DNA from: Mobula hypostoma
Taxonomy: Eukaryota
Reading direction: 5' to 3'
Length of the DNA stretch: 64,000 bases
Assembly (NCBI RefSeq): GCF_963921235.1
Contig: NC_086097.1
Span: 150,476,001 to 150,540,000, forward strand
Shown: piece after piece, positions 1 to 64,000 of the stretch
Layout of the letters: each line of letters begins with the position of its first letter
How positions within the stretch are numbered: position 1 is the stretch's first letter
Notes under the pieces: generated by a model
The model's database searches: none
Told to the model about the DNA's origin: nothing
The model's input: only the letters and a program-made list of their open reading frames with translations
Program-made: the position numbers and the translations under genes

Positions 1-59
1 TTGTACCTTCTCTCTACCATCCTTTGCCTTCTTCAATTGGACAAACCAAACCAGGGCCC

Positions 60-990
60 TATGAAAATGCTATGTATCAGCATATAGGAGAGCGACCGAA
101 AATCTGGCTGAGTGGTGCCACAACAACCTCTCACTCAATGTCAGCTCAACCAAGAGCTGAATATTGACTTCAGGAGGAGGAAATCTGAGGTCCATGAGTC
201 AGTCCTCATCAGGGTACCAAAGGTGGAGAGGATCAGCAACTTTAAATTCCCCAGTGTTATCATTTCAGAGGAACTTTCCTGGGCCCAGTACGTAAATGCA
301 ATTATGAAGTACCTCTACTTCCTTAGAAGTTTGTGAAGATTCGCATGCCAGCTAATACTTCAACAAACTTCTATAGATGTGTGGTAGACAGTATATTGAC
401 TGGCTGCATCATCCCCTGATATGGAAGCACCAATGCCTTTGAACAGAAAATCCTACAAAAAGTAGTGGATTTGACCCAATCCATCATAGATAAAGCCCTC
501 CCCTCCACTGTGCACATCTACAAGAAACGTTGTCACAGGAAAGTAGCATTCATCATCAGGGACCCCAGCACCCAGGTCATGCTCTCTTCTTGCGCTGTCA
601 TTAGGAAGACGGTGCAGGAGTCTCAAGACTCACACTACCAGGTTCAGGAATGGTTATTATCCCTCAACCTTTGGACTGTTGAACCAGTGGGGATAAATTC
701 ACTTGTTGCATCACTTAACTATTCCCATGAACCTATGGACTCACTTTCAAAGACTCTTCATCTCATGTTCTCAATACTTAATGTCTATTTATTTATTTAT
801 TTATTTATTATTTTTACTTTCTCTTTTGCCTTTGCACAGTTTGTTGTCTTTTGCACACTGGTTGTTTGACTGCCCTCTTGGGTGTGGTCCTTCATGATAC
901 TTGGATTTACTGAGTATGCCCACAAGAAAACAAATCTCAGGTTTGTATATGGTGACGCATATGTACTTCGATAATAAATTTACTTTAAAT
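60..990 (+). mobile_element. Decayed Rex1/Babar-like LINE 3' fragment (mirror at about 27615-28545, minus)
   Basis: ELNIDFRR...VERISNFKF.SVIISEELSW...LYFLRSL motif; tail gataataaatttacttt. Bounds approximate. Confidence 0.7.
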
Positions 991-1029
991 ATTTAATTTT
1001 TAAACATGCCCACTGCACATTTTCCAAGT

Positions 1030-2700
1030 ATATCCTTTCCCAATTAATGCTCCTAAATTCCTGCCCAATCGCATCATAATTCACCCTCCCCCCCAATTAA
1101 TTAGTTTTCTATATTGTCTCCCAAATGTCACACACTACGAGATCCATTCCTTGATTTCATTCATTGTTTTGTACTCAATCCACTAGTACTCGCTTCTCAG
1201 TCGACCTGTCTGCGTAATGTGTCAGGACTTCTTCCTGGACATACCTAATAAATTCTGCCGCCCTAAAACTTCTGCAGTAAGGAGGTGCCAAACAATACTA
1301 GGTAAGTCCAAGTTACCCATAACAATAACCCTGGTATTTCTGCACTTTCCGGAAATTTGTTACTACTCGGGATTCTATAGAACACTCCCAAAAGTGTGTG
1401 TTCCCTTCTTGTTTCTGACTTCCATCCACATCCACTCAGTAGATGATGCCTCCACAACGTTCTCCCTTTCTGTAGTTGTGATACTACTACTGATTTGCAA
1501 TGCCACTCCGCTACCCCTGTCATTTTGAAATATCTAGAGCCAGAGGCATCCAGCAGCCATCCTCCCCTTGTGACAGCCAGAATGGCCAGAATGTTGTAGT
1601 TCCATGTACTGATCCATGCTCTAAGTTCATCATCTTGTTCCTGAGACTTCTTGCATTAAAATAAGACACATTTCAACCCATCCAACTGAGTGCAAATATG
1701 CTCTCCCCACTGCCTATCCGTCCCCACAGACTCTCTACATGTGTCTACATGTTGCATCTACCTGTACACCGTCTACTCCATCCTCCAACCTATCAGTCCA
1801 GTTCCTAACCCAGGTCAACCTACTTTAAAACCTGCCCAACAACTCTAGCAAACCTGCCTACAAGGATATTGGTTCCCTTCAAGTTGAGGTGTAACCCATC
1901 CTTTTTGTACAGGTCATACTTTCCCCAGAAGAGCCCCAATGATCCACAAATCTTAAACGCTGCCCCGCTGCACCAATTCTTCATCTGCCATATCATCCTA
2001 TTCTTACCCTCACTGGTGCTTGGCACAGGCATCGCCCTTGAGATGCCACACCTGAGGCACGCATTTTAGCGTCCTACCTAACCCCTATATTCACACTTCA
2101 GGACCTCATCTCTTTTCCTACCTATGTCGTTGGTATCACAATTTCTGGCTGCTCATCTCTGCTCTTCAGAATGCTGTGGTCCTGATCCAAGATGTCCCTG
2201 ATGCTAGCACCTGACATGCAATATATCATCATGTGGAGTATTTTTCATTTCCAAAGAATCTCCTGTCTGTACCCTAACAACTGAATCTCCCAACATCATC
2301 ACTCTCCTCTTCTTGCCCTCTTCCCATCTGAACTGTAGTTGCTGCAGCTTTCCCTGGTAGGTTGTCCCCCGGACCAGTATCCAAGGTGGTACTACTTGTG
2401 ATTGAGGAAAATGGCCACAGGAGTTCTCTGCACTGTCTGCCTATTCCCTTTCCCTCTCCTGACAGTCACCCAGCTACCTGTCTCCTGCAATGCAAGTGTA
2501 ACTGCCTCCCTGTAGCTCCTATCTCTCAACTGATTATTCTCCCAAATGAGGCACGGGTCACCCAGCTCCAGTTCTCTAACATGATCTGTAGGGAGTTGCA
2601 CCCAGATGCAGTTCTTGCAGCTGTAGCAATCAAAAAGACTGGAGGTTGCCCAAATCTCCCAGAAGAGGAGCACACCACTGCCCTGGGATCCATTCTCACA
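1030..2700 (-). mobile_element. Decayed CR1 5' part (ORF1 esterase plus endonuclease remnants; mirror at about 25900-27575, plus)
   Basis: DLYKKDGLHLNLKGTNILVGRFAR (GDSL esterase end), WVTVRRGKG, TLLGVFYR. Bounds approximate. Confidence 0.7.
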
Positions 2701-3554
2701 ACTCAAGTTAGGCACTGATAAAGAGAGAAACAGAAAACTGACAAACCTCAACCAAGCCTCCACCTCTCTTGCCAAAGCACCTTGAGCCAAAACCTCAGTT
2801 CCCACTCTAACTCTGTCCTCTCTCTCACACTACCAGGTGCTAGTGTCAAGCCTCACACAAAAACCTCTCCTTTTTATTGGTTTAACCTCTTTTTATTGGC
2901 CCTTGACAAGTGCCTAATAACCCAAGGGATGTTAGACTCTGCAGAAAGTCCTGACAGGTCCACTTGCTTTTTAAATCTGATGTTACTAATCACAAGTTAC
3001 ATATGAATAAAAGCCAATCCACAGAAACAGGATATTCAACCAGTGTCAACAAGACATGGAAGACAACCAGTATGGATAGAAGTACAAAATCTGGCCAGGG
3101 ATTCTTGAATGCCAGGAAGGAAGATTTGTGTTGCAACTTTATAAAATTCTGGTTAGGCCACATCTGGAGTATTGCATACCATGCTGGTTGTCCCGCTATA
3201 GGAAGGGTGTTGAGTGTTGAGGCTTTGGAGAGGGTGAAGAACAGGTTCACCAGGATGCCGCCTGGTTTCGAGGGCATGTGCTATCATGAGAGGCTGGATA
3301 AACTTGGGGTGTTTTCTTTGGCATGTCGGAGGTGGAGGGGAGACCTAATAGGTTTATGAGAGGCATAGATAGAGTGGACAGAGAGTATCTGTTTCCCAGG
3401 GATGAAATGTCCAATAATAGAGGGCATTAATGTAGGCTCAAGTCGGGTGCAAGGGGTAAGTTTTTTCTTGGAAAGCCGTGGATGATTGGAATGTGCTGCC
3501 TGGTATGGTGGCAGAGGCAAATACATTAGAGGCTTTTAGGAGATGTTTAGATAG

Positions 3555-4415
3555 TGTTACGAGAATACACATAAAATTAAGATGTTTGCTGGCCTGGGCT
3601 AGCATCAGTGGCATCAGCAGTTGGTCTGCCACCTGCCCTCAGGGGAAGGAGAGATAAGGAACAATGGAGCAGCGTCTGGAGATGTGTAATGAAGGGATGT
3701 GGGAGGAAGAGCTGTCTGGAGCGGCTCCCCCCTTTGAACCCTGAACTGTTTGAAGTGATGGACAGGCGATACCCCAGCAGGGGGATAAAAAGGGACAGGT
3801 TCGCTAAGACAGACACACACACGCCACCCGAGGTAACGAGACCCTGGAAGCGGTGCGCCTCTCACGAGTGGGTGAGAAGTGCCAGACAACGACAAGGGTG
3901 GAAAGGTACGATCAGCGGGAACCCGGTGTGTGTCCGCCCTTGCCTGGGTGCCGGGTTCACTGCAGAGGATCGACCGCATCTGGAGGAGGGGTCACAGTCG
4001 GTGACCTCAGGTGACATCACCAAGGACCCGCCCAAATGCTGTTTGTGAGCCATCCCGCTGGTCTGTGAGTGAAGCCGTTCTGAATGATCAGTTGTTCCTA
4101 TTCTATGTCTCTCTTCCCCCACCTTGTCCATCGCCATGGCCACGATTACTGCGAACTGAACTACTAACTGGACTGAACTTTGAGTCATTTTGAAATTGGT
4201 CATTTACCCCTAGACAACGATAGAGCTTGATTGATGCTGTTATCTTAATTCTGTGCACATGTGCGTTTATCATCGCTGAACTGTTGCATTTATTATCCTT
4301 TCGATTAATGTGTTGCTTGTTTCTTTAATAAAACTTTCTTAGTTCTAGTACTCCAGACTCCAACTGAGTGATCCATTTCTGCTGGTTTGGCAACCCAGTT
4401 ACGGGGTACGTAACA
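3555..4415 (+). repeat. LTR 1 (861 bp)
   Basis: TG...CA with 7-bp terminal inverted repeat; GATAAAA TATA-like motif near 3784; AATAAA at 4327-4332. Confidence 0.95.
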
Positions 4416-4419
4416 TAAG

Positions 4420-4445
4420 TGGGGTTCTCGTCCGCGATTTTGAAC
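4420..4445 (+). promoter_or_regulatory. Primer binding site, tRNA-Pro-like (second copy at 8540-8565)
   Basis: TGGGGTTCTCGTCCGCGATTTTGAAC, 4 nt after the LTR, resembles the complement of the tRNA-Pro 3' end (TGGGGGCTCGTCCGGGATTTGAAC) with a few mismatches/indels. Confidence 0.75.
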
Positions 4446-4514
4446 GCTAAATTTGGGACGGAGTAAATTGATTGGGTTAAAATTCCCGAAAGAAAGAAAA
4501 GACAAACAGCAGAA

Positions 4515-7502
4515 ATGGAGGTTGAGGAATTTATAAAGGCGCCGACCTTGGAGGCATTAGAGGATGCCAGGAAATCGGAATTGATAGCTGTGGCCAAACG
4601 GGTGAATCTTGCTAAGGTGAAGTCGACAATGAGGAGAGAGGAGATACACAGAGCTATTGTAGAGCACTATGTATCTAAAGGTGTGTTTCCCCAAGGTGAG
4701 CTGGGGGTGGTGTCTATTGAAAAACCTGCTGGAGACGCGGTACAGGTACAGCTTGAAAAACTGAGACTCGAGCACGAGTTCCGGGTACGGCAGTTAGAAC
4801 ACGAAGAGAAGCAGTTAGAAAGGCAGGAGAAAGAGAGAGAGTTAGAAAGGCAGGAGAAAGAGAGAGAGTTAGAAAGGCAGGAGAAAGAGAGAGAGTTAGA
4901 AAGGCGGGAGAAAGAGAGAGAGTTAGAAAGGCGGGAGAGAGAGAGAGAGTTAGAAAGGCGGGAGAGAGAGAAAGAGGTAGAAAGGCAAGAGAGAGAAAGA
5001 CAGTTGGAGAGAGAAGAGAGAGAGAGGGACAGACAGTTGGAGAGAGAGGAGAAACAGAGGGAAAGGGAATTTGAGCTGGAGAAGTTAAAGATAAGGGCCG
5101 AGCAGGGGCTCGTGCCGAACCAAGGTGGAGGGTTCCGGGCGACCCAGGAGGTTAGGCTGGTTCCCCCATTTGACGATACCGATGTGGATCGGTACTTTCT
5201 CCACTTCGAAAAGGTGGCTATAAGTCAGGAATGGCCGAGGGATAAGTGGGTTGTCTTACTTCAGAGTGTACTGAAAGGGAAGGCCCAACAAGCTTACTCC
5301 GCTTTATCCGCGGAAGATGCCCAGAAGTATGAGGTGGTGAAGGAGGCCATCCTCAGGATTTATGAGTTGGTCCCGGAGGCATACCGGCAGAGGTTCCGGA
5401 ATGCGAGGAAGCGGTGGGACCGCACGTATTTGGAGTTTGCTCGCGAGATGCAAACATATTGTGAGCGTTGGTGCGCCTCGAAGGGGGTAGAGGGGGATTA
5501 TGACAGACTGCTGCAGCTGATTCTGATTGAGCAGTTTAAAGGTTGTGTCCCTGAGGGTATGAGACCCTACCTCGATGAGAAAGAGGCAGCCACGTTAGCC
5601 GCAACTGCTAAGTTAGCGGATGAGTATGCGTTGACGCATAAAATGAAGTTTGCCTCGAGTAAAGGCTACCAGAAGGGTAGTCAGGACGGCGGGGAGAATC
5701 CACCGGAAAAGTCAGAAAGTAAGCCGGGGACTAGTGAAAAGGATAAGGTAGACCGGGAGCAGTCTGGTAGGAAGTCTCCTGGGGTCGTCTGTTATAATTG
5801 TGGGAAAGTCGGACACTTTGCGTCCAGGTGCTTTGCCCCAAGGAAGGAGACGGGGAAAGGAAAAGCGGAAATTTTGAATGGCTGTATCGAGCTGTTAAGC
5901 GAACCGCTAGGGAAGGACAGGTCTGAAAAAGTCCAGGAAGGGCGCGAGAGGTTTATCTCGGCCGGACTGGTGTCAGTGAAAAAGAGGTTAAAACCAGTTC
6001 CAGTGCGGATCTGGAGAGACACGGGAGCGTGTCAATCATTGATATTGAAGAGTGTATTAGAGTTTAGCTCAGAGACCCAGACTGGGGAGGTAGAGGTCAA
6101 AGGTGTTGGGGAAGGGACAGAGTCAGTCCCTTTGCACCAGATACATTTACAGAGCAACCTGGTCTCTGGACTAGTCACGATCGGGGTGAGGTCCGAATTA
6201 CCGATGAAAGACGTGGAAGTCTTGCTCGGTAATGATATCGCCGGAGGAATCGTGTTCCCAGTCGTGAGATTGACGGGTCAGCCTGCCAGCATGGAGGCCC
6301 CGCCCGCGATGGTGAATTTGGCTGAAACATTCCTGCCAACCTTGTATGAGACAGGGTGTAGTGAGATAAGAGGTAGTGAGGGAGCTGGGACGGACGTAGC
6401 AGTAGCCAGGAAAGAATTTGTGCAGACGCAGGAGCGAGACGAGGGGCTGATGGTTTTTGCCGAGACCGCTCTCTCTGACACAGCCTTGACAAGGGAACTA
6501 GTAGGCTATTGTGCGGATGAGGAAGTGCTAAGGAAGAAAGGGAAATCAAGGACAGTATCCGCAGATGAGGAGTGGGGGGTGGTGCAAAAGAGTTATGGGG
6601 ATGAGGTTTTTAACATGGCCCACGAGGTACCCCCCGGTGGACATTTTGCGGTGCTGGAGGAAACAGTTGGTGGAATCATGAAAGAGATTTACCGGCTGCC
6701 CAGGGGGAAAAATGTTATTGATCATGACCGACGCGAACTGAGACGGTCACCGGCTTTTGATATGCTAACAAACCTGGTCGGTGTTAGCGTGGAAATCAAT
6801 GAAGCTAGGGGCCCCCTGCTAAGAGGAAAAAACCATTTTGAAAAGATTAGGATGGGATCGGTCAGATGGGAGAAGGCTATTGTTTTGGCCAGGTCTACTG
6901 ATAAGGTCTCTCCCTTAATCCCCGAAGGAGTAATTAAACGACTCGCACCCATGTGTTTGATTGTCCCGAGGAAATGCAAAGAACTGGGACGTTGGGTGAT
7001 TGTGGTTACAATAGGGCAGCCAAGTAAACAACACCCATATTTTTCGAGTAATTCAGTGACTAAAGGGCTGATGAACACAGAGGTGTGTATTGGCAATTTA
7101 ACACGGCTGTCTGAAGCCAGCTTGATAGTGAACCTTGAAAAAAATGAATTCGGCCACACGAAGGTCACTTACCTGGGAATTGTGGTGACACAGGGGCAGC
7201 TGGCAGTGATGCAAGCTACAGTGCAGGCTATCGCTGACCTCCCAACCCCGACAGACAAGAGGGCCCTCAGAAGGCTCTTGGAGATGGTGGGGTACTGCAG
7301 GAAGTTTTGCAATAACTCTGCGGTCAATACCCGTCCCCCTCCTACTAAGCCCTTGCGAGAGAAAACTGAGTCGGAATGGGACGACCCTTGTTGTTGTGGT
7401 CCGGGACAAAACCAAATGAGAGGTTACATTGGTCGCAATTCATCAGTGTTTTTGGCCACTCTGAAGTTTGCTGAGTTGGAGCCTGGTCTAAGGGATTATT
7501 AA
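4515..7502 (+). CDS. 995-aa Gag(SCAN-like, CCHC)-protease polyprotein with in-frame remnants of integrase and RT, copy 1
   Basis: E/R-rich helix; YELVPEAYRQRFR...LEQF-type SCAN-like capsid; CYNCGKVGHFASRC knuckle near 5790; RDTGA protease at 6018; AHEVPPGGH integrase zinc-finger remnant; LEKNEF..VTYLG..LRRLLEMVGYCRKF RT thumb remnant. Confidence 0.9.
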   Translation: MEVEEFIKAPTLEALEDARKSELIAVAKRVNLAKVKSTMRREEIHRAIVEHYVSKGVFPQGELGVVSIEKPAGDAVQVQLEKLRLEHEFRVRQLEHEEKQLERQEKERELERQEKERELERQEKERELERREKERELERRERERELERREREKEVERQERERQLEREERERDRQLEREEKQREREFELEKLKIRAEQGLVPNQGGGFRATQEVRLVPPFDDTDVDRYFLHFEKVAISQEWPRDKWVVLLQSVLKGKAQQAYSALSAEDAQKYEVVKEAILRIYELVPEAYRQRFRNARKRWDRTYLEFAREMQTYCERWCASKGVEGDYDRLLQLILIEQFKGCVPEGMRPYLDEKEAATLAATAKLADEYALTHKMKFASSKGYQKGSQDGGENPPEKSESKPGTSEKDKVDREQSGRKSPGVVCYNCGKVGHFASRCFAPRKETGKGKAEILNGCIELLSEPLGKDRSEKVQEGRERFISAGLVSVKKRLKPVPVRIWRDTGACQSLILKSVLEFSSETQTGEVEVKGVGEGTESVPLHQIHLQSNLVSGLVTIGVRSELPMKDVEVLLGNDIAGGIVFPVVRLTGQPASMEAPPAMVNLAETFLPTLYETGCSEIRGSEGAGTDVAVARKEFVQTQERDEGLMVFAETALSDTALTRELVGYCADEEVLRKKGKSRTVSADEEWGVVQKSYGDEVFNMAHEVPPGGHFAVLEETVGGIMKEIYRLPRGKNVIDHDRRELRRSPAFDMLTNLVGVSVEINEARGPLLRGKNHFEKIRMGSVRWEKAIVLARSTDKVSPLIPEGVIKRLAPMCLIVPRKCKELGRWVIVVTIGQPSKQHPYFSSNSVTKGLMNTEVCIGNLTRLSEASLIVNLEKNEFGHTKVTYLGIVVTQGQLAVMQATVQAIADLPTPTDKRALRRLLEMVGYCRKFCNNSAVNTRPPPTKPLREKTESEWDDPCCCGPGQNQMRGYIGRNSSVFLATLKFAELEPGLRDY
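4812..5000 (+). repeat. 27-bp coding minisatellite, about 7 units (ELERQEKER); second copy at 8932-9120
   Basis: Tandem units of gagttagaaaggcaggagaaagagaga. Confidence 0.9.
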
Positions 7503-7662
7503 TAACACGTGTAAAAGGAACAGAAAATGTGATGACTGTCTGTCAAGGTGTTGACAGCTTCAAATTCTCTGTATTAGCTAAATAACTGTTAAAGATGTAT
7601 ATTGTGTATGTATCAGATAATGTAGTCATGTTTGTAATTTTTACCTCCCGGTAAAAATCCTT

Positions 7663-7674
7663 AAAGGGGGGAAG
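7663..7674 (+). promoter_or_regulatory. Polypurine tract (second copy at 11783-11794)
   Basis: AAAGGGGGGAAG directly abutting the LTR's TG. Confidence 0.85.
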
Positions 7675-8535
7675 TGTTACGAGAATACACATAAAATTAA
7701 GATGTTTGCTGGCCTGGGCTAGCATCAGTGGCATCAGCAGTTGGTCTGCCACCTGCCCTCAGGGGAAGGAGAGATAAGGAACAATGGAGCAGCGTCTGGA
7801 GATGTGTAATGAAGGGATGTGGGAGGAAGAGCTGTCTGGAGCGGCTCCCCCCTTTGAACCCTGAACTGTTTGAAGTGATGGACAGGCGATACCCCAGCAG
7901 GGGGATAAAAAGGGACAGGTTCGCTAAGACAGACACACACACGCCACCCGAGGTAACGAGACCCTGGAAGCGGTGCGCCTCTCACGAGTGGGTGAGAAGT
8001 GCCAGACAACGACAAGGGTGGAAAGGTACGATCAGCGGGAACCCGGTGTGTGTCCGCCCTTGCCTGGGTGCCGGGTTCACTGCAGAGGATCGACCGCATC
8101 TGGAGGAGGGGTCACAGTCGGTGACCTCAGGTGACATCACCAAGGACCCGCCCAAATGCTGTTTGTGAGCCATCCCGCTGGTCTGTGAGTGAAGCCGTTC
8201 TGAATGATCAGTTGTTCCTATTCTATGTCTCTCTTCCCCCACCTTGTCCATCGCCATGGCCACGATTACTGCGAACTGAACTACTAACTGGACTGAACTT
8301 TGAGTCATTTTGAAATTGGTCATTTACCCCTAGACAACGATAGAGCTTGATTGATGCTGTTATCTTAATTCTGTGCACATGTGCGTTTATCATCGCTGAA
8401 CTGTTGCATTTATTATCCTTTCGATTAATGTGTTGCTTGTTTCTTTAATAAAACTTTCTTAGTTCTAGTACTCCAGACTCCAACTGAGTGATCCATTTCT
8501 GCTGGTTTGGCAACCCAGTTACGGGGTACGTAACA
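7675..8535 (+). repeat. LTR 2 (shared middle LTR)
   Basis: Appears identical to LTR 1; preceded by a PPT and followed by a PBS. Confidence 0.95.
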
Positions 8536-8634
8536 TAAGTGGGGTTCTCGTCCGCGATTTTGAACGCTAAATTTGGGACGGAGTAAATTGATTGGGTTAA
8601 AATTCCCGAAAGAAAGAAAAGACAAACAGCAGAA

Positions 8635-11622
8635 ATGGAGGTTGAGGAATTTATAAAGGCGCCGACCTTGGAGGCATTAGAGGATGCCAGGAAATCGGAA
8701 TTGATAGCTGTGGCCAAACGGGTGAATCTTGCTAAGGTGAAGTCGACAATGAGGAGAGAGGAGATACACAGAGCTATTGTAGAGCACTATGTATCTAAAG
8801 GTGTGTTTCCCCAAGGTGAGCTGGGGGTGGTGTCTATTGAAAAACCTGCTGGAGACGCGGTACAGGTACAGCTTGAAAAACTGAGACTCGAGCACGAGTT
8901 CCGGGTACGGCAGTTAGAACACGAAGAGAAGCAGTTAGAAAGGCAGGAGAAAGAGAGAGAGTTAGAAAGGCAGGAGAAAGAGAGAGAGTTAGAAAGGCAG
9001 GAGAAAGAGAGAGAGTTAGAAAGGCGGGAGAAAGAGAGAGAGTTAGAAAGGCGGGAGAGAGAGAGAGAGTTAGAAAGGCGGGAGAGAGAGAAAGAGGTAG
9101 AAAGGCAAGAGAGAGAAAGACAGTTGGAGAGAGAAGAGAGAGAGAGGGACAGACAGTTGGAGAGAGAGGAGAAACAGAGGGAAAGGGAATTTGAGCTGGA
9201 GAAGTTAAAGATAAGGGCCGAGCAGGGGCTCGTGCCGAACCAAGGTGGAGGGTTCCGGGCGACCCAGGAGGTTAGGCTGGTTCCCCCATTTGACGATACC
9301 GATGTGGATCGGTACTTTCTCCACTTCGAAAAGGTGGCTATAAGTCAGGAATGGCCGAGGGATAAGTGGGTTGTCTTACTTCAGAGTGTACTGAAAGGGA
9401 AGGCCCAACAAGCTTACTTCGCTTTATCCGCGGAAGATGCCCAGAAGTATGAGGTGGTGAAGGAGGCCATCCTCAGGATTTATGAGTTGGTCCCGGAGGC
9501 ATACCGGCAGAGGTTCCGGAATGCGAGGAAGCGGTGGGACCGCACGTATTTGGAGTTTGCTCGCGAGATGCAAACATATTGTGAGCGTTGGTGCGCCTCG
9601 AAGGGGGTAGAGGGGGATTATGACAGACTGCTGCAGCTGATTCTGATTGAGCAGTTTAAAGGTTGTGTCCCTGAGGGTATGAGACCCTACCTCGATGAGA
9701 AAGAGGCAGCCACGTTAGCCGCAACTGCTAAGTTAGCGGATGAGTATGCGTTGACGCATAAAATGAAGTTTGCCTCGAGTAAAGGCTACCAGAAGGGTAG
9801 TCAGGACGGCGGGGAGAGTCCACCGGAAAAGTCAGAAAGTAAGCCGGGGACTAGTGAAAAGGATAAGGTAGACCGGGAGCAGTCTGGTAGGAAGTCTCCT
9901 GGGGTCGTCTGTTATAATTGTGGGAAAGTCGGACACTTTGCGTCCAGGTGCTTTGCCCCAAGGAAGGAGACGGGGAAAGGAAAAGCGGAAATTTTGAATG
10001 GCTGTATCGAGCTGTTAAGCGAACCGCTAGGGAAGGACAGGTCTGAAAAAGTCCAGGAAGGGCGCGAGAGGTTTATCTCGGCCGGACTGGTGTCAGTGAA
10101 AAAGAGGTTAAAACCAGTTCCAGTGCGGATCTGGAGAGACACGGGAGCGTGTCAATCATTGATATTGAAGAGTGTATTAGAGTTTAGCTCAGAGACCCAG
10201 ACTGGGGAGGTAGAGGTCAAAGGTGTTGGGGAAGGGACAGAGTCAGTCCCTTTGCACCAGATACATTTACAGAGCAACCTGGTCTCTGGACTAGTCACGA
10301 TCGGGGTGAGGTCCGAATTACCGATGAAAGACGTGGAAGTCTTGCTCGGTAATGATATCGCCGGAGGAATCGTGTTCCCAGTCGTGAGATTGACGGGTCA
10401 GCCTGCCAGCATGGAGGCCCCGCCCGCGATGGTGAATTTGGCTGAAACATTCCTGCCAACCTTGTATGAGACAGGGTGTAGTGAGATAAGAGGTAGTGAG
10501 GGAGCTGGGACGGACGTAGCAGTAGCCAGGAAAGAATTTGTGCAGACGCAGGAGCGAGACGAGGGGCTGATGGTTTTTGCCGAGACCGCTCTCTCTGACA
10601 CAGCCTTGACAAGGGAACTAGTAGGCTATTGTGCGGATGAGGAAGTGCTAAGGAAGAAAGGGAAATCAAGGACAGTATCCGCAGATGAGGAGTGGGGGGT
10701 GGTGCAAAAGAGTTATGGGGATGAGGTTTTTAACATGGCCCACGAGGTACCCCCCGGTGGACATTTTGCGGTGCTGGAGGAAACAGTTGGTGGAATCATG
10801 AAAGAGATTTACCGGCTGCCCAGGGGGAAAAATGTTATTGATCATGACCGACGCGAACTGAGACGGTCACCGGCTTTTGATATGCTAACAAACCTGGTCG
10901 GTGTTAGCGTGGAAATCAATGAAGCTAGGGGCCCCCTGCTAAGAGGAAAAAACCATTTTGAAAAGATTAGGATGGGATCGGTCAGATGGGAGAAGGCTAT
11001 TGTTTTGGCCAGGTCTACTGATAAGGTCTCTCCCTTAATCCCCGAAGGAGTAATTAAACGACTCGCACCCATGTGTTTGATTGTCCCGAGGAAATGCAAA
11101 GAACTGGGACGTTGGGTGATTGTGGTTACAATAGGGCAGCCAAGTAAACAACACCCATATTTTTCGAGTAATTCAGTGACTAAAGGGCTGATAAACACAG
11201 AGGTGTGTATTGGCAATTTAACACGGCTGTCTGAAGCCAGCTTGATAGTGAACCTTGAAAAAAATGAATTCGGCCACACGAAGGTCACTTACCTGGGAAT
11301 TGTGGTGACACAGGGGCAGCTGGCAGTGATGCAAGCTACAGTGCAGGCTATCGCTGACCTCCCAACCCCGACAGACAAGAGGGCCCTCAGAAGGCTCTTG
11401 GAGATGGTGGGGTACTGCAGGAAGTTTTGCAATAACTCTGCGGTCAATACCCGTCCCCCTCCTACTAAGCCCTTGCGAGAGAAAACTGAGTCGGAATGGG
11501 ACGACCCTTGTTGTTGTGGTCCGGGACAAAACCAAATGAGAGGTTACATTGGTCGCAATTCATCAGTGTTTTTGGCCACTCTGAAGTTTGCTGAGTTGGA
11601 GCCTGGTCTAAGGGATTATTAA
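8635..11622 (+). CDS. 995-aa Gag-protease-degenerate pol polyprotein, copy 2
   Basis: Same as copy 1 except S>F (9419), N>S (9818) and M>I (11193). Confidence 0.9.
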   Translation: MEVEEFIKAPTLEALEDARKSELIAVAKRVNLAKVKSTMRREEIHRAIVEHYVSKGVFPQGELGVVSIEKPAGDAVQVQLEKLRLEHEFRVRQLEHEEKQLERQEKERELERQEKERELERQEKERELERREKERELERRERERELERREREKEVERQERERQLEREERERDRQLEREEKQREREFELEKLKIRAEQGLVPNQGGGFRATQEVRLVPPFDDTDVDRYFLHFEKVAISQEWPRDKWVVLLQSVLKGKAQQAYFALSAEDAQKYEVVKEAILRIYELVPEAYRQRFRNARKRWDRTYLEFAREMQTYCERWCASKGVEGDYDRLLQLILIEQFKGCVPEGMRPYLDEKEAATLAATAKLADEYALTHKMKFASSKGYQKGSQDGGESPPEKSESKPGTSEKDKVDREQSGRKSPGVVCYNCGKVGHFASRCFAPRKETGKGKAEILNGCIELLSEPLGKDRSEKVQEGRERFISAGLVSVKKRLKPVPVRIWRDTGACQSLILKSVLEFSSETQTGEVEVKGVGEGTESVPLHQIHLQSNLVSGLVTIGVRSELPMKDVEVLLGNDIAGGIVFPVVRLTGQPASMEAPPAMVNLAETFLPTLYETGCSEIRGSEGAGTDVAVARKEFVQTQERDEGLMVFAETALSDTALTRELVGYCADEEVLRKKGKSRTVSADEEWGVVQKSYGDEVFNMAHEVPPGGHFAVLEETVGGIMKEIYRLPRGKNVIDHDRRELRRSPAFDMLTNLVGVSVEINEARGPLLRGKNHFEKIRMGSVRWEKAIVLARSTDKVSPLIPEGVIKRLAPMCLIVPRKCKELGRWVIVVTIGQPSKQHPYFSSNSVTKGLINTEVCIGNLTRLSEASLIVNLEKNEFGHTKVTYLGIVVTQGQLAVMQATVQAIADLPTPTDKRALRRLLEMVGYCRKFCNNSAVNTRPPPTKPLREKTESEWDDPCCCGPGQNQMRGYIGRNSSVFLATLKFAELEPGLRDY

Positions 11623-11794
11623 TAACACGTGTAAAAGGAACAGAAAATGTGATGACTGTCTGTCAAGGTGTTGACAGCTTCAAATTCTCTGTATTAGCTA
11701 AATAACTGTTAAAGATGTATATTGTGTATGTATCAGATAATGTAGTCATGTTTGTAATTTTTACCTCCCGGTAAAAATCCTTAAAGGGGGGAAG

Positions 11795-12655
11795 TGTTAC
11801 GAGAATACACATAAAATTAAGATGTTTGCTGGCCTGGGCTAGCATCAGTGGCATCAGCAGTTGGTCTGCCACCTGCCCTCAGGGGAAGGAGAGATAAGGA
11901 ACAATGGAGCAGCGTCTGGAGATGTGTAATGAAGGGATGTGGGAGGAAGAGCTGTCTGGAGCGGCTCCCCCCTTTGAACCCTGAACTGTTTGAAGTGATG
12001 GACAGGCGATACCCCAGCAGGGGGATAAAAAGGGACAGGTTCGCTAAGACAGACACACACACGCCACCCGAGGTAACGAGACCCTGGAAGCGGTGCGCCT
12101 CTCACGAGTGGGTGAGAAGTGCCAGACAACGACAAGGGTGGAAAGGTACGATCAGCGGGAACCCGGTGTGTGTCCGCCCTTGCCTGGGTGCCGGGTTCAC
12201 TGCAGAGGATCGACCGCATCTGGAGGAGGGGTCACAGTCGGTGACCTCAGGTGACATCACCAAGGACCCGCCCAAATGCTGTTTGTGAGCCATCCCGCTG
12301 GTCTGTGAGTGAAGCCGTTCTGAATGATCAGTTGTTCCTATTCTATGTCTCTCTTCCCCCACCTTGTCCATCGCCATGGCCACGATTACTGCGAACTGAA
12401 CTACTAACTGGACTGAACTTTGAGTCATTTTGAAATTGGTCATTTACCCCTAGACAACGATAGAGCTTGATTGATGCTGTTATCTTAATTCTGTGCACAT
12501 GTGTGTTTATCATCACTGAACTGTTGCATTTATTATCCTTTCGATTACTGTGTTGCTTGCTTCTTTAATAAAACTTTCTTAGTTCTAGTACTCCAGACTC
12601 CAACTGAGTGATCTATTTCTGCTGGTTTGGCAACCCAGTTACGGGGTACGTAACA
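11795..12655 (+). repeat. LTR 3
   Basis: Same as LTR 1/2 except 5 substitutions clustered at 12504-12614; followed by TSD ATAG. Confidence 0.95.
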
Positions 12656-13026
12656 ATAGGCACATGGATGTAAGGAAGATGGAGGGATATGGACATGGTG
12701 TAGGTAGGAGGGATTAGTGTTTGGGTGTTTCTGATTTTTGTTTTCAGTTGGTTTGGCACAGCACTGTGGGCCAAATGGCTTGTTGCTGTGCTGTGATCTT
12801 ATGTTCTGTGTAAAAGCGAGCAAGTGGCATGCTGAAACAAAATCATGAAATGCCAAAGAAAAACTGCTTGGGTCAGGCTGCATTTGTGCAAAGAGAAATA
12901 GAGTTAACATTTCAGGTCAAAGAACCTTCACTGATGATGTCGCATGGAAAATTAAATCACAACGTAAAAATATTACAGTGATTAATGTTTCTTTAAGCAA
13001 CATGCAGTATTTCAAACTCCAGATAC

Positions 13027-13165
13027 CTTGTTGCGCCACACTCTCCTGAGCGAGCACACCAGTCCCAGCATTGACATATTCATCATTGGGGTGTTTCTTG
13101 TGGTAATGTCTCTTCAGTGACCCAGCCATGTTACAGGAGTAGTGGCAGAGAGCACATCGGAAAGG
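13027..13165 (-). CDS. ZFAT: ZFAT coding exon 'C' (native copy): PFRCALCHYSCNMAGSLKRHYHKKHPNDEYVNAGTGVLAQESVAQQ(G)
   Basis: ttcag acceptor, gtatct donor; 139 nt, phase 0/1, in frame with exon B; matches recalled ZFAT PFRCAHCHYSCNISGSLKRHYNRKHPNEEY. Confidence 0.92.
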
Positions 13166-13452
13166 CTGAAGTAAATAAGGAAAACGTTACCAGTAAAATC
13201 TACTCCAGCAGCAAATAGAAGCAACAGTTACACCAGACCACTGAGATCACATAATTATTTGTATCAACAATTGGTAAAATAACAACAGAATTGATATTAG
13301 CAGAACACCAACAGTAAAGGAAGCAGGAAGGACTAGCTCAACAACAGATAACACCTACATGAACAACTGAAACAATTAAACATCTTTTAATAACATGAAA
13401 GGGCGGCAATTTTTGTATCAATGGCAGGGACAGGTACAACACCTGCATTTTC

Positions 13453-15790
13453 AATAGACAATAGACAATAGGTGCAGAAGTAGACCATTCGGCCCTTCGA
13501 GCCTGCACCCCCATTCTGAGATCATGGCTGATCATCTACTATCAATACCCGGTTCCTGCCTTGTCCCCATAACCCCTGATTCCCCTATCCATAAGATACC
13601 TATCTAGCTCCTTCTTGAAAGCATCCAGAGAATGGCCTCCACTGCCTTCTGAGGCAGCGCGTTCCACACCTCCACAACTCTCTGGGAGAAGAAGTTCCTC
13701 CTCAACTCTGTCCTAAATGACCTACCCCTTATTCTTAAACCATGCCCTCTGGTACTGGACTGTCCCAGCATCTGGAACATATTTCCTGCCTCTATCTTGT
13801 CCAATCCCTCAATAATCTTGTATGTCTCAATCAGATCCCCCCTCAATCTCCTTAATTCCAGCATGTACAAGCCCAGTCTCTCTAACCTCTCTGCGTAAGA
13901 CAGTCCGGACATCCCAGGAATTAACCTAGTGAAGCTACGCTGCACCTCCTCCACAGCCAGGATGTCCTTCCTTAACCCTGGAGATCAAAACTGCACACAA
14001 TACTCCAGGTGTGGTCTCACCAGGGCCCTGTACAAATGCAAAAGGATTTCCTTGCTCTTGTACTCCATTCCCTTTGTAATAAAGGCCAACATTCCATTAG
14101 CCTTCTTCACTGCCTGCTGCACTTGCTCATTCACCTTCACAAACTGATGAACAAGTACTCCTAGATCTCTTTGTATTTCTCTCTTACCTAACTCCACACC
14201 ATTCAGATAATCTGCCTTCCTGTTCTTGCTCCCAAAGTATAACCTCACACTTATTCACATTAAACGCCATCTGCCAAGTTTCTGCCCACTCACCCAGCCT
14301 ATCCAAGTCACCTTGAATTCTCCTAACATCCTCATTACATGTCACACTGCCACCCAGCTTTGTATCATCAGCAAACTTGCTGATGTTATTCACAATGCCT
14401 TCCTCTAAATCATTGATGTAAATCGTAAACAGCTGTAGTCCCAATACCGAGCCCTGTGGCACCCCACTAGTCACCACTTGCCATTCCGAGAAACACCCAT
14501 TCACTGCTACCCTTTGCTTTCTATCTGCCAACCAGTTGTCTATCCATGTCAATATCCTCCTCGCAATGCCATGAGCTCTGATTTTACCCACCAATCTCCT
14601 ATGTGGTACCTTATCAAGTGCCTTCTGAAAGTCAAGGTACACCACATCCACTGGATCTCCCGTGTCCATCTTCCTGGTTACATCCTCAAAAAACTCCAAT
14701 AGATTAGTCATGTATGATTTGCCCTTGGTAAATCCATGCTGGCTCGGCCCAATCTTATCACTGCTATCAAGATATGCCGCTATTTCATCTTTAATAATGG
14801 ACTCTAGCATCTTCCCCACTCCTGATGTTAGGCTAACACGGCGATAGTTCTCTGTTTTCTCCCTCCCTCCTTTCTTAAAAAGTGGGATAACATTAGCCAT
14901 TCGCTAATCCTCAGGAACTGATCCTGAATCTAAGGAACAGTGGAAAATGATTACCAATGCATCCACAATTTCCAGAGCCACCTCCTTTAGTACCCTAGGA
15001 TGCAGACCATCTGGACCTGGGGATTTGTTAGCCTTCAGTCCCATTAGTCTACTCATCACTGTTTCCTTCCTAATGTTAATCTGTTTCAGTTCCTCTGTTA
15101 CCCTATGTCCTTGGCCCATCCATACATCTGGGAGATTGCTTGTGTCTTCCCTAGTGAAGACAGATCCAAAGTACTTATTAAATTCGTCTGCCATTTCGCT
15201 GTTTCCCATAACAATTTCTCCCAATTCATTCTTCAAGGGCCCAACATTGTTCTTAACTATCCTCCTTCTCTTTACATACCTAAAAAATCTTTTGCTATCC
15301 TCCTTTATATTCCTAGCTAGCTTGCATTCATACCTCATTTTTTCTCCCCGTATTGCCTTTTTAGTTAAGTGCTGTTGCTCCTTAAAAATTTCCCAATCAT
15401 CCATCTTACCATTCACCTTAGCTCTGTTATACTTCTTTTTTAATGCTATGCTATCTCTGACTTCCTTTGTCAACCACTGTGGCCACTTTCTCCCCTTTGA
15501 ATCCTTCCTTCTCTGGGGGATGAACTGATTTTGCACCTTGTGCATTATTCCCAAGAATACCTGCCATTGCTGTTCCACTGTCCTTTCTGCTAGGATATCC
15601 GACCAGTCAACTTTGGCCAGCTCCTCCCTCATGGCTCCATAGTCTCCTTTGTTCAACTGTAATACTGACACTTCTGATCTGCCTTTATCCCTCTCAACTT
15701 GCAGATAAAAACTTATCATATCATGGTCAGTACCTCCTAATGGCTCCTTTACTTTAAGATCACTTATCAAATCCTATTCATTGCACAAAT
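13453..15790 (-). mobile_element. CR1 LINE, 5'-truncated ORF2 plus 3' tail
   Basis: ORFs 14904-15770, 14184-14900, 13985-14248 and 13604-13954 with KSPGPDGLHP, YLDFQKA.DKVPH, SGVPQGSVLG, KFADDTKL; (CTATTGT)n tail. Confidence 0.92.
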
Positions 15791-16509
15791 CCTGTTCATT
15801 TCAAACTCGACAGAACCAGCACTGGGCTCATAGCAGCAGCTGATCTGTAAGAGGTGGCAGCAACATCTACTGCAACAGTGAAGGCAGTAACTGTTGCAAT
15901 TTCTCGGGGCTGAGGATGACTTGCTTTCACTTTGAGAGACAGTACAGAAGCAGACCCCTCAGCCCATTGAACCTATGCACACTTACACTAACCCTATGTT
16001 AATCCCATTTTTAAATTCTCCTCACATCCATAGAGTCAATTATCCATCACCTTATGAGTACAAGATGCTTGTGCACGACTCCTTTGAAGGTGGAATGATC
16101 ATTCCCATACCAGCCACCATGTGGTCTTGATGGAGAGGGTCCTCGTCAAATGACAAGGAAGTCTAAGGCAACTGCAGACTAAACTCTGCACATGCTCCTT
16201 CTCCACATCATCATTCTCAATGCCCCAATCTTCAGTATGCCAGGCAATTTGCACACACTGAGTTCTTACAAAGAACAATATCATCATCACCTTATAAATA
16301 AATTATACGAGTGAGAGATACATATTGACCATAACAAGGGGAAGAGCATCACTGCTCTTTTTGGAAGAGCCGAAGCATTAGTTTACACTGCTTCATGAGA
16401 GCAAAGAGCTCATGAATTTTCATAGAGCTACCTGCTCTACAATCAATTCACATATAACTGTGTGGCTAAGAAAAACTCCAGTGCTTTCTTCAATTTGCTG
16501 ATGACACTA

Positions 16510-17295
16510 TGTCTCTAGTTCCTGAGGAGATTGACGTCCTTTGGAGTATGCAGGCCTCTCCTTCACATGTTCTACCAGTCTGTTGTTGCCTGTACAATTT
16601 CCTATGCAGTGGTGTGTTGGGGCAATGTCATCAACACGTGTGATGCCAACAGGCTCAATAAGCTGATTAGGAAGGTCGGCTCTGTTACAGGAGTCAGACT
16701 GGACACACTGGAGGCTGTGGTAGAACAAAGGACCCTCCGGAAAATCCTGGCAATTCTGGACAATGTTTCTCACCCTCTGCATGCCACCTTGGCTGAATAG
16801 AGGAGCACTTTTAGTATAGACTAAGACAACTGCACTGCTCCAAAGAGCACTTCATGAGGTCATTCTTACCCTTGGTCACTAAGCTCTATAATGAGTCAAC
16901 CTATAGCAAGGGAAGGGATAACCCCCTCTTGTTAGACGGTTTGAAAAGATCCTGACCCGGATCTGGGCCGTACCCTCCAAATGTCCGGACCTGCCTCTTG
17001 GTTTTTTTCTATATTCTATTTATGATTTATAATTTAAATTTTTAATATTTACTAATTTAACTATTTTTAATAATTAATATTTGTAATCCAGGGAGTGTGA
17101 AGCACAGAACCAAATATCACTGTGACGATTGTATGTTCTAGCACCAATTGTTTGGCGATAATAAACTATAAAGTATAAAGTAACTTATTTTTTACTCTTT
17201 CTTATTTCTCTTCTAATATTTGTATATCTGTGCACTTGTAATGCCGCTGTGACACTGTAATTTCCTTGGGATCAACCAAGTATCTATCTATCTAC
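16510..17295 (+). mobile_element. Rex1/Babar-like 3' fragment with a nested retroposon 3' tail (about 16946-17180)
   Basis: MFYQSVVA..ISYAVVCWG...HPLH; (TATC)n tail; the nested tail ends tttggcgataataaactataaagtataaag. Confidence 0.7.
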
Positions 17296-17544
17296 TGCTT
17301 GAACGAATTACAGATGGTGAAGAGTCAGCTTAACAGAATGAGATAGGACACCTGGTTTAGTGGTGCCACAACAACAGCCTCTCAGTCAATGTCAGCAAGG
17401 TGAAAGAGCTGACTGTTGACTCGAGGAAGGGGAAGGAAGTGAACTTTCACTTCTCTATGTTGGAAGTTCAGCGGTCAAGCGAGTCAGCAGTTTTAAGTTC
17501 TTGTCCTGGGCTCAACACATAAGGAAATCACACCAGTGTCTTAC

Positions 17545-18117
17545 ATAAGAACATAAGAACATTAAGGAATAGGAGCAGGAGTAGGCCATCCGGCCCATCG
17601 AGCTTGCCCCGCCATTCAATAAGATCATGGCTGATCTGTCCGTAAACTCAGCTCCAGCTACCTGTCTTTTCCCCATAACCCTTAATTCCCTTACTATGTA
17701 AAGACCTATCTAACTGTTTCTTAGATATATTTAGTGAAGAAGCCTCAATTGCTTCCCTGGGCAGAGAATTCCACAGATTCATCACTCTCTGGGAAAAACA
17801 GTTTCTCCTCATCTCCATCCTAAATCTTCTCCCCTGAATCTTGAGGCAATGTCCCCTAGTTCTAGTCTCACTTACCAATGGAAACAACTGTCTTACTTCT
17901 ATCTTATCTATCCCTTCCAAAATTTTGTATGTTTCTATAAGATCCCCTTTCACTCTTCTGAACTTCAGAGAGTATAGTCCCAGGCGACTCAATCTCTCCT
18001 CACAGGTTAACCCCTTCATCCTTGGAATCAACCTGGTGAACCTCCTCTGCACTGCCTCCAAAGCCAGTATATCCTTCCTCAGGTGTGGAGACCAGAACTG
18101 CACACAGTACTCCAGGA
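17545..18117 (-). mobile_element. CR1 3' end
   Basis: QFWSPHLRKDILALEAVQRRFTRLIP...RRNCFSQRV; (TTCTTATG)n-type tail. Confidence 0.88.
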
Positions 18118-18984
18118 GTACATTCTTAGGAGGTTAGGAAAGTTTGACTTGTCACTGAACACTCTAACAAACATCTACAGATGTACTGTTTAAAGTATCC
18201 TGATTGGCTTTATCATAGTAATTCAAAGGCGCAGTAATGGAAGAAGCTGCAGAGAGTCGTGGACTTTGCCTCCCCATCTCTGCATTATCTCCAGGAGGCA
18301 CTGCCTCAAGAATACAAAGATCCCCAGCATCTGGGCCAAGCCATCTTTCTGTAGCTGCAACGGGCAGGAGGTGCAGGAACCTGAAGTCCCACATGACCAG
18401 GTTCAAGAACAGCTACTTCCCTTCAACCATTCAGTTTTCGAACCAATTGGCTATACCTCAATCACTATAATTTAGCAACATTGACCATTTTGCACTAAAA
18501 TTGACTTTGTTTTTATTTGTACTTTCATGTATAAATTGTGTAATTTATGTTTTCCTTGTGAATGCTTCTTGTGCTATGTGGCTATGATGCCACTGCATTA
18601 AGATTTTCGTCGAGCCTGAGTGCAACAACTAGCCCCAATGATTCAGTCTCCAAAAGAACGATAGTAGCATCATTTCCAGCAAAATCAAGTGCTCCAGAAA
18701 CCACGATTGACATAGCTGCCTAATGATAATGAAAGGCAAATCATGAAGTAAAACAATGCAACTGCTATAAAAGCAGGACTCAGAGCACTAATATATACCA
18801 AACTGGAACTGATTCTGTAACTGCCTATGGTGATTAAATCAGTATGAATACAATGCAAAAAGGGAAAGTACTTGCTAAAAATATCGAGGATGTCCTGTGA
18901 ACTTCCACATCAAATCTCAAACACGCTGCAACTATTCAATGCTAATGCATAGATTAGGGGAGGGGAAGGAAAAGGACAATTAGG

Positions 18985-19580
18985 CAACACACACAAAATG
19001 TTGGAGGAACTCAGCACATCAGGCAGCAACCACAGAATGGCATAAACAGTCAATGTTTTGGGCTGAACTCTTCATCAGGACTGGAAAGGAAGCCAGATTA
19101 AGAAAATCGGAGGAGGGGAAGGACAATCACCTGCAGGTGATAAGTGAAGTCAATTGAGAAGGAAGGTGGGTGGGTGGGAGAAGAAGAGATGGTGAGCTTG
19201 GAGATAATAGATAGAAAAGGTAAAGGGCTGAAGAAGAAGGTATCTGATAGAAACGGAGAGTGGACCATAGGAGAAAGGCAAGGAGATGGGCACCAGAGGG
19301 AGGTGATGAGCAGGTGAGAAAAGAAGGGATGAGATGTGAACCAGAATGGGGAATGGAAAAAGAAAGAAGGAAGAGGGGGAGAAATTACCAGAAGTTAGAA
19401 AAATCAATGTTCATGCCATCATGTTGGAGGCTACCCAGAAAGAATATGAGGTTTTGCTCCTCCAACCTGAGAGTGGCCTCAACTTGGCCGTAGAGGAGGC
19501 CATGGAACTGGAATGGGAAGTAGAATTAAAATGGGTGGCCGCCAAGAAGTCCTATCTGTTGTGGCAGTTGGAGTTAAGAT
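18985..19580 (-). mobile_element. Penelope-like element 3' end (GIY-YIG C-terminus plus terminal repeat)
   Basis: Minus strand reads LRLEEQNLIFFLGSLQHDGMNIDFS, followed by a pyrimidine-rich tract and the cctgatgaag...ctgagttcctccaacattttgtgtgtgtt repeat. Confidence 0.7.
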
Positions 19581-19613
19581 TCCTAATCCTTATTATAGAT
19601 AATTAATCTTTAC

Positions 19614-19702
19614 CTTAAAGGCAGCATGTTGCTCCATGTGCCGAAGAAGGTTTGGTTTTTGGGCAGCGGTGTAGTCACAAACTGTACACTTAAACTGTTT
19701 AC
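19614..19702 (-). CDS. ZFAT: ZFAT coding exon 'B': (G)KQFKCTVCDYTAAQKPNLLRHMEQHAAFK
   Basis: tgtag acceptor, gtaaag donor; 89 nt, phase 1/0, joins exon A in frame; matches recalled ZFAT GKQFKCTVCDYTAAQKPQLLRHMEQHVSFK. Confidence 0.92.
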
Positions 19703-19856
19703 CTACAAGCAAGAAAACAATGGCGATTGAGATAAGTTACATACTTACTGCTTATTTAACCAATTTGACACTCTGGAACTTGGTTAAAATTGATCAAATT
19801 AACAACAAGGTTAATAAATAATAACAGAATCAAAGAGTCATTGTGGAATGGTAATA

Positions 19857-21381
19857 CAGATTTCCCCCGCCATCTGAAGGTATAGCGTTCCTATGAAATG
19901 GTTCCTAAGCCAAAATGTTGTAAAGCGAAGAAGCAATTACCATTTATTTATATGGGAAAATTTTGTGAGCGTTCGCAAACCCAAAAATAACCTACCAAAT
20001 CATGCCAAATAACACATAGAACCTAAAATAACAGTAACATATAGTAAAAGCAGGAATGATATGATAAATACACAGCCTATATAAAGTAGAAATACTTTTC
20101 CACAATCATTACTGAACTGTTCTCCGTAGCGAAAATCTCACGCAAGCGTTGTTGGCAAAAACACGGCGCAAGCGCTCTCCAGTAACCTTTAAGCTATGAA
20201 GTTGCCAAATCATACCAAATAACACGTAAAAATACATAGCCTATATAAAGTAGAAATAATGTATGTACAGTGTAGTATCACTTACTGGAATCGGGAAGAC
20301 AGCGCCGAGCACACGGATGATGGTGTGTTAGGCTGAGTCGTCGCAGGTTGGGTGGTGCAGTGGCCCCCACCCTCCAGGCTGCCAAGCAATACATTGCCGC
20401 GAAGCACGCAGGGGTCCAGCGGTAGCCGGAAGGCACACAGCACATCTTAAGAAAAAAGCCGAAACAAACATGAGAATTAATTAGGTGCCGCCCGACATGT
20501 AATTGTCGGCCCAGATCAGTGCCGATTGCCAATTGCATCATCTTTGATCTGGGCCGACATTTACATGTCGGTGGCACCTAATTAATTAGCATGTTTATTT
20601 CGGCTTTTTTCTTAAAGATGTGCTGTGTGCCTCCCGGCTACCGTTGCATTCTCCGCGAATTGGTAACTGTCCGTGGCCTGGGGATTGGGGTGGTGGGACA
20701 CTGGGGTGTCATCTCATCGTCTGTTTCCATTAGAGCAGGCAGCTCATCTTCTCCTATGACTGCTCGCCTCGATGTTGAAGGTCGAGGTTCGTCGTCTGCT
20801 GTGGCTGATGTGGAAGGCTTGCTTGACTGCTCAGCCTTGCGCATTTTTCTATCACACAGTTCTTTGTAAGGACTCAAACCATCCTGCAAATATCCCCTAA
20901 ACCGACGTAGCCTTTCAAAATTAAAGTCATACTTTATCATTACTCATTCGGTTTCAATTGTTATCCTTTTTTCTTCCAATTGCATCTGCTCTTCATCTGT
21001 CAGTTCTTGGTGATGCGATGCCAAAACCTCTTCAACATCATGTTAGTCAGCTTCCACAAGCCAAACTCACTTAGTCCTTACTTCGTTCACCACGGTCGAA
21101 ATGCTTAATTATGTCCAGTTTTATGCTAAGTGTAACACCCTTACGAGCTCTTTCAGGCTTTTCCAATACCATAGAACTCATCTTGCAAACGGCTGCTTAC
21201 AGGCACGTGTTTAAGCTATGCTATTCCGAATCCAGGGCAGAGCGGCTGCCTTTTATCGCGCGCTGATTTTTTTTTCGTAACAGTGAAAACACCCTCTGAA
21301 AGCAAAAACAGGGTACTAATGTAGGTCTTTTGTAACAGTGAGGTTTCGTAAAGTGAACGTTCGAAAAGCGGGGGACACCTG
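19857..21381 (-). mobile_element. pogo/Tigger-like non-autonomous DNA transposon
   Basis: TA flanks; imperfect 25-bp TIRs (cagatttcccccgcc.. / ..gcgggggacacctg); transposase C-terminal remnants DVEEVLASHHQELTDEE and DFNFERLRRF...YKEL. Confidence 0.8.
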
Positions 21382-21409
21382 TAGTATATCTTAACTGACA
21401 ATCAATACA

Positions 21410-22160
21410 GGTTGCATGCTTAGCCCACTACTCTCTCTACACTCATGATTGTGTGACAAAGCTCAGATCAAATATCATCTATAAATTTGCCAGTGACGTT
21501 ACTGTTGTTGATAGAATATCAGATGACCATGGGGAGACATATGGAGTGGGTTAGTCAGGCTGGTTGAGTGTTATCGCAACAATACCCTCATATCTTGGCA
21601 AACCTCTATAGATGAGTGGTGGAAAGTGTGCTGACTGGCTGCATCACAGCCTGGAAAGGCAGCACCAATGCCTTTGAGCAGAAAATCCTGCAAAGGTAGT
21701 GGATTCAGAAAACCCTCCCAACCATTGAGCACATCTACATGAAACGTTGCTGTAGAAAAGCAGCATCCATCATCAAAGATCCTCACCACCAGCTCTTTTC
21801 TTGCAGCTGCCATCAGGTAGAAGGCACAAGTGCCTCAGGACTTGCACCAGCAGGTTCAAGACAGTCACTACCTCTCAACCATCAGGCTCTTGAATAAAAG
21901 GGAATAGCTACACTCATTCTACTTCTGGTGTTTCCACAACCGATGGTTTCACTTTAAGGACTCTTTATCTTGTTATTTCATGCTTACTATTTAATGCTCT
22001 TTATTTATGCATTTAATGCATTTGCACACTTTGTTGTCCATTGATCCTGTTTACAGTTACTGTTCTATAGATTTGCTAAGTATTCCCGCAGAAAAAGAAT
22101 CTTAGGGTTGTATGTGGTGACGTGTATGCACTCTGATAATAAATTTTATTTTGAACTTTG
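21410..22160 (+). mobile_element. Decayed Rex1/Babar-like LINE fragment
   Basis: Similar to 60-990 and 56690-58945; tail ctgataataaattttattttgaactttga. Confidence 0.65.
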
Positions 22161-23255
22161 ATACTCAATCTCAGCAAGAATTGAGTATCAAAGAATTGAT
22201 TATGGACTTCAGGAAGGGGAAACTGGGAGAACGCACACCAGATCTCACCGAGGGGTCAACAGTGCTAAGAGTGAGTACCTACCTTCATTCCTTTGTCACA
22301 TCTCGGAGGATCAGTCCTAGGGTCAACACATTGATATAATCACAAATTAGGCACAGCACTTTACTCTATTAGGAGTTTGATGAGATACAGCACGTCATAT
22401 GAGACGTGTAACAGTATGGCACATCGGATGTGTAATGGTATGTCACATCGGACGTGTAATAGAGACTAACAGTATTGTGAACAAAGGAAAAAGCAGAGAA
22501 TTTGTGGAAGGTGGAAGACTGAGGTCAAACTTTTAAATTGTTTACAACTTAACTTAGAAATCAAAGATAAGTAGTTGCTTGAGCTGGAAACCTAATGCTA
22601 CCCAAAAGACACAACCTACTTGTGATAAGGGTAAAGACAATTGGAAAGAAAGCTGAAACACAACCACAGAACCTTGGACAATAGACAATAGACAATACAC
22701 AACAGGTGCAGAAGTAGGCCATTCGGCCCTTCGAGAGCAGTAGGTCACCCAAAGTGGAAGATGGGAAGTATAAAAATGATATTTTGAAAGGATTCAATTT
22801 ATTGGAAGCATCCAACATCTTTTGTCAACAGGTTTGCCACTGTCTTTCTGGTATCAAGATGTGTTTGGCATCTATTTGGTATCAAGATCCTATTACGGTG
22901 AAGCATTACAGTTTCTTTGGGCTCCCAGGAAAAGACCAAGTGTTTCCTGGATCTGTAGCCATGACTTATGAACTTCTGTTAAAACTAGCAGGCCCCTTTT
23001 TTCCTATCCATTATGAACTCAATTGTTGACCTATTCATGATCGCCCAGTTGCTCAACTTAAAATATACAAAATGATATATAGAGTCTTAGTCAAAACCAG
23101 TAATTATGTCAACATTGGCATCAAACAAATTACAAAAGCTTTTCAGAACAACATTTAGAAAGTCCATGCAAAGAGTAAAATAAAATATCAAAAAACTGCA
23201 TATGTTAGAAGCTTGAAATGAAAAAGGAGGCTGGAGACACTCAGCAAGCCAGGCA

Positions 23256-23522
23256 AGAAATGAGTATGGTGGTAGCCTTGGATGCAGAAAAAGCATTTGA
23301 TAGATTGGAATGGGATTTTTTATTTAAAGTATTAGAAAAATATGGGTTAGGTGTACATTTTATAAACTGGATTAAAACTTTAAACACTAATCCTAACGCT
23401 AAAGTAGTGACAAATAGTCAAATTTCAGCACCATTCCAGTTAAAAAGGTCAACTAGACAAGGTTGCCCATTATCACCTGCTTTATTCGTATTGGCGATAG
23501 AACCATTAGCAGAACTAATTAG
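23256..23522 (+). mobile_element. 5' stub of a 5'-truncated L1 (RT region), cut by the duplication junction
   Basis: VVALDAEKAFDRLEWDFLF...RQGCPLSPALFVLAIEPLAELIR; preceded by TSD half agcaagccaggca. Confidence 0.9.
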
Positions 23523-26500
23523 GTAAGGGAGAAATACAAAGAGATCTAGCAGTACTTGTTCATCAGTTTGTGAAGGTGAATGAGCAAGTGCAGCAGGCAG
23601 TGAAGAAGGCTAACGAAATGTTGGCCTTTATTACAAAGGGAATGGAGTACAAGAGCAAGGAAATCCTTTTGCATTTGTACAGGGCCCTGGTGAGACCACA
23701 CCTGGAGTATTGTGTGCAGTTTTGATCTCCAGGGTTAAGGAAGGACATCCTGGCTGTGGAGGAGGTGCAGCGTAGCTTCACTAGGTTAATTCCTGGGATG
23801 TCCGGACTGTCTTACGCAGAGAGGTTAGAGAGACTGGGCTTGTACATGCTGGAATTAAGGAGATTGAGGGGGGATCTGATTGAGACATACAAGATTATTT
23901 AGGGATTGGACAAGATAGAGGCAGGAAATATGTTCCAGATGCTGGGACAGTCCAGTACCAGAGGGCATGGTTTAAGAATAAGGGGTAGGTCATTTAGGAC
24001 AGAGTTGAGGAGGAACTTCTTCTCCCAGAGAGTTGTGGAGGTGTGGAACGCGCTGCCTCAGAAGGCAGTGGAGGCCATTCTCTGGATGCTTTCAAGAAGG
24101 AGCTAGATAGGTATCTTATGGATAGGGGAATCAGGGGTTATGGGGACAAGGCAGGAACCGGGTATTGATAGTAAATGATCAGCCATGATCTCAGAATGGG
24201 GGTGCAGGCTCGAAGGGCCGAATGGTCTACTTCTGCACCTATTGTCTATTGTCTATTGAAAATGCAGGTGTTGTACCTGTCCCTGCCATTGATACAAAAA
24301 TTGCCGCCCTTTCATGTTATTAAAAGATGTTTAATTGTTTCAGTTGTTCATGTAGGTGTTATCTGTTGTTGAGCTAGTCCTTCCTGCTTCCTTTACTGTT
24401 GGTGTTCTGCTAATATCAATTCTGTTGTTATTTTACCAATTGTTGATACAAATAATTATGTGATCTCAGTGGTCTGGTGTAACTGTTGCTTCTATTTGCT
24501 GCTGGAGTAGATTTTACTGGTAACGTTTTCCTTATTTACTTCAGCCTTTCCGATGTGCTCTCTGCCACTACTCCTGTAACATGGCTGGGTCACTGAAGAG
24601 ACATTACCACAAGAAACACCCCAATGATGAATATGTCAATGCTGGGACTGGTGTGCTCGCTCAGGAGAGTGTGGCGCAACAAGGTATCTGGAGTTTGAAA
24701 TACTGCATGTTGCTTAAAGAAACATTAATCACTGTAATATTTTTACGTTGTGATTTAATTTTCCATGCGACATCATCAGTGAAGGTTCTTTGACCTGAAA
24801 TGTTAACTCTATTTCTCTTTGCACAAATGCAGCCTGACCCAAGCAGTTTTTCTTTGGCATTTCATGATTTTGTTTCAGCATGCCACTTGCTCGCTTTTAC
24901 ACAGAACATAAGATCACAGCACAGCAACAAGCCATTTGGCCCACAGTGCTGTGCCAAACCAACTGAAAACAAAAATCAGAAACACCCAAACACTAATCCC
25001 TCCTACCTACACCATGTCCATATCCCTCCATCTTCCTTACATCCATGTGCCTATCTAAACATCTCCTAAAAGCCTCTAATGTATTTGCCTCTGCCACCAT
25101 ACCAGGCAGCACATTCCAATCATCCACGGCTTTCCAAGAAAAAACTTACCCCTCGCACCCGACTTGAGCCTACATTAATGCCCTCTATTATTGGACATTT
25201 CATCCCTGGGAAACAGATACTCTCTGTCCACTCTATCTATGCCTCTCATAAACCTATTAGGTCTCCCCTCCACCTCCGACATGCCAAAGAAAACACCCCA
25301 AGTTTATCCAGCCTCTCATGATAGCACATGCCCTCGAAACCAGGCGGCATCCTGGTGAACCTGTTCTTCACCCTCTCCAAAGCCTCAACACTCAACACCC
25401 TTCCTATAGCGGGACAACCAGCATGGTATGCAATACTCCAGATGTGGCCTAACCAGAATTTTATAAAGTTGCAACACAAATCTTCCTTCCTGGCATTCAA
25501 GAATCCCTGGCCAGATTTTGTACTTCTATCCATACTGGTTGTCTTCCATGTCTTGTTGACACTGGTTGAATATCCTGTTTCTGTGGATTGGCTTTTATTC
25601 ATATGTAACTTGTGATTAGTAACATCAGATTTAAAAAGCAAGTGGACCTGTCAGGACTTTCTGCAGAGTCTAACATCCCTTGGGTTATTAGGCACTTGTC
25701 AAGGGCCAATAAAAAGAGGTTAAACCAATAAAAAGGAGAGGTTTTTGTGTGAGGCTTGACACTAGCACCTGGTAGTGTGAGAGAGAGGACAGAGTTAGAG
25801 TGGGAACTGAGGTTTTGGCTCAAGGTGCTTTGGCAAGAGAGGTGGAGGCTTGGTTGAGGTTTGTCAGTTTTCTGTTTCTCTCTTTATCAGTGCCTAACTT
25901 GAGTTGTGAGAATGGATCCCAGGGCAGTGGTGTGCTCCTCTTCTGGGAGATTTGGGCAACCTCCAGTCTTTTTGATTGCTACAGCTGCAAGAACTGCATC
26001 TGGGTGCAACTCCCTACAGATCATGTTAGAGAACTGGAGCTGGGTGACCCGTGCCTCATTTGGGAGAATAATCAGTTGAGAGATAGGAGCTACAGGGAGG
26101 CAGTTACACTTGCATTGCAGGAGACAGGTAGCTGGGTGACTGTCAGGAGAGGGAAAGGGAATAGGCAGACAGTGCAGAGAACTCCTGTGGCCATTTTCCT
26201 CAATCACAAGTAGTACCACCTTGGATACTGGTCCGGGGGACAACCTACCAGGGAAAGCTGCAGCAACTACAGTTCAGATGGGAAGAGGGCAAGAAGAGGA
26301 GAGTGATGATGTTGGGAGATTCAGTTGTTAGGGTACAGACAGGAGATTCTTTGGAAATGAAAAATACTCCACATGATGATATATTGCATGTCAGGTGCTA
26401 GCATCAGGGACATCTTGGATCAGGACCACAGCATTCTGAAGAGCAGAGATGAGCAGCCAGAAATTGTGATACCAACGACATAGGTAGGAAAAGAGATGAG

Positions 26501-28604
26501 GTCCTGAAGTGTGAATATAGGGGTTAGGTAGGACGCTAAAATGCGTGCCTCAGGTGTGGCATCTCAAGGGCGATGCCTGTGCCAAGCACCAGTGAGGGTA
26601 AGAATAGGATGATATGGCAGATGAAGAATTGGTGCAGCGGGGCAGCGTTTAAGATTTGTGGATCATTGGGGCTCTTCTGGGGAAAGTATGACCTGTACAA
26701 AAAGGATGGGTTACACCTCAACTTGAAGGGAACCAATATCCTTGTAGGCAGGTTTGCTAGAGTTGTTGGGCAGGTTTTAAAGTAGGTTGACCTGGGTTAG
26801 GAACTGGACTGATAGGTTGGAGGATGGAGTAGACGGTGTACAGGTAGATGCAACATGTAGACACATGTAGAGAGTCTGTGGGGACGGATAGGCAGTGGGG
26901 AGAGCATATTTGCACTCAGTTGGATGGGTTGAAATGTGTCTTATTTTAATGCAAGAAGTCTCAGGAACAAGATGATGAACTTAGAGCATGGATCAGTACA
27001 TGGAACTACAACATTCTGGCCATTCTGGCTGTCACAAGGGGAGGATGGCTGCTGGATGCCTCTGGCTCTAGATATTTCAAAATGACAGGGGTAGCGGAGT
27101 GGCATTGCAAATCAGTAGTAGTATCACAACTACAGAAAGGGAGAACGTTGTGGAGGCATCATCTACTGAGTGGATGTGGATGGAAGTCAGAAACAAGAAG
27201 GGAACACACACTTTTGGGAGTGTTCTATAGAATCCCGAGTAGTAACAAATTTCCGGAAAGTGCAGAAATACCAGGGTTATTGTTATGGGTAACTTGGACT
27301 TACCTAGTATTGTTTGGCACCTCCTTACTGCAGAAGTTTTAGGGCGGCAGAATTTATTAGGTATGTCCAGGAAGAAGTCCTGACACATTACGCAGACAGG
27401 TCGACTGAGAAGCGAGTACTAGTGGATTGAGTACAAAACAATGAATGAAATCAAGGAATGGATCTCGTAGTGTGTGACATTTGGGAGACAATATAGAAAA
27501 CTAATTAATTGGGGGGGAGGGTGAATTATGATGCGATTGGGCAGGAATTTAGGAGCATTAATTGGGAAAGGATATACTTGGAAAATGTGCAGTGGGCATG
27601 TTTAAAAATTAAATATTTAAAGTAAATTTATTATCGAAGTACATATGCGTCACCATATACAAACCTGAGATTTGTTTTCTTGTGGGCATACTCAGTAAAT
27701 CCAAGTATCATGAAGGACCACACCCAAGAGGGCAGTCAAACAACCAGTGTGCAAAAGACAACAAACTGTGCAAAGGCAAAAGAGAAAGTAAAAATAATAA
27801 ATAAATAAATAAATAAATAGACATTAAGTATTGAGAACATGAGATGAAGAGTCTTTGAAAGTGAGTCCATAGGTTCATGGGAATAGTTAAGTGATGCAAC
27901 AAGTGAATTTATCCCCACTGGTTCAACAGTCCAAAGGTTGAGGGATAATAACCATTCCTGAACCTGGTAGTGTGAGTCTTGAGACTCCTGCACCGTCTTC
28001 CTAATGACAGCGCAAGAAGAGAGCATGACCTGGGTGCTGGGGTCCCTGATGATGAATGCTACTTTCCTGTGACAACGTTTCTTGTAGATGTGCACAGTGG
28101 AGGGGAGGGCTTTATCTATGATGGATTGGGTCAAATCCACTACTTTTTGTAGGATTTTCTGTTCAAAGGCATTGGTGCTTCCATATCAGGGGATGATGCA
28201 GCCAGTCAATATACTGTCTACCACACATCTATAGAAGTTTGTTGAAGTATTAGCTGGCATGCGAATCTTCACAAACTTCTAAGGAAGTAGAGGTACTTCA
28301 TAATTGCATTTACGTACTGGGCCCAGGAAAGTTCCTCTGAAATGATAACACTGGGGAATTTAAAGTTGCTGATCCTCTCCACCTTTGGTACCCTGATGAG
28401 GACTGACTCATGGACCTCAGATTTCCTCCTCCTGAAGTCAATATTCAGCTCTTGGTTGAGCTGACATTGAGTGAGAGGTTGTTGTGGCACCACTCAGCCA
28501 GATTTTCGGTCGCTCTCCTATATGCTGATACATAGCATTTTCATAGGGCCCTGGTTTGGTTTGTCCAATTGAAGAAGGCAAAGGATGGTAGAGAGAAGGT
28601 ACAA
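23519..28604. repeat. Right arm of inverted duplication (the part whose partner is visible in this window)
   Basis: About 5.09 kb mirror of the left arm with an empty LTR site (single CTAT at 25051-25054); only about 7 substitutions noticed by eye. Confidence 0.97.
24545..24683 (+). pseudogene. ZFAT: Duplicated, inverted copy of ZFAT exon C (orphan)
   Basis: Reverse complement of 13027-13165 with intact splice sites; no upstream ZFAT exon found on the plus strand. Confidence 0.85.
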
Positions 28605-29607
28605 CGGTTGACAAGAGATGTAGAACATGTAGTCAAGAGGAAGAAAAAAATATACTTAAGGTTTAAAATATTAATTTCCAGATAGCAATTTCTCCCAGTT
28701 CTTTGTTCTGTTTCCTCCCTCAATCAACAATGTCAAGAACATTTATTTCATTGTTGCTGAAGGCAAGTTGTATTTACAGTCCAAAAGTAATTCACTTTCT
28801 TGGAACTCTTTTTTAGTGTGTCTTATAAGTTTAAAGAACACAGTATCGATTCTTCGGCCCACAATGCTGTGCCAACCTTTTAACCTACTCCAAGATCAAG
28901 GTAACCCCTCTCTCACTCCCACATAGCACTCCATTTCTCTGTTATTCATGTACCTATCCAAGAATCTCTTAAGTGTCCCAACCACCAGCCATGGCAGTGT
29001 GTTCCATGAACTTAGCACTCTTTGTGTTTTAAAAAAAACTCCCTCAAACATAGCCCCATTCACCTTAAAATTATCCCCTTTCATATTAACACAACACACA
29101 CAAAATGCTGGAGGAACTCAGCAGGCCTGGCAGCATCTATAGAAAAGAGTACAGTTGACGTTTCAGGCTAAGACCCTTCAACAGGACTCTTTCATATTAG
29201 CCAGTTCTACCATGGGAAAAGGTGCTGGATCTCCACTCTACCTAGGCCTCTTATCATCTGATACATGTGACAGAAATAAACCAAGTTGCCAATTTTCATG
29301 TTTTTTCAACTTACTAATCATACCTGTCACCCTCAATGCATATAATAAACAGCAATACTGTTCCTGGTTCTGAACGTTCCCACGATGTTTCTGATGATTG
29401 TTCATTAGCCTGAAATAGCAACATTTCCTCTTTATTTTGCACACTTTCAGAATGTTTTAGTCTGAAATTTTAAAATTTTTCATTTGGCTTCACCCCTATC
29501 TCTGTATTTTGTGTAATTTTACAGTTTTACTGTTGAATATGTTACCTTTCCACATATCAGCAGCTTTAACTCTGAGAAGTTTGCATTCCAGTTAGAGAAA
29601 GCTGACT

Positions 29608-32600
29608 TCCTAACCCATATTTTTCTAGTACTTTAAATAAAAAATCCCATTCTAATCTATTAAATGCTTTTTCTGCATCCAAAGCTACTACTATACTCTT
29701 CTTATCCCTTTTTTGTGCCAAATGAATTATACTGAGTAGCCGAGTTACATTATCTGCCAATTGTCTATTTTTAATAAATCCTGTTTGATCCATATGTATT
29801 AATTTTGGTAAATATTTAGATAATCTATTCGATAAAATTTTTGCTATTATTTTATAATCCGTATTCAATAAAGAAATAGGCCTATATGATGCTGGTTTCA
29901 TAGGATCTCTGTCTTTTTTTGGCAATACTATTACAATCACTGTTGAAAAAGATTCTGGAAGTTTATGTATTTTTTCTGCTTGACGTATTAGTTCCATAAA
30001 AAGAGGAAATAATAAATCTTTAACTTTTTTATAAAATTCAGGTGGAAAACCATCTTCTCCTGGAGATTTATTACTTTGGAGTGATCCCAAAGCTTCTTCA
30101 ACTTCTTTTAATGTAAAAGGCATATCTAATCCCTTCTGTTCTTCCAAATTCAATTTTGGAAGAGAAACTTGTGATAAAAACCTTTCTATCTCATTAACAT
30201 CATTTTGGGATTCTGTTTGATATAATTCAGAATAGAAATTTTTAAAAGTTTTATTTATTTCAAGAGGTTTATAAGATATTTTATTTGCCCTTGTTCTAAT
30301 TGCATTTATTGTTTTGGAAGCTTGTTCTGTTTTCAACTGCCAGGCAACAATTTTATGTGCTCTCTCACCTAACTCATAATACCTTTGTTTAGTTCTTATA
30401 ATTGCTTTTTCCGTTCTATATGTCTGAAGCGTATTATATTGTAACTTCTTATTGACAAGTTGTTTTCGTTTTTCTTCTGACATATATCTTTGAGATTCTT
30501 TTTCTATTTTTGTAATCTCTTTTTCCAATTGATCTAGTTCTGCCATATATTCTTTCTTAATTTTAGACGTATAACTTATTATCTGGCCCCTAAGATATGC
30601 TTTCATCGCATCCCATAATATAAATTTATCATCCACTGAATGAAAATTTGTATCCAAAAAAAATTGAATCTGCTTTTTCATAAAATCACAAAAATCTTGA
30701 TGTTTTAATAATGTTGAATTAAATCTCCATCTATAAGCCACTTCTTCCATATCAGCCATTATTATTGTCATTAATAAAGGGGAATGATCTGATAATATTT
30801 TTGCTTTATATTCCATATTTTTCACTCTGTGTTGAATATGCATTGATAATAGAAACAAATCTATCCTTGAGAAAGTTTTATGTCTATGGGAGCAGAACGA
30901 ATAGTCTCTTTCTTTAGGATTGATTCTTCTCCATATATCAATCAGATTTAAATCCTTCATCAATGATAAAGTTAAATTTACTGCCTTCGATTTTATAACA
31001 GCCTTGGTTGATCTATCTAAGACTGGGTCTAAGCAAAAATTAAAGTCTCCTCCAATTAATATTTTTTCATGCGCATCCGCCAAATTCAGAAAAGCTTCTT
31101 GTATGAATTTTGCATCATTTTCATTTGGTGCATAAATGTTCATAGAAGTCCATAGTTCAGAGAAAAGTTGACAATGTATAATCACATATCTCCCCGCAGA
31201 ATCAATTATTACATTTTGTATTCTAATTGGTAACGTTTTATTGATCAAAATTGCTACTCCCCTCGCTTTTGAATTAAATGAAGCCGCAACAACACTACCC
31301 ACCCAATCTCTATTTTTTTATTTAAAGTACTAGAAAAATATGGGTTAGGAACATCTTTTATAAATTGGATTAAAATTTTAAATTCTAACCCTAAAGCTAA
31401 AGTGGTGACAAACTCTCAAATTTCAACACCATTCCAGTTAAAAAGGTCAACTAGACAAGGTTGTCCACTATCACCTGCTTTATTTGTATTGGCGATAGAG
31501 CCATTAGCAGAATTAATTAGAATTGATCCAGATATTATGGGTTTTAGAGTTAATCAGGAGGAATATAAAATTAATCTTTTTGCCGATGATGTTTTGATCT
31601 ATTTAACAAATCCACAATATTCATTACATAAATTATCTTCTAGATTGGATGAATATGGGAAGGTATCAGGTTACAAAATAAATTGGGATAAAAGTGAAAT
31701 TTTACCTCTTACTAACGGAGACTATAGTCAATGTCGATTAGTAACCCAATTTAGATGGCCGGTAAATGGTATTAAATATTTAGGTATAAGACTTGATAAT
31801 GATCTAAAGAATTTATATAAATTTAATTATTTACCACTATTGAAAAAAATTCAAAAAGATCTTGACAAATGGATGATATTACCAATAACATTAGTAGGTA
31901 GAGTCAATGTTGTAAAAATGAATATATTTCCTAGATTACAGTATCTGTTTCAAACACTACCAATACAATTGCCACAGAAATTTTTTCAAGAGTTAAATAA
32001 ATGTGTGAGAAAATTTCTTTGGAAAGGTAAAATGTCAAGAATATTATTGGAAAAATTGACATGTAAATTTGGGTTAGGAGGGTTACAACTTCCAAACTTT
32101 AAAAACTATTATAAAGCAAATCAACTTAGATTTATTGCATCTTTCTTCGATGATCGAAAACCAGCATGGATTAAAATAGAACTAGACAAGATAGGAGAAC
32201 ATAGACCTGAAGATTTTATATATAAATGGGATTCTAAATTGATACGGGAAAAGAAAGAATCTCCTATACTAACACATTTGATTGATCTATGGAATAAGAT
32301 AAATGTTGATAATGAAACACAGAAATCTCTATTAGCAAGGAGACCTTTGTTCCAAAACAGACTTATTCCTTTTACAATGGACAATCAACTTTTATATAAT
32401 TGGTACCAAAAAGGGATTAAATTCATAGGATATTGTTCTGAACGAGGTATATTGAGGTCATTTGAACAATTAAAGGACAAATATAAAATATCTAATAATA
32501 CTTTCTTTTGTTACTTTCAATTAAGGGCTTACTTAAAAGGTAAGCTGGGTCAAACAATGTTTTTGCCAAAACCTAATGAAATTGAAATTTTAATTCAAAA

Positions 32601-33515
32601 AGGGAAAATTTAAAAATTTATTTCTTGTATGTATAATTTGATTCAAGAACAGACAATTAAACAAGGAACCCATAAGTCAAAGCAAAAATGGGAAACAGAT
32701 CTGAATATTATTATTGATGAAACAAATTGGTCAAGACTTTGTCTTGACAGTATGACAAATACAATAAATGTTCGACTTAGATTAGTACAATATAATTTTT
32801 TACATCAATTATATATTACACCGCAAAAAGTAAATAGATTAAATTCAAATTTATCTGATAAATGTTTTCGGTGTAATCAAGAAATTGGTACTTTTTTACA
32901 TTCTACTTGGTCTTGTTTTAAAATTCAACCCTTTTGGATAAATTTAAGAATCTTATTGGAACAAATTACTGCAATCCAACTTCCACATAACCCTATATTA
33001 TTTTTGTTAGGTGATATTGAAGGGATAAAACCGAAACTTAAATTGAATAAATATCAGAAAGAATTTATAAAAATTGCATTGGCAGTAGCTAAGAAGACTA
33101 TAGCAGTTACTTGGAAATCTGATTCGTATTTAAGTATGGATCGTGGGAATAATGAAATGGCTAGTTCTATTCCACTCGAAAAAATTACTTATAATTTAAG
33201 AGATAAATATGTAACATTTTTGAATATTTGGCGCCCTTATTTACAAAAGATAGGATGGCATATTTAAGTGCTCTGATAAAGACTTTGGTCACTTGGGGAA
33301 AGTAACGAATAATTATACCAAATTCATTTTGAATCCCATGGAGCATGTGGAAACCTTCCAATAACCAGGCGGTTCTTTTCTTTTTTTTCTTTTTTTTTAA
33401 TTTTTCTTTCTTTTTAGGTAGGACTATATATGGGGGGGGGGGAGGGTAGATTCTTTTCTTTTTTTCATGTATTCTTTTTGAAAATTCAATAAAAATTATA
33501 TTCCCAAAAAAAAAA
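29608..33515. mobile_element. L1-clade LINE with 5' inversion (29608-31311 minus, 31312-33515 plus)
   Basis: APE endonuclease plus RT N-half on minus (NIYAPN, GGDFN, SDH); RT C-half (FADD) and Cys-rich domain on plus; poly(A) 33506-33515; TSD gaaagctgact at 29597-29607 and 33516-33526. Confidence 0.93.
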
Positions 33516-34869
33516 GAAAGCTGACTCATTGGGAGGTGGCTGAATTTAACAGTAATATATCACCCAGTAGCGCGTTGAACACTGCTCAAAAATGCAGACT
33601 GAGTGATTGGCCTGGAGGATTGTTATAAATATCAACTGTAACAAAAGCTGCTCTGTATTCGATCTGATGAGCTCAGTGAAAAGGAACATATCTCAAGGAA
33701 TTGCTTCATTCTTTGGAACTGATATCTTAGTTCCTTGGAAATGAAAAGCTGTCAAGTCTGCTGCCTTTAATATCACCTGGCTTACCATTAAAGAGGTGCA
33801 CCACTAGATCAGCTACTGTACATAAATACCGTGACTCACCTAAAATCCTTTCCATCATCTGAAAGGCACTAGTCATAGTTTTTTTGGGAATACTTCCTTC
33901 TTGCTTGATGAGTGCAGCTCCAACACCAGTCAAGGCGGACAGAACAGCCCACTTGATTAGTACCCCATTTATGACTCTAAACATTTATTCCCTCCACCTG
34001 CTGTGCACACTGGCTGCAATGAGCAGCACTTGCAAAATGCAGCGCAGTTATTTGCCATGGCTAACCCGTTAACACTCCCCAGAACCGTGACTTATCACCA
34101 AGAAGTGCATGGGCAGCAGACTCACGGGAGCACCACTACCTCCAGTTACTGTCCATATCACAACATCCTGACCTGGGAATGCTTTGCCAGCCCTTCCTTG
34201 TCACTGGTCTAAACTTCTCACCGGCAGTGATGTGGGAATACTTCCACCATATTACTCCTTCAATGCCCTAGTAATACGTGAGCCATTGAAGGAATACAAT
34301 AAAGATTCCTTGACTGGTTCCAGGGATGGCAGCTTTGACAAATGAGGAGAGCTTGTATAGTTTTAACCTGAATTCTGTAGAACTTTGGAATAATGACAGA
34401 TTATCTCATTGAAAATTCACAATGCCAAATCCCCTTAAGATGCTAAGAACGTAGAGGCACCAACATGCTTTCTGAACCTACAGCATGATTGCATCAACGT
34501 TCTGAGCCCAGAACAGGTCATCCAAGATGTTAACACTCAGGAGTTAGAGTGTCTCCACCACTGACCCACCAAAGAGAACGACCATGTGGTCTCCCTGCTC
34601 CCCCTTTCTGAAGTCAGTGACTAACTCCTTAGTTTTCACTTCTTTGATTCCTATGTTGTGTCGTATCTCCATCTTCACAAGTCTTCTATAAAGTATTATC
34701 AAGCTGTCCTTCCAATGTGAGTGTCTACTCTACCCACTTCCAAGGAACAATTGAAGTGCTGAATATGAATGGAAATGCAAGGCAGTTGAAATGGGAAATT
34801 GTTTCCAGCTGTGAACCCTGAATTCCTGCAGAATCTGGTTAAATGTTATATAAACAGCAACATATTGTT

Positions 34870-35530
34870 TCTTCTTTATTTTTGTTAATTTTTTATGCAT
34901 TTCTACAATACAGCAACAGAAAAAAACCATCAACAAAATGGAGATTTATACAGTGCAAAACAAACGTGTCCAATATATAATTCATAACAATAAGGAAAAA
35001 GCAACCAAAACAATATCATATAAAATTAGTGTCCTCCCCAACCTCCCACTATAAAACCCCAGGCCAACCATTTCTATGTATAAAAGAAAAATTAATCGGA
35101 GCATTCAACCCCACAGAGCTGTAAATATATATAAAAAAAGAAAATATAATGCCGACTATCAAAACTATAATGTAATTCACAACAAAAAAACGTAAAACTT
35201 ACAGGAAAAAAAGCTGAAAGTAAGGGATTGTAGTACAAAAAAAAGGATAAGCTTAATCTAACGAGGAGTTATGAAAGTATTCAAGAAAAGGACCCCACAC
35301 CTTATGAAACTTTACGTCCGAATTAAGAAGTAAATAATGAATCTTTTCAAGGTCTAAGCAGGACATAATATCACTAAGCCATTGAGCATGAGTGGGTGGG
35401 GCAGCATCTCTCCACCTAAGAAGAACTAACCGTCTAGCCAAGAGAGAGGCAAAAGATAATGTTCAACGTTTAGTCAGACTCAAGTACATCTCTACTTCAC
35501 CCAAGGTGCCAAAAAGAGCAATCAGAGGGT
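34870..35530 (-). mobile_element. 3' end of a different L1-clade family
   Basis: LARRLVLLRWRDAAPPTHAQWLSDIMSCLDLEKI...FHKVWGPFL, then a T-rich 3'UTR. Confidence 0.72.
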
Positions 35531-35589
35531 TTCTTAAATGCTATCAACTCTTACAGTTAATTCTAAATTCTAAACGGGAATGTCCAAAA

Positions 35590-36220
35590 ATCAGAGGTGC
35601 AAAGAGACTAGGGGGACCACGTGCAGGATTCCCAAACGTTAACTTGCAAGTTGAGTCAGTGGAAAGGTAGGCAAATGCAATGTTGGCATTCATTCCAAGA
35701 GGACAAGAATATAAAAGCAAGGATGTAATGTTGAGGCTTTATTAGAGATTGCTCAGACCACACTAGGAGTGAGCAGTGTTGGACCCCTTATTGAAGAAAA
35801 GATGTGAAGGCATTGGAGAGGGTCCAGAGGAGGTTCACAAGAATGATTCCAGGATCGAAAGGGTTAATGTATGGGAAGCATTTGATTGCTCTGGGCTTGT
35901 ACTAGTTGGAATTTAGAAGAATGAGGGGGATCTCATTGAAACCTATCAAATATTGAAAGGCCTGAACAGAGTGGATGTGGGGAGGATGTTCCCCATAGTA
36001 GGTGAATCTAAGACTGGGGGCACAGCCTCAGAATAAAGGGACTTCCTAGTTATTGGATATATTTAAGGTGGAGGTTAATAAGTTCTTGATTAGTCAAAGG
36101 TTATGGGGAGAAGTCAAGAGAATGGGGTTAAGAGGGATAATAAATCGGACATGGTGGAACGACAGAGCACACTCAATGAGCCGAAAGGCCTAATTCTGCT
36201 CTTATATCTGATGGTCTTAA
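35590..36220 (+). mobile_element. CR1 3' fragment
   Basis: VNLQVES..ANAMLAF..., gggggatctcattgaaacc, and CR1 3'UTR. Confidence 0.8.
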
Positions 36221-36403
36221 TTTTCAGAGTTTTTCACATTAAATTAGCATTTAATTCTCAGTCATTCTGAATGTAATATTGAAAGTCACCGATCATTGAA
36301 GTCAGGGTGCACAAAACTGGTTAATGACATTTTGGAGTTTCAAAGGTAGCTAGAGTATTAGAAGATTTTTTTGAAAGAAAATTAATTTCCTCTCTCTTAT
36401 AAG

Positions 36404-36525
36404 GTGGTGTAAAGTGTCCGGTCTGCAGTTTTGTTTATGGTACCAAATGGGAGCTGAACAGACACCTGAAAAACAAACATGGATTGAAGATTGTGGGCAG
36501 CATAGAAGGCGAAGCCATAGAACAG
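36404..36525 (+). pseudogene. ZFAT: ZFAT exon 'D' in the inverted duplicate: (G)GVKCPVCSFVYGTKWELNRHLKNKHGLKIVGSIEGEAIEQ
   Basis: tataag acceptor, gtactt donor; 122 nt, phase 1/0; matches recalled ZFAT GLKCPVCSFVYGTKWEFNRHLKNKHGLKVV. It is on the opposite strand to exons A-C, so duplicate status is inferred. Confidence 0.82.
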
Positions 36526-36589
36526 GTACTTACTTAACTCTCCTCTGAAGATGCTACATCTTACGAAGTTCTGGCTCTTGTGCTTGATT

Positions 36590-37578
36590 GAGTTTGAACC
36601 TTAGCCACTTCATGAGAAGACCACAGTCAGTCTGGATCGGAAATAATTTCTCCTCCTTGCTGACAATCAAGACAAGCGCACCTCAAGGGCATTGGCTTAG
36701 CCTACTGTACTACTCTCACTACACTAGTGACTGTATGATTTGTAAATTCGCCAATAACAGATCTGTTGTTGGCATAATCTCAGATGACGATGAGGGGGCG
36801 TACAGGAGTGAGAAAGGTTGGTTGGTTGATTGATGTCACAACATCTACTTTGCACTCAATGTCAGAAACACCAAGGAACTGATTGTGGACTTCAAAACGG
36901 GGAAGTCGGGGAACACGTACCAGTCTTCACTGAGGGTTCAACAATGGAAAGGCTGAATAGCTTCAAGTTCCTGTGTGTCAACACCTCTGAAGACCTATAC
37001 TGGGCCTAACATATTGATGCAATTACAAAGAAGGCATGCCAACAGCTATATTTCATTAGATGTAGGAGGAGATTTGGCACATTACCAAAGACTCTAGCAA
37101 AATTCTACAGATGTATTGTAGACAGCATTTGGACCAGTTATACTACTGTCTTGTATGAAAGTGCCAAGGCACTGGATCAGAAAAAGCTGCAGACGGTTGT
37201 AAACGTAACTAGCTCCTTCATCAACACGAGCCTCCCCACCATCGAGGGCATCATCCAAAGGCAATGCTTCATGAAGGCGGCATCCAAGATTAAGGGCTCT
37301 CACCAGCAAGGACATGCCCTCTTCTCATTACTACCATCAGGGAGGAGATACAGGAGCCTGAGACACACATTCAACAGTTTCTTTCCTGCCACCACCAGCT
37401 TCCTGAATGGACCATGAACATCACCATACTTTTTGTTCTCTTTTTGCACTACCTATTTATTTTTTTTATGATTCTCAGTGTAACTTGTAGTAACTTTTAT
37501 GTCTCGTAGTGTAATGTCCCCGCAAAACAACAGATTTAGTGACATATGTCAGTGATAACAACGCCAATTCTGATTCTG
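36590..37578 (+). mobile_element. Rex1/Babar-like LINE 3' part
   Basis: SAPQG, KFAN, HALFSLLPSGRRYRSL; (TTCTGA)n tail. Confidence 0.75.
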
Positions 37579-38879
37579 TCATAGAATAGAGTTCTTTATC
37601 TTTCTTATATCTGGTATTGCTAGTAAAACCAGCTTCCTGAACCACTGCAGTTTTCTGGTGAAGGTATTTTCGTAAGGATATTTTGAAGAGAGTTCTAAGG
37701 TTCAGACCAGTCAATAATGAAGGATTAGTAATATATTTCCAAGCCAGATTGGTGTATAACTTGTGGACAAGCCTGCAGGTATTGGCATTCCTTTTCTCCC
37801 AAGCCATTCTCCTTCTTAGTAGTGAAAGTTATTGGCTTTGGAAGTGCTTTATGAGGAGCTTATGTTAGTAAATGCAATACAGTTTTAAATAGTACATAGT
37901 GCATCCACTCTGCATTATAGTGGAGGGAATAATAAATAGAATACACCTGCTCGACCATGAGTAGGATTGTAACTTTTACTTCAGTACCACTTTCGTGAAC
38001 TAACTCTTTTATTCCCTAAATATCCAAAAGTCTACCAAGCTCTATCTTGAACATATGTAGCAACAGGACATCCAAAGGCCCCTTGGTTGAAAATTCCAAA
38101 ATTTCTCTGGCCTCTGGGTGATTGGGTTGGGGTGGCTCTGTTAGTAAAAAATGAAATCAAATCCTTAGAAAGAGGTAACATAGGATTAGCAGAACTCCTG
38201 TGAGTAGAGTTAAGAAACTGCAAGGGCAAAAAGACGCTGAAGGGAATTATGTACAGGCCTCCAAACAGTAGCCAGGATGTGGTTAGTGTTTACAATGGAA
38301 GATAGAAAAGGCATGTAAAAAGGGCAATTTTATGCTTCTCATGGAAGATTTCAATATGCATGTAGAGGAAAATCAGGTTGGTGCTGGATCCCAAGAGAAG
38401 GAATTTGTAGAATGCTATGAGATGGCTTTTTAGAGCAGTTTGTGGTTGAGCCCACTAGGGGAACAGCAATACTGGATTGAGTGTTGTGTAATGAACTAGA
38501 TTTGATTAGGAAGCTGAAAGTAAAGGAATCCTTAGGAAACAGTGATCATAATATGATAGAATTCACCCTGTAGTTTGTGAGGGAGCAGCTAAAATCTCTT
38601 CACCTTTACCCTAAATCTATATCCTCTAGTGTTATCTACCTTTGAAAAGGGTAGAAGTTTCCTGCAGTCTAGCCTATCTATTACTCCCATAATTTTATCT
38701 ACCTCAATCATGTCTCCTCCACTCCAAGGAAAACAAGACTAGCCTCTCAATCTCTCCTCTTAACTGAAATGGTCCATCAAAGCAAAATCTCAGTGAATTT
38801 CCTCTGCATTGTTTCTGGTACTATCACATCCTTGCTACAGTGTGGTGACCAGACTGCACACAGCTGAGATCTGACCAAT

Positions 38880-39150
38880 GTTTATTTATTTAGAGTTACA
38901 GTGCATCTCTAATGGGCCCTTTTGACCCAACCAGCCACACTACCCAGCAATGCACCTATTTTATTCTAGTCTAATCACAAGACAATTTACAATGACCAAT
39001 CAACCTACTAACTGGTAGGTCTTTGGACAGTGGGAGGAAACCAGAGCACCTGGAAGAAACCCACACGTTTCACAGGGAAAGCATACAAACTCCTCACAGA
39101 TAGCCCCAGAATAGAATTCTGGAATGCCCTGAGCTGTAATAGTGTCGTGC
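38880..39150 (-). mobile_element. V-SINE (HE1-like)
   Basis: Minus strand has the V-domain core ggagtttgtatgctttccctgtg...gtgggtttcttccaggtgctctggtttcctcccac. Confidence 0.7.
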
Positions 39151-39499
39151 TAAGTGCTGGAAGAACTCAGCAAGAGAGGGGGAAGAAATTAACGGCAATG
39201 GAGAAATCAATGTTCATGCCTGTCAGGTTGGAGGCTCCCCAGACAGAATCTTCCCCATCTGTGTGATACTCACTCCCTCCTGTCTGTAGGACCCCCCCGC
39301 CGCCTTCCCCATCTGCATGCCCCCTCTTCCCGTCTGTGTGGCACTGAAGCATAACCTTCTTTTTGTTATGTTTGGTGCTCCAACTCCAGAAGGCCAGTAC
39401 ATCATATACCTTCTGAACAATATTATCTATCTGCAGTGCACACTAAGGTCCATCTATTCCTCAGTCCTACCTAGGACCTTACCATTTCCTAGGAGATCT

Positions 39500-39865
39500 T
39501 ACAGAAACATAGAACTTTGAAAGGGGATAGATAAGATAGAGGCAGGAAAGTTGTTTTCACTGGTAGGTGAGACTAGAACTGGGGGAGTAGATTTAGGACG
39601 GAGATAGGAGGAACTGCTTTTCCCAGACAGTGATAAATCTGTGGAATTCTCTGCCCAATGAAGCAGTGGACGCTACCTCAGTAAACATATTTAAGACAAA
39701 ATTGGATAGATTTTTGCATAGTAGGGGCATTAAGGGTTATGGAGAAAAGGCAGGTAGGTGTAGGTGTGTCCATGGCCAGATCAGCCATGATCTTATTGAA
39801 TAGCGGAGCAGGCTCGAAGGGCCAGATGGCCTACTTCTCCTGCTATTTCTTATGTTCTTATGTTC
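39500..39865 (+). mobile_element. CR1 3' end
   Basis: Similar to 17545-18117; ttcttatgttcttatg tail. Confidence 0.8.
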
Positions 39866-39999
39866 TAGCCTCACTGGCGTTCCCCAAAATGCATCTGCCT
39901 CTTCTGAGCCCATTTCACCAATCAGCACTTCAACCAGGCTAGCTTGAAGAAGTCTCTTACAAACTACCATCAACATGTCACCTGTGGAACCAGAAGAGG

Positions 40000-42070
40000 C
40001 AGCCCGCTGATCACCAGTGCACCGCTATCAAGAATGTTCACTGTGCCATCCCAAGCCCACACTTCGGCAAGTCCAATCACCTGACTGTGCTTCTACTCCT
40101 GGCATATATACTGAGACTGAGGACAACAGCACCAGTGTAGGTGAGTGTTGCAGACTTGTGTAGATGAATGTGTGCCTTCAAGAACATACCGAATGTACCC
40201 CAAACCTGAATCCGTGGATGAATCAGGAGATCCGCAGTCTGCCGAGGTCTAAATCTATACCGTTCAGGCCTGGCAATTCAGATCCCTACAAGAAGTTCAG
40301 TACAACCTACTGAAGGCCATCATAAGAGTAAAAAGACAATTCTGTGTGCAGTTAGCAACACTGTAGGATACTGTGGCAGAGATTGCGTACTGCTACTTCC
40401 TATACGGCGAAACCTACAACATTAATGGCTATAATGCTTCTCTCATTGATGAACCCAATGCCTTTTATACACATTAAAAGGGAGAAAAAAAAAATACATC
40501 TGTGCAAATCCTCATATTATCTGGTGACCCTGTGATCTGTCTCAGAGGCCGCCATCAGAGTGTAAACCTTCACAAGCCATTAGGGTCTGATGGTGTTCCT
40601 GGCAGAGTACTGAAAACCTGTGCTGACCAACGGGCTACAGTGTTAAAGGACATCTTCAATCTCTCACTTTTGCATTCAGACGTGCTTTAAAAAGGCATCA
40701 ATCACACCGGTGCTCAAGAAGATTTGAATGTGCAGCCTCAACAACTATCACTCAGTAGCAGTCACATCTACTGTGATGAAGTGCTTTGAGAAGTTAATAT
40801 TTCTAGAATTAACTCCTGTCTGTGCAAGGACCTGGACCAGTTGCAATTTGCATACTTCGACAACAGGCCCAGAGTGGATGCAAAATCATTGGCTCTATAC
40901 TCAGCTTTGGAGCGCCTAGACAACAGCAAAACATGCATCATTTATCGATTGCAGCTCAGTGTTCAGCACCATCAGCCCCTCATTACTAATCAACAAGTTT
41001 CAAAACCTGGTTCTCTGCTTCACTCTGCAACTAGATCTTTAATTTGCTTATCACAAGACCACAGTCAGTGCAGATTGGTAATAACATCTCTTCCCTGCTG
41101 ACTACCTCAAGGATGCCTGCTTAGCTCACTGCTGTACTCTCACTACTCTCATGATTGTGTGGCTAGGCACAGCTCAAACACCATGTATAAATTTGCTAAT
41201 GACCCTCAGATGGCAACTGGGGTGGGGGGGTACGGGAATGAGATAGACTGTCCGATTGAATTATGTTGCAACAACCTCACACAGAACATCAGCAAGACTA
41301 GGAAATTGATTCCAGGAACACACACAAAATGCTGGAGGAACTCAGCAGGCCAGGCAGTATCTATGGAAAAGAGTAAGCTGACGTTTCAGGTCGAGACCCT
41401 TAAGCAGGATCCATGGACTTCAGAAAAGGGAAGTCCTCCTTCAGGGATCAGAGGTGGAAAGGGAGACTAGTTTCAAGTTCCGGGGTGACAACATTTCGGA
41501 GTATCTCTCCTAGGCCCCCCACATTGATGCAAACACAATGAAGGCATAGCAGCAGCTCCTCTTCAATTGGGGTTTGAGAAGATTTGATATGCCACTGCTG
41601 TGTCTTGCAAATATTTATAGATGTATCGTGGAGAGAATTCTGACTGGTTGGCACGGGTCCTCCAGTGCACAAGTTCAATGCACCCCTGCAGAGAGTTATA
41701 GATTCAACCAGTTGATCACATGTGCAACCCTCCCTGCCATCGAGAACATCTCCAAGACGCAGTGCCTTAAGAAGGTAGTTTTCATCACTTAGGACTTTCA
41801 CCTTCCAGGATGTACCCTCTTCACTGTACTATCTTTGGGGAGGAGGTACAGGAGCCTGAAGGTGCACATGCGATATTTTAGAAGCAGCTTCTTCCCCTGC
41901 ACCATCAGATTTCTGATCAGTCCATGAGCCACGAACACTGCCCCATTATTTATCTTTTACACTATTTATTTACTTCAGTAACTTATCTAATTTTTCTGTC
42001 TTACACTACATAACTGCCACAGAACTGCAAATTTCATGATCAGTGACGATAAACCTGATTCTGATTCAGA
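40000..42070 (+). mobile_element. Decayed Rex1/Babar-like LINE with a Penelope-type repeat inserted (about 41317-41410)
   Basis: Collinear with 56690-58945 ([33 protein letters not shown]). Confidence 0.78.
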
Positions 42071-42460
42071 CATCAATACCATCCTGTAGCTTAAGGATTG
42101 TCAACATTTCCCACCAATCCTAATATCATCACTGGACCCAGTCCTCATAAAGCAAACAGCTGGAAATTGGTACTACAAGTGATGAAGCTCAACCCAGTGG
42201 AAAGCAGAAAGGAGAGATAGTATTGTTAAACATAATGAAGGTCCTACAACTGGCCTCATTATGAGGATCACTGATGAAGAAAAAATGATAAAAGATTTTC
42301 TCCACTCCTGTCCTTAGACTGCATGATGCTAACATTGAGTGAGAAAACTTGAAAAAATTTAATGTTCATTCACTAGTAATCACACTTTTTTAATTGAATC
42401 AATGAGAACTATTTATGTTGAGGGAAGTGATTTTGGACATGTTTGTTATTTTTTGTACAG

Positions 42461-42590
42461 CAGGTTCTCGAAGCTCCTGCAGAGCAGACTCAAACACAGT
42501 ACTTTCACATAGCAGAGAGTGAAGAGGATGTGCAAGGTGCCCAAGCAGCTGTGGCAGCTCTTCAAGACTTGCGGTACAATACAGAGAATG
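42461..42590 (+). pseudogene. ZFAT: ZFAT exon 'E' in the inverted duplicate: QVLEAPAEQTQTQYFHIAESEEDVQGAQAAVAALQDLRYNTEN(G)
   Basis: tacag/cag tandem acceptor, gtgagt donor; phase 0/1; matches recalled ZFAT TQYLHITEAEEDVQGTQAAVAALQDLRYTSESG. Confidence 0.82.
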
Positions 42591-43469
42591 GTGAGTAAAG
42601 CAGTGTAACATGTGGCCACGTTGATAACTGTAACTCTCTAATATAAACACCAGTTTTGAATTACTGTGAACCAAGATCATTTCAGAGTAGCAATCTAAGA
42701 GTATGCAATTAAGTTACACAGTTAAGGTTTAGAGTATTTTGTTGAAGATTGGTTTACAGACCTCATAAGCACCTAATATGTAGTTGGTAACATGTGCAAT
42801 GATTCATGTAAGAGTTAGTGTAGTAGGACATGTAGAAGTAACTAGCACTTTGGTGAATGGGAGTGTATAATAAACTAGTAAGTGGGAAGGAAGGAATTTA
42901 CATAATACCTGGGTTGAAATCTATCATTATCGTCAGGATAAGGACACCATCACATTAATACCAGCCAAGTTTAAGTCACGCATAAACCATGTTTAAATTT
43001 CCTTTCTGAGCAACTGATTTATTAAGGAGTCATAGAATACCATAGAGCAAAAATAGCCCCTCCAGACTAGTCCATGCCAGCCTTGTCTTCTGCCTAGTCC
43101 CACCTATAAGCAATTGGACCACAGCCCTCCCTACCTCTCCAATCCACGTACCTATTGGAGTTGATTTGAAGAGCCTGTGAGTGTCTTCGGGCTAGATGGC
43201 AAAATCTGGGCCCCAGGCGAGTCACTGAGCAGCGTGGTCAAGGCTCAGAGCCTTTCGTAGCAGTGGTGCCTAGGTCCTAGTGTGAGGTACAGTACGCTGT
43301 TTAGAGAAGTTAAACACTAGCCCAGATTGGAGGCAAGAGCTGACTTTGCCTGCTCTCTGCGATCGGAGCCTTTTGCTGTTCAGTTGTTTGGTCAATTTAA
43401 ACACTGACTCAGATAGACTGAAAAGACAGGGTGTCGAGATCGGAGGCGAGAGCCAATTTTGCTCGTTCT

Positions 43470-44560
43470 CCGTAGTGGTCATTTACTTGGATTTTCAGAA
43501 GGCATTTGACAAGATGCCACACACGAGGGTGCTTAACAAGATAAAATCCTGTGGCGTTACAGAAAAGATACTGGCATGGATAGCGGAATGGCTGACAGGC
43601 AGGAGGCCGCGAGTGGGAATAAAAGGAGCCTTTTCTGGTTGGTTGCCGGTGACTAGTGGTGTTCCTCAGTGGTCAGTATTGTGACCGTAATTCTTCACAT
43701 TGTTTGTCAACGATTTGGATAATGGAATTGATGGCTTTATGACAAAGTTTGTGCCAGAGGTAGCTGGAGGGGTAGGTAGTGCTGAGGAAGCAATGCGATT
43801 GCAGCAGGACTTAGACAAATTGGAGGAATGGGCAAAACAGTGGCAGATGGGACATTTATGATAATGTATTTTAGTAAAAGGAACAATAGTGTGGACTATT
43901 ATCTAAATAGGAAAAAGGTTCAAACATCCGAAGTACAGACAGAGTTAGGAGTCCTCGTGCAAGACTCCCAGAAGGTTAATTTGCAAGTTGAGTCTGTGGT
44001 AAAGAAGGCAAATGCAATGTTGGCATTTATTTCAAGGGGAGTAATGTATAAAAGCAAGGGGATAATGTTGAGCCTTTATAAGATGCTATTCAGGCTGCAC
44101 TTGGAGTATTGACAACAGTTTTGAGCCCTTTATCTCAGAAAGGATGTGTTGTCATGGAGAGAGTCCAGGTGAGGTTCACAAGGATGATTACGGGAATGAA
44201 GGAGTTAAGATATGAGGAGCATTTGGCAGCTTTGGGCCTGTACTCGCTGGAATTTAGAATTGAAACCTACCAACTGTTGAAAGGACTAGATAGGGTGGAT
44301 TTGAAGAGGATGCTTCCTATTGTGAGGGTACCTGGAACTAGAGGGCATAGCCTCAAAATTGAGGGGTGACATCTTAGAACAAAGGTAAGAAAGATTTCTT
44401 TTAGCCAGAGAGTATTGAATCTGTGGAATGCTCTGCCACATCAAAGGATATTGCGAGAAGTTGAATGGAGTTGAATGAGATTAGCCATGATGAAATTTCA
44501 GAGCAGACTCGATGTGCTGAATGACCTAACTCTGCTGCTCTGCCTCATGCTCTTATGGTC
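43470..44560 (+). mobile_element. Decayed CR1 RT and 3' end
   Basis: VIYLDFQKAFDKMPH, VTSGVPQ, KKANAMLAFISRG. Confidence 0.82.
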
Positions 44561-44719
44561 ATCTCCATGGCACTGAGGCTATGAAGACTGCCCCAGCTCT
44601 TGCCCACTAATGTGATGAACTGATATACAAGGCCTTGGGCCTACTCCGGTCTGTCCAGATATTCCAGGGTTGAGTGACGGGCCAATGAAATGGCATTTGC
44701 TGTGGACTTGTTGTGCCGG

Positions 44720-45990
44720 TAGACAAATGGCAGCTGATCCAAGTTGCTTCTTAGTTGATAGGTTTCATCACCAACTTCTCAAAATATTTCATTGCTGCAG
44801 ATGTAAGTGCTACAGGCTGATGGTCATTGAGGCAGGTCACCATGTTCTTCTTAGGCACTGGTATAATTGAAGCCTGCTAGAAGGAGATAGATACCTCAGA
44901 CTGCTGAAGAGGGAGTTTAAATACCTCAGTGAATACTCCAGCCAGTTCTTTAGTACTGGAGTGTAGCACAGGTCTTTAGTACTCGGCCGGTACCCCATCT
45001 GGGCTGGATGCTTTCTATGGATTCACTCACCTCGGCCTAAGAGACTGAAATCACAGGATCATCAGAGGCTGTGGGATTTCGTGATGGTTCTTCCATGTCT
45101 TGTCAGTTGAAGTGAACATACAAGACATTCAGCTCACCTGGATGTGAAGTTCCGTTGCCACCTAAGATGCACGAGAGCATTTAAGCATTGCCTCTGTTGT
45201 TGAGCATCCTTCATTGAGTCAAGTTTACTTCAGAATTGCCACTTCACTTTTGAGATGGCTTTCTGGAGATCGTACCTGGACCTCTTGTAACTTTCTTGGT
45301 TGCTAGACCTGAATGCCTCTGATCTGGCCCTTGGAAGATTGCGGAGCTCATGTCCATCCAGGGCTTCTGGTTGGAAAAGACTCTAGATAATTTTAGGGGC
45401 CACATGCATCTACTACTGTTTTTATACAGTTTGTGACAAACATAGTGTATTCATTCAGATCCACAGATAAGTCCTTGAACACAGCCCAATCCACCAACTC
45501 AGCAATCCCATAGCCTCCCGTGATCCCATAGCCACTTCTTTGTCGTTGTAGTCTCTACAACCTTGTTGTTTAGCCTCTGTCTGTATGTAGGTAGGAGGAG
45601 GACTGCCAAGTGATCTGACTTCCCAAAATGTGATCTGGGCATGGAACTGTAGACATTCCTTACCCTGCTATAACAGTGGTCTGCTGTGTTGAGAGCCTCT
45701 GCTGCTACAGGTTATATGCTGATTCTAACTGGGCAGGGATTTCTTCAAACAAGCCTGATTGAAATTCCCAACTATGATATAAAATGAGTAAAGGTGAACT
45801 GTTTCTTCTTTGGCAACAGCATCATGCAATATCTCAAGCACTTGATTATAGTTGGCAGCTGGTGGTATGTAAACTGTGGACAGGATTACAGAGGAGAACC
45901 CTCTTGGTAAATAGAGCAGTCAGCACTTGATCGTTAGGTGTTATAGGTTGGGGGAATACGAGTACCAAACCACCACATCAGACATTTCAA
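44720..45990 (-). mobile_element. Decayed Rex1/Babar-like LINE endonuclease region
   Basis: Minus strand has cattttgggaagtcagatcacttggcagtcctcctcctacc and cagaagccctggatg, as at 56800-57080. Confidence 0.6.
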
Positions 45991-46444
45991 TTTTGGCACA
46001 GTGTAAAGAATTCACTGTGCTTTTAGTCACTTTAAAAAGTCTGTCCGAGCTCAGTGTTTATCTTGTTATTTAAAGCAATGTACATTTGTAAGATTTGACC
46101 AGATTTATAGAAAATCATAAATTATTGGAAATCTCAACTTCTTTGTACTTGAAGATGGGGCATTAGCATAAACTAGAAAATGATTTGTTTCTGATCAGTG
46201 CTAAAGGGACTGATTTCAGTTGTTGACAGGGCGTTAGTGACATGCCCTTAAGCATTCTACTAATTGCCTAAGTGGTAACATGCTGATAAAGATTAGTATT
46301 CTGATTCACAAGTGCAAAACAAAACTGAAGTCATGTGGACAATTAGTGCCATTAATGAATCTACAGTATGTTGGCTGAAGATGTAACGTACAACAATCAA
46401 ATATTGCTTTGACCCATGATGAACGTGTTGAATTGTTATTTAGA

Positions 46445-48368
46445 CAGATAGATAGTTTATTGATCCCAAAAGAAATTCATGTCAATGGAGCATTACAAGT
46501 GCGCAGATACACAAATATTAGAAGAGAAGAAAGAAAAAAATAAAAATTAGTTAGCTCAAACAGTCTATCAGGAAGGGGTCATCACTTCCCTGGCTACAGG
46601 TTGACTCATTATAGAGCCTAATGGCCGAGGGTAAGAATTACCTCATATAGTGCTCTTTGGAGCAGCACAGTTGTCTTAGTCTACGTCCACACTATGCCCG
46701 ATAATTTTGAAAACAAAGCTTTTTCTCTTCGTTTTGACCCTCCGTCCACACTAAAATGGCATTTTCATCCCCTGAAAACAGAGAATTTCAGAAACAGTCT
46801 CCAGAGTGAATAAATCTGAAAACTCCTAATATCCGTTACAGTGTGGACGGGGTAACCGGAGATTTTTAAAACCGCTGTCATGACGTGCCGGAACAGATGG
46901 CGGCAGTGCGGCATTTCATTGTTTTCTTCTTATGATTATTATTACTTTATTGTCGCCAAACAATTGATACTAGACCATACAATCATCACAGCAATATTTG
47001 ATTCCGTGCTTCGCAGAACCTAACAATTTCAGAACAGACAGCAACAAGACTGAAGCCAGAAGAGTTAGAAATATACTCACCAAATACTTTGACCCATAGC
47101 TTACTGAATAAATAAGTATACTCACTTTGCCTCGTTTTCTGTCCTTGGTTGTATGAAGGTGGTTTACCTATTTATGCAAGTACTTCTCTGACAATAGATG
47201 TGTAACAGCCTAATGTAACATTGTATGGAAATACAAGATAACACTGATGCAGACATGTTTTATACATTTAACAAGGTGCTTTATTAATGCAACAGAGTTA
47301 GTCAGTTTTTCAATGTTCATCGTCAGCCGGGTCATACTGTCCGTGAACTCCCTGTCGGTTGCCTCCATACACCCCAGTATTTTTTTTTCAAATTTAAGTC
47401 CTCCTGCACGAGAGCCAATAGCAATTCCTTTTAAGTTTTTCTACTCTGTAACTGGACAAACGCGTGCCAAGTATACCGTTTCCTCTTCGCTTGTTTTCTG
47501 TGTGTCCTGCGCATGCCCAGTAAGAGGAGATTCGCCCAAATATCTGTTCTAATGTGGACAGAGATATTCTGAAAAACGCTTAGTGTGGATGCCTGTCGTT
47601 TTTACTCGAAATCGGCATTTTCAAAATTATCCGGGATAGTGTGGACGTAGCCTCTGTCTATTACTAAAAGTGCTCCTCTGTTCAGCCAAGGTGGCATGCA
47701 GAGGGTGAGAAACATTGCCCAGAATTGCCAGGATTTTCCAAAGGGTCCTTTGTTCTACCACAGCCTCCAGTGTGTCCAGTTTGACTCCTATAACAGAGCC
47801 AGCCTTTCTAATCAGTTTTTTGAGCCTGTTGGCATCACACGTGTTGATACCATTGCCCCAGTATACTACCTCAAAGAAGATGTACAGACTAGTAGAACAT
47901 GTGAAGGAGGGGCCTGCATACTCCAAAGGGCCTCCATCTCCTCAGGAAGTAGGGGCAACTCTAGCCCTTCTTGTACACAACCTATGTGTTGGTGCTCCAC
48001 TCAAATCTGTCATCCAGGTGCACCTCCAGGTAGTTATAGGTCTTCACCACATCCATACCATCAATGGAGGCTTAGTCTTCCTGGAGTCCATCACCATCTC
48101 CTTTGTCTTACTGATGTTGAGCTGCAGATGATTCAGCTTGCACCATTTGACAAAGTCCTCTACCAGAGCCCTGTATTCATCCTCCCTTTACACACCCAGC
48201 TATTGCTGAGTCATCAGAGAATTTCTGTAGATGACATCACTCAGTGTTGTATCTAAAGTCTGAGATATACAGGGTCAACTGCAAGGGACCACACAGCTCT
48301 GACGCTGTACAAACGGTAGTCTGCCAGTCAGGCAGTCTGTTATCCAGGTTACAATGAAAGTGCCAACC
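46445..48368 (-). mobile_element. Rex1/Babar-like LINE interrupted by a MITE and truncated by L1
   Basis: Same family as 16510-17295 (DANRLKKLIRKAGSVIGVKLDTLE...HPLH); WITDCLTGR. Confidence 0.78.
46679..47652. mobile_element. PIF/Harbinger-like MITE
   Basis: About 33-bp TIRs ctacgtccacactatgcccgataattttgaaaa / ttttcaaaattatccgggatagtgtggacgtag; internal ccacact/agtgtgg subrepeats; TSD not clean. Confidence 0.72.
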
Positions 48369-51300
48369 GGGGTGACGTACTGTGATGACGTGGGATGGAG
48401 ACGTATGAATCCAGCTCTCCCGTAAAAAATCAGCAAAGTACCGTTTAAACAAAGCAAAGTTAATAAATACTTTCCGAAAACTACTTATAAACTTCTCAAG
48501 ACTATTTTACGATATGCCTCATAAACCGCAACAGAAGAAGACTGCTGTTGTGAAGTCGCCACGAGACAGGAAGAAAAAATGGCCTACTGCAGCGATGGAA
48601 CCTTGGACTCAGGTTGGATCTTCTTCAAAAGACACACATTTTATCTCTGGCATAGAAGAACAGGGAGCAATGGCGGCGGTAGCGGTCCCTGAGAAGAAGA
48701 TGCCGGAATTGCGCATGTACAAAGAAGTAGGCATGTGCAAATCGATACAACTCAAACTACAAGAACTGACGGCCACTGCAAGCGAAAATGACTCAGAGTC
48801 AGAATTGGATTCCGCAGAGAACACAGATGATGAAGAAGAGGAAGAAGAACTGGAAGAGACTAAAAGTAAAGGATATGATGGAGACATAAAAGAGGTTTTA
48901 TTGCAAGTAATGATTGAATTAAAAGGATTAAAAATAGAGATTAGAAACATGAAGCTGAGCTATGATAAAGCTATGAAAAGACAGGAGAAAATGGATAAGA
49001 AACTTCAAAAGTTGGAAAGAACAATGGAGCATATTAATGACAGAGTGGAAAAAACAGAAAATGATGTGCTTGTCTGGAAAACGGAAAGAAATTGACTGTT
49101 GGAAAAAGTGGACGTGCTGGAAAATTTTAGTAGATAAAATAATATTAAGATTGTTGGTCTTAAAGAAGGTATAGAGGGAGACAATCCAATAGAATTTTTT
49201 CTAAGATGGATCCCGGAAACTTTGCAAATGAAAGGGGGAGACCAATCAATTGAAATTGAACGGGCACATAGAGCTCTTAAGACCAAAACCTCAAGATGAC
49301 CAATATCCACGATCAATTTTAATAAAATGTTTAAGATTTCAAGACAAAGAAAGGATTCTATAGGCAGCTGCTCAAGCTGCCAAGAATAGAAAAGGAGCAT
49401 TGATGATAGAAGAGAACAAATTTTTTTTCTACGCTGACATAAGTTACAAAATTTGAAGAGAAGGAAGAAATTTAATCCAGTGAAAGAGGTCCTATGGGAT
49501 CACGGCTATCAATTTATACTGCGCTACCCTGCAACCTTGAAGATTTTTTGGCTGGCGGAGAAAAAGGATTTTTTGACGATTACCAGAAAGCAGAGGAGTT
49601 TGTGCAAGATTCTTTGAAGATACAAGAACAAAACCAGGGGAGCGAGATGGATTAAAGATGAAGATTTGGTCGAGGAATAGACTTGGTGGATTTTTAAAGG
49701 TGAAAGAATATATAAATATATTATTAATTATATGATAGCGGGGAAGAAAGGTTAAAGTCTGAAGAATATTAGTTGCGAATAGTGACCTTAATTTTTCTAT
49801 ATATATACAATTTTTTTTGTTCCGGGGGAGCTGGAAGAAATACTGACCAATCGCTACAGAATTCATGTGTGCAAGCATGGCTATAGCCACGACCCGCAAA
49901 ATGGAGTGGGGTAGTATTGTCCTTTTTTTCATTCACAACATTAGTAGGGGGGTATTTTGTTATTTTTCCTTTTGTATCATATCTATCTTTTGTTTCTTTC
50001 CTTTTGCCTGGATGATTGGGAGGGAAACACATAGCAACATGGTGAAGTTTAAAGAGATTCCCCAAGGAACTATGAGAGTTAAGATGTTAAGTAATGTTTT
50101 TTCCAAATTATGAACCCTCATGAATATTTATGCACCAAATGAAAATGATGCAAAATTTATACAAGAAGCTTTTTTGAATTTGGCTGATGCACATGAAAAA
50201 ATATTAATAGGAGGAGATTTTAATTTTTGCCTAGACCCAGTCTTAGATAGATCAACGAAGGCTGTTACAAAATCGGAGGTAGTAAAACTAACTTTATCAT
50301 TGATGAAAGATTTAAATTTGATTGTTATATGGAGAAGAAACAATCCCAAAGAAAGAGACTATTCGTTCTACTCTAATAGACACAAAACTTACTCAAGGAT
50401 AGATTTTTTCCTATTATCAATCAATATTCAACACAGAGTGAAAAATATGGAATATAAAGCAAAAATATTGTCAGATCACTCTCCTTTATTAATGACAATA
50501 ATAATGACTGATAAGGAAGAAGTGACTTATAGATGGAGATTTAATTCAATATTATTAAAACGTCAAGATTTTTGTGATTTTGTGAAAAATCAGATCCAAT
50601 TTTTTTTGGATACAAACTCATTCAGTGGATGATAAATTTATACTATGGGATGTGATGAATGCATATTTGAGGGGTCAGATAATAAGTTATACGTATAAAA
50701 TTAAGAAAGAATATATGGCAGAACTAGATCAATTGGAATAAGAGATTACAAAATTAGAAAAAGAATCTCAAAGACATGCGACAGAAGGAAAACGAAGACA
50801 ACTTGTCAGTAGGAAGTTACAATATAATATGCTTCAGACATATAGAACGGAAAAAGCAATCATGAGAACTAAGCAAAGGTATTATGAGTTAGGTGAGAGA
50901 GCACACAAAATTCTTGCTTGGCAGTTGAAAACAGAGCAGGCTTCCAAAACGATAAATGCAATTAGAACAAGAGCAAATAAAATTACTTCTAAACCTTTAG
51001 GAATTAATGAAACCTTCAAAAGTTTCTATTCTTTATTATAGCAATCGGAATTACAAAATGATGTTAATGAGATAGAAAGGTTTTTATCACAAATAACTCT
51101 TCCAAAATTGAATTCGGAGGAACAGAAGGGATTAGATATGCCCTTTACATTAAAAGAGATTGAAGAAGCTTTAGGATCACTTCAAAGTAATAAATCTCCA
51201 GGACAGGATGGTTTCCCACCTGAATTTTATAAAAAGTTTGAAGATTTATTATTTCCTCCTTTTATGAAGTTAATACGTCAAGCGGAAAAAATACATAAAC

Positions 51301-53825
51301 TCCCAGAATCTTTCTCAACAGCGATTGTAATAGTATTGCCAAAAAAAGGATAGAGATCCTTTAAAAACCAGCATCATATAGGCCTATTTCTTTGTTGAAC
51401 ACGGATTATAAAATAATAGCAAACATTTTATTGAATAGATTATCTAAATATTTACCAAAATTAATACATATGGATCAAACAGGATTTATTAAAAATAGAC
51501 AATTGGCAGATAATGTAACTCGGCTACTCAGTATAATTCATTTGGCACGAAAAAGGGAGGAGATGAGTATAGTAGTAGCCTTGGATGCAGAAAAAGCATT
51601 TGATAGATTGGAATTGGATTTTTTATTAAAAGTATTAGAAAAATATGGGTTAGGAACACCTTTTATAAACTGGATTAAAACTTTAAATACTAACCCTAAT
51701 GGTAAAGTAGTGACAAATAGTCAAATTTCAACACCATCCCCATTAAAAAGGTCAACTGGACAAGGTTGTCCATTATCACCCGCTTTATTTGTACTGGCGA
51801 TAGAGCCATTAGCAGAACTAATTAGAATTGATTCCGATATTAAGGGTTTTAGAGTTATTCAGGAGGAATATAAAATTAATCTATTTGCTGATGATGTTTT
51901 GATTTACTTAACAAACCCACAGCATTCGTTATGTAAATTATCTTCTAGGTTGGATGAATATGGGAAAGTATCAGGGTATAAGATAAATTGGGATAAAAGT
52001 GAAATTTTACCTCTTACTAAAGGAGACTATAGCCAATGTCGATTAGCAACCCAATTTAGATGGCCGGTAAATGGTATAAAGTATTTAGGTATAAGACTTG
52101 ATAATGATGTAAAGAATTTATATAAATTTAATTATTTACCACTATTGAAAAAAATTCAAGGAGAGCTTGACAAATGGATGATACTACCAATAACATTAGT
52201 GGGTAGAGTCAATGTTGTAAAAATGAATATATTTCCTAGATTACAGTATTTGTTTCAAACATTACCAATATAATTGCCACAGAAATTTTTTCAAGAGTTA
52301 AATAAATGTGTGAGAAAATTTCTTTGGAAAGGTAAGATGCCAAGAATATCATTGGAAAAATTGACATGGAAATTTGAATTGGGAGGGTTACAACTTCCAA
52401 ACTTTAAGAATTATTATAAAGCAAATCAACTTTGATTTATTGCATCTTTCTTTGACGAACAAAAAGTGGCAATGGATTAGAATAGAATTAGATAAGATAG
52501 GAGAAAATACACCCGAAGATTTTATACATAAATGGGAATCTAAATGGATACGGGATAGAAAGAATCTCCTATATTAAACATTTGATTGATCTATGGAATA
52601 AGATAGATGTTGATAATGAAATAAAGAAATCTTTATTAGCAAGGAGACCTTTGATTCAAAACAGACTTATTCCTTTTACAATGGATAATCAACGTTTATA
52701 TAATTGGTATCAAAAAGAGATTAGATGTATAGGAGACTGTTATGAAGGAGGTATATTGATGTCATTTGAACAATTAAAGAATAATTATAAAATATCAAAT
52801 AACACTTTCTTTTGTTACCTTCAATTAAGGGCTTATTTAAGAGACAAACTGGGTCAAACAATGTTTTTGCCGAAACCTAATGAAATTGAAATTTTAATTC
52901 AAAAAGGAAAAATTTAAAAAATTATTTCTTTTATGTATAATCTGATTCAAAAACAGACACTTAAACAAGGAATTCACAAGACCAGACAAAAATGGGAAAC
53001 GGATTTGGGTATTAATATTGATGAAACAAATTGGTCAAGATTATGTCTTGACAGTATGACAAATACAATAAATGTTCGACTTAGATTAGTACAACATAAT
53101 TTTTTACACCAATTATATATTACACCGCAAAAAATAAATAGATTAAATTCAAACTTATCTGATCAATGTTTTCAGTGTAATCAAGAAATTGGCACTTTTT
53201 TACATTCTACTTGGTCCTGTTCCAAAATTCAACCTTTTTGGATAAATTTAAGAGTTTTATTGGAACAAATTACTGGAACTCAACTTCCACATAACCCTAT
53301 ATTATTTCTATTAGGTGATATTGAAGGGATAAAACCGAAACCTAAATTGAATAAATACCAGAAAGAATTTATAAGAATTGCATTGGCAGTAGCCAAGAAG
53401 GCTATAGCAGTTACGTGGAAATCTGATTTGTATTTAAGTATGGATCGTTGGAATAATGAAATTCTTAGCTGTATTCCACTTGAAAAAATTACTTATAATT
53501 TAAGAGATAAATATGATACATTTTTGAATATTTGGCACCCTTATTTACAAAAGATAGGTTGGCATATTTAGGTACTCTGATGATAAAGATGTTGGTCCTT
53601 TGGGGAAAGTAAAAAATAAATATATTAAATTTATTTGAATCCTGTGGAGCATGTGGAGACCTTCCAATATCCAGGAAATCTTTCTTTCTTTCTTTTTTTT
53701 TCTTTTTCTTTCTTTTAGGTAGGGGTATATATCGGGGGGAGGGGTTAAGAAGAGGGGGGAGGGTAGATATTGTTATTCCATGTAATCAAGCGTGAAAACT
53801 TAATAAAAATTATATATAAAAAAAA
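48369..53825 (+). mobile_element. Near full-length but mutated L1-clade LINE (5'UTR, ORF1 from 48514, ORF2 pieces 50120-53571, poly(A)); apparently chimeric
   Basis: ORF1 coiled coil plus LENFSR.NNIKIVGLKEG and IEIERAHR; ORF2 NIYAPN, LDAEKAFD, FADD, CxxC..H..C; the 5' and 3' flanks do not share a TSD. Confidence 0.92.
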
Positions 53826-54536
53826 GCAAGCCGGGCAGCATTTGTGGAAAGAGAAATAATTAAATGGGCCCTGAAGAAGGGTTTGGCGTGAAATGATGAC
53901 TGTTTATTCTTTTCCATAGATTCTGTCTGACCAACTGAATTCCTCCAGTGTTTTGTGTGTGTTGTTTTGGATTTCCAGCATCTGCTGATTTTCTTGTGTT
54001 TGCAATTAAATTTGTACTTTTTTGATCCTTGCTGAGTGTTTCCAGTATCATCTGGTTTAATCCGTACACACACCACAAAGCCTTATCCTTGTTTCCTGAT
54101 GCAGTTTCTATAGTTTCAGTAAAGGTAAAGAAAGGCAGTTCAAAACCTGTTCTGACTGAAGATAGTCCTTGTAGTTACACTCTGGGGATCTGTTCCCCAC
54201 TCCTACTACTTCCCTGTATTATTTCTTATTCAGAGTCAAGTCACTTCTGTATCATGTTTGCCTGGACTTGGGTTGCATGCAGACTCTCAGTTCACTGGAT
54301 TTATTTCAATGCTATGAACATTCAGGGTCATGGTCTTCAATTCTGTAACCTTTAGGCTTATCTACTGATGCACTCGTAAATTTGCACAGCCCATCCCTTC
54401 CTATCACGTTTTGTTGATCATTTCTGTATTAATAGCTTTGTCTCTATCCTTTGCCCCCATGAGTTAACCTCCATCCATAAATGATCTTCATGTGAACTAT
54501 AGGCCCTGCCAAACTCTCATTTCTCCAAAAAAAAAG

Positions 54537-54982
54537 CAACCTGCTGTCGGAACTCATCAAAGGTTCCGTTATTGTTCAGACCAAACATCAGAATGGGGAC
54601 TGTGGAATGATTGTTGGTACCAGGCGGGGTATTTCAGAAGCTGCTGATCTCCTGGGATTTTCACGCATATCAGTCTGTAGAGCTTATAGAAAACGGTGTG
54701 TAAAACAAAATTTATACAGTGAGTGGCAGTCCTGTGGGCAAAAATGGCTCATTAATGAAAGAGGTCAGAGATGAATAGCCAGACTGGTTCAAGCTGACAG
54801 GAAGGCATCCGTAACTCAAATAACCATGCATTACAGCAATGGTGTGCAGAAAAGCACCTCTGAAAACACAACGCGTCGATCCTTGAAGTGGATGGGCTAC
54901 AGCAGCAGAAGACCACAAACATAAATTCAGTGGCCACTTTACTAGATTTAGGAGGTACCTAATAAGGTGGCCACTCAGAGTA
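54537..54982 (+). mobile_element. Tc1/mariner-like remnant with TIR sequence at the 3' end
   Basis: GMIVG.R...ISEAADLLGFS HTH-like remnant; cagtggccacttt...aaggtggccactcagag followed by TA. Confidence 0.65.
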
Positions 54983-55530
54983 TAGTCAGAGTAATACAAC
55001 ACAGTAACAGGCCCTTTGGCCCATTGTCCATCCCAACCGAGTTGCCCATCCAGGCTAGTCCCATCTACCTTAAACCTCTCCTGTCCCAGTACCTGTCCAA
55101 ATGTCTTTTAAATGTTGTTACTGTACCCTCCTCAACCACTTCCTCTGACAACATGTTTGATATAAGCACCGTCTGCATGAGTTCCTTTTATATCTTTCTC
55201 CTCCCATCTTAAACCCGTGTCCTCTAGTTTTTAACCTCTTCTGGAATACTGTACAAGTTCAAAGTTCAAAGTAAATGTATTACCAAAGTACATATATGTC
55301 ACCATATACAACCCTCAGATTTATTTTCTTGCAGGCATTCACAGTAAATCCATAACAGAATGATGACCATCATAAAATCAACATAAGACCACACCAAATG
55401 GGTGTTCAACCAGTGTGCAAATACAAAAAGAAAGAAGTAATAATAAAAAAAATATATAAACAATAAATATCAAGAACATTAGATGAAGAACCCTTGAAAG
55501 TGAGTCCATAGGTCATGGGAACATTTCAGT

Positions 55531-55692
55531 AACACTCAAAACATGCTGGAGGAACTCAGCAGTCGGGCAGCATCGGTGGAAACGATGAGTCGACGTTTCG
55601 GGTCGGAACCCTTCGTCAGGTCGCCCGACCTGCTGAGTTCCTCCGGCGTGTTGTGAGTGTTGCTTTGATCCCAGCATCTGCAGATTATTTTG
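55531..55692. mobile_element. Short palindromic Penelope-type insertion with 15-bp TSD
   Basis: Inverted arms aacactc..gaggaactcagcag / ctgctgagttcctc..gagtgtt; direct repeat tgggaacat(t/g)tcagt at 55516-55530 and 55693-55707. Confidence 0.7.
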
Positions 55693-56160
55693 TGGGAACA
55701 TGTCAGTGATGGGGCAAGTGAAATTGAGTGAAGTTATTCCTTCTGGTTCAAGAGCCTGATGGGTGAGGGATAATAACTGTTCCTGAAGCTGGTGCTAGCC
55801 ACGATATTAATGAATGATGGAAAAGCAAAATGGGGTCTGATAGCCCTTTCCTACTCATTTTTCTTCCATTCTTACACTTAATGCATGTGGAAGGAATTGG
55901 TATTTTTCGGCTGCCCCTTTGTTGTCAACTTTAGGTAAGTTTTTACTTAAAGAAGATATTTATTCCTGCGTTTACAGGAGACTGCAGGTGCTGAAATCTG
56001 GAGCAAAAAATAAATTGCTGCAGGAGCTCAGCAGGCCGGGCAGCATCTGTAGACGATAGTTGAATTTTCAGGTCGAGAATCTGCATCTGAGCACAATACT
56101 CCTGCCTTTATTGCTGTAAGTTATCAGAAATAATCGGTTGCACTGGATGGCATTACTCAC

Positions 56161-56334
56161 CATCAGCAGTATGCAACAGTTTATGACTCTTCAGGCTGCC
56201 TTTTGATTTGAATTTCTTTCCACACAGATCACAGAGGTGGGTTTTCTCGGTGCTGTGACGGTTCATGTGGGCTCTCAAGTTGCTCTTACTGCGTGTGGCA
56301 TAGTCACAAATGGAACACTTGAAGGGCTTCAGTC
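56161..56334 (-). CDS. ZFAT: ZFAT coding exon 'A' (two C2H2 fingers): (G)LKPFKCSICDYATRSKSNLRAHMNRHSTEKTHLCDLCGKKFKSKGSLKSHKLLHTAD(G)
   Basis: Manual minus-strand translation; ctccag acceptor and gtgagt donor; 174 nt, phase 1/1; near-identical to the recalled vertebrate ZFAT segment KPFKCSLCEYATRSKSNLKAHMNRHSTEKTHLCDMCGKKFKSKGTLKSHKLLHTADG. The exon letters are my own labels. Confidence 0.92.
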
Positions 56335-56689
56335 CTGGAGGTGAAGCAAAATGTCAATATTACTGCACAGGACACATGAAAAAACAACTACACTTATGCA
56401 TTGATGACAGTTTTGCTGTTGTTTTTTTTAAACATCAATTAATTGTTTTCCCTAATTAAATCACTATTTCTATGTATTTCAGCAGACATCTAAAACCTGT
56501 AAAGAAAGCAACAATTGCTGCAAATGCCCAACAGATCAGGCAGCACCTGCAGAGAAGAATGGTAACGTTTCAGATTTAGGATAAGAATGAGAGAAAATGT
56601 TATTTCAAGATGTAGGAAAAGGATGGAGAAGAAGAAAGGCCAAAAGTTTGTGATAGAGTGGAGAGCAAGTAGGATTAAAGCAGACTGAA

Positions 56690-58950
56690 AAAATCACGAA
56701 CCAATTACCATCAACAGATCACTTGCAATACCAGAGGACACAACACACTAGACCATTGTTACATCACCATCAAGAATGCCTACCGTGCTATTCCACGCCC
56801 TCACTTCGGGAAGTCAGATCACCTGGCTGTACTTCTACTCCCTGAGTATAGGCAGAGACTGAAGACTGCAGCACCAGTGGTGAGGATCAAGAAGGTATGA
56901 ACAAGGGAAGCACAGGAGCGCCTACAGGACTGCTTTGAATCGGTGGACTGGACTGTATTCAGGGATTCATCTTCAAACCTGGATGAGTATACTCCAGATG
57001 TTACCGACTTCATTAAACCCTGTGTGGATGAGTGTGTGCCTACAAAGACACTGTACTTTCCTAAACCAAAAGCCATGGATGAACCAGGAGGTACATCATC
57101 TACTGAAGGCTAGATTTGTGGCATTCAAGTCTGGCGACCCAGGTCTGTACCAGAAAACCAGGTATGATCTGCATGGGGCTACTTCAAGGGTGAAGAGACA
57201 ATTTCAAATGAGGTTGGAAGTGGCATCAGATGCACGGCAACTCTGTCAGGGTTTGCAAGACATTACTTCCTACAAAACGAAACCCGATAGCATGAATGGC
57301 AGCGATGCTTCACTACAAGATGAACACAATGCTTTCTATGCCCACTTTGAAAGGGAGAACACAACTACAGCTGTGAAGATCCCTGCTGCACCTGATGATC
57401 CTGTGATCTCTGTCTCAGAGGCCAACGTTAGACTGTCTTTAAAGTGAGTGAACCCTCGCAAGGCGGAAGGTCCAGATGGAGTACCTGGTAAGGCTCTGAA
57501 AACCTAGCGGGAGTATTCAAGGATATTTTCAACCTCTCACTGCTATAGGCGGAAGTCTCCACTTGCTTCAAAAAGGCAACAATTATACCAATGCCTATGA
57601 AGAATAATGTGAGCTGCCTTAATGACTATTAAGCACTCACATCTGCAGTGATGAAATGCTTTGAGAGGTTGGTCATGACTGGACTGAACTCCTGCCTCAG
57701 CAAGGACCCATTATAATTAGCCTATCGCCACAATTGGTCAATGGCAGATGCAATCTCAATGGCTCTCCACATGGCTTTAGAACACTTGGCAACACAAACA
57801 CTTATGTCAGGATGCTGTTCGTCGACTACAGCTCAGCATTTAATACCATCATTCCCACAATGCTGATTGAGAAGTTGCAGAGCCTGGGCCTCTGTACCTC
57901 CCTCTGCAATTGGATCCTCAACTTCCTAACCGGAAAACCACAATCTGTGCAGATTGGTGATTACATAGCCTCCTCGCTGACGATCAACACTAGCGCACCT
58001 CAGGGGCGTGTGCTTAACCCACTGCTTTACTCTCTATATACACATATGGCTCGGCATAGCTCAAATACCATACAACCATTGTTGGTAGAATCTCAGGTGG
58101 TGACGAGAGGGTGTACAGGAGTGAGATATGCCAACTAGTGGACTGGTGCCGCAGCAACAACCTGACACTCAACGTCAGTAAGACGAAAGAGCTGATTGTG
58201 GACTTCAGGAAGGGTAAGACAAGGAGTACATACCAATCCTCATAGAGGGATCAGAAGAGGAGAGAGTGAGCAGCTTCAAGTTCCTAGGTGTCAAGATCTC
58301 TGAGGATCTAACCTGGTCCCAACATATCGGTGTAGTTATGAAGAAGGTAAGACAGCGGCTATATTTCATTAGGAATCTGAAGAGATTTGGTATGTCAACA
58401 AATACACTCAAAAACTTCTACAGATGTACCATGGAGAGCATTCTGACAGGCTGCACCACTGTCTGATATGGTGGGGGGTGAGGCTACTGCACAGGACCGA
58501 AAGAAGCTGCAGAGGTTGTAAATGTAGTCAGCTCCATCTTGGGTACTAGCCTACAAAGTACCCAGGACATCTTCAGGGAGCGGTGTCTCAGAAAGGCAGC
58601 ACCCATTATTAAGGACCTCCAGCACCAAAGGCATGCCCTATTCTCAGTGTTACCATCAAGTAGGAGGTACAGAAGCCTGAAAGCACACACTCAGCGATTC
58701 AGGAACAGCTTCATCCCCTCTGCCATCCAATTCCTAAATGGACATTGAAACCTTGGACACTACCTCACTTTTTTTTTCTGTTTTTTGCACATTTTTAATC
58801 TATTCAATACACATATACTGTAATTGATTTACTCATTTATTTATTATTACTATTTTTTTCTCTTCTATTTTATGTATTGCATTGAACTGCTGCTGCTAAG
58901 TTAACAAATTTCATGTCACATGCCGGTGATAATAAACCTGATTCTGATTT
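56690..58950 (+). mobile_element. Rex1/Babar-like LINE, frameshifted
   Basis: NQKPWMNQEV, MLFVDYSSAFNTIIP, SAPQG, SSFKFLGV, RLYFIR; aataaacctgattctgatt tail. Confidence 0.85.
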
Positions 58951-59197
58951 TATTCCAATTAAACCACATAAAATAATTAAAATAATTTTAAAGCTCATAT
59001 TTATTTCTTTATATTTATTTCTAGCCCAGGAATGTTTGTGGCAGGCCAACATTTATTTACTATGCCTATTTATTCTCTGGAATTGACTTCAAGAGAGAGA
59101 ATTTGCAGAATGTCTGAGGGATGGCTTTTTTGAACAGCTTGTGTTGAGCCCACTAGGGGATCGGCTGTGCTGGATTGGGTGTTGTGCGATGATCCAG

Positions 59198-60787
59198 TGA
59201 CATAATGGGGGGCATTTGGAACGGACCCAAATGCAAGACACAGACACTGAAGTACTAGGAACAGGACTTGACTAGAGAACTAGCGCAAGGGACGGGACTG
59301 GAAGCAGACAAGGAGTTGGGACAGGAATTGCAGCTTAATGTGAAAAAGACTAAGGAGCTGGTGGTAGACCTGAGGAGATCTAAGGTACCGGTGACCCCTG
59401 TTTCCATTCAGGGAGTCAGTGTGGACATGGTGGAGGATTACAAATACCTGGGGATACGAATTGACAATAAACTGGACCGGTCAAAGAAAACTGAGGCTGT
59501 CTACAAGAAGGGTCAGAGCTGTCTCTATTTCCTGAGGAGACTGAGGTCCTTTAACATCTGCTGGACAATGCTGAGGATGTTCTACAAGTCTGTGGTGGCC
59601 AGTGCTATCATGTTTGCTGTTGTGTGCTGGGGCAGCAGGCTGAGGGTGGCAGACACCAACAGAATCAACAAACTCATTCGTAAGGCCAGTAATGTTGTGG
59701 GAATGGAACTACTCTCTCACGGTGGTGTCTGAAAAGAGGATGCTGTCTAAGTTGCATGCCATCTTGGTCAATGTCTCCCATCCACTACATAATGTACTGG
59801 GTGGGCACAGGAGTACATTCAGCCAGAGACTCATTCCACCGAGATGCAACATAGAGCATCATAGGAAGTCATTCCTGCCTGTGGCCATCAAACTTTACAA
59901 CTCCTCCCTTGGAGGGTCAGACACCCTGAGCCAATAGGCTGGTCCTGGACTTATTTCATAATTTACTGGCATAATTTACATATTATTATTTAACTATTTA
60001 TGGTTTTATTACTATTTATGGAGCAACTGTAACGAAAACCAATTTCCCCTGGGATTAATAAAGTATGACTATGACTGTGACTATGAATACAGACTAGGCT
60101 AGGGAAGCAGGACCAGGAAGAGGGACTGGGAACAAGGAGCCTGGGCGTGGACTCCAAGCCAGAGACTGGACAAGGACCCAGAACTTGGGTCTTAGCTCGG
60201 GCTCGGACCCCAAAACTAGGTGAAGACATGACGAGGCTCGAGTTCCTGGAGGACAGGCGAAGACATGACGAGGCTTGGGTTGCTGGAGAACAGGCGAAGA
60301 CGTGATGAGGCTCGGGTCCTTGGAGGCTCAACGAGGACATGACGGGGCAAGGGTACTTCGAGGCAACTCCTAGGCAGGTCACAGGACTCACCCCTACGGA
60401 GGCAAGGACAAGAAGGGACAGACCCAACCGCAGGGTAACGGCAAACGGCCTGGCTTACCCGACAGAGGCAGGACAGGAAGGGAGCTAGGTCCGGGGTGGC
60501 TCCAAGACTTGAGGCAGCCGGTAACCTTGGCAGGCTATGGAACAGCCAAATCCATATCCCGATGACTGCACTAGCCTTCCTCTGGTGGGTTGCCCCAAGG
60601 GGAGACTGACAAGCCAACCCAGCAACCACACTCGATCCCACAGCCACTTATATTACCAGCCCCAAGATGAGCATCAGGTGCATATGGTTAAGTCCAACCA
60701 AAACCAGGGACAGCCGGAAGACCTAGAGTCCAGAGTCTGCGGACCGGACTATGAACCGGAATGCGGACGTCGGACCAGACTATGACA
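59198..60787. mobile_element. Probable solo LTR inserted in CR1, containing a nested Rex1-like LINE (about 59325-60085)
   Basis: Ends TGACATA...TATGACA; 5-bp TSD TCCAG at 59193-59197 and 60788-60792; the CR1 reading resumes after it; internal gacatgacgaggct repeats; the nested LINE ends in (TATGAC)n. Confidence 0.72.
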
Positions 60788-63168
60788 TCCAGAGGTGATA
60801 AAAGGGCTTAAGATTAAGGAACCCTTAGAGAACAGTGATCACAAAATGATCGAGTTCACATTGAAATTTGAAAGGGAAAAAAAATCCAATGTGTTGGTAT
60901 TTCAGTGGAATAAAGGAAATTACAATGGCATGAGAGGGGACTGGCCAAAGTTGACTGGAAAGGGACATTTGCAGGAAAGACAGCAGAGCAGCGATGGCTG
61001 GTGTTTCTGTGAAAAATTAGGGAAGTACAAGACAGATATATTCGAAATAAGAAGAAATTATTAAAGGGAAGAAGGACACTACCGTGGCTGACAAGCAAAG
61101 CCAGAGCCAAAGTAATAGCAAAAGAGAGAGCATACAAGACAGCCAAAGCTGGAGGGAAGATAGAGGATTGGGGAACTTTTAAAAACTTACAGAGGGAAAC
61201 TAAGAAGGTCATTAGGAAGGAAAAGATGAATTATGAGAGGAAGCTGACAACCAATATCAAAGAAGATACTGAAAGCTTTTTTAAGTACATAAACGGTAAA
61301 AGAGAGTCGAGGGCAAATATAGGACCAATGCAAAATGACACTGGAGATATTGTAATGAGAGATGCAGAGACGGTAGAAGAACTGAATGCGTATTTTGCAT
61401 CAGTCCTCACAGTGGAAGATGTCTGCAGTATACCGGACATTCAAGAGTGTCAGGAAAGTGAAGTTTGTGCTGTGAACATTACGACTGAAAAGGTGCTCAG
61501 GAAGCTCAATAGTCCGAGGGTGGATAAATCTCCTGGACCTGATGGAATGCACCGTCGGGTCCTGAAGGAAGTAGCTGGAGAGGTTGCAGAGGCATTAACG
61601 ATGATCTTTCAAGAATCAATAGATTCTGGCATTGTACCAGATGACTGGAAAATCGCAAATGTTACTCCATTATTTAAGAAGAGTGGGAGGCAGCAGAAAG
61701 GAAACTATAGACCTGTTAGCCTGACCTCAGTGGTTGGGAAGTTGTTGGAATCGATTGTTAGGGATGAGATTACGGAATACCTGGAGGCACATGACAAGAT
61801 AGGCCAAAGCCTGCATGGTTTCCTGAAAGGAAAATCCTGCCTGACAAATCTACTACAATTCTTTGAGGAAATTACAAGCAGGGTAGACAAAGGAGATGTA
61901 GTAGATGTGGTGTACTTGGATTTCCAGAAGGCCTTTGACAAGGTGCCACACATGAGGCTGCTTAGCAAGATAAGAGCCCATGGAATTACAGGGAAGTTAC
62001 TAGCATGGGTGAAGCATTGGCTGGTCGGCAGAAAGCAGAGAGTGGGAATAAAGGGATTCTATTCTGGCTGGCTGCCAGTTACCAGTGGAGTTTTGCAGGG
62101 ATCGGTGTTGGGACCGCTGCTTTTTACAATGTATGTCAATGATTTGGACTATGGGATTAATGGATTTGTGGCTAAGTTTGTCGGTGATACAAAGATAGGT
62201 AGAGGAGCGGGTAGTGTTGAGGAAACAGAGAGCCTGCAGAGAGACTTAAGACAGTTTAGGGAAATGGGCAAAGAAGTGGCAAATGAAATAGACAATAGAC
62301 AATAGGTGCAGGAGTAGGCCATTTGGCCCTTCGAGCCAGCACCACCATTCACTGTGATCATGGCTGAAATACTATGTTGGAAAGTGTATGGTCATGCTTT
62401 TTGGTGGAAGAAATAAACGGGCAGACTATTATTTAGATGAGGAGAGAATTCAAAATGCAGAGACGCAAAGGGACTTGGGAGTCCTTGTGCAGGATACCCT
62501 AAAGGTTAACCTCCAGGTTGAGTCAGTGGTGAAGAAGGCAAATGCAATGTTGGCATTCATTTCTAGAGCTATAGAATCTAAGAACAGGGATGTGATGTTG
62601 AGGCTCTACAAGGCACTCGTGAGCCCACACTTGGGGCTCCTTATTTTAGAAAGGATATACTGACATTGGAGGGGGTTCAGAGAAGATTCATGAGAATGAT
62701 TCCAAGAATGAAAGGGATACCATATGAGGAATGTCTGGCAGCTCTTGGGCTGTATTCCCTGGAATTCAGGAGAATGAGGGGGGATCTCATAGAAACATTC
62801 AGAATGTTAAAAGGCCTGAACAGATTAGATATGGCAAAGTTATTTCCATGGTAGGGGATTCTACGACCAGAGTGCATGACCAGGTTGAAGGACGTCCTTT
62901 TAGAACTGAGATGCGGAGAAATCACTTTAGTCAGAGGGTGGTAAATCTGTGGAATTTGTTGTCACTATTCGCTGTGGAGGCCAAGTCATTGGGTGTATTT
63001 AAGGCAGAGATAGATAGGTTCTTGATTAGCCAAGGCATCAAAGGGTATGGGGTAAAAGCAGGGGAGTGGGGAAGACTGGAAGAATTGGATCAACCCATGA
63101 TTGAATGGCTGGCAGACTTGATGGGCTGAATGGCCTACTTATGATCCTATATCTTATGGTCTTATGGA
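60788..63168 (+). mobile_element. CR1 ORF2 and 3' end (continues from about 59095-59197), with a nested antisense CR1 tail at about 62288-62365
   Basis: ORF 61226-62305 with KSPGPDGMH, NYRPVSLTSVVGK, YLDFQKAFDKVPH; cttatggtcttatgg tail. Confidence 0.9.
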
Positions 63169-64000
63169 ATGAAATAATGAGCCACCTTCTTGAACAACGT
63201 TGTATTGTTACGTGGGACAGAGTGCCTGGCAATGTTATTTTGAATTTTTATAGAACACTGGAATACATAAGCCAATCTGAACTTGAGGTGGAGTGTAATG
63301 GCACTGGACTGGGGCAGGAAAAATTACTAGAAAGCCTCTGGGAATGAGGAATTTCAAATTTGTAGATAAATTACTTAATCGACTTTCTTAAGTGACCAAA
63401 GTCAGTGTGAACTGGTAATAACACGTCCTCCACACAATGGCACCTTAAGGATATATGGCTCTATTAGCCATATATCCTTAATATTAGCCAATATCCTTAA
63501 TATTAGCCAATGGCTCTATTCTCTCTGTAACATCCTGAGAAAGGTTTCACTGCTCATGTATTGGTCTTTCTGCAGAAGCACTGCTAATGTAATGGTTGTT
63601 CTGTAGCAACAGTGCTTGGGTTATGGCTAGAGATAATGGGGGTTTTGGAATGTGCGCTGCCAATGAAGGGAGTGTTTTTTTCTTGTTGTGTGCCTGAGAC
63701 CAAGGTGATCTGAGTCTTTTGCTTGGTGGAAGATGGAGAGAGAAGATACCAGAAAGGAGATGTCGTAGATACCAAAAAGAAGTGGACTTGAAGTGGGGCC
63801 AGGAGTCAACGAAGCCTGGGGAAATCGATGGAGGACCAGCGGAAAGGAAACCGTGGGCTCCAACTTGTGCACATTAGACTATTTCATTAAAATGGGCCCT
63901 TTTCTTTTTGTTTTACTTTACTAACCCTTTAGTCAAATTAAGAATTATAATTGCATAAGGGGTACTGTCTGTTATTTCGTGGTATTGATTTGTAACAGGG

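Follow-up and report, generated by a model that had tools for sequence, protein, structure and literature searches.

A tandem dimer at the locus

The window, that is, the whole 64,000-nt stretch of DNA analysed here, carries a young member of a highly abundant LTR retrotransposon family in a ray-like fish. This copy belongs to a head-to-tail tandem dimer with three LTRs and one ATAG target duplication, which is found only at the outer flanks of the whole dimer (Table 1). An earlier, sequence-only reading had described near-identical LTRs, a target-site duplication (TSD) and an empty site as the marks of a recent move; ATAG, the identity of LTR 1 and LTR 2 and the empty site were all recovered, but the locus is a dimer and the duplication encloses all of it. 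The recent mobility of a Gmr1-like element is nevertheless supported. The tandem arrangement had been overlooked, as had the repeated exchange of LTR and gag described below.

The locus is part of an inverted duplication of ~30 kb whose two arms are 99.5–99.97% identical, and the empty site resides in the opposite arm. Either the local dimer or the inverted duplication may be an assembly artefact; against this explanation for the dimer, its units differ at 3+5 nt. Three of the five LTR 3 differences represent a common family haplotype, and tandem copies occur elsewhere in the genome, with 3 of 60 sampled copies continuing into a second unit and an array on C64. Elements of this kind can mislead both LTR-pair dating and gene annotation.

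Table 1. Features of the tandem element and its target sites (window coordinates)
Feature	Coordinates	Strand	Remarks
Left target-site duplication, ATAG	3551..3554	+	single ATAG at empty site
LTR 1, 861 nt, TGT...ACA	3555..4415	+	LTR 2 identical
LTR 1 signals	TATA-like box ~3784; AATAAA 4327	+	
Primer-binding site (PBS), tRNA-Pro site variant	4420..4438	+	
Single ORF, 995 codons: Gag, protease, dead pol remnant	4515..7502	+	
Charged 27-nt tandem repeat, EKERELERQ units	4800..5099	+	length varies between copies
Capsid region	5100..5843	+	SCAN-like 5373–5642; CCHC knuckle 5790–5831
Aspartic protease region, own lineage	5856..6305	+	DTG at 6018–6026
Spacer and integrase N-terminal remnant	6306..6758	+	ends at junction removing catalytic core, net ~296 codons
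Integrase end, IN-RT linker, RT N-terminus	6759..7049	+	ends at junction removing ~128 RT codons
RT palm scrap and RT thumb	7050..7391	+	thumb 7104–7391
RNase H scrap, 22 codons, then frame-shifted 11-codon tail	7401..7502	+	
Polypurine tract (PPT)	7663..7674	+	
LTR 2, common to both tandem units	7675..8535	+	AATAAA 8447
Second tandem 995-codon ORF	8635..11622	+	3 nt differences from first
LTR 3	11795..12655	+	5 differences from LTR 1/2, clustered near 3' end
Right target-site duplication, ATAG	12656..12659	+	
Empty target site	25051..25054	-	on opposite arm of inverted duplication

One open frame through a dismantled pol

The 995-codon ORF noticed in the sequence-only reading is real and runs uninterrupted in 29 of 60 sampled young copies. 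The only Pfam matches of its 995-aa product were SCAN (PF02023, aa 287–376, E 1.4e-12, 47.6 bits, above the cut-off) and zf-CCHC, which, together with the DTG motif, bear out the proposed Gag and protease; aa 590–995 gave no match at E≤1, and no rve, RVT_1 or RNase H match was obtained anywhere in the ORF, the enzyme cores being deleted.

Alignment to an intact relative confirmed the loss of the integrase DDE core and placed CIGN (7086–7097), within the proposed RT catalytic site EVCIGN (7080–7097), exactly on YIDD. The suggested integrase zinc-finger start, VFNMAHEVPPGGH at 6606–6644, stands only in part: the two His are retained and both Cys are lost. As had been recognized, an RT thumb follows; it matches Ty3 RT 4OL8 (E 3e-5) and is the best-preserved piece of the remnant (58/77 aa identical). 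RNase H, described as absent, in fact persists as a 22-codon scrap (aa 963–984, 73% DNA identity) devoid of the catalytic motif. The ORF stop lies ~50 nt upstream of the ancestral stop position, 7552–7554. Modelled by AlphaFold without an alignment, aa 476–995 reached a pLDDT of 31, too low to be informative. The intact DDE, YxDD and RNase H of an autonomous element are thus missing from the window element.

The domain order and the similarity of Gag-protease to unnamed SCAN-IN-RT polyproteins support assignment of the element to the Gmr1 type. Gmr1-like Ty3/gypsy elements are described as encoding a SCAN-like capsid, protease, integrase and then RT-RNase H, and as abundant in fish (bioRxiv 10.1101/2025.03.03.638093). 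The protease-integrase-RT-RNase H order is intact in the autonomous partner by Pfam and collinear in the remnants in the window, and the TG...CA LTRs, tRNA primer site, PPT and short TSD of such elements are all present. Unlike them, the window element is non-autonomous, all three of its pol enzymes being dead. Our literature search found no published non-autonomous Gmr1 family, nor Gmr1 in elasmobranchs.

An abundant non-autonomous family and its partner

A remnant-specific pattern has 1,779 genome matches, so that the family comprises at least 1,779 copies; an exact capsid 29-mer has 628. Two LTRs and the deleted interior were present in all 60 fetched copies, with a 4-bp TSD in 54 and a median LTR divergence of 0.35%. 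The same defect at many loci, each with its own TSD, identifies a non-autonomous LTR retrotransposon family, and the view that it supplies its own capsid and protease is upheld. With hundreds of loci carrying distinct TSDs, the family cannot have originated as an assembly artefact; host domestication is rejected because the element is multicopy, young and TSD-flanked. Among the 60 copies, the PBS took a variant form in 37, the canonical form in 18 and an intermediate form in 5; the canonical form matches a genomic tRNA-Pro(AGG) gene at its 3' end, such a gene being found at one of 12 scanned loci, with two more called tRNA-Gln. Contigs of four of the eight listed sequencing runs span all 30 bins, but that these runs are RNA is a guess, and they count neither for nor against expression.

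The autonomous partner with shared LTR ends and PBS that the sequence-only reading had anticipated was found in the genome. In the intact partners, whose ORFs span 1535–1564 aa, integrase precedes RT and every catalytic motif is present, and LTRs of the young partners are 94–98% identical to the element LTR, with the same PBS variants and PPT. A partner-specific 24-mer has 58 genome matches versus the 1,779 of the remnant pattern, a ~30-fold excess that is rough, as the two counts use different patterns. A Pfam rve genome search, in which long frames were read at the 30 loci taken, led to another gypsy family, rejected as the partner since its RT precedes integrase and its DNA does not resemble that of the element. 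A search for longer homologues returned one unrelated fused protein only; the partners fall below the length range it covered.

Each of three age classes of the family is close to its contemporary partner, at 96/94/95% identity in the 3' UTR and U3 and 98/96/94% in the capsid, the 98% holding also for the DNA of the window capsid region against the young partner. The integrase remnants of all three classes form one clade (support 0.991), 74–83% from any partner, and the remnant is ~20–25% diverged from the partner. Since each class tracks its own partner in LTR and capsid and the pol remnant is a separate single lineage, these data point to repeated exchange of LTR and gag with the partner. 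The shared ends and mosaic ancestry suggest mobilisation in trans by the intact partner, from which the missing enzymes are likely borrowed.

Selection on the frame rather than the protein

The capsid has a dN/dS of ~0.2, and the protease, at 0.16–0.26 on the branch to the young class, is under purifying selection. For the remnant, dN/dS between the young and old classes was 1.10 (0.78–1.62), and across the same 329 codons it was 1.27 and 1.49 on the non-autonomous branches versus 0.20 and 0.29 on the partner branches, these additive branch estimates being rough. Because the helper carries the same codons as a control, frame and protein signals are cleanly separable here.

The frame tells a different story from the amino acids. 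All 11 internal junctions relative to the partner are in frame (chance 6e-6 under a rough one-in-three null). Of nine indel groups shared by many copies, eight leave the frame intact on net, among them a +1 and a -1 separated by 10 nt in the old class, whereas of 51 private indels 46 are frame-breaking. No class has a fixed stop in the remnant, compared with 4–16 expected over ~170–280 substitutions. With dN/dS near 1 but every junction in frame and no stop fixed, the comparison supports selection that targets the open frame and not the amino acids of the remnant, in line with the selection on the frame proposed earlier. A long open frame in a mobile element is commonly taken to denote a working protein; in this case, the frame appears to be selected and the protein not.

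This contrast bears directly on the proposal that the remnant works as a decoy or tether through its particular sequence, with the integrase N-terminus or RT thumb binding partner enzymes or host restriction factors. The pieces kept are indeed interaction-prone domains, and the well-preserved thumb has a dN/dS of 0.51 on the young branch, yet the interval spans 1 (0.25–1.29) and on the older branch the thumb has a value of 1.28; the remnant overall lies at 1.0–1.5, and the zinc ligands are lost. A -2 frameshift at 7192 moreover cuts the thumb, with loss of the last ~100 residues, in 27 copies versus 1,779 overall. Given a remnant dN/dS of ~1 and these 27 copies, the decoy or tethering role suggested earlier is disfavoured, and we regard it as scarcely credible.

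A tail that serves as sequence-indifferent protein bulk, for example, by holding back dimerisation of the protease or by giving the polyprotein a size like that of Gag-Pol within the capsid lattice, would also be expected to combine a dN/dS of ~1 with an open frame, and the length of the remnant differs by less than 80 nt over the three age classes. Nonetheless, the tail is ~550 codons down on the partner and still shrinking, and the same 27 copies do without its end, so that this explanation, too, is very unlikely.

Exceptions to the open frame

A deleted structure unique to this locus, with stops accumulating freely in other copies, would have counted against the sequence-only reading, and that condition holds in part. 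The deletion is shared by 60 of 60 copies; once inserted, individual copies do gain stops, and there are two recurrent minority frameshifts, so the open-frame constraint is soft and quantitative rather than absolute. The recurrent breaks seen are in the 3' half of the remnant. One, a -1 at ~6813 that would end the frame ~680 nt early, occurs in 8 of the 100 first-listed among 744 matches and in 10–11 of 29 mid-age copies, which were fetched with a query carrying the -1; this variant may have propagated. Ten of those 29 copies are net in frame. The -2 at 7192 was considered as ancestral to the young class and rejected: only 2 of the 29 mid-age copies carry it, one of them the query, making it a minority variant.

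A stop at 7017 is carried by 14 of 116 copies; the mutation that creates it completes a quasi-palindrome at this position. Propagation of this stop was rejected, carriers being no closer to each other than random copies in the remnant (p 0.30, 0.37) and sharing no private allele there; old-class carriers are closer in the gag-protease part (p 0.019). The site is probably a mutational hot spot.

These exceptions lend some weight to the absence of any selection on the remnant, whereby a handful of master copies would by chance have retained an open frame, helped by the choice of an open-frame example and by recombination repair among co-packaged copies. Frameshifted variants recur and may spread, the family recombines heavily and only 29 of the 60 young copies are fully open. 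However, this account is difficult to reconcile with the in-frame junctions (11/11), the shared indel groups (8/9) and the lack of a fixed stop, and recombination restores a frame durably only where open copies are favoured. We consider it quite unlikely.

Why a dead frame might stay open

The best explanation, to which we give about an even chance, is an abundant non-autonomous Gmr1-type element that likely borrows the pol enzymes and likely swaps LTR and gag. Its remnant would be held open despite drifting amino acids, most likely because ribosomes that travel through it to near the native stop would let the RNA escape nonsense-mediated decay (NMD). Were translation to end directly behind the protease, the 3' UTR would grow from ~0.95 kb to ~2.2 kb, with poly(A) sites placed from AATAAA alone. 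RNA surveillance would be the selective agent: copies with early stops would yield less RNA and fewer daughters, and in-frame deletions would continue to shorten the remnant. The element is presumably co-packaged with partner RNA and Gag-Pol, and template switching as the DNA is reverse transcribed is the presumed route of exchange. There is precedent in the decay of retroviral RNA with a long 3' UTR (PMC2925335). On the other side, a 3' UTR of 2 kb is frequently tolerated in vertebrates. Deleting the remnant would serve equally well if only 3' UTR length counted, yet the remnant persists; the recurrent frameshifts at ~6813 and 7192 and the low number of mid-age copies in frame also weigh against surveillance escape.

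Cis licensing would leave the same signature of frame but not sequence. In this scenario, resembling that of the mouse IAP 1Δ1 element, ribosomes must read the whole fused frame, because the resulting Gag-protease-junk polyprotein would accompany the RNA that encoded it into a particle built by the partner; RNA decay would play no part. The element retains selected Gag and protease though the partner could supply both, it exceeds the partner marker by the rough 30-fold given above, and the IAP 1Δ1 fusion is reported to act in cis (PMC6466679, PMC7411935). But cis escort requires only Gag and so does not on its own account for the open codons after the protease, and truncating variants recur at 6813 and 7192; we deem cis licensing unlikely on balance.

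More tentatively, and a little short of an even chance, we propose that 400 codons of dead pol have been kept purely for translatability through 20–25% divergence and three partner replacements, such that the ~1,800 natural copies, whose stops fall at many positions, would map the ribosome travel needed for surveillance escape or a packaging licence. Parasitic LTR elements might then share open junk frames as a common design principle. Should the cause lie in RNA surveillance or in packaging coupled to translation, natural variation alone could test the long-standing question of why a defective LTR element out-copies its helper.

Comparison with known systems

The family apparently extends to a vertebrate the tracking of a helper through exchange of LTR and gag that is known from plants. 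In soybean, Du et al. in 2010 reportedly found that LTR exchange keeps a non-autonomous lineage in step with its helper. The family described here differs from the soybean pairs in its vertebrate host, in the movement of gag and 3' UTR with the LTR over three age classes and in its open dead pol frame.

TR-GAG and gag-only elements encode Gag, in some cases also protease, and nothing further, and the window element, with 400 further pol-remnant codons in frame, falls outside this definition. Like the window element, TR-GAG and other gag-retaining non-autonomous LTR elements (PMC13570524) and zebrafish Bik-1 and Bik-2 (PMC12067270) are mobile with an intact gag and no working pol, and tandem arrays arising by LTR recombination are a further likeness. 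The Bik elements have no pol components; by contrast, a 400-codon dead pol frame is fused to Gag-protease in the window element.

The closest likeness in frame structure is to mouse IAP 1Δ1, characterized in two reports as an internally deleted, non-autonomous subfamily that out-transposes its helper and has an in-frame gag-pol fusion ORF (PMC6466679, PMC7411935). The window element likewise has an in-frame gag-pol fusion after internal deletion. IAP 1Δ1 is retrovirus-derived, with one 1.9-kb deletion that takes part of gag, and depends on Gag in trans, whereas the window element has whole gag and protease, 11 junctions and a remnant ~20–25% diverged at a dN/dS of ~1. Finally, RSV shows that a retroelement RNA whose gag stop is followed by a long 3' UTR is exposed to NMD and must find a workaround, in its case a cis element after the stop; in the window element, an open junk frame would instead place the stop far downstream.

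Structure of the locus

The ORF at 4515-7502 is a single open frame of 995 codons, as the sequence-only reading had it, and Pfam recovered from it the SCAN capsid and the CCHC knuckle described for Gag, and no other domain. Amino acids 590-995 gave no Pfam match, in line with the description of a gutted pol, and the RT thumb noticed there resembles Ty3 RT. The locus is bigger than first described: three LTRs, spaced 4,120 nt apart, bracket a pair of internal units. The ATAG duplication occurs solely outside this pair, so that the perfect TSD stands but flanks both units together rather than a single element. LTR 1 and LTR 2 are identical and LTR 3 has five clustered differences, three of them matching a haplotype found in 35 of 120 family LTRs, a pattern that would fit unequal LTR exchange following insertion of an already recombinant copy.

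The empty site was located on the opposite arm of an inverted duplication (identity 99.5-99.97%), and the insertion is thus younger than the duplication, unless the latter is a two-haplotype assembly. The duplication reaches 25 kb upstream of the window and is either a real young palindrome or an assembly join of two haplotypes. Two AT-rich repeats inside the duplicated arm, partly direct and partly inverted, possibly represent an ancient DNA transposon bounded by long inverted termini.

Repeated features of the window
Feature	Window positions	Description
Inverted duplication	1-3554, 12656-14191 vs 23519-53830	~30 kb; 9.3-kb spacer
Two AT-rich repeats	29577-33512 and 50097-53744	~4 kb each; 90% alike

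The family and its autonomous partner

A capsid 29-mer occurs 628 times in the genome, and 60 copies were fetched among the first 100 matches listed (excluded were both copies in the window, one further copy and the last 37). All 60 consist of two LTRs and an interior of 3.0-3.4 kb with identical deletions; a 4-bp TSD in 54 of them and a median LTR divergence of 0.35% bear out the proposed recent mobility. The full frame is kept in 29/60 copies, namely 22 of 37 with LTR divergence <0.5% and 7 of 23 above. A pattern specific to the remnant, that is, the dead pol codons downstream of the protease, occurs 1,779 times, and two older classes (remnant identity ~90% and ~84%) have the same junctions and C-terminus as the young class. 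The six proteins that matched the remnant all carry the label Mobula hypostoma, and a contig from a sequencing run labelled as a second organism spans the integrase junction. One family member of 966 aa (P0001) bears the source name 'metastasis-associated in colon cancer protein 1 isoform X1'; an insertion in that gene has probably given rise to an annotation artefact. At least three consecutive non-autonomous units share LTRs in a tandem array on contig C64 (52.99-53.01 Mb, L033-L034).

Querying with an integrase segment absent from the element gave 150 scored matches, of which 20 loci were fetched. Several are intact, with LTRs 94-98% identical to those of the window and the same PBS variants and PPT as the element, which supplies the autonomous partner that had been predicted; their single ORFs (1535-1564 aa) encode SCAN, CCHC, integrase, RT and RNase H in Gmr1 order. 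A partner-specific 24-mer occurs 58 times in the genome, being carried by 7/7 young and 8/18 partner-type loci. Autonomous units also stand in tandem on contig C80 (L171-L172). Integrase matches in the genome are dominated by a second, unrelated and abundant gypsy family (L054-L080), with RT before integrase and copies 90-97% alike.

One tRNA-Pro gene in the genome has a 3' end complementary to the canonical PBS; a tRNA scan of 12 loci yielded 1 clean tRNA-Pro and 2 called tRNA-Gln. Loci L289 and L292 have a tRNA-Pro-type 3' end, and ARAGORN calls them 89-90-nt tRNA-Gln(TTG); such loci recur every ~5.9 kb on contig C90. At the PBS (window 4420-4438), 37 of the 60 copies have an imperfect variant, the most frequent state, 18 the canonical tRNA-Pro sequence and 5 an intermediate. 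These states are dispersed across the tree and present in partners as well, and may reflect tRNA-templated reversion or recombination.

Mosaic ancestry

The window is near-identical to a young partner upstream of ~5840 and downstream of ~7535; between these, the protease is 83-86% identical and the remnant blocks 57-86%. Across 41 sequences, with small partner classes (7, 3, 2 and 4 loci), the three non-autonomous age classes match the partner class of their own age at 96, 94 and 95% in the 3' UTR plus U3 and at 98, 96 and 94% in the capsid, where the net synonymous distance separating element from partner is ~0 for the young classes and 0.006 for the old ones. The integrase remnant of all three age classes forms one clade (support 0.991), 74-83% identical to any partner. 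We infer that LTR, gag and 3' UTR were repeatedly replaced, putatively through template switching between co-packaged RNAs.

Selection on the frame

As far as aa 984, each of the 16 blocks aligned to the partner, one of them a single codon, keeps the ancestral frame, and 11/11 remnant junctions are net multiples of three. The sole fixed frame shift lies ~40 nt before the stop, which is displaced ~50 nt upstream. These lineages carry ~170-280 substitutions; at a stop fraction of 0.026-0.056, 4-16 stops were expected and none was fixed (P 1e-2 to 2e-7), as anticipated if the open frame is selected. Among 116 copies, the frame is broken by 46/51 private remnant indels, which may partly be assembly errors, and 8/9 indel groups common to at least 5 copies are net in frame, one through a +1 and a -1 separated by 10 nt.

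The constraint is a soft one. Twenty-seven copies of several ages carry a -2 at 7192. A -1 at ~6813 is present in 8 of the first 100 matches listed (intact six-C run in 9) and in 10-11 of the 29 mid-age copies retrieved by a query that is itself a carrier; only 10/29 of these are net in frame. Its carriers are no closer to each other than random, which points to a slippage hot spot or to a variant that spread and was then shuffled. A stop at 7017 in 14/116 copies has the look of a quasi-palindrome hot spot: mid-age and old copies (e.g. L250, L192) contain, at the equivalent of window 7009-7022, a quasi-palindrome that is likely a template-switch mutation hot spot. The change that perfects it creates TAG, and a second frequent change falls on the adjoining base. 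In the young class these lesions number 0/60 (-2), 0/60 (-1) and 1/60 (stop). These breaks notwithstanding, neutrality of the remnant frame is a less likely reading, given the in-frame junctions and the absence of fixed stops.

Nei-Gojobori distances between real copies (assumed transition weight 4, codon bootstraps), taken net of within-class diversity for 60 young and 25 old copies, gave dN/dS of 0.23 in the capsid, 0.26 in the protease and 1.10 (0.78-1.62) in the remnant. On 329 partner-aligned remnant codons, using 25 of the 60 young copies, dN/dS was 1.27 (0.88-1.96) on the young and 1.49 (1.03-2.46) on the old element branch, versus 0.20 and 0.29 on the partner branches. Selection on the remnant's frame is upheld and amino-acid constraint on the remnant is not. 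The capsid constraint may be inherited from the partner. A 3-nt protease deletion is common to all young, all mid-age and 21/27 old copies and absent from young partners; because of this deletion of its own and the constraint seen along the young-class branch (0.16-0.26), the element's protease is likely functional.

Frame selection without amino-acid selection implicates the act of translation; a remnant serving as decoy, or a tail serving as protein bulk, is less likely. Escape from nonsense-mediated decay may be what keeps the frame open, the reading we favour, at about even odds: were translation to stop right after the protease, the inferred 3' UTR would grow more than twofold, and a long 3' UTR is known to make a retroviral RNA depend on protection (PMC2925335). 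The main rival would be translation-coupled cis packaging, by analogy with IAP 1Δ1, a mouse non-autonomous retroelement with an in-frame gag-pol fusion, for which PMC6466679 and PMC7411935 state this mode.

Comparison with known elements

Among the matches listed for the full-text literature, outside subscription journals, supplements and repeat databases, there was neither a report of this family nor a measured case of frame-only selection on dead pol. The observation is real. Gag-bearing non-autonomous elements, tandem arrays and module exchange are already described in PMC13570524, PMC12067270 and PMC6894440. Its domain order and SCAN capsid agree with those of Gmr1, as given in bioRxiv 2025.03.03.638093 and, for frogs, in PMC4131045.

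Follow-up and report, generated by a model that had tools for sequence, protein, structure and literature searches.

How did an intron of ZFAT in the ray Mobula hypostoma come to contain a reversed copy of exons that the same gene carries further downstream? The question was raised by a first-pass annotation of 64,000 nucleotides of contig NC_086097.1, the stretch that we refer to as the window. The gene itself is ZFAT. Exon A (56334-56161, minus strand, 174 nt) encodes two zinc fingers, and the single-finger ZFAT structures 2elq and 2elr are among the matches listed for it in a PDB sequence search. It is followed by exon B (19702-19614, minus strand, 89 nt), which is present in a single copy, and by native exon C (13165-13027, minus strand, 139 nt). 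As the annotation proposed, the three are in order and in phase on the minus strand, with AG/GT ends and one open frame. The top protein match, at 100%, is a M. hypostoma ZFAT-like protein; 119 of the 120 listed protein matches carry a ZFAT-type or an unnamed or hypothetical label, with no other gene name among these, and M. birostris ZFAT has 1194 of 1197 residues in common with the M. hypostoma protein. Consistent with a ZFAT orthologue, the best matches across the whole query are ZFAT and the exon order is continuous. Exons A-G, joined, give the last 341 residues of P0001, which indicates that the native gene is intact. CTCF came first in the PDB sequence search and was rejected as the identity because that ranking sums many fingers; a zinc-finger-like match at 44793-44858 was rejected as an exon.

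Between exons A and B, on the plus strand, lie a second exon C (24545-24683, 139 nt) and copies of exons D (36404-36525, 122 nt) and E (42461-42590, 130 nt), as first proposed. Each equals its native counterpart across the exon and 100 bases on each side, and full-length exon C and full-length exon D occur exactly twice each in G000. Native exons D and E turned up on the minus strand before position 1, at distances of 7.8 kb and 13.9 kb, as had been predicted. We found that the copied exons and their introns belong to a templated arm of 29.4 kb (23519-52941, plus strand) that is inverted relative to the native arm; a segment of about 28 kb or more had been anticipated, inserted backwards into intron A-B and running from a CR1 upstream of exon C to an L1 downstream of exon E, and each of these points is borne out. 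The native arm occupies positions 1-3554 (minus strand) and continues 24.3 kb leftward via exons D, E and most of an L1 that we call L1a, while its inner 1.5 kb (12656-14191, minus strand) holds exon C and the 3′ part of the CR1. A single-copy spacer of 9.3 kb (14192-23518), which contains exon B, separates the arms.

The annotation had described 23519-28604 as mirroring the window start at about 99.9%. The near-identity stands, and the single piece does not: an LTR element interrupts the native side. Positions 25051-28604 mirror 1-3554 with one mismatch in 3554, and 23519-25054 mirror 12656-14191 with six in 1536. The mirror extends to 53830, whose partner lies 25.2 kb left of the window, for a total of 28.8 kb plus 1.5 kb. 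Over the 29.4 kb of templated sequence the arms are 26 SNVs apart. An identity of 99.9% across 29 kb is far beyond chance, and with its 9.3-kb spacer the locus has the proportions of a large palindrome as described in PMC8327919 (arms >8 kb, >99% identical, <500 kb apart).

Both ends of the copy point to the same L1. In the long alignment there are 113 differences, of which 88 fall within 52942-53825 (against native L1a over about 890 bases) and are followed by none over the 2,972 bases at 49970-52941 (plus strand), which are identical to L1a. This is a sharp switch inside an L1, at 52941/52942, and marks the outer junction. The L1 at 48369-53825 (plus strand) is accordingly hybrid: it begins as L1a, behind the target-site copy on the 5′ side of that element (48358-48368), and it ends (52942-53825, plus strand) as a second element, L1b, followed by the 3′ target-site copy of the latter. 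This 3′ copy (53826-53837, plus strand) comes after a poly(A) tail and shares 11 of 12 bases with 23244-23255 (plus strand), which lies within a short interspersed repeat that resumes after 53837. Directly after this 5′ target-site copy comes the 5′ piece of L1b (23256-23522, plus strand), a 5′-truncated element, which is 91% alike to L1a at 51560-51825. L1b is an older truncated L1 that the copy splits, its target-site copies now 30.6 kb apart. The outer junction joins two opposite-facing L1s that are about 90-91% alike, and at the inner junction (23519-23522, plus strand) L1b and the CR1 (native 14191-14188) share a 4-bp microhomology, TTAG. Such a pairing, homology between inverted repeats at one junction and microhomology at the other, had been proposed.

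Of 18 other L1 copies, 13 were scorable at both ends, and in 12 of these 13 the 5′ and 3′ pieces side with one and the same element, a or b, which counts in favour of this reading (Fisher p 0.014, the paralogs being related to each other); the rank correlation in this subfamily test was not significant (rho 0.34, p 0.26). Both junctions lie within about 1.1 kb of the one L1b, as a single break predicts. The bases of L1b that were replaced number about 1,116, the missing middle being reconstructed from L1a.

Judged from the sequence, a short repeat in intron A-B formerly enclosed one L1 of about 2.3 kb, the 5′-truncated L1b, and a near full-length L1a, facing the opposite way, lay between exons E and F; the ends of L1b are now 30 kb apart, with reversed L1a, exons E, D and C and their introns in the gap and about 1.1 kb of the middle lost. 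A break or stalled fork within L1b would have started the event. The exon-A-side end of L1b would have invaded L1a (about 91% alike) and copied 29.4 kb in the opposite direction, after which the copied strand would have rejoined the other end of L1b via the 4-base microhomology. That a single repair event made this intragenic inverted duplication we hold to be highly probable. MMBIR/FoSTeS template switching and one-ended long-tract gene conversion followed by microhomology joining give the same product and are indistinguishable; long-tract conversion is described as BIR-like in PMC4888836. L1b is older than the split from a related organism (organism B), as one contig of the latter continues from the spacer into L1b. 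Organism B appears to be single-copy, its arm contig (one contig) having 1.2-fold depth.

The same hybrid L1 could also have arisen in two steps, if recombination between L1a and L1b inverted exons B-E and a later microhomology join of the inverted and a normal chromosome restored the gene and left the reversed arm. The copy would then come from another haplotype, which would account for the divergence islands and the missing LTR element described below. This route is very unlikely: mice do not survive the loss of ZFAT (PMC8248092), of which an inverted chromosome would carry a null allele, and the second join would by chance have to hit the same L1, at most 1.1 kb from the first crossover.

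The alternative to a real duplication is a false one, in which the assembly took in a chimeric read or a second haplotype backwards. Some features resemble those of an artefact. The arms differ at an allele-like level and one is without an insertion, as haplotypes are, and if the long reads were noisy, polishing with short reads could have blurred arms this similar. When four runs were compared with window positions 12500-24000, in a result dominated by repeats, none of the pieces or joints listed spanned the inner junction at 23519-23522; the missing joint fits an artefact and, given this scope, is no evidence either way. Depth, which is higher over the arm, counts against an artefact. In DNA run X1, which may be the source sample, the arm contig has a depth of 29.5 compared with 10.8-19.9 (mean 16.2) for seven spacer contigs – 1.8-fold, or 3.9 SD above – a result from one listed arm contig whose depth is not a copy number. 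One X5 contig inside the CR1 (depth 165.8) was excluded from the spacer mean. The excess is smaller once normalised to organism B at five matched places: 1.35-fold, inside the spread (0.56 vs 0.22-0.57).

An artefact would, however, have to produce a hybrid L1 that switches at matching positions of 91%-alike elements, retain the target-site copies that belong together, and lose 1.1 kb of L1b. The 224,000 bases examined contain no N, and so no gap or contig end of the kind that marks false duplications lies between the copies. We thus consider a backwards misjoin highly improbable and the structure almost certainly real.

The mechanism is a known one, in that the junction pair is that of a human MANBA allele (PMC6549551). 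There, a 13.1-kb multi-exon segment is reported to be inserted backwards in its own gene, and a switch between opposite-facing Alus was proposed. The ray locus likewise carries its own exons in reverse orientation, with one junction chimeric between opposite-facing repeats of one family, a microhomology at the return junction (three bases in MANBA, four here) and a small gap at the site (about 1,116 bases here). In the human allele as described, the repeats are Alus and the copy lies inside the duplicated span, whereas in the ray the repeats are L1s, 29.4 kb was copied and the copy lies one exon upstream. An exon-12 allele of human CHM (PMC8756506) is similar in its account of an inverted exon copy within the gene, microhomology and a predicted pre-mRNA hairpin; it differs in involving 1.75 kb and one exon, microhomology at both junctions and a 274-nt loop, compared with a 9.3-kb loop and one L1 junction here.

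A third comparison is with the PLP1 DUP-NML-INV/DUP of patient BAB8920, for which PMC6902434 describes a switch between opposite-oriented LINEs (93% alike) that left a chimeric LINE and a second switch at microhomology. The ray has the corresponding two junctions, one in opposite-oriented repeats and one at microhomology, in cis in the assembly. It departs from the DUP-NML-INV/DUP arrangement in having one duplicated segment, a neutral spacer and then a small loss of about 1.1 kb, whereas the PLP1 allele is described with two duplicated segments megabases apart. Sex-chromosome palindromes, as presented in PMC8327919 and PMC3723533, share with the ray locus arms of more than 8 kb that are more than 99% alike, a short spacer and possible conversion. 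They hold whole genes, whereas the ray arms hold three internal exons of one gene and their origin can be read at both junctions; conversion is only suggested in the ray, and cross-species conservation was not seen there. Our search of the literature for inverted ZFAT duplications returned nothing on rays. A horse preprint (10.1101/545111) mentions, without detail at that point, duplications within ZFAT, and the main text of a mobulid genome preprint (10.64898/2026.10.27.761883) has no mention of ZFAT, though its supplements may list the duplication.

A single one-time copy does not explain two further features of the arms. The first is a tandem LTR element of 9.1 kb (3555-12655, plus strand), present in the native arm only, with three 861-bp LTRs, two 3,259-bp internal parts, a 4-bp target duplication and an open reading frame with SCAN and zinc-knuckle matches; the copy has an empty site with one copy of the 4-bp target (25051-25054, plus strand). 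The second is a pair of divergence islands. Island 1 (49135-49969, plus strand), in the 5′ half of the copied L1a, has 12 SNVs and one indel in 835 bases, with the derived base in the copy for eight and in the native arm for four. Island 2 (23528-24174, plus strand), in the copied CR1, has six SNVs in about 650 bases (four derived in the copy, one in the native arm, one unclear). Elsewhere the arms differ by eight SNVs in 27,932 bases, a background of 0.029%. A clustering of 12 of the 26 SNVs in one kilobase was reached by none of 20,000 random placements. Island divergence is 1.4% and 0.9%, densities inflated by limits set after seeing the data. Conversion from another L1 or CR1 copy was rejected as the source: with 40 of 769 and 40 of 3,614 candidates scored, 0 of 28 L1s and 0 of 28 CR1s match either arm's pattern (best 94% and 97%). 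Derived bases occur on both arms, and the 13 differences of island 1 are interspersed with 18 private bases that the two arms have in common, so no paralog donated this island.

The clustered islands and the one-arm LTR element are new here, and two histories could account for them: conversion between the arms after the duplication, or a template supplied by the homologous chromosome. Under the first of these, to which we give somewhat less than an even chance, the duplication is older than 99.9% identity implies: kilobase-scale gene conversion between palindrome-like arms erased most differences, the islands are what conversion left untouched, and the LTR element inserted into the native arm once the duplication was in place. 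The concentration of SNVs against so low a background fits this history, as do island densities near the 1.44% (51/3,530) that separates M. hypostoma from organism B, the derived bases on both arms, the lack of a paralog donor for island 1, and the placement of both islands less than 4 kb from an arm end. The LTR element has five private or internal differences in 9,101 lineage-bases, exceeding the background of the arms (p 0.026), but in its flanks there is a single difference in about 5 kb. Conversion tracts of several kilobases are reported for a human Y palindrome (PMC3723533). The clustering is suggestive of conversion within the species, the data being one carrier sequence and one species with the copy. 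Several points count against an old duplication: the post hoc island limits, the identity of the outermost 2,972 bases, the apparent single copy in organism B, and the 1.35-fold normalised depth, which fits a heterozygote, a less likely state for an old allele. Dating the element from its five LTR differences was set aside as weak, as three of the five are common to other copies and reverse-transcription errors also count, which leaves this part of the argument soft.

A young duplication would instead have been templated by the homologous chromosome, or its native arm later swapped by crossing over, so that the islands and the presence or absence of the LTR element are allelic differences. This history is a serious candidate that we place clearly below an even chance. 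It covers both islands and the absent element in a single step, is compatible with the depth data, which allow heterozygosity, and agrees with the apparent lack of the copy in organism B and with a young LTR family of many copies (98-100% for all 40 scored matches). The 0.029% background is also about what separates X1 from G000 (none in eight listed pieces; one site, 17302). It needs, however, two allelic blocks at 30-50 times background divergence, both near arm ends by chance, and LTR flanks at least as old as the insertion, which is hard to square with their single difference in about 5 kb (p 0.02 with the central estimate, 0.4 with the low one).

In human work, synthesis near such junctions is error-prone. 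Both islands lie near junctions, and of their 18 SNVs 12-13 have the derived base in the copy, so errors of the repair synthesis itself could in principle have produced them. We regard this as improbable, given that five island SNVs are derived in the native arm, island 1 is without a single strand-coordinated pattern, and the first 2,972 copied bases are without error.

Because the copied exons are antisense, the reading frame is untouched; exons A-F are kept in both listed M. hypostoma protein models. We identified a 2010-nt contig in run X9 (guessed to be RNA) that contains exon C and fits normal C-D-E-F-G splicing: past C, its length equals D, E and F plus 1145-1148 nt of the last exon, ending 15-18 nt after AATAAA. 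Its inclusion of exon B is our inference, and X9 is another sample that may be without the duplication; in a heterozygote, the normal message may derive from the other allele. Both human alleles are reported to cause exon skipping (MANBA, PMC6549551; CHM, PMC8756506), and the MANBA report describes homozygotes with no wild-type transcript, whereas in this wild cartilaginous fish a normal-looking transcript was seen. The ray pre-mRNA would carry a near-perfect antisense of exons C-E upstream of them. Limited harm is probable: the first base able to pair is transcribed only 5.4 kb beyond exon B, by which time intron A-B could already have been spliced out at that exon, and after 1.5 kb the hairpin stem would be interrupted by the 9.1-kb LTR element. 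We lean slightly towards mostly normal splicing from this very allele, and we ascribe no function to the copy.

The locus is a rare natural example in which all the clues are present – the broken L1 with its two target-site copies, the precise point of the switch within the hybrid L1, and the return junction – and it shows that, in a cartilaginous fish, L1 copies 91% alike can bring about an inverted gain of 29 kb. If the allele is homozygous and normally spliced in a gene that is essential in mice, it would be a natural test of the arm distance and order at which co-transcriptional splicing beats a hairpin, which bears on how patients' intragenic inverted duplications are judged; a rare allele in the heterozygous state would be an ordinary structural variant. 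It is unlikely, though worth stating, that the locus is a fixed autosomal palindrome within an essential gene of a wild vertebrate, with arms held alike by conversion, a pre-mRNA able to form as much as 29 kb of duplex across three coding exons, and escape or tuning by a race in which intron A-B is spliced while the native arm is being transcribed. Were this so, the LTR element would make for a weaker hairpin, a crossover from one arm to the other would invert exon B and inactivate the allele, and some output would go to in-frame isoforms such as A-to-F or A-to-D, the latter of which is already annotated in two sharks.

ZFAT carries an inverted duplication that is very probably real, well preserved and of a kind already known. 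Comparing the window with itself, we found positions 1-3554 mirrored at 28604-25051 with 1 mismatch and 12656-14191 at 25054-23519 with 6 mismatches, and a tandem unit of 4,120 bases between 3553 and 12655. Extended with assembly sequence by 100 kb on the left and 60 kb on the right, the region spans 224 kb without any N, and the mirror of 25051-53830 reaches 25.2 kb past the left edge of the window. Plus-strand copies of exons C (24545-24683, mirroring native C), D (36404-36525) and E (42461-42590) lie within it. The first-pass annotation had predicted native D and E on the minus strand left of the window, and there they are, 7.8 and 13.9 kb from position 1. Full-length exons C and D each occur twice in the assembly. 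The inverted copy (23519-52941) ends 1.3 kb before reaching exon F and enlarges intron A-B from about 8.2 kb to 36.5 kb. Both arms share an L1 at 29566-33516 with an inverted 5' part, the shape expected from twin priming: a minus-strand piece (29577-31166) joins a plus-strand piece (31314-33516), the two overlapping by 38 bases (29607-29644 and 31314-31351).

The native ZFAT frame is intact. Exons A (56334-56161), B (19702-19614) and C (13165-13027), on the minus strand, have canonical splice ends and, joined, form an open zinc-finger frame. Over the large upstream exon the match to a Mobula hypostoma protein named ZFAT-like is 100% – the remaining top matches are shark and ray ZFAT – and exons A to G, joined, give the final 341 residues of the ZFAT-like protein. 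This protein and the M. birostris one agree at 1194 of 1197 residues. Counted from the 3' end, C, D and E are the fifth-last, fourth-last and third-last coding exons. Loss of Zfat is described as lethal in mouse embryos (PMC8248092). Copied exon E has a tandem acceptor (42458-42463, two AG three bases apart), of which a Narcine protein appears to take the shorter form and the M. hypostoma model the longer.

At the outer junction (52941/52942), 88 of the 113 differences in the 28.8-kb arm alignment fall in 52942-53825, and the adjoining 2,972 bases are identical. This stretch is L1; endonuclease and reverse-transcriptase matches were found for a 91%-alike neighbour. The 5' end of this hybrid L1 has the target-site copy of L1a, the native L1 between exons E and F, and behind its tail stands another 12-mer. 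This one is found again, with one mismatch, at 23244-23255, ahead of a 267-base L1 piece. Both flanks of the split L1 combine into one short interspersed repeat like another at about 56,020. From the rejoined repeat and the 12-mer at both ends it follows that a single truncated L1, L1b, once stood here and is now split. Among 18 other L1 copies, 13 were scorable at both pieces, and 12 of these, themselves related to each other, show a consistent preference for one element (Fisher p 0.014); the rank correlation was not significant (p 0.26).

At the inner junction, the end of the L1b piece and the start of the copied CR1 overlap by four bases (23519-23522, native 14191-14188). Measured on L1a, the L1b piece stops at 51825 and the switch comes at 52941, which puts the L1b sequence replaced at about 1,116 bases. 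With both junctions near each other in one L1b, one break explains them, rather than two separate events. A break would have arisen in L1b, the broken end would have invaded the opposite-facing L1a, 29.4 kb would have been synthesised in the reverse direction, and synthesis would have returned to L1b via microhomology. The product would be the same for a fork-based switch and for one-ended long-tract conversion (as cited from PMC4888836). For two human cases this pair of junctions has been proposed: in MANBA, where the inverted duplication measures 13.1 kb, Alu takes the place of L1 and the return is over 3 bases (PMC6549551); in PLP1 patient BAB8920 the LINEs of opposite orientation are 93% alike (PMC6902434). 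The ZFAT case works like DUP-NML-INV/DUP but is not a member, as only one segment is gained. We found no report of this locus in the main texts searched.

Contigs of four sequencing runs were compared with window 12500-24000. In run X1 (DNA of organism A, possibly the source sample), the sole arm contig listed has a depth of 29.5 against 10.8-19.9 in 7 contigs of the single-copy spacer (14192-23518), a ratio of 1.8, though this is one contig and depth is no direct measure of copy number. In X5, from related organism B (51 differences over 3,530 bases), the arm stands at 1.2 times the spacer, taken over 6 contigs of the latter with one repeat contig excluded, and one contig passes from spacer into L1b. 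At the arm, the X1/X5 depth ratio is 0.56, or 1.35-fold the median of 5 matched spacer places, whose values range over 0.22-0.57 and so include it. None of the pieces listed for the four runs in this interval crosses the inner junction. Support is mainly anatomical, and an assembler would hardly invent such anatomy. At 17302, X1's only contig and organism B have G and the assembly A, which could reflect heterozygosity, a different individual or an error in the assembly.

The 26 single-nucleotide differences between arms are uneven: L1a holds 12 of them within 835 bases (49135-49969), 6 fall in about 650 bases adjoining the inner junction (23528-24174), and the remaining 8 are spread over 27,932 bases (0.029%). 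Random placement put 12 within one kilobase in 0 of 20,000 trials. Polarization against 28 paralogs for each island places the derived base in the copy at 8 sites of the L1a island and in the native arm at 4; for the other island the counts are 4 and 1, with 1 unclear. A paralog as donor of the L1a island was ruled out, since 18 private bases common to both arms sit among its differences. An older duplication with arm-to-arm conversion afterwards has close to an even chance of accounting for this pattern. By their length and identity the arms would count as a large palindrome (as defined in PMC8327919). Conversion tracts of several kilobases are known from a human Y palindrome (PMC3723533), and here such conversion is a candidate. 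A young duplication with its template on the other chromosome is a sizeable possibility, somewhat below even.

Present in the native arm only, a tandem LTR element with three LTRs (3555-12655) is flanked by a 4-base target duplication. We take it to be a putative Gmr1-like Gypsy derivative; within its 1011-codon ORF, SCAN and zinc knuckle were matched and reverse transcriptase was not. Its family is young. Three of its five LTR differences are common to other copies and two are private, and its two internal parts differ at 3 sites. LTR1 equals LTR2 exactly, with a five-site pattern also seen in 4 of 27 other copies, and LTR3 has the commoner pattern at three sites; such a mixture suggests recombination between two subfamilies. 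About 61.7-60.8 kb left of position 1 stands an older solo LTR that resembles these LTRs at about 80%.

In the pre-mRNA the antisense copy is transcribed before exon B, and the first complementary base follows 5,423 bases past the B donor; the pairing stem is broken after 1.5 kb by the LTR element. With the antisense copy upstream, this lag may let splicing of intron A-B outpace the hairpin, we think, most of the time. Skipping B, C, C-E or D would shift the frame, and joining A to D, A to F, B to E or C to F would keep it. Among 30 cartilaginous-fish proteins (from gene models, with a listing of 15 of the 39 cluster members), two shark models are without B and C, an in-frame loss of 76 residues, and an A-to-D isoform is thus annotated elsewhere; both M. 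hypostoma models retain all six exons. In run X9 (RNA by predicted type), a 2010-nt contig of depth 51 holds exon C at its positions 347-487, followed by 1,525 bases. That length equals D+E+F plus 1,145-1,148 bases of the last exon, which would place the contig end 15-18 bases past an AATAAA. It agrees with normal splicing downstream of C; since the sample may lack the duplicated allele and contigs lose minor forms, it is no proof of normal splicing from that allele.

Elsewhere in the locus, two same-orientation CR1 copies about 110 kb apart (about 97.2-95.0 kb left of position 1, and window 13451-15694) are 95.3% alike over 2.25 kb and may be a substrate for deleting the ZFAT 3' end. Another ZFAT intron, at about 100.4-102.8 kb in window numbering, holds a 1.08-kb inverted pair, 97% alike and about 250 bases apart.

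Follow-up and report, generated by a model that had tools for sequence, protein, structure and literature searches.

The window, meaning the whole 64,000-nt stretch analysed here (Mobula hypostoma GCF_963921235.1, NC_086097.1 150,476,001-150,540,000, forward strand), covers part of the ZFAT gene. Zfat is essential in mice. The ZFAT exons and exon copies found are the following.

56156-56330, minus strand: native ZFAT exon A (about aa 857-915 of P0006), from tblastn
19614-19702, minus strand: native ZFAT exon B, 89 nt (aa 914-943), from tblastn
13027-13165, minus strand: native ZFAT exon C (aa 944-990), from tblastn
24545-24683, plus strand: copy of exon C, identical to native exon C and antisense to the gene
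36404-36525, plus strand: copy of exon D (aa 990-1030), from tblastn
42461-42591, plus strand: copy of exon E (aa 1031-1074), from tblastn

In tblastn over the window, A, B and C lie on the minus strand and the copies of C, D and E on the plus strand, and no match to later ZFAT exons was seen. A search of the PDB with the exon gave generic C2H2 fingers only. The plus-strand copies belong to an inverted arrangement with these parts.

1-14191, minus strand: donor arm (native ZFAT intron and exon C), extending left of the window
14192-23518, no strand assigned: single-copy spacer of 9.3 kb with native exon B, from the arm comparison, exon mapping and contig depth
23519-51805, plus strand: inverted duplicated segment of at least 28.3 kb, in which lie copies of ZFAT exons, L1 copy 3 and the Rex-like LINE; the long L1 contributes its 5' part
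23519-23522, plus strand: junction 1, a 4-nt microhomology (TTAG) found both in the L1 stub and, at 14191-14188, in the donor CR1-like LINE
23528-24174, plus strand: cluster of six of the seven arm-to-arm substitutions, all in the CR1-like LINE adjoining junction 1
3555-12655, plus strand: LTR-internal-LTR-internal-LTR retroelement with target-site duplication (TSD) ATAG, in the donor arm only

By direct sequence comparison 23519-28604 matches 14191 to 1 in inverse orientation; past 28604 the duplicated segment would continue, as the plus-strand ZFAT exons and the TSD described below suggest. The arms are 99.97% identical over 1-3554 and 99.6% over 12656-14191, with seven differences in about 5.1 kb, the comparable part of some 28 kb. 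The copy begins exactly at the end of the L1 stub, and the reverse-transcriptase (RT) frame of the CR1-like LINE runs past 14191 to about 15773 in the donor only, where the element is intact across 14191. The stub and the copied LINE are joined here through TTAG, with a doubling of the recipient L1 by at most 20 bp possible at this point. Folding of 23440-23600 as DNA (z -1.62, 12 of 200 shuffles as good) gave no special structure at junction 1, and none of the contigs listed spans it. The L1 sequences of the locus and their flanks are as follows.

23243-23255, plus strand: 5' TSD half AGCAAGCCAGGCA, in a common short repeat, the L1 stub starting right after it
23256-23522, plus strand: L1 stub, 267 bp of a 5'-truncated L1 from the mid RT region, with an open 87-codon frame
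29609-33516, plus strand: L1 copy 3, its 5' part inverted, with its own TSD AGAAAGCTGACT, within the duplicated segment and serving as a control for target preference
47654-48368, minus strand: fragment of a presumably Rex-like LINE, cut in its RT frame, the 5' flank of the long L1
48369-53824, plus strand: long decayed L1, a putative chimera, with endonuclease (EN) and RT domain matches and junction 2 probably within 51806-53824
53825-53837, plus strand: 3' TSD half AGCAAGCCGGGCA, abutting the poly(A) upstream, with the remainder of the short repeat after it

The two 13-mers, 30 kb apart, are identical at 12 of 13 positions with one CpG-type mismatch, in agreement with an earlier note on this DNA that took them for the halves of a single split TSD. 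A degenerate search of the window with at most one mismatch gave four matches against 0.10 expected, a number reached in 0 of 100 shuffles; the other two, at 41344 and 56030, are copies of the same short repeat. Joining the flanks does restore one copy of this common repeat, as the earlier note had it, in register with seven relatives and with the 13-mer present once. Of the relatives claimed near 12860 and 56020, the latter is the copy at 56030, while the former is only a more distant family member (27-nt match). An A-rich run ends at 53824, immediately 5' of the 3' half. Of the marks of a canonical L1 insertion, a short direct repeat on both sides, present once in the joined flanks, and a poly(A) are seen. 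The locus keeps the two TSD halves together with the two ends of the L1. A 2.3-kb 5'-truncated L1 entered a short repeat in a ZFAT intron with a 13-bp TSD.

That two L1s were instead inserted independently at the same position of two repeat copies, the 13-mers not being one TSD, is extremely unlikely. The repeat is common (seven aligned relatives) and two other copies match the 13-mer with one mismatch, but both halves share an A at position 5 that is absent from the other copies listed: it is G at 41344 and 56030, and A occurs in none of the seven other motif matches listed (one an unrelated CR1 match). Recurrent targeting of this repeat by L1 is not borne out, as the two other insertion sites in the window, those of L1 copy 3 and of the long-L1 5' end in the Rex-like flank, lie in different sequence. 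Independent insertions would also require that the stub lost its 3' part and, separately, that the long L1 lost the 5' flank of its own; the inverted arm would stay unexplained.

The stub and the long L1 are identical at 243 of 267 positions (91.0%, over 51559-51825), close to the 90% estimated before by eye. Mismatches between them do bound the crossover, as had been argued, but the last maps to 51805 and the bound is 51806 rather than about 51820; the switch at junction 2 would lie anywhere within 51806-53824. On its 5' side the long L1 is bordered, as described previously, by a minus-strand RT-bearing LINE that is cut mid-frame at 48368 and absent after 53837. The order and strand of the ZFAT exons, the start of the inverted arm and the contig depth all support the proposal that the long L1 is a chimera of another L1 (5' part) and the intronic L1 (3' part). 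Its 5' part would have arrived with the copied segment, and its 3' part and poly(A) would come from the intronic 5'-truncated L1. A native copy with the same flank is unlikely because of the gene order, native exon A lying 2.3 kb past the 3' TSD half on the minus strand.

Comparison of the long L1 with copy 3 in 200-bp windows gave no step in identity (91.4% before and 91.6% after 51806), and over the shared span the three-way pattern of stub, long L1 and copy 3 is star-like (11, 10, 8). Once poorly aligned positions were removed, leaving 529 and 517, private amino-acid changes numbered 33/529 before 51806 vs 20/517 after it in the long L1, and 20/529 vs 19/517 in copy 3; in the stub span there were 1/88 in the stub vs 6/88 in the long L1. 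The direction of this contrast in decay at 51806 fits a chimera, though it is not significant (p 0.09). The L1 clade, as distinct from Tx1, is marked by EN and RT in ORF2 and by an L1-type ORF1 that lacks a zinc knuckle; the long L1 gave matches to EN and RT and a weak one to zf-RVT (E 0.017). None of the four ORF1 pieces of the long L1 matched L1 families; its ORF1 motifs are presumably of L1 type. Exact look-up of the long-L1 frames in the sequence collection found 0 of 5, and a protein search with the stub gave 11 matches among 830 candidates (best 86% identical), with the pre-duplication allele not among them.

Contig depth was compared in 4 of 23 listed runs, on 22200-25300 only, and was read from single unique contigs at 24234-25002 for the arm and 22200-23286 for the flank; contig joints arising from repeats were left out of the evidence. 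In organism A, with 0 differences from the window, the arm stood at 29.5 against flank values of 12.9 and 10.8 in run X1 (ratio 2.5) and at 18.7 against 11.3 and 10.3 in X2 (ratio 1.7), the two being one sample that may be the source of the assembly, and contig depth not being the same as copy number. Relative B (X5), whose letters differ from the window at 7/772, 8/599 and 10/485, gave 10.6 against 9.25 and 8.99 (ratio 1.16). Contigs of both organisms cross from unique flank over the 5' TSD into the stub. Because relative B carries the flank-stub L1 yet has single arm depth, the L1 insertion preceded the duplication. Neither an empty site nor the stub's own continuation was found among the contigs listed; those shown for organism E (X11) likewise lacked an empty site, as well as any long unique contig covering the flank, and the flank pattern had 0 matches in JGI metagenomes.

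A rearrangement during the L1 insertion itself, through remodelled L1-endonuclease ends, is largely refuted and seems scarcely credible. Insertions of L1 accompanied by local inverted duplication, the TSD being preserved, are reported (bioRxiv 10.1101/2024.12.14.628481), but the junction and depth in relative B are against it. Moreover, the L1s have decayed and diverged by about 9%, the arms by at most 0.4%. It is also very unlikely that the arrangement is an artefact of assembly, with two haplotypes or a fold-back chimeric read placed side by side. Arms 99.97% alike over 3554 bp, a junction 1 unbridged among the listed contigs and an X1 contig with the donor-arm letter at 25154 would be in keeping with a misassembly; one would not be expected to give two in-register junctions in one L1 together with a matching TSD. 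The arm depth, about twice that of the flank in organism A and not in B, likewise argues against an artefact, as do the absence of any gap or N and the private letters of the copy at 23550 and 24174, which are absent from the repeat family.

We consider it likely that a break in the 5'-truncated L1 was repaired from an inverted L1 about 91% alike, with 28 kb copied and the repair closed by a microhomology join. A second L1 of the same family would have lain in a later ZFAT intron, about 38 kb off and in inverted orientation, and the truncated L1 would have suffered a two-ended break, at 23522 or immediately past it. The broken end on the side of the poly(A) may then have invaded the inverted homeologous L1, giving junction 2 and the chimeric L1, with synthesis passing the 5' end of the donor L1 and continuing across 28 kb of ZFAT as it returned toward the break. 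The new strand would have left its template in the CR1-like LINE at 14191 and been joined at TTAG to the stub end. The product would be an inverted insertional duplication, a palindrome within ZFAT whose arms, about 28 kb long, enclose a spacer of 9.3 kb, the native exons staying in order. The 9.1-kb LTR element, present in one arm, would have entered the donor arm afterwards.

The homology-first order is preferred because a strand starting from junction 1 would meet L1 copy 3 at 8 kb, before the donor L1, and copy 3 would be an equally alike annealing partner in the same orientation. This counts against the reverse order, in which a fork stalled at the stub would have changed template through microhomology (MMBIR), copied 28 kb and come back by annealing within the homeologous L1, and which we regard as quite improbable. 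Clustering of substitutions by a microhomology junction is a reported signature of junctions of this type (PMC4352052, PMC6902434), but the homology-first model expects the same cluster at that junction. Six of the seven differences lie within 656 bp of junction 1 (P about 3e-5 under uniform spread). Three of the six are derived on the copy and the other three have no assigned side, 23528 probably being a change in the donor; the cluster does not clearly favour the copy. The cluster may also be read as divergence at an inner arm boundary. No support for a rise in divergence at inner arm boundaries was found in passages of PMC8327919.

The same two junctions could also arise by two separate events. 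A crossover of the inverted L1s might have inverted 38 kb, the duplication being produced later when an inverted and a normal chromosome were joined at a microhomology; this is unlikely, even though it yields both junctions as seen. Inversion alleles at inverted repeats add haplotype diversity at human loci and LINE-1-mediated inversions are seen in human genomes (PMC11293582 and PMC9675761), but the latter have a median similarity of 97.1%, above the 91% here (PMC9675761). Arms from two haplotypes should, moreover, differ evenly, but six of the seven differences lie in 656 bp, and the presence of junctions 1 and 2 in the same 2.3-kb L1 is explained by one break, not by two events.

On a bolder reading, a single step would have built the palindrome inside an active single-copy gene, at about double depth in this ray and missing from a close relative. 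Each ZFAT pre-mRNA transcribed from it would then fold into a giant hairpin, its stem containing three exons and its loop the 89-nt exon B, and frameshifting skipping of exon B, exon-B circles or heavy editing would be expected. Reverse-complementary matches between introns are reported to promote back-splicing and skipping (PMC8330042), and the locus offers a natural test of a very long intronic inverted repeat against the splicing of a gene. Crossover between the arms would flip exon B and break ZFAT, and the substitutions beside the junction would preserve, in the germline of a cartilaginous fish, a fossil of error-prone synthesis at termination. It is rather doubtful that a one-step 28-kb palindrome in an active single-copy gene, hairpin effects on the pre-mRNA and a fossil of error-prone synthesis all hold jointly.

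The ZFAT locus adds a case to a class of repair accident that human patients and cell assays have already brought to light; it comes from outside the mammals, and dispersed L1s about 91% alike would here have founded a large intragenic palindrome. Natural cases usually lack the marks that fix both break ends; here an almost complete record of the event is given by the TSD of an old L1, the microhomology and the order of the exons. No description of this locus was found in the literature, with subscription journals and preprint supplements outside the scope. The large palindromes of mammalian sex chromosomes have arms above 8 kb with more than 99% identity (PMC8327919), and the ZFAT arms are likewise inverted around a spacer and more than 99% identical (5.1 kb compared); unlike them, the ZFAT palindrome is young and intragenic, with three internal exons, and its arms give no evidence for selection or arm-to-arm conversion. 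Homology-driven LINE-1 cases among transposable-element-mediated rearrangements (TEMRs) have a median similarity of 93.5% and, as would be the case here, a chimeric L1 at the junction (PMC9675761). In most TEMRs a deletion, duplication or inversion of simple form has its two breakpoints in elements (PMC9675761), whereas the ZFAT rearrangement was completed by a non-homologous junction of L1 to a CR1-like LINE. Long-tract gene conversion can end non-canonically by microhomology-mediated end joining (PMC5104497). That system used a reporter in mouse ES cells with a sister-chromatid donor and tracts of several kb; at ZFAT about 28 kb would have been copied, from an inverted repeat that is ectopic and about 91% alike.

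In a two-step model, DUP-TRP/INV-DUP rearrangements also combine a homology-driven inverted-repeat junction with a microhomology junction, the latter having a raised frequency of point mutations (PMC4352052, PMC11293582); in contrast, the ZFAT locus has no triplication, its spacer is not duplicated, and its substrates are dispersed L1s rather than low-copy repeats with kilobases of perfect identity. LINE-mediated DUP-NML-INV/DUP is similar in having an inverted duplicated segment, single-copy DNA between and a second junction with microhomology (here TTAG), but it has two duplicated segments where the ZFAT locus has one, the one-segment limit of the class. In BAB8920, at the human PLP1 locus, opposite-oriented L1s 93% alike gave a chimeric L1 and, with a microhomology switch, an inverted duplication (PMC6902434). 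The chimeric junction at ZFAT would similarly have come from opposite-oriented L1s, as suggested by the TSD, the 91% identity of the stub and the gene order. It differs from BAB8920 in that both junctions lie in one small L1 and the distances are tens of kb rather than Mb, in that the TSD of the L1 marks both ends, and in its host, a cartilaginous fish.

The L1 fragment at 23256-23522 (the stub, a remnant of a 5'-truncated intronic L1) is immediately preceded by the 13-mer AGCAAGCCAGGCA at 23243-23255, and AGCAAGCCGGGCA lies at 53825-53837, immediately 3' of the poly(A) of the long L1 (48369-53824). The two differ by a single CG to CA change, bearing out the earlier note's account of one target-site duplication (TSD) split between these elements with a CpG-type mismatch. 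A degenerate search of the window allowing one mismatch gave four sites against 0.10 expected; the remaining two are members of the same short repeat, so that chance has to be judged against that family, and at position 5 both TSD halves carry A whereas these two copies carry G. When joined by coordinates, the 23243-side and 53837-side flanks align in register with seven relatives and contain the 13-mer once, restoring one copy of a common repeat as had been proposed. The family, seen at 19000, 29107, 41331, 55540, 56017 and 53838-54050, counts at least seven relatives in 64 kb and is partly palindromic, its 5' motif being seen again inverted at the 3' end. That the L1s inserted independently is scarcely credible, given that a third L1 (copy 3) and the 5' end of the long L1 sit in other sequence.

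In a self-comparison, 23519-25054 matches 12656-14191 in inverted orientation at 99.6%, and 25051-28604 likewise matches 1-3554 at 99.97%. The inverted copy starts exactly at the end of the stub, where TTAG, common to stub and donor, provides a 4-nt microhomology (junction 1). The donor here is a LINE with a reverse transcriptase (RT) match, presumably CR1-like, whose frame extends beyond 14191 only on the left.

Features of the locus (ZFAT exons from a search with the Mobula protein)
3555-12655: LTR-internal-LTR-internal-LTR element, TSD ATAG, donor arm only, very young
13.1 kb, minus strand: ZFAT exon C, amino acids 943-990
19.7 kb, minus strand: ZFAT exon B, amino acids 914-943
24.5 kb, plus strand: copy of the ZFAT exon for amino acids 943-990
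29609-33516: L1 copy 3, 5' part inverted (which we take to be of the twin-priming type), TSD AGAAAGCTGACT, open frames of 583 and 443 codons
36.4 kb, plus strand: copy of the ZFAT exon for amino acids 990-1030
42.5 kb, plus strand: copy of the ZFAT exon for amino acids 1030-1075
56.2 kb, minus strand: ZFAT exon A, amino acids 850-915

The exon at 24545 was assigned to ZFAT by 27 matches among 29 candidates, with 100% identity to the Mobula protein. All six exons have AG/GT ends, the minus-strand exons at 56.2, 19.7 and 13.1 kb follow gene order, and no exon beyond amino acid 1075 was matched in the window. From this order and strand, the plus-strand block is a copy of downstream ZFAT that reaches at least 42.6 kb and stops short of 56.1 kb, with native ZFAT intron following 53837. 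Together with the TSD, this polarity would place the far end of the copy no earlier than 51806, within the long L1; the donor L1 would then lie approximately 19.8-25.2 kb left of base 1, assuming no further indels.

The 9.1-kb LTR element with its 4-bp TSD is extra to the donor side. Its two 1011-codon open frames encode SCAN and CCHC domains and gave no RT or integrase match in the domain search; the element is probably non-autonomous, and we take it to be a Gmr1-like Gypsy element. LTR1 and LTR2 are identical, LTR3 differs at five sites within 111 bp, and there are 3 differences between the internal parts over 3257 positions. The spacer between the arms (14192-23518) holds a near-perfect 230-bp palindrome at 20417-20646, inside a longer repeat.

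Stub and long L1 match at 243 of 267 positions (23256-23522 against 51559-51825), close to the 90% estimated by eye. The last mismatch maps to 51805, so the lower bound of the crossover is 51806 rather than about 51820. Upstream of 48369 is a different, minus-strand LINE, truncated within its RT frame; beyond the poly(A) it is not continued, again as noted earlier. Interrupting this Rex-like LINE at 46678-47653 is an element of about 1 kb, likely a DNA transposon of non-autonomous type, whose terminal inverted repeats span 36 nt (92%). Inspection by eye shows a CR1-like LINE split at about 59200-60790 by an insert that has TG...CA ends and a short direct repeat and itself holds a Rex-like fragment; also by eye, the long L1 apparently lacks the initial portion of the endonuclease domain (about 50000-50110), which is present in copy 3.

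TSD, inverted arm and ZFAT exon order thus support the proposal that the long L1 is chimeric, its 3' part coming from the intronic L1, with the switch (junction 2) bounded only to 51806-53824. Identity to copy 3 is 91.4% before the break position and 91.6% after. Scored against eight outgroup proteins, the long L1 has private changes in 33 of 529 codons before 51806 and in 20 of 517 beyond it (p 0.09), whereas private changes in copy 3 are flat (20/529 and 19/517); of the 88 codons in the shared span, 1 is changed in the stub and 6 in the long L1. These counts incline towards a 3' part that resembles the stub and is less decayed, but are no proof. Protein look-ups found neither the donor L1 nor an intact allele.

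The location of both junctions in the same 2.3-kb L1 suggests a single break. After a break in this intronic L1, the poly(A)-side end would most likely have invaded an inverted L1 at a distance of approximately 38 kb, made up of 28.3 kb and the 9.3-kb spacer prior to entry of the LTR element, and 28 kb would have been copied before joining to the stub end through microhomology. The reverse order, with the microhomology junction first, would give the same product and is quite improbable: synthesis begun at junction 1 would have come upon copy 3, just as similar and correctly oriented, 8 kb along, which favours homology first. Formation in two steps by way of an inversion allele is unlikely, if somewhat less so.

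The arms differ at seven sites in approximately 5.1 kb, six of them clustering in the 656 bp next to junction 1 (P ~3e-5). The six lie at 23528, 23550, 23614, 23616, 23900 and 24174. The copy would carry the derived letter at 23550 and 24174, because essentially all repeat-family contig depth has the donor letter, and at 23614, where three of three informative window paralogues do; 23528 is probably derived on the donor, judging from a sequence motif and one paralogue. The cluster may well reflect error-prone synthesis at the microhomology junction, a reading we place a little below even; such synthesis is reported at junctions of this type in PMC4352052 and PMC6902434. An older duplication homogenised by conversion save at its inner edge is a reasonable possibility, and consensus errors in a high-copy repeat are a rather unlikely one. 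The seventh site, 25154, is a CpG at which the single contig from run X1 (depth 18.1) has the donor-arm letter, so the copy's letter there is unconfirmed.

Contigs of four of 23 runs were compared with 22200-25300. X1 and X2 are from one sample (organism A), which may be the source of the assembly; their unique pieces (536, 581 and 769 or 768 bp) show no differences. Those of X5, from a relative (organism B), differ at 7/772, 8/599 and 10/485 letters. Arm-to-flank depth ratios, which compare single contigs rather than sums and are not copy numbers, are 2.5 in X1 (29.5 against 12.9 and 10.8), 1.7 in X2 (18.7 against 11.3 and 10.3) and 1.16 in X5 (10.6 against 9.25 and 8.99). A rough Poisson calculation gives P of 2e-6 for one copy, 0.013 for 1.5 and 0.36 for two. 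One X5 contig crosses from the flank over the TSD and 46 bases into the stub. Our reading is that the L1 was already in place when A and B separated and that the duplication is confined to A. An insertion-coupled event of the kind in bioRxiv 10.1101/2024.12.14.628481 is most improbable, the relative having the L1 without extra arm depth. An assembly artefact is very unlikely. Among the contigs listed for this interval in the four runs, no bridge across junction 1 and no empty site was seen.

As the native exons are still in order, the ZFAT gene can be intact. In its predicted pre-mRNA, the 28-kb antisense copy would precede exons C-E and the loop would contain the 89-nt exon B; from the exon phases, skipping of exon B would shift the frame. 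No description of the locus was found in the literature searched, a scope exclusive of subscription papers and preprint supplements. In individual BAB8920 (PMC6902434), one of two template switches was mediated by L1PA5 and L1PA3 elements of opposite orientation and 93% identity, the other by microhomology. PMC5104497 describes long-tract gene conversion terminated by microhomology joining to the second end, and PMC9675761 homology-driven LINE-1 rearrangements with a median similarity of 93.5%. The ZFAT locus would work like these cases, but in contrast to a full DUP-NML-INV/DUP it doubles one segment only.
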